DNA of 64,000 bases. Source: Paragordius varius. Taxonomy: Eukaryota > Animalia > Nematomorpha. The notes below the pieces were generated by a model. It saw nothing but the letters and a program-made list of their open reading frames with translations. It ran no database searches and had not been told where the DNA came from. Below, in pieces: positions 1 to 64,000 of this stretch; positions within the stretch are counted from its first letter, which is position 1; the number at the start of each line of letters is the position of its first letter. The position numbers were made by a program, and so were the translations under genes. Location: contig OZ176050.1 in NCBI GenBank assembly GCA_964247055.1, positions 310,001 through 374,000 of the forward strand, in the 5' to 3' direction.

Positions 1-108
1 CCAAATTTGATCAGGTGATGTCGCCATAATTTTTTTTGGGTAGTCCTATGGTAGTTCCATCATCACCCCAAATATTTTGGGGATCGGACTATAAATGTAA
101 TTTTTATG

Positions 109-132
109 AATTTTTTAAATATTTAAAAAATT
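109..132. repeat. Perfect 24-bp palindrome aattttttaaatatttaaaaaatt (example copy; present in most monomers)
   Basis: The sequence equals its own reverse complement, read directly at 109-132. Confidence 0.97.
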
Positions 133-160
133 TATTTTATACGATTTTAAAAATAAAAAT

Positions 161-218
161 GGCTACCTAAAATCCAAATTTGATCAGGTGATGTCCCCAT
201 AATTTTTTTTGGGTAGCC
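161..218. repeat. 12-bp inverted repeat with one mismatch, ggctacctaaaa / ttttgggtagcc, 34-nt spacer (example copy; spans the monomer boundary used here)
   Basis: The reverse complement of 161-172 is ttttaggtagcc; positions 207-218 read ttttgggtagcc (11/12 match). Confidence 0.9.
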
Positions 219-864
219 CTATGGTAGTTCCATCATCACCCCAAATATTGTCGAGATCGGAGTATAAATGTAATTTTTTTGAATTTTTTAAATATTTAAA
301 AAATTTATTTTATACGATTTTAAAAATAAAAATGGCTACCTAAAATCCAAATTTGATCAGGTGATGTCGCCATAATTTTTTTTGGGTAGCCCTATGGTAG
401 TTTCATCATCACCCCTAATATTTTGGGGATCGGACTATAAATGTAATTTTTATGAATTTTTTAAATATTTAAAAAATTTATTTTATACGATTTTAAAAAT
501 AAAAATGGCTACCTAAAATCCAAAAATGATCAGGTGATGTCGCCATAATTTTTTTTGGGTAGCCCTATGGTAGTTCTATCATCACCCCGAATACTTTGGG
601 GATCGGACTATAAATGTAATTTTTATGAATTTTTTAAATATTTAAAAAATTTATTTTATACGATTTTAAAAATAAAAATGGCTACTTAAATCCAAATTTG
701 ATCAGGTGATGTCGCCATAATTTTTTTTGGGTAGCCCTATGGTAGTTCCATCATAACCCCAAATATTTTTGAGATCGGACTTTAAATGTAATTTTTATGA
801 ATTTTTTAAATATTTAAAAAATTTATTTTATACGATTTTAAAAAACAAAATGGCTACCTAAAAT

Positions 865-981
865 TCAAATTTGATCAGGTGATGTCGCCATAATTTTTTT
901 TGGGTAGCCCTATGGTAGTTCCATCATCACTTAAAAAATTTATTTTTTACGATTTTAAAAATAAAAATGGCTACCTAAAAT
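865..981 (+). repeat. Truncated 117-bp monomer (56-bp internal deletion)
   Basis: ccatcatcac|ttaaaaaatttatt at 921-944 skips cccaaatatt...ttaaatat. The monomer starts are at 865 and 982. Confidence 0.92.
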
Positions 982-1529
982 CCAAATTTGATCAGGTGAT
1001 GTCCCCATAATTTTTTTTGGGTAGCCCTATGGTAGTTCCATCATCACCCCAAATATTGTCGAGATCGGAGTATAAATGTAATTTTTTTGAATTTTTTAAA
1101 TATTTAAAAAATTTATTTTATACGATTTTAAAAATAAAAATGGCTACCTAAAATCCAAATTTGATCAGGTGATGTCGCCATAATTTTTTTTGGGTAGCCC
1201 TATGGTAGTTCCATCATCACCCCAAATATTTTCGAGATCGGACTATAAATGTAATTTTTATGAATTTTTTAAATATTTAAAAAATTTATTTTATACGATT
1301 TTAAAAATAAAAATGGCTACCTAAAATCCAAATTTGATCAGGTGATGTCCCCATAATTTTTTTTGGGTAGCCCTATGGTAGTTCCATCATCACCCCAAAT
1401 ATTGTCGAGATCGGAGTATAAATGTAATTTTTTTGAATTTTTTAAATATTTAAAAAATTTATTTTATACGATTTTAAAAATAAAAATGGCTACCTAAAAT
1501 CCAAATTTGATCAGGTGATGTCGCCATAA

Positions 1530-4500
1530 TTTTTTTTGGGTAGCCCTATGGTAGTTCCATCATCACCCCAAATATTTTGGGGATCGGACTATAAATGTAA
1601 TTTTTAGGAATTTTTTAAATATTTAAAAAATTTATTTTATACGATTTTAAAAATAAAAATGGCTACCTAAAATCCAAATTTGATCAGGTGATGTCACTAT
1701 AATTTTTTTGGGTAGCCCTATGGTAGTTCCATCATCACCCCAAATATTTTCGAGATCGGAGTATAAATGTAATTTTTAGGAATTTTTTAAATATTTAAAA
1801 AATTTATTTTATACGATTTTAAAAATAAAAATGGCTACCTAAAATCCAAATTTGATCAGGTGATGTCACTATAATTTTTTTGGGTAGCCCTATGGTAGTT
1901 CCATCATCACCCCAAATATTTTCGAGATCGGAGTATAAATGTAATTTTTATGAATTTTTTAAATATTTAAAAAATTTATTTTATACGATTTTAAAAATAA
2001 AAATGGCTACCTAAAATCCAAATTTGATCAGGTGATGTGACCATAATTTTTTTTGGGTAGCCCTATGGTAGTTCCATCATCACCCCAAATATTTTGGGGA
2101 TCGGACTATAAATGTAATTTTTAGGAATTTTTTAAATATTTAAAAAATTTATTTTATACGATTTTAAAAATAAAAATGGCTACCTAAAATCCAAATTTGA
2201 TCAGGTGATGTCACTATAATTTTTTTGGGTAGCCCTATGGTAGTTCCATCATCACCCCAAATATTTTCGAGATCGGACTATAAATGTAATTTTTATGAAT
2301 TTTTTAAATATTTAAAAAATTTATTTTATACGATTTTAAAAATAAAAATGGCTACCTAAAATCCAAATTTGATCAGGTGATGTCACCATAATTTTTTTTG
2401 GGTAGCCCTATGGTATCCATCATCACCCCAAATATTTTTGAGATCGGACTTTAAATGTAATTTTTTTGAATTTTTTAAATATTTAAAAAATTTATTTTAT
2501 ACGATTTTAAAAATAAAAATGGCTACCTAAAATCCAAATTTGATCAGGTGATGTCGCCATAATTTTTTTTGGGTAGCCCTATGGTAGTTCCATCATATCC
2601 CCAAATATTTTTGAGATCGGACTTTAAATGTAATTTTTTTGAATTTTTTAAATATTTAAAAAATTTATTTTATACGATTTTAAAAATAAAAATGGCTACC
2701 TAAAATCCATATTTGATCAGGTGATGTCGCCATAATTTTTTTAGGTAGGCCTATGATAGTTCCATCATCACCCTAAATATTGTCGAGATCGGACTATAAA
2801 TGTAATTTTTATGAATTTTTTAAATATTGAAAAAATTTATTTTATACGATATTAAAAATAAAAATGGCTACCTAAAATCTAAATTTGATCAGGTGATGTC
2901 ACCATAATTTTTTTTGGGTAGCCCTATGGTAATTCCATCATCACCCGAAATATTTCCGAGATCGGAGTATAAATGTAATTTTTATGAATTTTTTAAATAT
3001 TTAAAAAATTTATTTTATACGATTTTAAAAATAAAAATGGCTACCTAAAATCCAAATTTGATAAGGTGATGTCGCCATAATTTTTTTTGGGTAGCCCTAT
3101 GGTAGTTCCATCATAACCCCAAATATTTTTGAGATCGGACTTTAAATGTAATTTTTTTGAATTTTTTAAATATTTAAAAAATTTATTTTATACGATTTTA
3201 AAAATATAAATGGCTACCTAAAATCCAAATTTGATCAGGTGATGTCACCATAATTTTTTTTGGGTAGCCCTATGGTAGTTCCATCATCACCCCAAATATT
3301 TCCGAGATCGGAGTATAAATGTAATTTTTATGAATTTTTTAAATTTTTAAAAAATTTATTTTATACGATTTTAAAAATAAAAATGGCTACCTAAAATCCA
3401 AATTTGATCAGGTGATGTCACTATAATTTTTTTGGGTAGCCCTATGGTAGTTCCATCATCACCCCAAATATTTTGGGGATCGGACTATAAATGTAATTTT
3501 TAGGAATTTTTTAAATATTTAAAAAATTTATTTTATACGATTTTAAAAATAAAAATGGCTACCTAAAATCCAAATTTGATCAGGTGATGTCACTATAATT
3601 TTTTTGGGTAGCCCTATGGTAGTTCCATCATCACCCCAAATATTTTCGAGATCGGAGTATAAATGTAATTTTTAGGAATTTTTTAAATATTTAAAAAATT
3701 TATTTTATACGATTTTAAAAATAAAAATGGCTACCTAAAATCCAAATTTGATCAGGTGATGTCACTATAATTTTTTTGGGTAGCCCTATGGTAGTTCCAT
3801 CATCACCCCAAATATTTTCGAGATCGGAGTATAAATGTAATTTTTATGAATTTTTTAAATATTTAAAAAATTTATTTTATACGATTTTAAAAATAAAAAT
3901 GGCTACCTAAAATCCAAATTTGATCAGGTGATGTGACCATAATTTTTTTTGGGTAGCCCTATGGTAGTTCCATCATCACCCCAAATATTTTGGGGATCGG
4001 ACTATAAATGTAATTTTTAGGAATTTTTTAAATATTTAAAAAATTTATTTTATACGATTTTAAAAATAAAAATGGCTACCTAAAATCCAAATTTGATCAG
4101 GTGATGTCACTATAATTTTTTTGGGTAGCCCTATGGTAGTTCCATCATCACCCCAAATATTTTCGAGATCGGACTATAAATGTAATTTTTATGAATTTTT
4201 TAAATATTTAAAAAATTTATTTTATACGATTTTAAAAATAAAAATGGCTACCTAAAATCCAAATTTGATCAGGTGATGTCACCATAATTTTTTTTGGGTA
4301 GCCCTATGGTATCCATCATCACCCCAAATATTTTTGAGATCGGACTTTAAATGTAATTTTTTTGAATTTTTTAAATATTTAAAAAATTTATTTTATACGA
4401 TTTTAAAAATAAAAATGGCTACCTAAAATCCAAATTTGATCAGGTGATGTCGCCATAATTTTTTTTGGGTAGCCCTATGGTAGTTCCATCATATCCCCAA

Positions 4501-4876
4501 ATATTTTTGAGATCGGACTTTAAATGTAATTTTTTTGAATTTTTTAAATATTTAAAAAATTTATTTTATACGATTTTAAAAATAAAAATGGCTACCTAAA
4601 ATCCATATTTGATCAGGTGATGTCGCCATAATTTTTTTAGGTAGGCCTATGATAGTTCCATCATCACCCTAAATATTGTCGAGATCGGACTATAAATGTA
4701 ATTTTTATGAATTTTTTAAATATTGAAAAAATTTATTTTATACGATATTAAAAATAAAAATGGCTACCTAAAATCTAAATTTGATCAGGTGATGTCACCA
4801 TAATTTTTTTTGGGTAGCCCTATGGTAATTCCATCATCACCCGAAATATTTCCGAGATCGGAGTATAAATGTAATT
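1530..4876 (+). repeat. 11-monomer higher-order repeat (period 1,896 bp), about 1.8 tandem copies
   Basis: Diagnostic variants recur at offset 1,896: tggtatccat 2,411/4,307 and taaaatccatattt...taggtaggcctatgata 2,701/4,597. The order of the cact, gtgacc and tatccc monomers is also repeated. Confidence 0.88.
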
Positions 4877-5509
4877 TCTATGAATTTTTTAAATATTTAA
4901 AAAATTTATTTTATACGATTTTAAAAATAAAAATGGCTACCTAAAATCCAAATTTGATCAGGTGATGTCACTATAATTTTTTTGGGTAGCCCTATGGTAG
5001 TTCCATCATCACCCCAAATATTTTGGGGATCGGACTATAAATGTAATTTTTAGGAATTTTTTAAATATTTAAAAAATTTATTTTATACGATTTTAAAAAT
5101 AAAAATCGCTACCTAAAATCCAAATTTGATCAGGTGATGTCACTATAATTTTTTTGGGTAGCCCTATGGTAGTTCCATCATCACCCCAAATATTTTCGAG
5201 ATCGGAGTATAAATGTAATTTTTAGGAATTTTTTAAATATTTAAAAAATTTATTTTATACGATTTTAAAAATAAAAATGGCTACCTAAAATCCAAATTTG
5301 ATCAGGTGATGTCACTATAATTTTTTTGGGTAGCCCTATGGTAGTTCCATCATCACCCCAAATATTTTCGAGATCGGAGTATAAATGTAATTTTTATGAA
5401 TTTTTTAAATATTTAAAAAATTTATTTTATACGATTTTAAAAATAAAAATGGCTACCTAAAATCCAAATTTGATCAGCTGATGTTACCATAATTTTTTTT
5501 GGGTAGCCC

Positions 5510-8500
5510 TATGGTAGTTCCATCATCACCCCAAATATTTTCGAGATCGGAGTATAAATGTAATTTTTATGAATTTTTTAAATATTTAAAAAATTTATTT
5601 TATACGATTGTAAAAATAAAAATGGCTACCTAAAATCCAAATTTGATCAGGTTATGTCGCCATAATTTTTTTTCTGAGCCCTATGGTAGTTCCATCATCA
5701 CCCCAAATATTGTCGAGATCGGAGTATAAATGTAGTTTTTTTGAATTTTTTTAATATTTAAAAAATTTATTTTATACGATTTTAAAAATAAAAATGGCTA
5801 CCTAAAATCCAAATTTGATCAGGTGATGTCGCCATAATTTTTTTAGGTAGGCCTATGATAGTTCCATCATCACCCTAAATATTGTCGAGATCGGACTATA
5901 AATGTAATTTTTATGAATTTTTTAAATATTGAAAAAATTTATTTTATACTATATTAAAAATAAAAATGGCTACCTAAAATCTAAATTTGATCAGGTGATG
6001 TCACCATAATTTTTTTTGGGTAGCCCTATGGTAATTCCATCATCACTTCAAATATTTTCGAGATCGGAGTATAAATGTAATTTCTATGAATTTTTTAAAT
6101 ATTTAAAAAATTTATTTTATACGATTTTAAAAATAAAAATGGCTACCTAAAATCCAAATTTGATCAGGTGATGTCACTATAATTTTTTTTGGGTAGCCCT
6201 ATGGTAGTTCCATCATCACCCCAAATATTTTCGAGATCGGAGTATAAATGTAATTTTTATGAATTTTTTAAATATTTAAAAAATTTATTTTATACGATTT
6301 TAAAAATAAAAATGGCTACCTAAAATCCAAATTTGATCAGGTGATGTCACCATAATTTTTTTTGGGTAGCCCTATGGTAGTTCCATCATCACCCCAAATA
6401 TTTTGGGGATCGGACTATAAATGTAATTTTTATGAATTTTTTAAATATTTAAAAAATTTATTTTATACGATTTTAAAAATAAAAATGGCTACCTAAAATC
6501 CAAATTTGATAAGGTGATGTCGCCATAATTTTTTTTGGGTAGCCCTATGGTAGTTCCATCATAACCCTAAATATTTTTGAGATCGGACTTTAAATGTAAT
6601 TTTTTTAAATTTTTTAAATATTTAAAAAATTTATTTTATACGATTTTAAAAATATAAATGGCTACCTAAAATCCAAATTTGATCAGGTGATGTCACCATA
6701 ATTTTTTTTGGGTAGCCCTATGGTAGTTCCATCATCACCCCAAATATTTTCGAGATCGGAGTATAAATGTAATTTTTATGAATTTTTTAAATTTTTAAAA
6801 AATTTATTTTATACGATTTTAAAAATAAAAATGGCTACCTAAAATCCAAATTTGATCAGGTGATGTCACTATAATTTTTTTGGGTAGCCCTATGGTAGTT
6901 CCATCATCACCCCAAATATTTTGGGGATCGGAATATAAATGTAATTTTTATGAATTTTTTAAATATTTAAAAAATTTATTTTATACGATTTTAAAAATAA
7001 AAATGGCTACCTAAAATCCAAATTTGATCAGCTGATGTGACCATAATTTTTTTTGGGTAGCCCTATGGTAGTTCCATCATCACCCCAAATATTTTGGGGA
7101 TCGGACTATAAATGTAATTTTTAGGAATTTTTTAAATATTTAAAAAATTTATTTTATACGATTTTAAAAATAAAAATGGCTACCTAAAATCCAAATTTGA
7201 TCAGGTGATGTCACTATAATTTTTTTGGGTAGCCCTATGGTAGTTCCATCATCACCCCAAATATTTTCGAGATCGGACTATAAATGTAATTTTTATGAAT
7301 TTTTTAAATATTTAAAAAATTTATTTTATACGATTTTAAAAATAAAAATGGCTACCTAAAATCCAAATTTGATCAGGTGATGTCACCATAATTTTTTTTG
7401 GGTAGCCCTATGGTATCCATCATCACCCCAAATATTTTCGAGATCGGAGTATAAATGTAATTTTTATGAATTTTTTAAATATTTAAAAAATTTATTTTAT
7501 ACGATTTTAAAAATAAAAATGGCTACCTAAAATCCAAATTTGATCAGGTGATGTCACCATAATTTTTTTTGGGTAGCCCTATGGTAGTTCCATCATCACC
7601 CCAAATATTTTGGGGATCGGACTATAAATGTAATTTTTATGAATTTTTTAAATATTTAAAAAATTTATTTTATACGATTTTAAAAATAAAAATGGCTACC
7701 TAAAATCCAAATTTGATAAGGTGATGTCGCCATAATTTTTTTTGGGTAGCCCTATGGTAGTTCCATCATAACCCCAAATATTTTTGAGATCGGACTTTAA
7801 ATGTAATTTTTTTGAATTTTTTAAATATTTAAAAAATTTATTTTATACGATTTTAAAAATATAAATGGCTACCTAAAATCCAAATTTGATCAGGTGATGT
7901 CACCATAATTTTTTTTGGGTAGCCCTATGGTAGTTCCATCATCACCCCAAATATTTCCGAGATCGGAGTATAAATGTAATTTTTTTGAATTTTTTAAATA
8001 TTTAAAAAATTTATTTTATACGATTTTAAAAATAAAAATGGCTACCTAAAATCCAAATTTGATCAGGTGATGTCGCCATAATTTTTTTTGAGTAGCCCTA
8101 TGGTAGTTCCATCATCACCCCAAATATTTTGGGGATCGGACTATAAATGTAATTTTTAGGAATTTTTTAAATATTTAAAAAATTTATTTTATACGATTTT
8201 AAAAATAAAAATGGCTACCTAAAATCCAAATTTGATCAGGTGATGTCACCATAATTTTTTTTGGGTAGCCCTATGGTAGTTCCATCATCACCCCAAATAT
8301 TTTCGAGATCGGGATATAAATGTAATTTTTAGGAATTTTTTAAATATTTAAAAAATTTATTTTATACGATTTTAAAAATAAAAATGGCTACCTAAAATCC
8401 AAATTTGATCAGGTGATGTCACTATAATTTTTTTGGGTAGCCCTATGGTAGTTCCATCATCACCCCAAATATTTTCGAGATCGGAGTATAAATGTAATTT

Positions 8501-9710
8501 TTATGAATTTTTTAAATATTTAAAAAATTTATTTTATACGATTTTAAAAATAAAAATGGCTACCTAAAATCCAAATTTGATCAGGTGATGTCGCCATAAT
8601 TTTTTTTGGGTAGCCCTATAGTAGTTCCATCATCACCCCAAATATTTTCGAGATCGGAGTATAAATGTAATTTTTATGAATTTTTTAAATATTTAAAAAA
8701 TTTATTTTATACGATTTTAAAAATAAAAATGGCTCCCTAAAATCCAAATTTGATCAGGTGATGTCGCCATAAATTTTTTTTGGGTAGCCCTATGGTAGTT
8801 CCATCATCACCCCAAATATTTTCGAGATCGGAGTATAAATGTAATTTTTATGAATTTTTTAAATATTTAAAAAATTTATTTTATACGATTGTAAAAATAA
8901 AAATGGCTACCTAAAATCCAAATTTGATCAGGTTATGTCGCCATAATTTTTTTTCTGAGCCCTATGGTAGTTCCATCATCACCCCAAATATTGTCGAGAT
9001 CGGAGTATAAATGTAGTTTTTTTGAATTTTTTTAATATTTAAAAAATTTATTTTATACGATTTTAAAAATAAAAATGGCTACCTAAAATCCAAATTTGAT
9101 CAGGTGATGTCGCCATAATTTTTTTAGGTAGGCCTATGATAGTTCCATCATCACCCTAAATATTGTCGAGATCGGACTATAAATGTAATTTTTATGAATT
9201 TTTTAAATATTGAAAAAATTTATTTTATACTATATTAAAAATAAAAATGGCTACCTAAAATCTAAATTTGATCAGGTGATGTCACCATAATTTTTTTTGG
9301 GTAGCCCTATGGTAATTCCATCATCACTTCAAATATTTTCGAGATCGGAGTATAAATGTAATTTCTATGAATTTTTTAAATATTTAAAAAATTTATTTTA
9401 TACGATTTTAAAAATAAAAATGGCTACCTAAAATCCAAATTTGATCAGGTGATGTCACTATAATTTTTTTTGGGTAGCCCTATGGTAGTTCCATCATCAC
9501 CCCAAATATTTTCGAGATCGGAGTATAAATGTAATTTTTATGAATTTTTTAAATATTTAAAAAATTTATTTTATACGATTTTAAAAATAAAAATGGCTAC
9601 CTAAAATCCAAATTTGATCAGGTGATGTCACCATAATTTTTTTTGGGTAGCCCTATGGTAGTTCCATCATCACCCCAAATATTTTGGGGATCGGACTATA
9701 AATGTAATTT
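5510..9710 (+). repeat. 19-monomer-offset duplication (3,281 bp): ~5,510-6,429 repeated at ~8,791-9,710, second copy cut by junction 1
   Basis: Shared rare variants: gattgtaaaa (G at 5,610/8,891), ggttatgtcg, tttttctgagccc, tatactatatt, catcacttcaaat and gtaatttcta. Confidence 0.88.
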
Positions 9711-9725
9711 GATCAAATTTGGATT
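9701..9725. other. Inversion junction 1 (+ to -)
   Basis: aatgtaattt|gatcaaatttgga: a forward monomer cut after gtaattt is joined to a reverse monomer at (t)gatcaaattt. T9710 can belong to either side, and there is no inserted sequence. Confidence 0.96.
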
Positions 9726-12700
9726 TTAGGTAGCCATTTTTATTTTTAAAATCGTATAAAATAAATTTTTTAAATATTTAAAAAATTCATAAAAATTACA
9801 TTTATACTCCGATCTCGAAAATATTTGGGGTGATGATGGAACTACCATAGGGCTGCCCAAAAAAAATTATGGTGACATCACCTGATCAAATTTGGATTTT
9901 AGGTAGCCATTTTTATTTTTAAAATCGTATAAAATAAATTTTTTAAATATTTAAAAAATTCATAAAAATTACATTTATACTCCGATCTCGAAAATATTTG
10001 GGGTGATGATGGAACTACCATAGGGCTACCCAAAAAAAATTATGGTGACATCACCTGATCAAATTTGGATTTTAGGTAGCCATTTTTATTTTTAAAATCG
10101 TATAATATAAATTTTTTAAATATTTAAAAAATTCATAAAAATTACATTTATACTCCGATCTCGAAAATAATTGGGGTGATGATGGAACTACCATAGGGCT
10201 ACCCAAAAAAAATTATGGTGACATCACCTGATCAAATTTGGATTTTAGGTAGCCATTTTTATTTTTAAAATCGTATAAAATAAATTTTTTAAATATTTAA
10301 AAACTTCATAAAAATTACATTTATAGTCCGATCCCCAAAATATTTGGGGTGATGATGGAACTACCATAGGGCTACCCAAAAAAAATTATGACGACATCAC
10401 CTCATCAAATTTGGATTTTAGGTAGCCATTTTTATTTTTAAAATCGTATAAAATAAATTTTTTAAATATTTAAAAAATTCAAAAAAATTACATTTATACT
10501 CCGATCCCCAAAATATTTGGGGTGATGATGGAACTACCATAGGGCTACCCAAAAAAAATTATGACGACATCACCTCATCAAATTTGGATTTTAGGTAGCC
10601 ATTTTTATTTTTAAAATCGTATAAAATAAATTTTTTAAATATTTAAAAAATTCAAAAAAATTACATTTATACTCCGATCTCGAAAATATTTGGGGTGATG
10701 ATGGAACTACCATAGGGCTACCCAAAAAAAATTATGGCGACATCACCTGATCAAATTTGGATTTTAGGTAGCCATTTTTATTTTTAAAATCGTATAAAAT
10801 AAATTTTTTAAATATTTAAAAAATTCAAAAAAATTACATTTATACTCCGATCTCGAAAATATTTGGGGTGATGATGGAACTACCATAGGGCTGCCCAAAA
10901 AAAATTATGGTGACATCACCTGATCAAATTTGGATTTTAGGTAGCCATTTTTATTTTTAAAATCGTATAAAATAAATTTTTTAAATATTTAAAAAATTCA
11001 TAAAAATTACATTTATACTCCGATCTCGAAAATATTTGGGGTGATGATGGAACTACTATAGGGCTACCCAAAAAAAATTATGGCGACATCACCTGATCAA
11101 ATTTGGATTTTAGGTAGCCATTTTTATTTTTAAAATCGTATAAAATAAATTTTTTAAATATTTAAAAACTTCATAAAAATTACATTTATAGTCCGATCCC
11201 CAAAATATTTGGGGTGATGATGGAACTACCATAGGGCTACCCAAAAAAAATTATGACGACATCACCTCATCAAATTTGGATTTTAGGTAGCCATTTTTAT
11301 TTTTAAAATCGTATAAAATAAATTTTTTAAATATTTAAAAAATTCAAAAAAATTACATTTATACTCCGATCTCGAAAATATTTGGGGTGATGATGGAACT
11401 ACCATAGGGCTACCCAAAAAAAATTATGGTGACATCACCTGATCAAATTTGGATTTTAGGTAGCCATTTTTATTTTTAAAATCGTATAAAATAAATTTTT
11501 TAAATATTTAAAAACTTCATAAAAATTACATTTATAGTCCGATCCCCAAAATATTTGGGGTGATGATGGAACTACCATAGGGCTATCCAAAAAAATTATA
11601 GTGACATCACCTGATCAAATTTGGATTTTAGGTAGCCATTTTTATTTTTAAAATCGTATAAAATAAATTTTTTAAATATTTAAAAAATTCATAAAAATTA
11701 CATTTATACTCTGATCTCGAAAATATTTGGGGTGATGATGGAACTACCATAGGGCTACCCAAAAAAAATTATGGTGACATCACCTGATCAAATTTAGATT
11801 TTAGGTAGCCATTTTTTAAAATCGTATAAAATAAATTTTTTAAATATTTAAAAAATTCATAAAAATTACATTTATAGTCCGATCCCCAAAATATTTGGGG
11901 TGATGATGGAACTACCATAGGGCTACCCAAAAATTTTATAGTGACATCACCTGATCAAATTTGGATTTTAGGTAGCCATTTTTATTTTTAAAATCGTATA
12001 AAATAAATTTTTTAAATATTTAAAAAATTCATAAAAATTACATTTATACTCCAATCTCGAAAATATTTGGGGTGATGATGGAACTAACATAGGGCTACCC
12101 AAAAAAAATTATGGTGACATCACCTGATCAAATTTGGATTTTAGGTAGCCATTTTTATTTATAAAATCGTATAAAATAAATTTTTTAAATATTTAAAAAA
12201 TTCATAAAAATTACATTTATACTCCGATCACGAAAATATTTGGGGTGATGATGGAACTAACATAGGGCTACCCAAAAAAAATTATGGTGACATCACCTGA
12301 TCAAATTTGGATTTTAGGTAGCCATTTTTATTTTTAAAATCGTATAAAATAAATTTTTTAAATATTTAAAAAATTCATAAAAATTACATTTATACTCCGA
12401 TCTCGAAAATATTTGGGGTGATGATGGAACTACCATAGGGCTACCCAAAAAAAATTATGGTGATATCACCTGATCAAATTTGGATTTTAGGTAGCCATTT
12501 TTATTTTTAAAATCGTATAAAATAAATTTTTTAAATATTTAAAAAATTCATAAAAATTACATTTATACTCCGATCTCGAAAATATTTGGGGTGATGATGG
12601 AACTACCATAGGGCTACCCAAAAAAAATTATGGCGACATCACCTGATCAAATTTGGATTTTAGGTAGCCATTTTTATTTTTAAAATCGTATAAAATAAAT

Positions 12701-15040
12701 TTTTTAAATATTTAAAAAATTCAAAAAAATTACATTTATACTCCGATCTCGACAATATTTGGGGTGATGATGGAACTACCATAGGGCTACCCAAAAAAAA
12801 TTATGGTGACATCATTTGATCAAATTTGGATTTTAGGTAGCCATTTTTATTTTTAAAATCGTATAAAATAAATTTTTTAAATATTTAAAAAATTCATAAA
12901 AATTACATTTATATTCCGATCTCGAAAATATTTGGGGTGATGATGGAACTACCATAGGGCTACCCAAAAAAAATTATGGTGACATCACCTGATCAAATTT
13001 GGATTTTAGGTAGCCATTTTTATTTTTAAAATCGTATAAAATAAATTTTTTAAATATTTAAAAAATTCCTAAAAATTACATTTATAGTCCGATCCCCAAA
13101 ATATTTGGGGTGATGATGGAACTACCATAGGGCTACGCAAAAAAAAATATGGCGACATCACCTGATCAAATTTGGATTTTAGGTAGCCATTTTTATTTTT
13201 AAAATCGTATAAAATAAATTTTTTAAATATTTAAAAAATTCAAAAAAATTACATTTATAGTCCGATCCCCAAAGTATTCGGGGTGATGATGGAACTACCA
13301 TAGGGCTACCCAAAAAAATTATGGTGACATCACCTGATCAAATTTGGATTTTAGGTAGCCATTTTTATTTTTAAAATCGTATAAAATAAATTTTTTAAAT
13401 ATTTAAAAAATTCATAAAAATTACATTTATACTCCGATCTCGAAAATATTTGGGGTGATGATGGAACTACCATAGGGCTGCCCAAAAAAAATTATGGTGA
13501 CATCACCTGATCAAATTTGGATTTTAGGTAGCCATTTTTATTTTTAAAATCGTATAAAATAAATTTTTTAAATATTTAAAAAATTCATAAAAATTACATT
13601 TATACTCCGATCTCGAAAATATTTGGGGTGATGATGGAACTACCATAGGGCTACCCAAAAAAAATTATGGTGACATCACCTGATCAAATTTGGATTTTAG
13701 GTAGCCATTTTTATTTTTAAAATCGTATAATATAAATTTTTTAAATATTTAAAAAATTCATAAAAATTACATTTATACTCCGATCTCGAAAATAATTGGG
13801 GTGATGATGGAACTACCATAGGGCTACCCAAAAAAAATTATGGTGACATCACCTGATCAAATTTGGATTTTAGGTAGCCATTTTTATTTTTAAAATCGTA
13901 TAAAATAAATTTTTTAAATATTTAAAAACTTCATAAAAATTACATTTATAGTCCGATCCCCAAAATATTTGGGGTGATGATGGAACTACCATAGGGCTAC
14001 CCAAAAAAAATTATGACGACATCACCTCATCAAATTTGGATTTTAGGTAGCCATTTTTATTTTTAAAATCGTATAAAATAAATTTTTTAAATATTTAAAA
14101 AATTCAAAAAAATTACATTTATACTCCGATCCCCAAAATATTTGGGGTGATGATGGAACTACCATAGGGCTACCCAAAAAAAATTATGACGACATCACCT
14201 CATCAAATTTGGATTTTAGGTAGCCATTTTTATTTTTAAAATCGTATAAAATAAATTTTTTAAATATTTAAAAAATTCAAAAAAATTACATTTATACTCC
14301 GATCTCGAAAATATTTGGGGTGATGATGGAACTACCATAGGGCTACCCAAAAAAAATTATGGCGACATCACCTGATCAAATTTGGATTTTAGGTAGCCAT
14401 TTTTATTTTTAAAATCGTATAAAATAAATTTTTTAAATATTTAAAAAATTCAAAAAAATTACATTTATACTCCGATCTCGAAAATATTTGGGGTGATGAT
14501 GGAACTACCATAGGGCTGCCCAAAAAAAATTATGGTGACATCACCTGATCAAATTTGGATTTTAGGTAGCCATTTTTATTTTTAAAATCGTATAAAATAA
14601 ATTTTTTAAATATTTAAAAAATTCATAAAAATTACATTTATACTCCGATCTCGAAAATATTTGGGGTGATGATGGAACTACTATAGGGCTACCCAAAAAA
14701 AATTATGGCGACATCACCTGATCAAATTTGGATTTTAGGTAGCCATTTTTATTTTTAAAATCGTATAAAATAAATTTTTTAAATATTTAAAAACTTCATA
14801 AAAATTACATTTATAGTCCGATCCCCAAAATATTTGGGGTGATGATGGAACTACCATAGGGCTACCCAAAAAAAATTATGACGACATCACCTCATCAAAT
14901 TTGGATTTTAGGTAGCCATTTTTATTTTTAAAATCGTATAAAATAAATTTTTTAAATATTTAAAAAATTCAAAAAAATTACATTTATACTCCGATCTCGA
15001 AAATATTTGGGGTGATGATGGAACTACCATAGGGCTACCC
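9711..15040 (-). repeat. 21-monomer-offset duplication (3,625 bp): 9,711-~11,415 repeated at 13,336-~15,040
   Basis: ggctgccc at 9,851/13,476, plus tataatataa, aaaataattggg, aaaacttcat and atgacgacatcacctcatc in the same order. Confidence 0.88.
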
Positions 15041-17470
15041 AAAAAAAATTATGGCGACATCACCTGATCAAATTTGGATTTTAGGTAGCCATTTTTATTT
15101 TTAAAATCGTATAAAATAAATTTTTTAAATATTTAAAAAATTCAAAAAAATTACATTTATACTCCGATCTCGAAAATATTTGGGGTGATGATGGAACTAC
15201 CATAGGGCTGCCCAAAAAAAATTATGGTGACATCACCTGATCAAATTTGGATTTTAGGTAGCCATTTTTATTTTTAAAATCGTATAAAATAAATTTTTTA
15301 AATATTTAAAAAATTCATAAAAATTACATTTATACTCCGATCTCGAAAATATTTGGGGTGATGATGGAACTACTATAGGGCTACCCAAAAAAAATTATGG
15401 CGACATCACCTGATCAAATTTGGATTTAGGTAGCCATTTTTATTTTTAAAATCGTATAAAATAATATTTTTAAATATTTAAAAAATTCAAAAAAATTACA
15501 TTTATACTCCGATCTCGACAATATTTGGGGTGATGATGGAACTACCATAGGGCTACCCAAAAAAAATTATGGTGACATCACCTGATCAAATTTGGATTTT
15601 AGGTAGCCATTTTTATTTTTAAAATCGTATAAAATAAATTTTTTAAATATTTAAAAACTTCATAAAAATTACATTTATAGTCCGATCCCCAAAATATTCG
15701 GGGTGATGATGGAACTACCATAGGGCTACCCAAAAAAATTATGGTGACATCACCTGATCAAATTTGGATTTTAGGTAGCCATTTTTATTTTTAAAATCGT
15801 ATAAAATAAATTTTTTAAATATTTAAAAAATTCATAAAAATTACAATACTCCGATCTCGAAAATATTTGGGGTGATGATGGAACTACCATAGGGCTACCC
15901 AAAAAAAATTATGGCGACATCACCTGATCAAATTTGGATTTTAGGTAGCCATTTTTATTTTTAAAATCGTATAAAATAAATTTTTTAAATATTTAAAAAA
16001 TTCATAAAAAATACATTTATACTCCGATCTCGAAAATATTTGGGGTGATGATGGAACTACCATAGGGCTACCCAAAAAAAATTATGGTGACATCACCTGA
16101 TCAAATTTGGATTTTAGGTAGCCATTTTTATTTTTAAAATCGTATAAAATAAATTTTTTAAATATTTAAAAAATTCATAAAAATTACATTTATACTCCGA
16201 TCTCGAAAATATTTGGGGTGATGATGGAACTACCATAGGGCTACCCAAAAAAATTATAGTGACATCACCTGATCAAATTTGGATTTTAGGTAGCCATTTT
16301 TATTTTTAAAATCGTATAAAATAAATTTTTTAAATATTTAAAAAATTCATAAAAATTACATTTATACTCTGATCTCGAAAATATTTGGGGTGATGATGGA
16401 ACTACCATAGGGCTACCCAAAAAAAATTATGGTGACATCACCTGATCAAATTTGGATTTTAGGTAGCCATTTTTTAAAATCGTATAAAATAAATTTTTTA
16501 AATATTTAAAAAATTCATAAAAATTACATTTATAGTCCGATCCCCAAAATATTTGGGGTGATGATGGAACTACCATAGGGCTACCCAAAAAAATTATAGT
16601 GACATCACCTGATCAAATTTGGATTTTAGGTAGCCATTTTTATTTTTAAAATCGTATAAAATAAATTTTTTAAATATTTAAAAAATTCATAAAAATTACA
16701 TTTATACTCCGATCTCGAAAATATTTGGGGTGATGATGGAACTAACATAGGGCTACCCAAAAAAAATTATGGTGACATCACCTGATCAAATTTGGATTTT
16801 AGGTAGCCATTTTTATTTATAAAATCGTATAAAATAAATTTTTTAAATATTTAAAAAATTCATAAAAATTACATTTATACTCCGATCTCGAAAATATTTG
16901 GGGTGATGATGGAACTAACATAGGGCTACCCAAAAAAAATTATGGTGACATCACCTGATCAAATTTGGATTTTAGGTAGCCATTTTTATTTTTAAAATCG
17001 TATAAAATAAATTTTTTAAATATTTAAAAAATTCATAAAAATTACATTTATACTCCGATCTCGAAAATATTTGGGGTGATGATGGAACTACCATAGGGCT
17101 ACCCAAAAAAAATTATGGTGATATCACCTGATCAAATTTGGATTTTAGGTAGCCATTTTTATTTTTAAAATCGTATAAAATAAATTTTTTAAATATTTAA
17201 AAAATTCATAAAAATTACATTTATACTCCGATCTCGAAAATATTTGGGGTGATGATGGAACTCCCATAGGGCTACCCAAAAAAAATTATGGCGACATCAC
17301 CTGATCAAATTTGGATTTTAGGTAGCCATTTTTATTTTTAAAATCGTATAAAATAAATTTTTTAAATATTTAAAAAATTCAAAAAAATTACATTTATACT
17401 CCGATCTCGACAATATTTGGGGTGATGATGGAACTACCATAGGGCTACCCAAAAAAAATTATGGTGACAT
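11580..17470 (-). repeat. 27-monomer-offset duplication (4,658 bp): ~11,580-12,810 repeated at ~16,240-17,470
   Basis: ctgatctcg at 11,711/16,369 and atatcacc at 12,463/17,121, plus the 5-bp-deleted gccattttttaaaatc monomer and the aactaacat pair. The left copy has several extra private SNPs. Confidence 0.82.
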
Positions 17471-19099
17471 CACCTGATCAAATTTGGATTTTAGGTAGCC
17501 ATTTTTATTTTTAAAATCGTATAAAATAAATTTTTTAAATATTTAAAAAATTCATAAAAATTACATTTATACTCCGATCTCGAAAATATTTGGGGTGATG
17601 ATGGAACTACCATAGGGCTGCCCAAAAAAAATTATGGTGACATCACCTGATCAAATTTATTTTTAAAATCGTATAAAATAAATTTTTTAAATATTTAAAA
17701 AATTCATAAAAATTACATTTATACTCCGATCTCGAAAATATTTGGGGTGATGATGGAACTACCATAGGGCTACCCAAAAAAAATTATGGTGACATCACCT
17801 GATCAAATTTGGATTTTAGGTAGCCATTTTTATTTTTAAAATCGTATAAAATAAATTTTTTAAATATTTAAAAAATTCAAAAAAATTACATTTATACTCC
17901 GATCTCGACAATATTTGGGGTGATGATGGAACTACCATAGGGCTACCCAAAAAAAATTATGGTGACATCACCTGATCAAATTTGGATTTTAGGTAGCCAT
18001 TTTTATTTTTAAAATCGTATAAAATAAATTTTTTAAATATTTAAAAAATTCATAAAAATTACATTTATACCCCGATCTCGAAAATATTTGGGGTGATGAT
18101 GGAACTACCATAGGGCTACCTTAAAAAATTATGGTGACATCACCTGATCAAATTTGGATTTTAGGTAGCCATTTTTATTTTTAAAATCGTATAAAATAAA
18201 TTTTTTAAATATTTAAAAAATTCATAAAAATTACATTTATACTCCGATCTCGAAAATATTTGGGGTGATGATGGAACTACTATAGGGCTACCCAAAAAAA
18301 ATTATGGCGACATCACCTGATCAAATTTGGATTTTAGGTAGCCATTTTTATTTTTAAAATCGTATAAAATAATATTTTTAAATATTTAAAAAATTCAAAA
18401 AAATTACATTTATACTCCGATCTCGACAATATTTATGGTGATGATGGAACTACCATAGAGCTACCCAAAAAAAATTATGGTGACATCACCTGATCAAATT
18501 TGGATTTTAGGTAGCCATTTTTATTTTTAAAATCGTATAAAATAAATTTTTTAAATATTTAAAAAATTCATAAAAATTACATTTATACTCCGATCTCGAA
18601 AATATTTGGGGTGATGATGGAACTACCATAGGGCTACCCAAAAAAAATTATGGTGACATCACCTGATCAAATTTGGATTTTAGGTAGCCATTTTTATTTT
18701 TAAAATCGTATAAAATAAATCTTTTAAATATTTAAAAAATTCATAAAAATTACATTTATACTCCGATCTCGAAAATATTTGGGGTGATGATGGAACTACC
18801 ATAGGGCTACCCAAAAAAAATTATGGTGACATCACCTGATCAAATTTGGATTTTAGGTAGCCATTTTTATTTTTAAAATCGTATAAAATAAATTTTTTAA
18901 ATATTTAAAAAATTCATAAAAATTACATTTATATTCCGATCTCGAAAATATTTGGGGTGATGATGGAACTACCATAGGGCTACCCAAAAAAAATTATGGT
19001 GACATCACCTGATCAAATTTGGATTTTAGGTAGCCATTTTTATTTTTAAAATCGTATAAAATAAATTTTTTAAATATTTAAAAAATTCATAAAAATTAC

Positions 19100-22000
19100 A
19101 TTTATAGTCCGATCCCCAAAATATTTAGGGTGATGATGGAACTACCATAGGGCTACGCAAAAAAAATTATGGCGACATCACCTGATCAAATTTGGATTTT
19201 AGGTAGCCATTTTTATTTTTAAAATCGTATAAAATAAATTTTTTAAATATTTAAAAAATTCAAAAAAATTACATTTATAGTCCGATCCCCAAAGTATTCG
19301 GGGTGATGATGGAACTACCATAGGGCTACCCAAAAAAATTATGATGACATCACCTGATCAAATTTGGATTTTAGGTAGCCATTTTTATTTTTAAAATCGT
19401 ATAAAATAAATTTTTTAAATATTTAAAAAATTCATAAAAATTACATTTATACTCCGATCTCGAAAATATTTGGGGTGATGATGGAACTACCATAGGGCTG
19501 CCCCAAAAAAATTATGGTGACATCACCTGATCAAATTTATTTTTAAAATCGTATAAAATAAATTTTTTAAATATTTAAAAAATTCATAAAAATTACATTT
19601 ATACTCCGATCTCGAAAATATTTGGGGTGATGATGGAACTACCATAGGGCTACCCAAAAAAAATTATGGTGACATCACCTGATCAAATTTGGATTTTAGG
19701 TAGCCATTTTTATTTTTAAAATCGTATAAAATAAATTTTTTAAATATTTAAAAAATTCATAAAAATTACATTTATACTCCGATCTCGAAAATATTTGGGG
19801 TGATGATGGAACTACCATAGGGCTACCCAAAAAAAATTATGGTGACATCACCTGATCAAATTTGGATTTTAGGTAGCCATTTTTATTTTTAAAATCGTAT
19901 AAAATAAATTTTTTAAATATTTAAAAAATTCATAAAAATTACATTTATACCCCGATCTCGAAAATATTTGGGGTGATGATGGAACTACCATAGGGCTACC
20001 TTAAAAAATTATGGTGACATCACCTGATCAAATTTGGATTTTAGGTAGCCATTTTTATTTTTAAAATCGTATAAAATAAATTTTTTAAATATTTAAAAAA
20101 TTCATAAAAATTACATTTATACTCCGATCTCGAAAATATTTGGGGTGATGATGGAACTACTATAGGGCTACCCAAAAAAAATTATGGCGACATCACCTGA
20201 TCAAATTTGGATTTTAGGTAGCCATTTTTATTTTTAAAATCGTATAAAATAATATTTTTAAATATTTAAAAAATTCAAAAAAATTACATTTATACTCCGA
20301 TCTCGACAATATTTATGGTGATGATGGAACTACCATAGAGCTACCCAAAAAAAATTATGGTGACATCACCTGATCAAATTTGGATTTTAGGTAGCCATTT
20401 TTATTTTTAAAATCGTATAAAATAAATTTTTTAAATATTTAAAAAATTCATAAAAATTACATTTATACTCCGATCTCGAAAATATTTGGGGTGATGATGG
20501 AACTACCATAGGGCTGCCCAAAAAAAATTATGGTGACATCACCTGATCAAATTTGGATTTTAGGTAGCCATTTTTATTTTTAAAATCGTATAAAATAAAT
20601 TTTTTAAATATTTAAAAAATTCATAAAAATTACATTTATACTCCGATCTCGAAAATATTTGGGGTGATGATGGAACTACCATAGGGCTACCCAAAAAAAA
20701 TTATGGTGACATCACCTGATCAAATTTGGATTTTAGGTAGCCATTTTTATTTTTAAAATCGTATAATATAAATTTTTTAAATATTTAAAAAATTCATAAA
20801 AATTACATTTATACTCCGATCTCGAAAATATTTGGGGTGATGATGGAACTACCATAGGGCTACCCAAAAAAAATTATGGTGACATCACCTGATCAAATTT
20901 GGATTTTAGGTAGCCATTTTTATTTTTAAAATCGTATAAAATAAATTTTTTAAATATTTAAAAACTTCATAAAAATTACATTTATAGTCCGATCCCCAAA
21001 ATATTTGGGGTGATGATGGAACTACCATAGGGCTACCCAAAAAAAATTATGACGACATCACCTCATTAAATTTGGATTTTAGGTAGCCATTTTTATTTTT
21101 AAAATCGTATAAAATAAATTTTTTAAATATTTAAAAAATTCAAAAAAATTACATTTATACTCCGATCTCGAAAATATTTGGGGTGATGATGGAACTACCA
21201 TAGGGCTACCCAAAAAAAATTATGGCGACATCACCTGATCAAATTTGGATTTTAGGTAGCCATTTTTATTTTTAAAATCGTATAAAATAAATTTTTTAAA
21301 TATTTAAAAAATTCAAAAAAATTACATTTATACTCCGATCTCGAAAATATTTGGGGTGATGATGGAACTACCATAGGGCTGCCCAAAAAAAATTATGGTG
21401 ACATCACCTGATCAAATTTGGATTTTAGGTAGCCATTTTTATTTTTAAAATCGTATAAAATAAATTTTTTAAATATTTAAAAAATTCATAAAAATTACAT
21501 TTATACTCCGATCTCGAAAATATTTGGGGTGATGATGGAACTACCATAGGGCTGCCCCAAAAAAATTATGGTGACATCACCTGATCAAATTTATTTTTAA
21601 AATCGTATAAAATAAATTTTTTAAATATTTAAAAAATTCATAAAAATTACATTTATACTCCGATCTCGAAAATATTTGGGGTGATGATGGAACTACCATA
21701 GGGCTACCCAAAAAAAATTATGGCGACATCACCTGATCAAATTTGGATTTTAGGTAGCCATTTTTATTTTTAAAATCGTATAAAATAAATTTTTTAAATA
21801 TTTAAAAAATTCATAAAAATTACATTTATACTCCGATCTCGAAAATATTTGGGGTGATGATGGAACTACTATAGGGCTACCCAAAAAAAATTATGGCGAC
21901 ATCACCTGATCAAATTTGGATTTTAGGTAGCCATTTTTATTTTTAAAATCGTATAAAATAATATTTTTAAATATTTAAAAAATTCAAAAAAATTACATTT

Positions 22001-23430
22001 ATACTCCGATCTCGACAATATTTGGGGTGATGATGGAACTACCATAGGGCTACCCAAAAAAAATTATGGTGACATCACCTGATCAAATTTGGATTTTAGG
22101 TAGCCATTTTTATTTTTAAAATCGTATAAAATAAATTTTTTAAATATTTAAAAACTTCATAAAAATTACATTTATAGTCCGATCCCCAAAATATTTAGGG
22201 TGATGATGGAACTACCATAGGGCTACGCAAAAAAAATTATGGCGACATCACCTGATCAAATTTGGATTTTAGGTAGCCATTTTTATTTTTAAAATCGTAT
22301 AAAATAAATTTTTTAAATATTTAAAAAATTCAAAAAAATTACATTTATAGTCCGATCCCCAAAGTATTCGGGGTGATGATGGAACTACCATAGGGCTACC
22401 CAAAAAAATTATGATGACATCACCTGATCAAATTTGGATTTTAGGTAGCCATTTTTATTTTTAAAATCGTATAAAATAAATTTTTTAAATATTTAAAAAA
22501 TTCATAAAAATTACATTTATACTCCGATCTCGAAAATATTTGGGGTGATGATGGAACTACCATAGGGCTGCCCCAAAAAAATTATGGTGACATCACCTGA
22601 TCAAATTTATTTTTAAAATCGTATAAAATAAATTTTTTAAATATTTAAAAAATTCATAAAAATTACATTTATACTCCGATCTCGAAAATATTTGGGGTGA
22701 TGATGGAACTACCATAGGGCTACCCAAAAAAAATTATGGTGACATCACCTGATCAAATTTGGATTTTAGGTAGCCATTTTTATTTTTAAAATCGTATAAA
22801 ATAAATTTTTTAAATATTTAAAAAATTCATAAAAATTACATTTATACTCCGATCTCGAAAATATTTGGGGTGATGATGGAACTACCATAGGGCTACCCAA
22901 AAAAAATTATGGTGACATCACCTGATCAAATTTGGATTTTAGGTAGCCATTTTTATTTTTAAAATCGTATAAAATAAATTTTTTAAATATTTAAAAAATT
23001 CATAAAAATTACATTTATACCCCGATCTCGAAAATATTTGGGGTGATGATGGAACTACCATAGGGCTACCTTAAAAAATTATGGTGACATCACCTGATCA
23101 AATTTGGATTTTAGGTAGCCATTTTTATTTTTAAAATCGTATAAAATAAATTTTTTAAATATTTAAAAAATTCATAAAAATTACATTTATACTCCGATCT
23201 CGAAAATATTTGGGGTGATGATGGAACTACTATAGGGCTACCCAAAAAAAATTATGGCGACATCACCTGATCAAATTTGGATTTTAGGTAGCCATTTTTA
23301 TTTTTAAAATCGTATAAAATAATATTTTTAAATATTTAAAAAATTCAAAAAAATTACATTTATACTCCGATCTCGACAATATTTATGGTGATGATGGAAC
23401 TACCATAGAGCTACCCAAAAAAAATTATGG
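19100..23430 (-). repeat. Duplication at offset 3,070 bp: ~19,100-20,360 repeated at ~22,170-23,430
   Basis: atatttaggg at 19,121/22,191 and ttaaaaaatt after ctacc at 20,001/23,071, plus ggctacgc, aaagtattcg, the 21-bp deletion and atttatggtg...agagct. Confidence 0.85.
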
Positions 23431-26039
23431 CGACATCACCTGATCAAATTTGGATTTTAGGTAGCCATTTTTATTTTTAAAATCGTATAAAATAAATTTT
23501 TTAAATATTTAAAAAATTCATAAAAATTACATTTATTCTCCGATCTCGAAAATATTTGGGGTGATGATGGAACTACCATAGGGCTACCCAAAAAAAATTA
23601 TGGTGACATCACCTGATCAAATTTGGATTTTAGGTAGCCATTTTTATTTTTAAAATCGTATAAAATAAATCTTTTAAATATTTAAAAAATTCATAAAAAT
23701 TACATTTATACTCCGATCTCGAAAATATTTGGGGTGATGATGGAACTACCATAGGGCTGCCCAAAAAAAATTATGGTGACATCACCTGATCAAATTTGGA
23801 TTTTAGGTAGCCATTTTTATTTTTAAAATCGTATAAAATAAATTTTTTAAATATTTAAAAAATTCATAAAAATTACATTTATACTCCGATCTCGAAAATA
23901 TTTGGGGTGATGATGGAACTACCATAGGGCTACCCAAAAAAAATTATGGTGACATCACCTGATCAAATTTGGATTTTAGGTAGCCATTTTTATTTTTAAA
24001 ATCGTATAATATAAATTTTTTAAATATTTAAAAAATTCATAAAAATTACATTTATACTCCGATCTCGAAAATATTTGGGGTGATGATGGAACTACCATAG
24101 GGCTACCCAAAAAAAATTATGGTGACATCACCTGATCAAATTTGGATTTTAGGTAGCCATTTTTATTTTTAAAATCGTATAAAATAAATTTTTTAAATAT
24201 TTAAAAACTTCATAAAAATTACATTTATAGTCCGATCCCCAAAATATTTGGGGTGATGATGGAACTACCATAGGGCTACCCAAAAAAAATTATGACGACA
24301 TCACCTCATCAAATTTGGATTTTAGGTAGCCATTTTTATTTTTAAAATCGTATAAAATAAATTTTTTAAATATTTAAAAAATTCAAAAAAATTACATTTA
24401 TACTCCGATCTCGAAAATATTTGGAGTGATGATGGAACTACCATAGGGCTACCCAAAAAAAATTATGGCGACATCACCTGATCAAATTTGGATTTTAGGT
24501 AGCCATTTTTATTTTTAAAATCGTATAAAATAAATTTTTTAAATATTTAAAAAATTCAAAAAAATTACATTTATACTCCGATCTCGAAAATATTTGGGGT
24601 GATGATGGAACTACCATAGGGCTGCCCAAAAAAAATTATGGTGACATCACCTGATCAAATTTGGATTTTAGGTAGCCATTTTTATTTTTAAAATCGTATA
24701 AAATAAATTTTTTAAATATTTAAAAAATTCATAAAAATTACATTTATACTCCGATCTCGAAAATATTTGGGGTGATGATGGAACTACTATAGGGCTACCC
24801 AAAAAAAATTATGGCGACATCACCTGATCAAATTTGGATTTTAGGTAGCCATTTTTATTTTTAAAATCGTATAAAATAATATTTTTAAATATTTAAAAAA
24901 TTCAAAAAAATTACATTTATACTCCGATCTCGACAATATTTGGGGTGATGATGGAACTACCATAGGGCTACCCAAAAAAAATTATGGTGACATCACCTGA
25001 TCAAATTTGGATTTTAGGTAGCCATTTTTATTTTTAAAATCGTATAAAATAAATTTTTTAAATATTTAAAAACTTCATAAAAATTACATTTATACTCCGA
25101 TCTCGAAAATATTTGGGGTGATGATGGAACTACCATAGGGCTGCCCCAAAAAAATTATGGTGACATCACCTGATCAAATTTATTTTTAAAATCGTATAAA
25201 ATAAATTTTTTAAATATTTAAAAAATTCATAAAAATTACATTTATACTCCGATCTCGAAAATATTTGGGGTGATGATGGAACTACCATAGGGCTACCCCA
25301 AAAAAATTATGGTGACATCACCTGATCAAATTTGGATTTTAGGTAGCCATTTTTATTTTTAAAATCGTATAAAATAAATTTTTTAAATATTTAAAAAATT
25401 CATAAAAATTACATTTATACTCCGATCTCGAAAATATTTGGGGTGATGATGGAACTAACATAGGGCTACCCAAAAAAAATTATGGTGACATCACCTGATC
25501 AAATTTGGATTTTAGGTAGCCATTTTTATTTTTAAAATCGTATAAAATAAATTTTTTAAATATTTAAAAAATTCATAAAAATTACATTTATACTCCGATC
25601 TCGAAAATATTTGGGGTGATGATGGAACTACCATAGGGCTACCCAAAAAAAATTATGGTGACATCACCTGATCAAATTTGGATTTTAGGTAGCCATTTTT
25701 ATTTTTAAAATCGTATAAAATAAATTTTTTAAATATTTAAAAAATTCATAAAAATTACATTTATACTCCGATCTCGAAAATATTTGAGGTGATAATGGAA
25801 CAACCTAGGGCTACCCAAAAAAAATTATGGTGACATCACCTGATCAAATTTGGATTTTAGGTAGCCATTTATATTTTTAAAATCGTATAAAATAAATTTT
25901 TTAAATATTTAAAAAATTCAAAAAAATTACATTTAAAGTCCGATCTCAAAAATATTTGGGGATATGATGGAACTACCATAGGGCTACCCAAAAAAAATTA
26001 TGGCGAGATCACCTGATTAAATTTGGATTTTAGGTAGCC

Positions 26040-29000
26040 ATTTTTATTTTTAAAATCGTATAAAATAAATTTTTTAAATATTTAAAAAATTCATAAAAAT
26101 TACATTTATACTCCGATCTCGAAAATATTTGAGGTGATAATGGAACTACCATAGGGCTACCCAAAAAAAATTATGGTGACATCACCTGATCAAATTTGGA
26201 TTTTAGGTACCCATTTATATTTTTAAAATCGTATAAAATAAATTTTTTAAATATTTAAAAAATTCAAAAAAATTACATTTAAAGTCCGATCTCAAAAATA
26301 TTTGGGGATATGATGGAACTACCATAGGGCTACCCAAAAAAAATTATGGCGACATCACCTGATCAAATTTGGATTTTAGGTAGCCATTTTTATTTTTAAA
26401 ATCGTATAAAATAAATTTTTTAAATATTTAAAAAATTCAAAAAAATTACATTTAAAGTCCGATCTCAAAAATATTTGGGGATATGATGGAACTACCATAG
26501 GGCTACCCAAAAAAAATTATGGCGACATCACCTGATCAAATTTGGATTTTAGGTAGCCATTTTTATTTTTAAAATCGTATAAAATAAATTTTTTAAATAT
26601 TTAAAAAATTCAAAAAAATTACATTTAAAGTCCGATCTCAAAAATATTTGGGGTTATGATGGAACTACCATAGGGCTACCCAAAAAAAATTATGGCGACA
26701 TCACCTGATCAAATTTGGATTTTAGGTAGCCATTTTTATTTTTAAAATCGTATAAAATAAATTTTTTAAATATTTAAAAAATTCATAAAAATTACATTTA
26801 TACTCCGATCTCGAAAATATTTGGGGTGATGATGGAACTAACATAGGGCTACCCAAAAAAAATTATGGTGACATCACCTGATCAAATTTGGATTTTAGGT
26901 AGCCATTTTTATTTTTAAAATCGTATAAAATAAATTTTTTAAATATTTAAAAAATTCATAAAAATTACATTTATACTCCGATCTCGAAAATATTTGGGGT
27001 GATGATGGAACTGCCATAGGGCTACCCAAAAAAAATTATGGTGACATCACCTGATCAAATTTGGATTTTAGGTAGCCATTTTTATTTTTAAAATCGTATA
27101 AAATAAATTTTTTAAATATTTAAAAAATTCATAAAAATTACATTTATATTCCGATCCCCAAAATATTTGGGGTGATGATGGAACTACCATAGGGCTACCC
27201 AAAAAAATTATAGTGACATCACCTGATCAAATTTGGATTTTAGATAGCCATTTTTATTTTTAAAATCGTATAAAATAAATTTTTTAAATATTTAAAAAAT
27301 TCATAAAAATTACATTTATAGTCCGATCCCCAATTGGGGTGATGATGGAACTACCATAGGGCTACCCAAAAAAAATTATGGTGACATCACCTGATCAAAT
27401 TTGGATTTTAGGTAGCCATTTTTATTTTTAAAATCGTATAAAATAAATTTTTTAAATATTTAAAAAATTCAAAAAAATTACATTTAAAGTCCGATCTCAA
27501 AAATATTTGGGGATATGATGGAACTACCATAGGGCTACCCAAAAAAAATTATGGCGACATCACCTGATCAAATTTGGATTTTAGGTAGCCATTTTTATTT
27601 TTAAAATCGTATAAAATAAATTTTTTAAATATTTAAAAAATTAAAAAAAATTACATTTAAAGTCCGATCTCAAAAATATTTGGGGTTATGATGGAACTAC
27701 CATAGGGCTACCCAAAAAAAATTATGGCGACATCACCTGATCAAATTTGGATTTTAGGTAGCCATTTTTATTTTTAAAATCGTATAAAATAAATTTTTTA
27801 AATATTAAAATTCAAAAAAATTACATTTATACTCCGATCTCGACAATATTTGCGGTGATGATGGAACTACCATAGGGCTACCCAAAAAAAAATATGGTGA
27901 CATCACCTGATCAAATTTGGATTTTAGGTAGCCATTTTTATTTTTAAAATCGTATAAAATAAATTTTTTAAATATTTAAAAAATTCATAAAAATTACATT
28001 TATACTCCGATCTCGAAAATATTTGAGGTGATAATGGAACTACCATAGGGCTACCCAAAAAAAATTATGGTGACATCACCTGATCAAATTTGGATTTTAG
28101 GTACCCATTTATATTTTTAAAATCGTATAAAATAAATTTTTTAAATATTTAAAAAATTCAAAAAAATTACATTTAAAGTCCGATCTCAAAAATATTTGGG
28201 GATATGATGGAACTACCATAGGGCTACCCAAAAAAAATTATGGCGACATCACCTGATCAAATTTGGATTTTAGGTAGCCATTTTTATTTTTAAAATCGTA
28301 TAAAATAAATTTTTTAAATATTTAAAAAATTCAAAAAAATTACATTTAAAGTCCGATCTCAAAAATATTTGGGGATATGATGGAACTACCATAGGGCTAC
28401 CCAAAAAAAATTATGGCGACATCACCTGATCAAATTTGGATTTTAGGTAGCCATTTTTATTTTTAAAATCGTATAAAATAAATTTTTTAAATATTTAAAA
28501 AATTCAAAAAAATTACATTTAAAGTCCGATCTCAAAAATATTTGGGGTTATGATGGAACTACCATAGGGCTACCCAAAAAAAATTATGGTGACATCACCT
28601 GATCAAATTTGGATTTTAGGTAGCCATTTTTATTTTTAAAATCGTATAAAATAAATTTTTTAAATATTTAAAAAATTCATAAAAATTACATTTATACTCC
28701 GATCTCGAAAATATTTGGGGTGATGATGGAACTAACATAGGGCTACCCAAAAAAAATTATGGTGACATCACCTGATCAAATTTGGATTTTAGGTAGCCAT
28801 TTTTATTTTTAAAATCGTATAAAATAAATTTTTTAAATATTTAAAAAATTCATAAAAATTACATTTATACTCCGATCTCGAAAATATTTGGGGTGATGAT
28901 GGAACTGCCATAGGGCTACCCAAAAAAAATTATGGTGACATCACCTGATCAAATTTGGATTTTAGGTAGCCATTTTTATTTTTAAAATCGTATAAAATAA

Positions 29001-29920
29001 ATTTTTTAAATATTTAAAAAATTCATAAAAATTACATTTATATTCCGATCCCCAAAATATTTGGGGTGATGATGGAACTACCATAGGGCTACCCAAAAAA
29101 ATTATAGTGACATCACCTGATCAAATTTGGATTTTAGATAGCCATTTTTATTTTTAAAATCGTATAAAATAAATTTTTTAAATATTTAAAAAATTCATAA
29201 AAATTACATTTATAGTCCGATCCCCAAAATATTTGGGGTGATGATGGAACTACCATAGGGCTACCCAAAAAAAATTATGGTGACATCACCTGATCAAATT
29301 TGGATTTTAGGTAGCCATTTTTATTTTTAAAATCGTATAAAATAAATTTTTTAAATATTTAAAAAATTCAAAAAAATTACATTTAAAGTCCGATCTCAAA
29401 AATATTTGGGGATATGATGGAACTACCATAGGGCTACCCAAAAAAAATTATGGCGACATCACCTGATCAAATTTGGATTTTAGGTAGCCATTTTTATTTT
29501 TAAAATCGTATAAAATAAATTTTTTAAATATTTAAAAAATTAAAAAAAATTACATTTAAAGTCCGATCTCAAAAATATTTGGGGTTATGATGGAACTACC
29601 ATAGGGCTACCCAAAAAAAATTATGGCGACATCACCTGATCAAATTTGGATTTTAGGTAGCCATTTTTATTTTTAAAATCGTATAAAATAAATTTTTTAA
29701 ATATTAAAATTCAAAAAAATTACATTTATACTCCGATCTCGACAATATTTGCGGTGATGATGGAACTACCATAGGGCTACCCAAAAAAAAATATGGTGAC
29801 ATCACCTGATCAAATTTGGATTTTAGGTAGCCATTTTTATTTTTAAAATCGTATAAAATAAATTTTTTAAATATTTAAAAAATTCATAAAAATTACATTT
29901 ATACTCCGATCTCGAAAATA
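26040..29920 (-). repeat. Second 11-monomer tandem duplication (offset 1,894, then 1,899 after a 5-bp deletion in copy 1)
   Basis: gaggtgataa at 26,131/28,025, gtaccc at 26,207/28,101, ctgcc at 27,011/28,905, tagatagcc at 27,241/29,135 and atattaaaattc at 27,802/29,701. Confidence 0.88.
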
Positions 29921-32900
29921 TTTGGGGTGATGATGGAACTACCATAGGGCTACCCAAAAAAAATTATGGTGACATCACCTGATCAAATTTGGATTTTAGG
30001 TAGCCATTTTTATTTTTAAAATCGTATAAAATAAATTTTTTAAATATTAAAAAAATTCAAAAAAACTACATTTATACTCCGATCTCGACAATATTTGGGG
30101 TGATGATGGAACTACCATAGGGCTCAGAAAAAAAATTATGGCGTCATAACCTGATCAAATTTGGATTTTAGGTAGCCATTTTTATTTTTACAATCGTATA
30201 AAATAAATTTTTTAAATATTTAAAAAATTCATAAAAATTACATTTATACTCCGATCTCGACAATATTTGGGGTGATGATGGAACTACCATAGGGCTACCC
30301 AAAAAAAAATATGGTGACATCACCTGATCAAATTTGGATTTTAGGTAGCCATTTTTATTTTTAAAATCGTATAAAATAAATTTTTTAAATATTTAAAAAA
30401 TTCATAAAAATTACATTTATACTCCGATCTCGAAAATATTTGGGGTGATGATGGAACTACCATAGGGCTACCCAAAAAAAATTATGGTGACATCACCTGA
30501 TCAAATTTGGATTTTAGGTAGCCATTTTTATTTTTAAAATCGTATAAAATAAATTTTTTAAATATTAAAAAAATTCAAAAAAACTACATTTATACTCCGA
30601 TCTCGACAATATTTGGGGTGATGATGGAACTACCATAGGGCTCAGAAAAAAAATTATGGCGACATAACCTGATCAGATTTGGATTTTAGGTAGCCATTTT
30701 TATTTTTACAATCGTATAAAATAAATTTTTTAAATATTTAAAAAATTCATAAAAATTACATTTATACTCCGATCTCGACAATATTTGGGGTGATGATGGA
30801 ACTACCATAGGGCTACCCAAAAAAAAATATGGTGACATCACCTGATCAAATTTGGATTTTAGGTAGCCATTTTTATTTTTAAAATCGTATAAAATAAATT
30901 TTTTAAATATTTAAAAAATTCATAAAAATTACATTTATACTCCGATCTCGAAAATATTTGGGGTGATGATGGAACTACCATAGGGCTACCCAAAAAAAAT
31001 TATGGTGACATCACCTGATCAAATTTGGATTTTAGGTAGCCATTTTTATTTTTAAAATCGTATAAAATAAATTTTTTAAATATTAAAAAAATTCAAAAAA
31101 ACTACATTTATACTCCGATCTCGACAATATTTGGGGTGATGATGGAACTACCATAGGGCTCAGAAAAAAAATTATGGCGACATAACCTGATCAAATTTGG
31201 ATTTTAGGTAGCCATTTTTATTTTTACAATCGTATAAAATAAATTTTTTAAATATTTAAAAAATTCATAAAAATTACATTTATACTCCGATCTCGAAAAT
31301 ATTTGGGGTGATGATGGAACTACCATAGGGCTACCCAAAAAAAATTATGGTAACATCAGCTGATCAAATTTGGATTTTAGGTAGCCATTTTTATTTTTAA
31401 AATCGTATAAAATAAATTTTTTAAATATTTAAAAAATTCATAAAAATTACATTTATACTCCGATCTCGAAAATATTTGGGGTGATGATGGAACTACCATA
31501 GGGCTACCCAAAAAAATTATAGTGACATCACCTGATCAAATTTGGATTTTAGGTAGCCATTTTTATTTTTAAAATCGTATAAAATAAATTTTTTAAATAT
31601 ATAAAAAATTCCTAAAAATTACATTTATACTCCGATCTCGAAAATATTTGGGGTGATGATGGAACTACCATAGGGCTACCCAAAAAAATTATAGTGACAT
31701 CACCTGATCAAATTTGGATTTTAGGTAGCCATTTTTATTTTTAAAATCGTATAAAATAAATTTTTTAAATATTTAAAAAATTCCTAAAAATTACATTTAT
31801 AGTCCGATCCCCAAAATATTTGGGGTGATGATGGAACTACCATAGGGCTACCCAAAAAAATTATAGTGACATCACCTGATCAAATTTGGATTTTAGGTAG
31901 CCATTTTTATTTTTAAAATCGTATAAAATAAATTTTTTAAATATTTAAAAAATTCATAGAAATTACATTTATACTCCGATCTCGGAAATATTTCGGGTGA
32001 TGATGGAATTACCATAGGGCTACCCAAAAAAAATTATGGTGACATCACCTGATCAAATTTAGATTTTAGGTAGCCATTTTTATTTTTAATATCGTATAAA
32101 ATAAATTTTTTCAATATTTAAAAAATTCATAAAAATTACATTTATAGTCCGATCTCGACAATATTTAGGGTGATGATGGAACTATCATAGGCCTACCTAA
32201 AAAAATTATGGCGACATCACCTGATCAAATATGGATTTTAGGTAGCCATTTTTATTTTTAAAATCGTATAAAATAAATTTTTTAAATATTTAAAAAATTC
32301 AAAAAAATTACATTTAAAGTCCGATCTCAAAAATATTTGGGGATATGATGGAACTACCATAGGGCTACCCAAAAAAAATTATGGCGACATCACCTGATCA
32401 AATTTGGATTTTAGGTAGCCATTTTTATTTTTAAAATCGTATAAAATAAATTTTTTAAATATTTAAAAAATTCAAAAAAATTACATTTAAAGTCCGATCT
32501 CAAAAATATTTGGGGTGATGATGGATACCATAGGGCTACCCAAAAAAAATTATGGTGACATCACCTGATCAAATTTGGATTTTAGGTAGCCATTTTTATT
32601 TTTAAAATCGTATAAAATAAATTTTTTAAATATTTAAAAAATTCATAAAAATTACATTTATAGTCCGATCTCGAAAATATTTGGGGTGATGATGGAACTA
32701 CCATAGGGCTACCCAAAAAAATTATAGTGACATCACCTGATCAAATTTGGATTTTAGGTAGCCATTTTTATTTTTAAAATCGTATAAAATAAATTTTTTA
32801 AATATTTAAAAAATTCCTAAAAATTACATTTATAGTCCGATCCCCAAAATATTTGGGGTGATGATGGAACTACCATAGGGCTACCCAAAAAAAATTATGG

Positions 32901-35900
32901 TCACATCACCTGATCAAATTTGGATTTTAGGTAGCCATTTTTATTTTTAAAATCGTATAAAATAAATTTTTTAAATATTTAAAAAATTCATAAAAATTAC
33001 ATTTATACTCCGATCTCGAAAATATTTGGGGTGATGATGGAACTACCATAGGGCTACCCAAAAAAATTATAGTGACATCACCTGATCAAATTTGGATTTT
33101 AGGTAGCCATTTTTATTTTTAAAATCGTATAAAATAAATTTTTTAAAAATTTAAAAAATTCATAAAAATTACATTTATACTCCGATCTCGGAAATATTTG
33201 GGGTGATGATGGAACTACCATAGGGCTACCCAAAAAAAATTATGGTGACATCACCTGATCAAATTTGGATTTTAGGTAGCCATTTATATTTTTAAAATCG
33301 TATAAAATAAATTTTTTAAATATTTAAAAAATTCAAAAAAATTACATTTAAAGTCCGATCTCAAAAATATTTGGGGTTATGATGGAACTACCATAGGGCT
33401 ACCCAAAAAAAATTATGGCGACATCACCTTATCAAATTTGGATTTTAGGTAGCCATTTTTATTTTTAAAATCGTATAAAATAAATTTTTTAAATATTTAA
33501 AAAATTCATAAAAATTACATTTATACTCCGATCTCGGAAATATTTCGGGTGATGATGGAATTACCATAGGGCTACCCAAAAAAAATTATGGTGACATCAC
33601 CTGATCAAATTTAGATTTTAGGTAGCCATTTTTATTTTTAATATCGTATAAAATAAATTTTTTCAATATTTAAAAAATTCATAAAAATTACATTTATAGT
33701 CCGATCTCGACAATATTTAGGGTGATGATGGAACTATCATAGGCCTACCTAAAAAAATTATGGCGACATCACCTGATCAAATATGGATTTTAGGTAGCCA
33801 TTTTTATTTTTAAAATCGTATAAAATAAATTTTTTAAATATTTAAAAAATTCATAAAAATTACATTTATAGTCCGATCTCGAAAATATTTGGGGTGATGA
33901 TGGAACTACCATAGGGCTACCCAAAAAAATTATAGTGACATCACCTGATCAAATTTGGATTTTAGGTAGCCATTTTTATTTTTAAAATCGTATAAAATAA
34001 ATTTTTTAAATATTTAAAAAATTCCTAAAAATTACATTTATAGTCCGATCCCCAAAATATTTGGGGTGATGATGGAACTACCATAGGGCTACCCAAAAAA
34101 AATTATGGTCACATCACCTGATCAAATTTGGATTTTAGGTAGCCATTTTTATTTTTAAAATCGTATAAAATAAATTTTTTAAATATTTAAAAAATTCATA
34201 AAAATTACATTTATACTCCGATCTCGAAAATATTTGGGGTGATGATGGAACTACCATAGGGCTACCCAAAAAAATTATAGTGACATCACCTGATCAAATT
34301 TGGATTTTAGGTAGCCATTTTTATTTTTAAAATCGTATAAAATAAATTTTTTAAATATTTAAAAAATTCCTAAAAATTACATTTATACTCCGATCTCGAA
34401 AATATTTGGGGTGATGATGGAACTACCATAGGGCTACCCAAAAAAATTATAGTGACATCACCTGATCAAATTTGGATTTTAGGTAGCCATTTTTATTTTT
34501 AAAATCGTATAAAATAAATTTTTTAAATATTTAAAAAATTCCTAAAAATTACATTTATAGTCCGATCCCCAAAATATTTGGGGTGATGATGGAACTACCA
34601 TAGGGCTACCCAAAAAAATTATAGTGACATCACCTGATCAAATTTGGATTTTAGGTAGCCATTTTTATTTTTAAAATCGTATAAAATAAATTTTTTAAAA
34701 ATTTAAAAAATTCATAAAAATTACATTTATACTCCGATCTCGGAAATATTTGGGGTGATGATGGAACTACCATAGGGCTACCCAAAAAAAATTATGGTGA
34801 CATCACCTGATCAAATTTGGATTTTAGGTAGCCATTTATATTTTTAAAATCGTATAAAATAAATTTTTTAAATATTTAAAAAATTCAAAAAAATTACATT
34901 TAAAGTCCGATCTCAAAAATATTTGGGGTTATGATGGAACTACCATAGGGCTACCCAAAAACAATTATGGCGACATCACCTTATCAAATTTGGATTTTAG
35001 GTAGCCATTTTTATTTTTAAAATCGTATAAAATAAATTTTTTAAATATTTAAAAAATTCATAAAAATTACATTTATACTCCGATCTCGGAAATATTTCGG
35101 GTGATGATGGAATTACCATAGGGCTACCCAAAAAAAATTATGGTGACATCACCTGATCAAATTTAGATTTTAGGTAGCCATTTTTATTTTTAATATCGTA
35201 TAAAATAAATTTTTTCAATATTTAAAAAATTCATAAAAATTACATTTATAGTCCGATCTCGACAATATTTAGGGTGATGATGGAACTATCATAGGCCTAC
35301 CTAAAAAAATTATGGCGACATCACCTGATCAAATATGGATTTTAGGTAGCCATTTTTATTTTTAAAATCGTATAAAATAAATTTTTTAAATATTTAAAAA
35401 ATTCAAAAAAATTACATTTAAAGTCCGATCTCAAAAATATTTGGGGATATGATGGAACTACCATAGGGCTACCCAAAAAAAATTATGGCGACATCACCTG
35501 ATCAAATTTGGATTTTAGGTAGCCATTTTTATTTTTAAAATCGTATAAAATAAATTTTTTAAATATTTAAAAAATTCAAAAAAATTACATTTAAAGTCCG
35601 ATCTCAAAAATATTTGGGGTGATGATGGATACCATAGGGCTACCCAAAAAAAATTATGGTGACATCACCTGATCAAATTTGGATTTTAGGTAGCCATTTT
35701 TATTTTTAAAATCGTATAAAATAAATTTTTTAAATATTTAAAAAATTCATAAAAATTACATTTATAGTCCGATCTCGAAAATATTTGGGGTGATGATGGA
35801 ACTACCATAGGGCTACCCAAAAAAATTATAGTGACATCACCTGATCAAATTTGGATTTTAGGTAGCCATTTTTATTTTTAAAATCGTATAAAATAAATTT

Positions 35901-38900
35901 TTTAAATATTTAAAAAATTCCTAAAAATTACATTTATAGTCCGATCCCCAAAATATTTGGGGTGATGATGGAACTACCATAGGGCTACCCAAAAAAAATT
36001 ATGGTCACATCACCTGATCAAATTTGGATTTTAGGTAGCCATTTTTATTTTTAAAATCGTATAAAATAAATTTTTTAAATATTTAAAAAATTCATAAAAA
36101 TTACATTTATACTCCGATCTCGAAAATATTTGGGGTGATGATGGAACTACCATAGGGCTACCCAAAAAAATTATAGTGACATCACCTGATCAAATTTGGA
36201 TTTTAGGTAGCCATTTTTATTTTTAAAATCGTATAAAATAAATTTTTTAAATATTTAAAAAATTCCTAAAAATTACATTTATATCCCGATCTCGAAAATA
36301 TTTGGGGTGATGATGGAACTACCATAGGGCTACCCAAAAAAATTATAGTGACATCACCTGATCAAATTTGGATTTTAGGTAGCCATTTTTATTTTTAAAA
36401 TCGTATAAAATAAATTTTTTAAATATTTAAAAAATTCCTAAAAATTACATTTATAGTCCGATCCCCAAAATATTTGGGGTGATGATGGAACTACCATAGG
36501 GCTACCCAAAAAAATTATAGTGACATCACCTGATCAAATTTGGATTTTAGGTAGCCATTTTTATTTTTAAAATCGTATAAAATAAATTTTTTAAAAATTT
36601 AAAAAATTCATAAAAATTACATTTATACTCCGATCTCGGAAATATTTGGGGTGATGATGGAACTACCATAGGGCTACCCAAAAAAAATTATGGTGACATC
36701 ACCTGATCAAATTTGGATTTTAGGTAGCCATTTATATTTTTAAAATCGTATAAAATAAATTTTTTAAATATTTAAAAAATTCAAAAAAATTACATTTAAA
36801 GTCCGATCTCAAAAATATTTGGGGTTATGATGGAACTACCATAGGGCTACCCAAAAAAAATTATGGCGACATCACCTTATCAAATTTGGATTTTAGGTAG
36901 CCATTTTTATTTTTAAAATCGTATAAAATAAATTTTTTAAATATTTAAAAAATTCATAAAAATTACATTTATAGTCCGATCCCCAAAATATTTGGGGTGA
37001 TGATGGAACTACCATAGGGCTACCCAAAAAAAATTATGGTGACATCACCTGATCAAATTTGGATTTTAGGTAGCCATTTTTATTTTTAAAATCGTATAAA
37101 ATAAATTTTTTAAATATTTAAAAAATTCATAAAAATTACATTTATACTCCGATCTCGAAAATATTTGGGGTGATGATGGATACCATAGGGCTACCCAAAA
37201 AAAATTATGGTGACATCACCTGATCAAATTTGGATTTTAGGTAGCCATTTTTATTTTTAAAATCGTATAAAATAAATTTTTTAAATATTTAAAAAATTCA
37301 TAAAAATTACATTTATAGTCCGATCTCGAAAATATTTGGGGTGATGATGGAACTACCATAGGGCTACCCAAAAAAATTATAGTGACATCACCTGATCAAA
37401 TTTGGATTTTAGGTAGCCATTTTTATTTTTAAAATCGTATAAAATAAATTTTTTAAATATTTAAAAAATTCCTAAAAATTACATTTATAGTCCGATCCCC
37501 AAAATATTTGGGGTGATGATGGAACTACCATAGGGCTACCCAAAAAAAATTATGGTCACATCAGCTGATCAAATTTGGATTTTAGGTAGCCATTTTTATT
37601 TTTAAAATCGTATAAAATAAATTTTTTAAATATTTAAAAAATTCATAAAAATTACATTTATATTCCGATCCCCAAAATATTTGGGGTGATGATGGAACTA
37701 CCATAGGGCTACCCAAAAAAATTATAGTGACATCACCTGATCAAATTTGGATTTTAGGTAGCCATTTTTATTTTTAAAATCGTATAAAATAAATTTTTTA
37801 AATATTTAAAAAATTCCTAAAAATTACATTTATAGTCCGATCCCCAAAATATTTGGGGTGATGATGGAACTACCATAGGGCTACCCAAAAAAATTATAGT
37901 GACATCACCTGATCAAATTTGGATTTTAGGTAGCCATTTTTATTTTTAAAATCGTATAAAATAAATTTTTTAAAAATTTAAAAAATTCATAAAAATTACA
38001 TTTATACTCCGATCTCGGAAATATTTGGGGTGATGATGGAACTACCATAGGGCTACCCAAAAAAAATTATGGTGACATCACCTGATCAAATTTGGATTTT
38101 AGGTAGCCATTTATATTTTTAAAATCGTATAAAATAAATTTTTTAAATATTTAAAAAATTCAAAAAAATTACATTTAAAGTCCGATCTCAAAAATATTTG
38201 GGGTTATGATGGAACTACCATAGGGCTACCCAAAAAAAATTATGGCGACATCACCTTATCAAATTTGGATTTTAGGTAGCCATTTTTATTTTTAAAATCG
38301 TATAAAATAAATTTTTTAAATATTTAAAAAATTCATAAAAATTACATTTATAGTCCGATCTCGAAAATATTTGGGGTGATGATGGAACTACCATAGGGCT
38401 ACCCAAAAAAATTATAGTGACATCACCTGATCAAATTTGGATTTTAGGTAGCCATTTTTATTTTTAAAATCGTATAAAATAAATTTTTTAAATATTTAAA
38501 AAATTCCTAAAAATTACATTTATAGTCCGATCCCCAAAATATTTGGGGTGATGATGGAACTACCATAGGGCTACCCAAAAAAAATTATGGTCACATCACC
38601 TGATCAAATTTGGATTTTAGGTAGCCATTTTTATTTTTAAAATCGTATAAAATAAATTTTTTAAATATTTAAAAAATTCATAAAAATTACATTTATACTC
38701 CGATCTCGAAAATATTTGGGGTGATGATGGAACTACCATAGGGCTACCCAAAAAAATTATAGTGACATCACCTGATCAAATTTGGATTTTAGGTAGCCAT
38801 TTTTATTTTTAAAATCGTATAAAATAAATTTTTTAAATATTTAAAAAATTCCTAAAAATTACATTTATACTCCGATCTCGAAAATATTTGGGGTGATGAT

Positions 38901-41900
38901 GGAACTACCATAGGGCTACCCAAAAAAATTATAGTGACATCACCTGATCAAATTTGGATTTTAGGTAGCCATTTTTATTTTTAAAATCGTATAAAATAAA
39001 TTTTTTAAATATTTAAAAAATTCCTAAAAATTACATTTATAGTCCGATCCCCAAAATATTTGGGGTGATGATGGAACTACCATAGGGCTACCCAAAAAAA
39101 ATTATGGCGACATCACCTGATCAAATTTGGATTTTAGGTAGCCATTTTTATTTTTAAAATCGTATAAAATAAATTTTTTAAATATTTAAAAAATTCAAAA
39201 AAATTACATTTATACTCCGATCTCGACAATATTTGGGGTGATGATGGAACTACCATAGGGCTACCCAAAAAAAATTATGGGGACATCACCTGATCAAATT
39301 TGGATTTTAGGTAGCCATTTTTATTTTTAAAATCGTATAAAATAAATTTTTTAAATATTAAAATTCAAAAAAATTACATTTATACTCCGATCTCGACAAT
39401 ATTTGCGGTGATGATGGAACTACCATAGGGCTACCCAAAAAAAAATATGGTGACATCACCTGATCAAATTTGGATTTTAGGTAGCCATTTTTATTTTTAA
39501 AATCGTATAAAATAAATTTTTTAAATATTTAAAAAATTCATAAAAATTACATTTATACTCCGATCTCGAAAATATTTGGGGTGATGATGGAACTACCATA
39601 GGGCTACCCAAAAAAAATTATGGTGACATCACCTGATCAAATTTGGATTTTAGGTAGCCATTTTTATTTTTAAAATCGTATAAAATAAATTTTTTAAATA
39701 TTAAAAAAATTCAAAAAAACTACATTTATACTCCGATCTCGACAATATTTGGGGTGATGATGGAACTACCATAGGGCTCAGAAAAAAAATTATGGCGACA
39801 TAACCTGATCAAATTTGGATTTTAGGTAGCCATTTTTATTTTTACAATCGTATAAAATAAATTTTTTAAATATTTAAAAAATTCATAAAAATTACATTTA
39901 TACTCCGATCTCGACAATATTTGGGGTGATGATGGAACTACCATAGGGCTACCCAAAAAAAAATATGGTGACATCACCTGATCAAATTTGGATTTTAGGT
40001 AGCCATTTTTATTTTTAAAATCGTATAAAATAAATTTTTTAAATATTTAAAAAATTCATAAAAATTACATTTATACTCCGATCTCGAAAATATTTGGGGT
40101 GATGATGGAACTACCATAGGGCTACCCAAAAAAAATTATGGTGACATCACCTGATCAAATTTGGATTTTAGGTAGCCATTTTTATTTTTAAAATCGTATA
40201 AAATAAATTTTTTAAATATTAAAAAAATTCAAAAAAACTACATTTATACTCCGATCTCGACAATATTTGGGGTGATGATGGAACTACCATAGGGCTCAGA
40301 AAAAAAATTATGGCGACATAACCTGATCAGATTTGGATTTTAGGTAGCCATTTTTATTTTTACAATCGTATAAAATAAATTTTTTAAATATTTAAAAAAT
40401 TCATAAAAATTACATTTATACTCCGATCTCGACAATATTTGGGGTGATGATGGAACTACCATAGGGCTACCCAAAAAAAAATATGGTGACATCACCTGAT
40501 CAAATTTGGATTTTAGGTAGCCATTTTTATTTTTAAAATCGTATAAAATAAATTTTTTAAATATTTAAAAAATTCATAAAAATTACATTTATACTCCGAT
40601 CTCGAAAATATTTGGGGTGATGATGGAACTACCATAGGGCTACCCAAAAAAAATTATGGTGACATCACCTGATCAAATTTGGATTTTAGGTAGCCATTTT
40701 TATTTTTAAAATCGTATAAAATAAATTTTTTAAATATTAAAAAAATTCAAAAAAACTACATTTATACTCCGATCTCGACAATATTTGGGGTGATGATGGA
40801 ACTACCATAGGGCTCAGAAAAAAAATTATGGCGACATAACCTGATCAAATTTGGATTTTAGGTAGCCATTTTTATTTTTACAATCGTATAAAATAAATTT
40901 TTTAAATATTTAAAAAATTCATAAAAATTACATTTATACTCCGATCTCGAAAATATTTGGGGTGATGATGGAACTACCATAGGGCTACCCAAAAAAAATT
41001 ATGGTAACATCAGCTGATCAAATTTGGATTTTAGGTAGCCATTTTTATTTTTAAAATCGTATAAAATAAATTTTTTAAATATTTAAAAAATTCATAAAAA
41101 TTACATTTATACTCCGATCTCGAAAATATTTGGGGTGATGATGGAACTACCATAGGGCTACCCAAAAAAATTATAGTGACATCACCTGATCAAATTTGGA
41201 TTTTAGGTAGCCATTTTTATTTTTAAAATCGTATAAAATAAATTTTTTAAATATATAAAAAATTCCTAAAAATTACATTTATACTCCGATCTCGAAAATA
41301 TTTGGGGTGATGATGGAACTACCATAGGGCTACCCAAAAAAATTATAGTGACATCACCTGATCAAATTTGGATTTTAGGTAGCCATTTTTATTTTTAAAA
41401 TCGTATAAAATAAATTTTTTAAATATTTAAAAAATTCCTAAAAATTACATTTATAGTCCGATCCCCAAAATATTTGGGGTGATGATGGAACTACCATAGG
41501 GCTACCCAAAAAAATTATAGTGACATCACCTGATCAAATTTGGATTTTAGGTAGCCATTTTTATTTTTAAAATCGTATAAAATAAATTTTTTAAATATTT
41601 AAAAAATTCATAGAAATTACATTTATACTCCGATCTCGGAAATATTTCGGGTGATGATGGAATTACCATAGGGCTACCCAAAAAAAATTATGGTGACATC
41701 ACCTGATCAAATTTAGATTTTAGGTAGCCATTTTTATTTTTAATATCGTATAAAATAAATTTTTTCAATATTTAAAAAATTCATAAAAATTACATTTATA
41801 GTCCGATCTCGACAATATTTAGGGTGATGATGGAACTATCATAGGCCTACCTAAAAAAATTATGGCGACATCACCTGATCAAATATGGATTTTAGGTAGC

Positions 41901-44900
41901 CATTTTTATTTTTAAAATCGTATAAAATAAATTTTTTAAATATTTAAAAAATTCAAAAAAATTACATTTAAAGTCCGATCTCAAAAATATTTGGGGATAT
42001 GATGGAACTACCATAGGGCTACCCAAAAAAAATTATGGCGACATCACCTGATCAAATTTGGATTTTAGGTAGCCATTTTTATTTTTAAAATCGTATAAAA
42101 TAAATTTTTTAAATATTTAAAAAATTCAAAAAAATTACATTTAAAGTCCGATCTCAAAAATATTTGGGGTGATGATGGATACCATAGGGCTACCCAAAAA
42201 AAATTATGGTGACATCACCTGATCAAATTTGGATTTTAGGTAGCCATTTTTATTTTTAAAATCGTATAAAATAAATTTTTAAATATTTAAAAAATTCATA
42301 AAAATTACATTTATAGTCCGATCTCGAAAATATTTGGGGTGATGATGGAACTACCATAGGGCTACCCAAAAAAATTATAGTGACATCACCTGATCAAATT
42401 TGGATTTTAGGTAGCCATTTTTATTTTTAAAATCGTATAAAATAAATTTTTTAAATATTTAAAAAATTCCTAAAAATTACATTTATAGTCCGATCCCCAA
42501 AATATTTGGGGTGATGATGGAACTACCATAGGGCTACCCAAAAAAAATTATGGTCACATCACCTGATCAAATTTGGATTTTAGGTAGCCATTTTTATTTT
42601 TAAAATCGTATAAAATAAATTTTTTAAATATTTAAAAAATTCATAAAAATTACATTTATACTCCGATCTCGAAAATATTTGGGGTGATGATGGAACTACC
42701 ATAGGGCTACCCAAAAAAATTATAGTGACATCACCTGATCAAATTTGGATTTTAGGTAGCCATTTTTATTTTTAAAATCGTATAAAATAAATTTTTTAAA
42801 AATTTAAAAAATTCATAAAAATTACATTTATACTCCGATCTCGGAAATATTTGGGGTGATGATGGAACTACCATAGGGCTACCCAAAAAAAATTATGGTG
42901 ACATCACCTGATCAAATTTGGATTTTAGGTAGCCATTTATATTTTTAAAATCGTATAAAATAAATTTTTTAAATATTTAAAAAATTCAAAAAAATTACAT
43001 TTAAAGTCCGATCTCAAAAATATTTGGGGTTATGATGGAACTACCATAGGGCTACCCAAAAAAAATTATGGCGACATCACCTTATCAAATTTGGATTTTA
43101 GGTAGCCATTTTTATTTTTAAAATCGTATAAAATAAATTTTTTAAATATTTAAAAAATTCATAAAAATTACATTTATACTCCGATCTCGGAAATATTTCG
43201 GGTGATGATGGAATTACCATAGGGCTACCCAAAAAAAATTATGGTGACATCACCTGATCAAATTTAGATTTTAGGTAGCCATTTTTATTTTTAATATCGT
43301 ATAAAATAAATTTTTTCAATATTTAAAAAATTCATAAAAATTACATTTATAGTCCGATCTCGACAATATTTAGGGTGATGATGGAACTATCATAGGCCTA
43401 CCTAAAAAAATTATGGCGACATCACCTGATCAAATATGGATTTTAGGTAGCCATTTTTATTTTTAAAATCGTATAAAATAAATTTTTTAAATATTTAAAA
43501 AATTCATAAAAATTACATTTATAGTCCGATCTCGAAAATATTTGGGGTGATGATGGAACTACCATAGGGCTACCCAAAAAAATTATAGTGACATCACCTG
43601 ATCAAATTTGGATTTTAGGTAGCCATTTTTATTTTTAAAATCGTATAAAATAAATTTTTTAAATATTTAAAAAATTCCTAAAAATTACATTTATAGTCCG
43701 ATCCCCAAAATATTTGGGGTGATGATGGAACTACCATAGGGCTACCCAAAAAAAATTATGGTCACATCACCTGATCAAATTTGGATTTTAGGTAGCCATT
43801 TTTATTTTTAAAATCGTATAAAATAAATTTTTTAAATATTTAAAAAATTCATAAAAATTACATTTATACTCCGATCTCGAAAATATTTGGGGTGATGATG
43901 GAACTACCATAGGGCTACCCAAAAAAATTATAGTGACATCACCTGATCAAATTTGGATTTTAGGTAGCCATTTTTATTTTTAAAATCGTATAAAATAAAT
44001 TTTTTAAATATTTAAAAAATTCCTAAAAATTACATTTATACTCCGATCTCGAAAATATTTGGGGTGATGATGGAACTACCATAGGGCTACCCAAAAAAAT
44101 TATAGTGACATCACCTGATCAAATTTGGATTTTAGGTAGCCATTTTTATTTTTAAAATCGTATAAAATAAATTTTTTAAATATTTAAAAAATTCCTAAAA
44201 ATTACATTTATAGTCCGATCCCCAAAATATTTGGGGTGATGATGGAACTACCATAGGGCTACCCAAAAAAATTATAGTGACATCACCTGATCAAATTTGG
44301 ATTTTAGGTAGCCATTTTTATTTTTAAAATCGTATAAAATAAATTTTTTAAAAATTTAAAAAATTCATAAAAATTACATTTATACTCCGATCTCGGAAAT
44401 ATTTGGGGTGATGATGGAACTACCATAGGGCTACCCAAAAAAAATTATGGTGACATCACCTGATCAAATTTGGATTTTAGGTAGCCATTTATATTTTTAA
44501 AATCGTATAAAATAAATTTTTTAAATATTTAAAAAATTCAAAAAAATTACATTTAAAGTCCGATCTCAAAAATATTTGGGGTTATGATGGAACTACCATA
44601 GGGCTACCCAAAAACAATTATGGCGACATCACCTTATCAAATTTGGATTTTAGGTAGCCATTTTTATTTTTAAAATCGTATAAAATAAATTTTTTAAATA
44701 TTTAAAAAATTCATAAAAATTACATTTATACTCCGATCTCGGAAATATTTCGGGTGATGATGGAATTACCATAGGGCTACCCAAAAAAAATTATGGTGAC
44801 ATCACCTGATCAAATTTAGATTTTAGGTAGCCATTTTTATTTTTAATATCGTATAAAATAAATTTTTTCAATATTTAAAAAATTCATAAAAATTACATTT

Positions 44901-47313
44901 ATAGTCCGATCTCGACAATATTTAGGGTGATGATGGAACTATCATAGGCCTACCTAAAAAAATTATGGCGACATCACCTGATCAAATATGGATTTTAGGT
45001 AGCCATTTTTATTTTTAAAATCGTATAAAATAAATTTTTTAAATATTTAAAAAATTCAAAAAAATTACATTTAAAGTCCGATCTCAAAAATATTTGGGGA
45101 TATGATGGAACTACCATAGGGCTACCCAAAAAAAATTATGGCGACATCACCTGATCAAATTTGGATTTTAGGTAGCCATTTTTATTTTTAAAATCGTATA
45201 AAATAAATTTTTTAAATATTTAAAAAATTCAAAAAAATTACATTTAAAGTCCGATCTCAAAAATATTTGGGGTGATGATGGATACCATAGGGCTACCCAA
45301 AAAAAATTATGGTGACATCACCTGATCAAATTTGGATTTTAGGTAGCCATTTTTATTTTTAAAATCGTATAAAATAAATTTTTTAAATATTTAAAAAATT
45401 CATAAAAATTACATTTATAGTCCGATCTCGAAAATATTTGGGGTGATGATGGAACTACCATAGGGCTACCCAAAAAAATTATAGTGACATCACCTGATCA
45501 AATTTGGATTTTAGGTAGCCATTTTTATTTTTAAAATCGTATAAAATAAATTTTTTAAATATTTAAAAAATTCCTAAAAATTACATTTATAGTCCGATCC
45601 CCAAAATATTTGGGGTGATGATGGAACTACCATAGGGCTACCCAAAAAAAATTATGGTCACATCACCTGATCAAATTTGGATTTTAGGTAGCCATTTTTA
45701 TTTTTAAAATCGTATAAAATAAATTTTTTAAATATTTAAAAAATTCATAAAAATTACATTTATACTCCGATCTCGAAAATATTTGGGGTGATGATGGAAC
45801 TACCATAGGGCTACCCAAAAAAATTATAGTGACATCACCTGATCAAATTTGGATTTTAGGTAGCCATTTTTATTTTTAAAATCGTATAAAATAAATTTTT
45901 TAAATATTTAAAAAATTCCTAAAAATTACATTTATATCCCGATCTCGAAAATATTTGGGGTGATGATGGAACTACCATAGGGCTACCCAAAAAAATTATA
46001 GTGACATCACCTGATCAAATTTGGATTTTAGGTAGCCATTTTTATTTTTAAAATCGTATAAAATAAATTTTTTAAATATTTAAAAAATTCCTAAAAATTA
46101 CATTTATAGTCCGATCCCCAAAATATTTGGGGTGATGATGGAACTACCATAGGGCTACCCAAAAAAATTATAGTGACATCACCTGATCAAATTTGGATTT
46201 TAGGTAGCCATTTTTATTTTTAAAATCGTATAAAATAAATTTTTTAAAAATTTAAAAAATTCATAAAAATTACATTTATACTCCGATCTCGGAAATATTT
46301 GGGGTGATGATGGAACTACCATAGGGCTACCCAAAAAAAATTATGGTGACATCACCTGATCAAATTTGGATTTTAGGTAGCCATTTATATTTTTAAAATC
46401 GTATAAAATAAATTTTTTAAATATTTAAAAAATTCAAAAAAATTACATTTAAAGTCCGATCTCAAAAATATTTGGGGTTATGATGGAACTACCATAGGGC
46501 TACCCAAAAAAAATTATGGCGACATCACCTTATCAAATTTGGATTTTAGGTAGCCATTTTTATTTTTAAAATCGTATAAAATAAATTTTTTAAATATTTA
46601 AAAAATTCATAAAAATTACATTTATAGTCCGATCCCCAAAATATTTGGGGTGATGATGGAACTACCATAGGGCTACCCAAAAAAAATTATGGTGACATCA
46701 CCTGATCAAATTTGGATTTTAGGTAGCCATTTTTATTTTTAAAATCGTATAAAATAAATTTTTTAAATATTTAAAAAATTCATAAAAATTACATTTATAC
46801 TCCGATCTCGAAAATATTTGGGGTGATGATGGATACCATAGGGCTACCCAAAAAAAATTATGGTGACATCACCTGATCAAATTTGGATTTTAGGTAGCCA
46901 TTTTTATTTTTAAAATCGTATAAAATAAATTTTTTAAATATTTAAAAAATTCATAAAAATTACATTTATAGTCCGATCTCGAAAATATTTGGGGTGATGA
47001 TGGAACTACCATAGGGCTACCCAAAAAAATTATAGTGACATCACCTGATCAAATTTGGATTTTAGGTAGCCATTTTTATTTTTAAAATCGTATAAAATAA
47101 ATTTTTTAAATATTTAAAAAATTCCTAAAAATTACATTTATAGTCCGATCCCCAAAATATTTGGGGTGATGATGGAACTACCATAGGGCTACCCAAAAAA
47201 AATTATGGTCACATCAGCTGATCAAATTTGGATTTTAGGTAGCCATTTTTATTTTTAAAATCGTATAAAATAAATTTTTTAAATATTTAAAAAATTCATA
47301 AAAATTACATTTA
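29630..47313 (-). repeat. ~8.0-kb near-identical segmental duplication: ~29,630-37,660 and ~39,284-47,313 (offset 9,654/9,653, ~56 monomers)
   Basis: Markers checked at the same offset: 29,701/39,355, 30,123/39,777, 31,351/41,005, 31,601/41,255, 34,962/44,615, 36,281/45,934, 37,178/46,831 and 37,551/47,204. Confidence 0.92.
29800..31300 (-). repeat. 3-monomer higher-order repeat (period 518 bp), three copies; repeated at ~39,450-40,950
   Basis: The ggctcagaaaaaaaa monomer has its C at 30,123, 30,641 and 31,159, each with aaaaactaca, cataacc and ttttacaatc. Confidence 0.9.
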
Positions 47314-47974
47314 TAGTCCGATCCCCAAAATATTTGGGGTGATGATGGAACTACCATAGGGCTACCCAAAAAAAATTATGGTGACATCACCTGATCAAAT
47401 TTGGATTTTAGGTAGCCATTTTTATTTTTAAAATCGTATAAAATAAATTTTTTAAATATTTAAAAAATTCATAAAAATTACATTTATATTCCGATCCCCA
47501 AAATATTTGGGGTGATGATGGAACTACCATAGGGCTACCCAAAAAAATTATAGTGACATCACCTGATCAAATTTGGATTTTAGGTAGCCATTTTTATTTT
47601 TAAAATCGTATAAAATAAATTTTTTAAAAATTTAAAAAATTCATAAAAATTACATTTATACTCCGATCTCGAAAATATTTGGGGTGATGATGGAACTACC
47701 ATAGGGCTACCCAAAAAAAATTATGGTGACATCACCTGATCAAATTTGGATTTTAGGTAGCCATTTATATTTTTAAAATCGTATAAAATAAATTTTTTAA
47801 ATATTTAAAAAATTTAAAAAAATTACATTTAAAGTCCGATCTCAAAAATATTTAGGGTTATGATGGAACTACCATAGGGCTACCCAAAAAAAATTATGGC
47901 GACATCACCTTATCAAATTTGGATTTTAGGTAGCCATTTTTATTTTTAAAATCGTATAAAATAAATTTTTTAAA

Positions 47975-48000
47975 TATTTAAAAAATTGATGTCACCATAA
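47975..48000. other. Inversion junction 2 (- to +)
   Basis: ...tatttaaaaaatt|gatgtcaccataa: a reverse monomer cut after aaaaaatt is joined to a forward monomer at (t)gatgtcacc. T47987 can belong to either side. Confidence 0.96.
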
Positions 48001-49800
48001 TTTTTTTGGGTAGCCCTATGGTAGTTCCATCATCACCCCGAATACTTTGGGGATCGGACTATAAATGTAATTTTTTTGAATTTTTTAAATATTTAAAAAA
48101 TTTATTTTATACGATTTTAAAAATAAAAATGGCTACCTAAAATCCAAATTTGATCAGGTGATGTCGCCATATTTTTTTTTGCGTAGCCCTATGGTAGTTC
48201 CATCATCACCCCAAATATTTTGGGGATCGGACTATAAATGTAATTTTTAGGAATTTTTTAAATATTTAAAAAATTTATTTTATACGATTTTAAAAATAAA
48301 AATGGCTACCTAAAATCCAAATTTGATCAGGTGATGTCACCATAATTTTTTTTGGGTAGCCCTATGGTAGTTCCATCATCACCCCAAATATTTTCGAGAT
48401 CGGAATATAAATGTAATTTTTATGAATTTTTTAAATATTTAAAAAATTTATTTTATACGATTTTAAAAATAAAAATGGCTACCTAAAATCCAAATTTGAT
48501 CAAATGATGTCACCATAATTTTTTTTGGGTAGCCCTATGGTAGTTCCATCATCACCCCAAATATTGTCGAGATCGGAGTATAAATGTAATTTTTTTGAAT
48601 TTTTTAAATATTTAAAAAATTTATTTTATACGATTTTAAAAATAAAAATGGCTACCTAAAATCCAAATTTGATCAGGTGATGTCGCCATAATTTTTTTTG
48701 GGTAGCCCTATGGTAGTTCCATCATCACCCCAAATATTTTCGAGATCGGAGTATAAATGTAATTTTTATGAATTTTTTAAATATTTAAAAAATTTATTTT
48801 ATACGATTTTAAAAATAAAAATGGCTACCTAAAATCCAAATTTGATCAGGTGATATCACCATAATTTTTTTTGGGTAGCCCTATGGTAGTTCCATCATCA
48901 CCCCAAATATTTTCGAGATCGGAGTATAAATGTAATTTTTATGAATTTTTTAAATATTTAAAAAATTTATTTTATACGATTTTAAAAATAAAAATGGCTA
49001 CCTAAAATCCAAATTTGATCAGGTGATGTCACCATAATTTTTTTTGGGTAGCCCTATGTTAGTTCCATCATCACCCCAAATATTTTCGTGATCGGAGTAT
49101 AAATGTAATTTTTATGAATTTTTTAAATATTTAAAAAATTTATTTTATACGATTTTATAAATAAAAATGGCTACCTAAAATCCAAATTTGATCAGGTGAT
49201 GTCACCATAATTTTTTTTGGGTAGCCCTATGTTAGTTCCATCATCACCCCAAATATTTTCGAGATTGGAGTATAAATGTAATTTTTATGAATTTTTTAAA
49301 TATTTAAAAAATTTATTTTATACGATTTTAAAAATAAAAATGGCTACCTAAAATCCAAATTTGATCAGGTGATGTCACTATAAAATTTTTGGGTAGCCCT
49401 ATGGTAGTTCCATCATCACCCCAAATATTTTGGGGATCGGACTATAAATGTAATTTTTATGAATTTTTTAAATATTTAAAAAATTTATTTTATACGATTT
49501 TAAAAAATGGCTACCTAAAATCTAAATTTGATCAGGTGATGTCACCATAATTTTTTTTGGGTAGCCCTATGGTAGTTCCATCATCACCCCAAATATTTTC
49601 GAGATCAGAGTATAAATGTAATTTTTATGAATTTTTTAAATATTTAAAAAATTTATTTTATACGATTTTAAAAATAAAAATGGCTACCTAAAATCCAAAT
49701 TTGATCAGGTGATGTCACTATAATTTTTTTGGATAGCCCTATGGTAGTTCCATCATCACCCCAAATATTTTGGGGATCGGACTATAAATGTAATTTTTAT
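47987..49800 (+). repeat. Inverted copy of ~11,520-13,332 (about 10.5 monomers)
   Basis: Private variants appear mirrored in order: gaatacttt, gcgtagcc, ggaatat, gatcaaatgatg, tgatatcacc, ctatgttag, ttcgtgatc, gattttataa, gagattgg, taaaattttt, tctaaa, gatcagag and ggatagccc. Confidence 0.92.
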
Positions 49801-50725
49801 GAATTTTTTAAATATTTAAAAAATTTATTTTATACGATTTTAAAAAATGGCTTCCTAAAATCCAAATTTGATCAGGTGATGTCACCATAATTTTTTTTGG
49901 GTAGCCCTATGGTAGTTCCATCATCACCCTAAATATTTTCGAGATCAGAGTATAAATGTAATTTTTATGAATTTTTTAAATATTTAAAAAATTTATTTTA
50001 TACGATTTTAAAAATAAAAATGGCTATCCTAAAATCCAAATTTGATCAGGTGATGTCACTATAATTTTTTTGGGTAGCCCTATGGTAGTTCCATCATCAC
50101 CCCAATTATTTTCGAGATCGGAGTATAAATGTAATTTTTATGAATTTTTTAAATATTTAAAAAATTTATTTTATACGATTGAAAAAATAAAAATGGCTAC
50201 CTAAAATCCAAATTTGATCAGGTGATGTCACCATAATTTTTTTTGGGTAGCCCTATGGTAGTTCCATCATCACCCCAAATATTTTCGAGATCGGAGTATA
50301 AATGTATTTTTTATGAATTTTTTAAATATTTAAAAAATTTATTTTATACGATTTTAAAAATAAAAATGGCTACCTAAAATCCAAATTTGATCAGGTGATG
50401 TCGCCATAATTTTTTTTGGGTAGCCCTATGGTAGTTCCATCATCACCCCAAATATTTTCGAGATCGGAGTATAAATGTAATTTTTATGAATTTTTTAAAT
50501 ATTTAAAAAATTTATTTTATACGATTTTAAAAATAAAAATGGCTACCTAAAATCCAAATTTGATCAGGTGATGTCACCATAATTTTTTTGGGTAGCCCTA
50601 TGGTAGTTCCATCATCACCCCGAATACTTTGGGGATCGGACTATAAATGTAATTTTTTTGAATTTTTTAAATATTTAAAAAATTTATTTTATACGATTTT
50701 AAAAATAAAAATGGCTACCTAAAAT

Positions 50726-50884
50726 CCAAATTTGATCAGGTGATGTCACTATAATTTTTTAACTATGGTAGTTCCATCATCACCCCAAATACTTTGGGGA
50801 TCGGACTATAATTTTTATGAATTTTTTTAATATTTAAAAAATTTATTTTATACGATTTTAAAAATAAAAATGGCTACCTAAAAT
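50726..50884 (+). repeat. Degenerate 159-bp monomer (net -8 and -6 bp indels)
   Basis: ataattttttaactatgg replaces ataattttttttgggtagccctatgg, and ggactataatttttatg replaces ggactataaatgtaatttttatg. The monomer starts are at 50,726 and 50,885. Confidence 0.88.
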
Positions 50885-51239
50885 CCAAATTTGATCAGGT
50901 GATGTCACCATAATTTTTTTTGGGTAGCCCTATGGTGGTTCCATCATCACCCCAAATATTTTCGAGATCGGAGTATAAATGTAATTTTTATGAATTTTTT
51001 AAATATTTAAAAAATTTATTTTATACGATTTTAAAAATAAAAATGGCTACCTAAAATCCAAATTTGATCAGGTGATGTCACCATAATTTTTTTTGGGTAG
51101 CCCTATGGTAGTTCCATCATCACCCCAAATATTGTCGAGATCGGAGTATAAATGTAATTTTTTTGAATTTTTTAAATATTTAAAAAATTTATTTTATACG
51201 ATTTTAAAAATAAAAATGGCTACCTAAAATCCAAATTTG

Positions 51240-54200
51240 ATCAGGTGATGTCACCATAATTTTTTTTGGGTAGCCCTATGGTAGTTCCATCATCACCCCA
51301 AATATTTTCGAGATCGGAGTATACATGTAATTTTTATGAATTTTTTAAATATTTAAAAAACTTATTTTATACGATTTTAAAAATAAAAATGGCTACCTAA
51401 AATCCAAATTTGATCAGGTGATGTCACTATAATTTTTTTGGGTAGCCCTCTGGTAGTTCCATCATCACCCCAAATATTTTCGAGATCGGAGTATAAATGT
51501 AATTTTTATGAATTTTATAAATATTTAAAAAATTTATTTTATACGATTTTAAAAATAAAAATGGCTACCTAAAATCCAAATTTGATCAGGTGATGTCACC
51601 ATAATATTTTTTTGGGTAGCCCTATAGTAGTTCCATCATCACCCCAAATATTTTCGAGATCGGAGTATAAATGTAATTTTTATGAATTTTTTAAATATTT
51701 AAAAAATTTATTTTATACGATTTTAAAAATAAAAATGGCTGCCTAAAATCCAAATTTGATCAGGTGATGTCACCATAATTTTTTAAGGTAGCCCTATGGT
51801 AGTTCCATCATCACCCCAAATATTTTCGAGATCGGGGTATAAATGTAATTTTTATGAATTTTTTAAATATTTAAAAAATTTATTTTATACGATTTTAAAA
51901 ATAAAAATGGCTACCTAAAATCCAAATTTGATCAGGTGATGTCACCATAATTTTTTTTGGGTAGCCCTATGGTAGTTCCATCATCACCCCAAATATTGTC
52001 GAGATCGGAGTATAAATGTAATTTTTTTGAATTTTTTAAATATTTAAAAAATTTATTTTATACGATTTTAAAAATAAAAATGGCTACCTAAAATCCAAAT
52101 TTGATCAGGTGATGTCACCATAATTTTTTTTGGGTAGCCCTATGGTAGTTCCATCATCACCCCAAATATTTTCGAGATCGGAGTATAAATGTAATTTTTA
52201 TGAATTTTTTAAATATTTAAAAAATTTATTTTATACGATTTTAAAAATAAAAATGGCTACCTAAAATCCAAATTTGATCAGGTGATGTCCCATAATTTTT
52301 TTTGGGTAGCCCTATGGTAGTTCCATCATCACCCCAAATATTTTCGAGATCGGAGTATAAATGTAATTTTTATGAATTTTTTAAATATTTAAAAAATTTA
52401 TTTTATACGATTTTAAAAATAAAAATGGCTACCTAAAATCCAAATTTGATCAGGTGATGTCACCATAATTTTTTTTGGGTAGCCCTATGGTAGTTCCATC
52501 ATCACCCCAAATATTGTCGAGATCGGAGTATAAATGTAATTTTTTTGAATTTTTTAAATATTTAAAAATATTATTTTATACGATTTTAAAAATAAAAATG
52601 GCTACCTAAAATCCAAATTTGATCAGGTGATGTCGCCATAATTTTTTTTGGGTAGCCCGATGGTAGTTCCATCATCACCCCAAATATTTTCGAGATCGGA
52701 GTATAAATGTAATTTTTATGAATTTTTTAAATATTTAAAAAATTTATTTTATACGATTTTAAAAATAAAAATGGCTACCTAAAATCCAAATTTGATCAGG
52801 TGATGTCACCATAATTTTTTAAGGTAGCCCTATGGTAGTTCCATCATCACCCCAAATATTTTCGAGATCGGGGTATAAATGTAATTTTTATGAAGTTTTT
52901 AAATATTTAAAAAATTTATTTTATACGATTTTAAAAATAAAAATGGCTACCTAAAATCCAAATTTGATCAGGTGATGTCACCATAATTTTTTTTGGGTAG
53001 CCCTATGGTAGTTCCATCATCACCCCAAATATTTTCGAGATCGGAGTATAAATGTAATTTTTATGAATTTTTTAAATATTTAAAAAATTTATTTTATACG
53101 ATTTTAAAAATAAAAATGGCTACCTAAAATCCAAATTTGATCAGGTGATGTCACCATAATTTTTTTTGGGTAGCCCTATGGTAGTTCCATCATCACCCCA
53201 AATATTGTCGAGATCGGAGTATAAATGTAATTTTTTTGAATTTTTTAAATATTTAAAAAATTTATTTTATACGATTTTAAAAATAAAAATGGCTACCTAA
53301 AATCCAAATTTGATCAGGTGATGTCGCCATAATTTTTTTTGAGTAGCCCTATGGTAGTTCCATCATCACCCCAAATATTTTGGGGATCGGACTATAAATG
53401 TAATTTTTATGAAGTTTTTAAATATTTAAAAAATTTATTTTATACGATTTTAAAAATAAAAATGGCTACCTAAAATCCAAATTTGATCAGGTGATGTCAC
53501 CATAATTTTTTTTGGGTAGCCCTATGGTAGTTCCATCATCACCCCAAATATTTTCGAGATCGGAGTATAAATGTAATTTTTATGAATTTTTTAAATATTT
53601 AAAAAACTTATTTTATACGATTTTAAAAATAAAAATGGCTACCTAAAATCCAAATTTGATCAGGTGATGTCACTATAATTTTTTTGGGTAGCCCTATGGT
53701 AGTTCCATCATCACCCCAAATATTTTCGAGATCGGAGTATAAATGTAATTTTTATGAATTTTATAAATATTTAAAAAATTTATTTTATACGATTTTAAAA
53801 ATAAAAATGGCTACCTAAAATCCAAATTTGATCAGGTGATGTCACCATAATATTTTTTTGGGTAGCCCTATAGTAGTTCCATCATCACCCCAAATATTTT
53901 CGAGATCGGAGTATAAATGTACTTTTTATGAATTTTTTAAATATTTAAAAAATTTATTTTATACGATTTTAAAAATAAAAATGGCTACCTAAAATCCAAA
54001 TTTGATCAGGTGATGTCACCATAATTTTTTAAGGTAGCCCTATGGTAGTTCCATCATCACCCCAAATATTTTCGAGATCGGGGTATAAATGTAATTTTTA
54101 TGAATTTTTTAAATATTTAAAAAATTTATTTTATACGATTTTAAAAATAAAAATGGCTACCTAAAATCCAAATTTGATCAGGTGATGTCACCATAATTTT

Positions 54201-54390
54201 TTTTGGGTAGCCCTATGGTAGTTCCATCATCACCCCAAATATTGTCGAGATCGGAGTATAAATGTAATTTTTTTGAATTTTTTAAATATTTAAAAAATTT
54301 ATTTTATACGATTTTAAAAATAAAAATGGCTACCTAAAATCCAAATTTGATCAGGTGATGTCACCATAATTTTTTTTGGGTAGCCCTATG
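51240..54390 (+). repeat. 13-monomer-offset duplication (2,246 bp): ~51,240-52,140 repeated at ~53,490-54,390
   Basis: aaaaacttatt (C at 51,361/53,607), ttttataaat, ataatattttttt...cctatagtag and ttttaaggtag...atcggggta occur in the same order. Confidence 0.82.
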
Positions 54391-57254
54391 GTAGTTCCAT
54401 CATCACCCCAAATATTGTCGAGATCGGAGTATAAATGTAATTTTTTTGAATTTTTTAAATATTTAAAAAATTTATTTTATACGATTTTAAAAATAAAAAT
54501 TGCTACCTAAAATCCAAATTTGATCAGGTGATGTCGTCATAATTTTTTTTGGGTAGCCCTATGGTAGTTCCATCATCACCCCAAATATTTTGGGGATCGG
54601 ACTATAAATGTAATTTTTATGAAGTTTTTAAATATTTAAAAAATTTATTTTATACGATTTTAAAAATAAAAATGGCTACCTAAAATCCAAATTTGATCAG
54701 GTGATGTCACCATAATTTTTTTTGGGTAGCCCTATGGTAGTTCCATCATCACCCCAAATATTTTCGAGATCGGAGTATAAATGTAATTTTTATGAATTTT
54801 TTAAATATTTAAAAAATTTATTTTATACGATTTTAAAAATAAAAATGGCTACCTAAAATCCAAATTTGATCAGGTGATGTCACCATAATTTTTTTTGGGT
54901 AGCCCTATTGTAGTTCCATCATCACCCCAAATATTTTCGAGATCGGAGTATAAATGTAATTTTTATGAATTTTTTAAATATTTAAAAAATTTATTTTATA
55001 CGATTTTAAAAATAAAAATGGCTACCTAAAATCCAAATTTGATCAGGTGATGTCACCATAATTTTTTAAGGTAGCCCTATGGTAGTTCCATCATCACCCC
55101 AAATATTTTCGAGATCGGGGTATAAATGTAATTTTTATGAATTTTTTAAATATTTAAAAAATTTATTTTATACGATTTTAAAAATAAAAATGGCTACCTA
55201 AAATCCAAATTTGATCAGGTGATGTCGTCATAATTTTTTTTGGGTAGCCCTATGGTAGTTCCATCATCACCCCAAATATTTTGGGGATCGGACTATAAAT
55301 GTAATTTTTATGAAGTTTTTAAATATTTAAAAAATTTATTTTATACGATTTTAAAAATAAAAATGGCTACCTAAAATCCAAATTTGATGAGGTGATGTCA
55401 CCATAATTTTTTTTGGGTAGCCCTATGGTAGTTCCATCATCACCCCAAATATTTTCGAGATCGGAGTATAAATGTAATTTTTATGAATTTTTTAAATATT
55501 TAAAAAATTTATTTTATACGATTTTAAAAATAAAAATGGCTACCTAAAATCCAAATTTGATCAGGTGATGTCACCATAATTTTTTTTGGGTAGCCCTATG
55601 GTAGTTCCATCATCACCCCAAATATTTTGGGGATCGGACTATAAATGTAATTTTTATGAAGTTTTTAAATATTTAAAAAATTTATTTTATACGATTTTAA
55701 AAATAAAAATGGCTACCTAAAATCCAAATTTGATGAGGTGATGTCACCATAATTTTTTTGGGGTAGCCCTATGGTAGTTCCATCATCACCCCAAATATTT
55801 TCGAGATCGGAGTATAAATGTAATTTTTATGAATTTTTTAAATATTTAAAAAATTTATTTTATACGATTTTAAAAATAAAAATGGCTACCTAAAATCCAA
55901 ATTTGATCAGGTGATGTCACCATAATTTTTTTTGGGTAGCCCTATGGTAGTTCCATCATCACCCCAAATATTTTCGAGATCGGAGTATAAATGTAATTTT
56001 TATGAATTTTTCAAATATTTAAAAAATTTATTTTATACGATTTTAAAAATAAAAATGGCTACCTAAAATCCAAATTTGATCAGGTGATGTCACCATAATT
56101 TTTTTTGGGTAGCTCTATGGTAGTTCCATCATCACCCCAAATATTGTCGAGATCGGAGTATAAATGTAATTTTTTTGAATTTTTTAAATATTTAAAAATA
56201 TTATTTTATAGGATTTTAAAAATAAAAATGGCTACCTAAAATCCAAATTTGATCAGGTGATGTCGCCATAATTTTTTTTGGGTAGCCCTATAGTAGTTCC
56301 ATCATCACCCCAAATATTTTCGAGATCGGAGTATAAATGTAATTTTTATGAATTTTTTAAATATTAAAAAAATTTATTTTATACGATTTTAAAAATAAAA
56401 ATGGCTACCTAAAATCCAAATTTGATCAGGTGATGTCACCATAATTTTTTAAGGTAGCCCTATGGTAGTTCCATCATCACCCCAAATATTTTCGAGATCG
56501 GGGTATAAATGTAATTTTTATGAATTTTTTAAATATTTAAAAAATTTATTTTATACGATTTTAAAAATAAAAATGGCTACCTAAAATCCAAATTTGATCA
56601 GGTGATGTCACCATAATTTTTTTTGGGTAGCCCTATGGTAGTTCCATCATCACCCCAAATATTTTCGAGATCGGAGTATAAATGTAATTTTTATGAATTT
56701 TTTAAATATTTAAAAAATTTATTTTATACGATTTTAAAAATAAAAATGGCTACCTAAAATCCAAATTTGATCAGGTGATGTCGTCATAATTTTTTTTGGG
56801 TAGCCCTATGGTAGTTCCATCATCACCCCAAATATTTTGGGGATCGGACTATAAATGTAATTTTTATGAAGTTTTTAAATATTTAAAAAATTTATTTTAT
56901 ACGATTTTAAAAATAAAAATGGCTACCTAAAATCCAAATTTGATCAGGTGATGTCACCATAATTTTTTTTGGGTAGCCCTATGGTAGTTCCATCATCACC
57001 CCAAATATTTTCGAGATCGGAGTATAAATGTAATTTTTATGAATTTTTTAAATATTTAAAAAATTTATTTTATACGATTTTAAAAATAAAAATGGCTACC
57101 TAAAATCCAAATTTGATCAGGTGATGTCACCATAATTTTTTTTGGGTAGCCCTATGGTAGTTCCATCATCACCCCAAATATTTTCGAGATCGGAGTATAA
57201 ATGTAATTTTTATGAATTTTTTAAATATTTAAAAAATTTATTTTATACGATTTT

Positions 57255-57270
57255 AAAAATAAATTTGATC
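57255..57270 (+). repeat. 21-bp deletion variant giving a 152-bp monomer (example; nine copies seen)
   Basis: aaaaat|aaatttgatc lacks aaaaatggctacctaaaatcc. Seen on - near 17,658, 19,538, 21,592, 22,608 and 25,181, and on + near 57,261, 59,482, 62,400 and 63,416. Confidence 0.92.
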
Positions 57271-60200
57271 AGGTGATGTCACCATAATTTTTTTGGGGCA
57301 GCCCTATGGTAGTTCCATCATCACCCCAAATATTTTCGAGATCGGAGTATAAATGTAATTTTTATGAATTTTTTAAATATTTAAAAAATTTATTTTATAC
57401 GATTTTAAAAATAAAAATGGCTACCTAAAATCCAAATTTGATCAGGTGATGTCATCATAATTTTTTTGGGTAGCCCTATGGTAGTTCCATCATCACCCCG
57501 AATACTTTGGGGATCGGACTATAAATGTAATTTTTTTGAATTTTTTAAATATTTAAAAAATTTATTTTATACGATTTTAAAAATAAAAATGGCTACCTAA
57601 AATCCAAATTTGATCAGGTGATGTCGCCATTTTTTGCGTAGCCCTATGGTAGTTCCATCATCACCCTAAATATTTTGGGGATCGGACTATAAATGTAATT
57701 TTTATGAATTTTTTAAATATTTAAAAAATTTATTTTATACGATTTTAAAAATAAAAATGGCTACCTAAAATCCAAATTTGATCAGGTGATGTCACCATAA
57801 TTTTTTTTGGGTAGCCCTATGGTAGTTCCATCATCACCCCAAATATTTTCGAGATCGGAATATAAATGTAATTTTTATGAATTTTTTAAATATTTAAAAA
57901 ATTTATTTTATACGATTTTAAAAATAAAAATGGCTACCTAAAATCCAAATTTGATCAGGTGATGTCACCATAATTTTTTTTGGGTAGCCCTATGGTAGTT
58001 CCATCATCACCCCAAATATTTTCGAGATCGGAGTATAAATGTAATTTTTATGAATTTTTTAAATATTTAAAAGATTTATTTTATACGATTTTAAAAATAA
58101 AAATGGCTACCTAAAATCCAAATTTGATCAGGTGATGTCACCATAATTTTTTTTGGGTAGCCCTATGGTAGTTCCATCATCACCCCAAATATTTTCGAGA
58201 TCGGAGTATAAATGTAATTTTTATGAATTTTTTAAATATTTAAAAAATTTATTTTATACGATTATAAAAATAAAAATGGCTACCTAAAATCCAAATTTGA
58301 TCAGGTGATGTCACCATAATTTTTTTTGGGTAGCTCTATGGTAGTTCCATCATCACCATAAATATTGTCGAGATCGGAGTATAAATGTAATTTTTTTGAA
58401 TTTTTTAAATATTTAAAAATATTATTTTATACGATTTTAAAAATAAAAATGGCTACCTAAAATCCAAATTTGATCAGGTGATGTCGCCATAATTTTTTTT
58501 GGGTAGCCCTATAGTAGTTCCATCATCACCCCAAATATTTTCGAGATCGGAGTATAAATGTAATTTTTATGAATTTTTTAAATATTTAAAAAATTTATTT
58601 TATACGATTTTAAAAATAAAAATGGCTACCTAAAATCCAAATTTGATCAGGTGATGTCACCATAATTTTTTAAGGTAGCCCTATGGTAGTTCCATCATCA
58701 CCCCAAATATTTTCGAGATCGGGGTATAAATGTAATTTTTATGAATTTTTTAAATATTTAAAAAATTTATTTTATACGATTTTAAAAATAAAAATGGCTA
58801 CCTAAAATCCAAATTTGATCAGGTGATGTCACCATAATTTTTTTTGGGTAGCCCTATGGTAGTTCCATCATCACCCCAAATATTGTCGAGATCGGAGTAT
58901 AAATGTAATTTTTTTGAATTTTTTAAATATTTAAAAAATTTATTTTATACGATTTTAAAAATAAAAATGGCTACCTAAAATCCAAATTTGATCAGGTCAT
59001 GTCGCCATAATTTTTTTTGGGTAGCCCTATGGTAGTTCCATCATAACCCCAAATATTTTTGAGATCGGACTTTAAATGTAATTTTTTTGAATTTTTTAAA
59101 TATTTAAAAAATTTATTTTATACGATTTTAAAAATAAAAATGGCTACCTAAAATCCAAATTTGATCAAGTGATGTCACCATAATTTTTTTTGGGTAGCCC
59201 TATGGTAGTTCCATCATCACCCCAAATATTTTCGAGATCGGAGTATAAATGTAATTTTTATGAATTTTTTAAATATTTAAAAAATTTATTTTATACGATT
59301 TTAAAAATAAAAATGGCTACCTAAAATCCAAATTTGATCAGGTGATGTCACCATAATTTTTTTTGGGTAGCCCTATGGTAGTTCCATCATCACCCCAAAT
59401 ATTTTCGAGATCGGAGTATAAATGTAATTTTTATGAATTTTTTAAATATTTAAAAAATTTATTTTATACGATTTTAAAAATAAATTTGATCAGGTGATGT
59501 CACCATAATTTTTTTTGGGCAGCCCTATGGTAGTTCCATCATCACCCCAAATATTTTCGAGATCGGAGTATAAATGTAATTTTTATGAATTTTTTAAATA
59601 TTTAAAAAATTTATTTTATACGATTTTAAAAATAAAAATGGCTACCTAAAATCCAAATTTGATCAGGTGATGTCACCATAATTTTTTTTGGGTAGCCCTA
59701 TGGTAGTTCCATCATCACCCCAAATATTGTCGAGATCGGAGTATAAATGTAATTTTTATGAATTTTTTAAATATTTAAAAAATTTATTTTATACGATTTT
59801 AAAAATAAAAATGGCTACCTAAAATCCAAATTTGATCAGGTGATGTCGCCATAATTTTTTTTGGGTAGCCCTATGGTAGTTCCATCATCACCCCAAATAT
59901 TTTCGAGATCGGAGTATAAATGTAATTTTTATGAATTTTTTAAATATTTAAAAAATTTATTTTATACGATTTTAAAAATAAAAATGGCTACCTAAAATCC
60001 AAATTTGATCAGGTGATGTCACCATAATTTTTTTGGGTAGCCCTATGTTAGTTCCATCATCACCCCAAATATTTTCGAGATCGGAGTATAAATGTAATTT
60101 TTATGAATTTTTTAAATATTTAAAAAATTTATTTTATACGATTTTAAAAATAAAAATGGCTACCTAAAATCCAAATTTGATCAGGTGATGTCACTATAAT

Positions 60201-63200
60201 TTTTTTGGGTAGCCCTATGGTAGTTCCATCATCACCCCGAATATTTTGGGGATCGGACTATAAATGTAATTTTTATGAAGTTTTTAAATATTTAAAAAAT
60301 TTATTTTATACGATTTTAAAAATAAAAATGGCTACCTAAAATCCAAATTTGATCAGGTGATGTCACCATAATTTTTTTTGGGTAGCCCTATGGTAGTTCC
60401 ATCATCACCCCAAATATTGTCGAGATCGGAGTATAAATGTAATTTTTATGAATTTTTTAAATATTTAAAAAATTTATTTTATACGATTTTAAAAATAAAA
60501 ATGGCTACCTAAAATCCAAATTTGATCAGGTGATGTCGCCATAATTTTTTTTGGGTAGCCCTATGGTAGTTCCATCATCACCCCAAATATTTTCGAGATC
60601 GGAGTATAAATGTAATTTTTATGAATTTTTTAAATATTTAAAAAATTTATTTTATACGATTTTAAAAATAAAAATGGCTACCTAAAATCCAAATTTGATC
60701 AGGTGATGTCACCATAATTTTTTTTGGGTAGCCCTATGGTAGTTCCATCATCACCCCAAATATTTTCGAGATCGGAGTATAAATGTATTTTTTATGAATT
60801 TTTTAAATATTTAAAAAATTTATTTTATACGATTTTAAAAATAAAAATGGCTACCTAAAATCCAAATTTGATCAGGTGATGTCGCCATAATTTTTTTTGG
60901 GTAGCCCTATGGTAGTTCCATCATCACCCCAAATATTATCGAGATCGGAGTATAAATGTAATTTTTATGAATTTTTTAAATATTTAAAAAATTTATTTTA
61001 TACGATTTTAAAAATAAAAATGGCTACCTAAAATCCAAATTTGATGAGGTGATGTCGTCATAATTTTTTTTGGGTAGCCCTATGGTAGTTCCATCATCAC
61101 CCCGAATATTTTGGGGATCGGACTATAAATGTAATTTTTATGAAGTTTTTAAATATTTAAAAAATTTATTTTATACGATTTTAAAAATAAAAATGGCTAC
61201 CTAAAATCCAAATTTGATCAGGTGATGTCACCATAATTTTTTTTGGGTAGCCCTATGGTAGTTCCATCATCACCCCAAATATTTTCGAGATCGGAGTATA
61301 AATGTAATTTTTATGAATTTTTTAAATATTTAAAAAATTTATTTTATACGATATTAAAAATAAAAATGGCTACCTAAAATCCAAATTTGATCAGGTGATG
61401 TCGCCATAATTTTTTTTGGGTAGCCCTATGGTAGTTCCATCATCACCCCAAATATTTTCGAGATCGGAGTATAAATGTAATTTTTTTGAATTTTTTAAAT
61501 ATTTAAAAAATTTATTTTATACGATTTTAAAAATAAAAATGGCTACCTAAAATCCAAATTTGATGAGGTGATGTCGTCATAATTTTTTTTGGGTAGCCCT
61601 ATGGTAGTTCCATCATCACCCCAAATATTTTGGGGATCGGACTATAAATGTAATTTTTATGAAGTTTTTAAATATTTAAAAAATTTATTTTATACGATTT
61701 TAAAAATAAAAATGGCTACCTAAAATCCAAATTTGATCAGGTGATGTCACCATAATTTTTTTTGGGTAGCCCTATGGTAGTTCCATCATCACCCCAAATA
61801 TTTTCGAGATCGGAGTATAAATGTAATTTTTATGAATTTTTTAAATATTTAAAAAATTTATATTATACGATTTTAAAAATAAAAATGGCTACCTAAAATC
61901 CAAATTTGATCAGGTGATGTCACCATAATTTTTTTTGGGTAGCCCTATGGTAGTTCCATCATCACCCCAAATATTTTCGAGATCGGGGTATAAATGTAAT
62001 TTTTATGAATTTTTTAAATATTTAAAAAATTTATTTTATACGATTTTAAAAATAAAAATGGCTACCTAAAATCCAAATTTGATCAGGTGATGTCACCATA
62101 ATTTTTTTTGGGCAGCCCTATGGTAGTTCCATCATCACCCCAAATATTTTCGAGATCGGAGTATAAATGTAATTTTTATGAATTTTTTAAATATTTAAAA
62201 GATTTATTTTATACGATTTTAAAAATAAAAATGGCTACCTAAAATCCAAATTTGATCAGGTGATGTCACCATAATTTTTTTTGGGTAGCCCTATGGTAGT
62301 TCCATCATCACCCCAAATATTTTCGAGATCGGAGAATAAATGTAATTTTTATGAATTTTTTAAATATTTAAAAAATTTATTTTATACGATTTTAAAAATA
62401 AATTTGATCAGGTGATGTCACCATAATTTTTTTGGGGCAGCCCTATGGTAGTTCCATCATCACCCCAAATATTTTCGAGATCGGAGTATAAATGTAATTT
62501 TTATGAATTTTTTAAATATTTAAAAAATTTATTTTATACGATTTTAAAAATAAAAATGGCTACCTAAAATCCAAATTTGATCAGGTGATGTCATCATAAT
62601 TTTTTTGGGTAGCCCTATGGTAGTTCCATCATCACCCCGAATACTTTGGGGATCGGACTATAAATGTAATTTTTTTGAATTTTTTAAATATTTAAAAAAT
62701 TTATTTTATACGATTTTAAAAATAAAAATGGCTACCTAAAATCCAAATTTGATCAGGTGATGTCGCCATAATTTTTTTTGCGTAGCCCTATGGTAGTTCC
62801 ATCATCACCCTAAATATTTTGGGGATCGGACTATAAATGTAATTTTTATGAAGTTTTTAAATATTTAAAAAATTTATTTTATACGATTTTAAAAATAAAA
62901 ATGGCTACCTAAAATCCAAATTTGATCAGGTGATGTCACCATAATTTTTTTTGGGTAGCCCTATGGTAGTTCCATCATCACCCCAAATATTGTCGAGATC
63001 GGAGTATAAATGTAATTTTTTTGAATTTTTTAAATATTTAAAAATATTATTTTATACGATTTTAAAAATAAAAATGGCTACCTAAAATCCAAATTTGATC
63101 AGGTGATGTCGCCATAATTTTTTTTGGGTAGCCCTATAGTAGTTCCATCATCACCCCAAATATTTTCGAGATCGGAGTATAAATGTAATTTTTATGAATT

Positions 63201-64000
63201 TTTTAAATATTTAAAAAATTTATTTTATACGATTTTAAAAATAAAAATGGCTACCTAAAATCCAAATTTGATCAGGTGATGTCGCCATAATTTTTTTTGG
63301 GTAGCCCTATGGTAGTTCCATCATCACCCCAAATATTTTCGAGATCGGAGTATAAATGTAATTTTTATGAATTTTTTAAATATTTAAAAAATTTATTTTA
63401 TACGATTTTAAAAATAAATTTGATCAGGTGATGTCACCATAATTTTTTTGGGGCAGCCCTATGGTAGTTCCATCATCACCCCAAATATTTTCGAGATCGG
63501 AGTATAAATGTAATTTTTATGAATTTTTTAAATATTTAAAAAATTTATTTTATACGATTTTAAAAATAAAAATGGCTACCTAAAATCCAAATTTGATCAG
63601 GTGATGTCACCATAATTTTTTTTGGGCAGCCCTATGGTAGTTCCATCATCACCCCAAATATTTTCGAGATCGGAGTATAAATGTAATTTTTTTGAATTTT
63701 TTAAATATTTAAAAAATTTATTTTATACGATTTTAAAAATAAAAATGGCTACCTAAAATCCAAATTTGATCAGGTGATGTCGCCATAATTTTTTTTGGGT
63801 AGCCCTATGGTAGTTCCATCATCACCCCAAATATTTTCGAGATCGGAGTATAAATGTAATTTTTTTGAATTTTTTAAATATTTAAAAAATTTATTTTATA
63901 CGATTTTAAAAATAAAAATGGCTACCTAAAATCCAAATTTAATGAGGTGATGTCGTCATAATTTTTTTTGGGTAGCCCTATGGTAGTTCCATCATCACCC

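Follow-up and report, generated by a model that had tools for sequence, protein, structure and literature searches.

The array and its two changes of orientation

The window analyzed here, a 64-kb stretch (C1:310,001-374,000) of a 110.6-Mb animal assembly, consists of pure AT-rich satellite with a 173-bp monomer, and no ORF of at least 70 aa was found in it. Mapping of anchor motifs, together with TRF, placed strand switches exactly between positions 9,710 and 9,711 and between 47,987 and 47,988, and the AT skew changes sign at both positions. The two orientation switches that an earlier note had read as bounding 9,711-47,987 were thereby borne out. Exactly two switches around one block is the arrangement expected of a balanced inversion. 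Across the contiguous array C1:110,001-374,000 (264 kb), which holds no N bases and no non-satellite gaps, 1,291 monomers lie forward and 217 in reverse, the latter in a single reverse block. One orientation is kept over at least 210 kb to the left of this block, and the same orientation runs to the window end on its right. Beyond the window, where the array is known from seven 3-kb sample loci, every sampled stretch was uniform in orientation, up to 50 kb further. Stretches of the 173-bp satellite sampled on C1 and C3 were each of uniform orientation as well. The features of the window are as follows, in window coordinates.

1..9710, forward strand: left flank L, 173-bp satellite, last base at consensus position 116 (...AATGTAATTT)
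5491..7204, forward strand: E1, uninverted copy of breakpoint 1, with TTATG at 6,430-6,434 and 0 mismatches to the restored join
9706..9715, no strand: junction J1, head-to-head, 9,710/9,711 (...GTAATTT/GATCAAATTT...), T at 9,710 ambiguous, no insertion
9711..47987, reverse strand: inverted block M, 38,277 bp, 217 anchored reverse monomers
9711..11514, reverse strand: D2-left, left 1,804 bp of D1's tandem twin, adjoining J1, 1 mismatch to D1
11516..15139, reverse strand: D1, complete 3,624-bp unit of 21 monomers, with an intact breakpoint-2 site ACCT (reverse complement of AGGT) at 13,332-13,335
39825..47987, reverse strand: second copy of a 9,654-bp tandem duplication in M (first copy 30,171-38,333; 7 mismatches in 8,163 bp)
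47983..47992, no strand: junction J2, tail-to-tail, 47,987/47,988 (...AAAAAATT/GATGTCACC...), T at 47,987 ambiguous, no insertion
47988..49803, forward strand: D2-right, 1,816-bp right part of the twin of D1, adjoining J2, 0 mismatches to D1
47988..64000, forward strand: right flank R, forward satellite array

The junctions and the sites before inversion

Positions within the monomer were numbered along the consensus, counted from a GGCTACC anchor. At breakpoint 1, L stops after position 116 and the reverse complement of M restarts at 122, with the loss of TTATG; at breakpoint 2, the reverse complement of M stops after position 25 and R restarts at 30, with the loss of AGGT. The net loss at both junctions together is 9 bp (5 + 4), with 0 inserted bases, and the anchor-to-anchor distance over both restored joins is 168 bp. 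The losses of "ttatg" and "gg" given in the earlier note agree with TTATG and AGGT once ambiguous bases are counted on both sides, and its 1-bp T overlap per junction with no insertion holds at base level. Reverse-complementing 9,711-47,987 does restore a forward array, as had been claimed: monomer phase is recovered at both joins, and a phase check of the in silico flip, set beforehand, revealed only 5-bp and 4-bp shortfalls. The chance of a second independent switch fitting both phases within ±5 bp is about (11/173)^2 = 0.4%.

At the actual junctions, the partners are 91 bp out of monomer phase and share no homology. The losses are small deletions, with overlaps in the range of 0 to a few bp and no extended junction homology. 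A single-base overlap per junction is about what chance would be expected to give at this AT content; the junctions are therefore compatible with classical non-homologous end-joining (NHEJ) and lend no positive support to MMEJ. The junction k-mers TAATTTGATCAAATTTGG and AAAAAATTGATGTCACC each occur once in the 110.6-Mb assembly, and a search with the 1-kb junction sequences found no other spanning match.

Both sites also survive in uninverted form. Restored join 1 was built from the end of L and the reverse complement of the end of M (±500 bp), and the two restored joins, each over ±500 bp, match intact array copies with 0 mismatches. The intact copy of site 1 lies at C1 315,930-316,934, and those of site 2 lie at 221,613-222,616 in an upstream segment, P, and in D1. 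Against uninverted P, the restored joins aligned over 999/1000 and 1000/1000 positions, the only gaps being of 5 bp and 4 bp. As a null, we generated 600 random in-phase chimeric joins between partners 38-42 kb apart and scored the best paralogue per kb; 0/600 had a paralogue at ≤5 mismatches per kb (minimum 6, median 32). Among truly contiguous windows, 18% had a paralogue at ≤1 mismatch. Both ancestral sites reappear when the block is turned back, and these surviving uninverted copies of both breakpoints in one array are the new element of the analysis.

Segment P spans at least 91 kb, lies ~137 kb upstream, and is near-identical to and collinear with the flipped-back block; we refer to its near-identical copy that carries the inverted block as P'. 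On C1, P occupies 171-262 kb and P' 311.5-408 kb. The reverse complement of M is collinear with P at C1:180,788-222,112, save for block duplications and one deletion, and differs from it by 15 mismatches in 30,114 bp, while the first 5.3 kb of R match P at 222,117-227,447 with 7 mismatches. On the P side of breakpoint 2, the start of M reaches 222,112 and the start of R resumes at 222,117, so the two are complementary halves. The same cut is legible in the 21-monomer duplication. D2 was divided exactly by the inversion, as 1,804 bp, 4 lost bases, and 1,816 bp add up to the 3,624 bp of D1, and D2 differs from D1 by 1 mismatch in 3,620 bp. At breakpoint 1, the motif CATAA (reverse complement of TTATG) sits at 38,334-38,338, right after the first copy of the 9,654-bp duplication. 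A unique 117-bp truncated monomer (window ~852-969) was considered as the boundary of the large duplication and rejected, as both of its sides match the local array; the boundary lies about 0.5-1 kb to its right.

In the mechanism that we propose, a uniformly oriented 173-bp array would have suffered two breaks, 38,286 bp apart, on one chromatid. The first would have hit the AT-rich portion of one monomer, following ...AATGTAATTT, and the second in the TGATCAGGTGATG part of another monomer about 221 units on. The fragment would then have been rejoined in reverse by NHEJ, with the loss of 5 bp and 4 bp, no filler, and an overlap of at most 1 bp. Judged from the assembled sequence, a single two-break inversion of a satellite block, rejoined by NHEJ, is the probable origin of this arrangement. 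We favor an inversion by end-joining because the breakpoints are reciprocal, the intact sites are exact, P is collinear, and there is no homology, transposon, insertion, or fold-back. The earlier note had proposed one two-break inversion repaired by NHEJ or MMEJ; the end-joining part stands on reciprocity, the intact sites, and the collinearity of P, and the MMEJ part gained nothing in its favor. The lesions were presumably double-strand breaks repaired by classical NHEJ, though two junctions cannot separate this pathway from alternative end-joining. The inversion presumably arose in the germ line.

Alternative origins

The inverted block might instead be an artefact of assembly or library, in which the assembler mis-oriented the block or chimeric molecules supplied the junctions and the DNA of the animal is not inverted. 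The region invites such a reading, being extremely repetitive, with near-identical P and P' and many 100%-identical kilobase blocks in the array, and the junctions are read from the assembly. Forward and reverse satellite, however, share no overlap, so that an assembler would need real reads for each junction, and the assembled stretch contains no N. A fold-back or missed-adapter chimera would produce one perfectly palindromic junction, whereas here there are two, non-palindromic, 38 kb apart, and reciprocal. Nor is M a misplaced copy of P, since it holds private substitutions and block rearrangements of its own. We consider an artefact unlikely; the argument of the earlier note, that reciprocity speaks against misassembly, is a good one but indirect.

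A second possibility is that P and P' represent the two haplotypes at a single locus, strung together in tandem by the assembler, in which case the inversion would be real and heterozygous, with P as the standard allele. The two segments differ by ~0.06% plus block indels, as allelic satellite arrays also do, and P' begins on its left, at C1 ~311.5-314.5 kb, within a highly homogeneous sub-array of 1,896-bp periodicity, where a false overlap is conceivable. Against this, between P and P' lie ~49 kb (C1 262-311 kb) of array that belongs to neither, and both sites are intact within P' itself, in E1, D1, and the copy at C1 385.7-388.8 kb. These intact copies inside P' establish paralogy within one molecule in any case, and we think it improbable that the two segments are alleles.

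A one-step replication-based event, through fork stalling and template switching or microhomology-mediated BIR, would have copied P piecewise, with the middle taken from the opposite strand. Block and flanks alike are indeed near-identical copies of an upstream segment, and the junction overlaps are as short as in template switching. Yet three switches would be needed, two of them landing within 4-5 bp of earlier exits, and template switching typically duplicates or triplicates junctions, whereas here 9 bp net were lost and nothing was duplicated. The tandem duplications in P' are of differing ages and precede the flip, so duplication and inversion were separate in time. A replication-based origin is accordingly very improbable.

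Non-allelic homologous recombination (NAHR) between pre-existing inverted repeats, or inversion by a transposon, are common causes of inversions elsewhere but have nothing specific to recommend them here and are hardly credible, as outside the block the monomers all run one way (over at least 210 kb to the left, to the window end on the right, and in the sampled stretches up to 50 kb further), the sequences joined at the junctions share no homology and are offset in monomer phase by the 91 bp given above, and non-satellite sequence and target-site duplications are as absent from the window as ORFs of at least 70 aa. Sub-threshold Rfam matches to plant miRNA hairpin families centered on J1 were produced by the inverted repeat itself and were set aside.

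A fold-back inverted duplication was ruled out, there being no above-background mirror identity at either junction. The two sides of a junction do not mirror each other; in inverted orientation, the end of L finds no better match than 96.7%, which equals background, and the best matches of the start of M are P and D1, not the end of L. The view of the earlier note that reciprocity makes a fold-back read unlikely is upheld by two different, non-palindromic junctions that are reciprocal to the base. A staggered-break event with inverted duplication had first been suggested by a 3.6-kb overlap between the starts of M and R in the coordinates of the upstream segment. It was dropped because base-level extension traced this overlap to a tandem duplicate of 3,624 bp that was already present and that the break cut in two; the same segment was not found adjoining both junctions in opposite orientation, and complementary halves were found instead. 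The staggered-break inversions of Drosophila type, reportedly described by Ranz et al. 2007, are said to carry inverted duplications at both ends and no breakpoint repeats. The present case resembles them as a two-break inversion without repeats at the breakpoints, but that model duplicates the same segment beside both junctions, whereas beside J1 and J2 stand the complementary halves of one site, short of 4-5 bp. An earlier tandem duplication accounts for the inverted pair formed nearby by D1 and D2-right.

Age of the inversion and its significance

The flip allows the neighboring duplications to be ordered in time, because repeats with opposite-orientation copies on either side must predate the flip. 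A forward copy at C1 385,693-388,786 is 100% identical to D1 and in opposite orientation to it, which places the ~27-kb duplication before the flip. Judged from the arrangement of such copies, the inversion came later than the segmental duplication of at least 91 kb, the ~27-kb tandem duplication, and the 21-monomer tandem duplication. The copies of the last are almost undiverged, and since the split twin D2 differs from D1 at 1 base, the inversion should be very young in evolutionary terms and may still be polymorphic. It is conceivable, though we hold it rather doubtful, that it is so young as to be still segregating, perhaps present on one of the two haplotypes of the sequenced animal, the upstream "paralogue" being the standard one, and that the array is split into domains no longer able to exchange in register. 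Were this true, the inversion would serve as a natural time-stamp for the rate of block duplication relative to point mutation in a satellite. Over about 47 kb compared, about 30 substitutions were accompanied by at least 6 block rearrangements.

Inversions within satellite arrays are already known, and the present case is a very clean example whose biological surprise is small. The active alpha-satellite HOR array of human CEN1 has strand switches and a polymorphic megabase inversion of about 1.4 Mb (bioRxiv 10.64898/2026.07.22.740206). As here, both breakpoints lie within one homogeneous array, the content is structurally neutral, and the inversion is seen as paired strand switches. In that study, however, the breakpoints are not base-resolved, whereas this inversion measures 38 kb with both junctions known to the base and its ancestral sites legible in copies elsewhere in the array; organism and satellite are also unrelated. 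In maize, a hemicentric inversion of CEN10 split the CentC array, and in the account of Wolfgruber et al. 2016 given in PMC8997354, microhomology-mediated end-joining was invoked. According to that account, error-prone end-joining rather than unequal exchange was likewise held responsible for an inversion breaking up a satellite array, but one breakpoint lay outside the array and retrotransposons were involved, whereas both of ours lie inside a pure array with 1 bp overlap. Our literature search found no paper for the 173-bp monomer sequence and nothing relevant on nematomorph satellites.

Complete assemblies now reveal inversions inside satellite arrays, but since monomers look alike, their breakpoints can seldom be read at base resolution; here, both the junctions and the ancestral sites are readable. 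The two unique junction k-mers provide ready markers for assembly checking and for genotyping other individuals. The inversion contains no coding sequence, and its effect is structural: the two array-scale inverted-repeat boundaries should block in-register unequal exchange across them. The inversion is direct evidence that end-joining, besides unequal exchange, reshapes satellite arrays.

A single reversed block in the satellite array

The source assembly comprises 110.6 Mb in 44 contigs, and the whole 64-kb window is a single tandem satellite with a period of 172–173 bp and 26% G+C, containing no ORF of at least 70 aa. We examined the window together with 200 kb upstream, giving 264 contiguous kb (C1:110,001–374,000, C1 being contig OZ176050.1) with 0 N and with anchor-to-anchor gaps between monomers that never exceeded 400 bp. 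Random monomers had a pairwise identity of 96.5%. Of its monomers, 1,291 were forward and 217 reverse, the latter forming one block only across the 264 kb scanned (C1 319,711–357,987; window 9,711–47,987). At least five contigs had the 173-bp satellite near their ends, which suggests a subterminal or centromere-type array common to chromosomes.

Locations of the 173-bp satellite
C1, to about 1.02 Mb
C2, 177–374 kb
C3, 13.5–13.9 Mb
C4, 14.05–14.14 Mb
C5, ~114 kb

Each sampled stretch of the satellite was uniformly oriented, and these large contigs (at least five) have it close to one end. The monomer sequence had no match in any searchable paper.

Junctions and their ancestral sites

TRF and an anchor map placed the orientation switches between 9,710 and 9,711 (J1) and between 47,987 and 47,988 (J2), and the sign of the AT skew reversed at both. 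When consensus positions are counted from the GGCTACC anchor, position 116 is the last in the left flank, and the far end of the block, once reverse-complemented, picks up at 122, leaving TTATG absent; the reverse-complemented near end runs to position 25 and the right flank restarts at 30, leaving AGGT absent. Apart from these bases, reverse-complementing the block restored monomer phase at both joins, as the earlier note had proposed. The net loss across both junctions is 9 bp with 0 bases inserted, and at each junction one T could be assigned to either side, in agreement with the 1-bp overlap without insertion reported previously. The chance that an unrelated second switch would agree in both phases within ±5 bp is ~0.4%. 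In the whole assembly, each of the note's two junction k-mers occurred once, and no second locus spanned either 1-kb junction sequence.

Tiled against the 264 kb, the left flank's end, the entire block, and the right flank each proved to be a nearly identical copy of P, an uninverted segment about 137–160 kb upstream.

Positions of the four ends on P (C1 coordinates)
180,782, end of the left flank
180,788, reverse strand, far end of the block
222,112, reverse strand, near end of the block
222,117, start of the right flank

Because the four ends adjoin pairwise, each breakpoint corresponds to one point of P; the P bases without counterpart at the joins are 180,783–787 (TTATG) and 222,113–116 (AGGT). 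Over ±500 bp, the restored joins were identical to P at 999/1000 and 1000/1000 positions. The window's own intact copies of the pre-inversion sites matched more closely still, site 1 at 5,930–6,934 and site 2 at 12,832–13,835 (minus strand, within the block), each with 0 mismatches to the restored join. As a null, we artificially joined 600 random in-phase pairs of array positions 38–42 kb apart: 0/600 had a paralogue with ≤5 mismatches/kb (minimum 6, median 32), whereas 18% of truly contiguous 1-kb windows had one with ≤1 mismatch, so the restored joins behave as true former neighbors. The main addition here is that the ancestral state of both breakpoints survives in the array; together with the anchor map and monomer phase, these intact copies bear out the claim of an inversion with reciprocal breakpoints. 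An assembly or read artifact is improbable: the two orientations of the satellite share no overlap, which means that each junction requires real molecules containing it; chimeric or fold-back reads give single palindromic junctions, whereas these are two reciprocal ones 38 kb apart; and a misplaced copy of P would not carry the private rearrangements of the block.

Block turnover and the age of the inversion

P (C1:171,000–262,000) and P', its copy holding the inversion (C1:311,500–408,400; window 1,500–64,000 and beyond), form a direct segmental duplication with ~99.9% identity (about 0.5–1 substitution per kb). As P' can be followed to C1 408 kb or beyond and corresponds to P as far as 262 kb, the duplication spans at least 91 kb. 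It is unlikely that P and P' are instead two haplotypes placed in tandem by the assembler, in which case the inversion would be heterozygous. Within the segmental duplication, the block, once restored to forward orientation, follows P 180,788–222,112 collinearly, save three changes.

Exceptions to collinearity with P
9,654-bp tandem duplication
~16.5-kb deletion (P 193,829 to 210,308)
21-monomer duplication

Substitutions relative to P numbered 15 in 30,114 bp of the block and 10 in 11,559 bp of the right flank. The duplication has been reworked by several block events, both duplications and deletions, ranging from 3.6 to 27 kb, and point mutation in it is far slower than block turnover. Truncated monomers of 152 bp recur and serve as markers of a ~24.7-kb duplicated unit; between block and right flank, the pattern of their spacing seems to be mirrored.

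Truncated 152-bp monomers (anchor spacing 325 bp)
17,486; 19,366; 21,420; 22,436; 25,009, minus strand
57,094; 59,315; 62,233; 63,249, plus strand
C1 206,503–217,795, further set

A lone 117-bp monomer at window 852–969, unique in the 264 kb, has a 56-bp internal deletion (joining ...CCATCATCAC to TTAAAAAATTT...); it is another out-of-register join within the array, and is not the edge of the large segmental duplication. Window 1,400–4,600 (C1 311,400–314,600) is a very homogeneous, higher-order-repeat-like sub-array of period 1,896 bp (11 monomers) with several kilobase copies at 100% identity, a setting in which overlaps used for assembly could be ambiguous.

The block's near end and the beginning of the right flank seemed to overlap by 3.6 kb, but this resolved into two tandem duplicates of 3,624 bp. 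One of them, D1, is complete within the block (11,516–15,139); the second break divided the other, D2, into 1,804 bp adjoining J1 and 1,816 bp adjoining J2 (1,804 + 4 + 1,816 = 3,624), with 1 difference from D1 in 3,620 bases. An additional forward copy at C1 385,693–388,786 was 100% identical to D1 over 3,094 bp. Since unequal exchange yields direct copies only, the duplications predate the flip, and the inversion is thus among the array's youngest events.

Mechanism and consequences

We infer that two double-strand breaks and end-joining account for all observations: both breaks would have fallen in the array, and the excised fragment would have been re-ligated in reverse. The 1-base overlap per join is near the chance expectation in 74% A+T sequence, and therefore, of the NHEJ or MMEJ repair originally suggested for one two-break inversion, classical NHEJ fits while MMEJ gains no positive support. 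Template switching would need three switches, returning within 4–5 bp of earlier exits, and usually leaves gains, whereas losses are seen here. A staggered-break model predicts the same segment beside both junctions; the sides are instead two complementary parts of a single site, less the lost bases. Finally, we found no pre-event inverted homology, non-satellite sequence, target-site duplication, or filler, and no mirror-image symmetry of the junction flanks, which excludes NAHR, transposon-mediated inversion, and fold-back duplication.

J1 generates an array-scale inverted repeat, and a 386-nt stretch across it has a predicted fold of −166 kcal/mol (z = −30). Because this repeat folds, Rfam returned sub-threshold matches to plant miRNA-precursor families on both strands of window 9,584–9,863 (e.g., MIR7533, 89 bits versus a gathering score of 230), an artifact of the long hairpin.

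In human CEN1, the active alpha-satellite array is documented to contain paired strand switches as well as a polymorphic inversion (bioRxiv 10.64898/2026.07.22.740206), and an inversion splitting the CentC array of maize CEN10 has been ascribed to microhomology-mediated end-joining (Wolfgruber et al. 2016, as summarized in PMC8997354). The present inversion is the same kind of event, unusually well resolved and in an unstudied satellite. The observation is confirmed and its earlier interpretation supported; the inversion is an exceptionally clean event of known kind, and of modest interest. By general recombination logic, its boundaries would now bar in-register exchange across them, and recombination of the block with either flank would yield more inversions or dicentric products.
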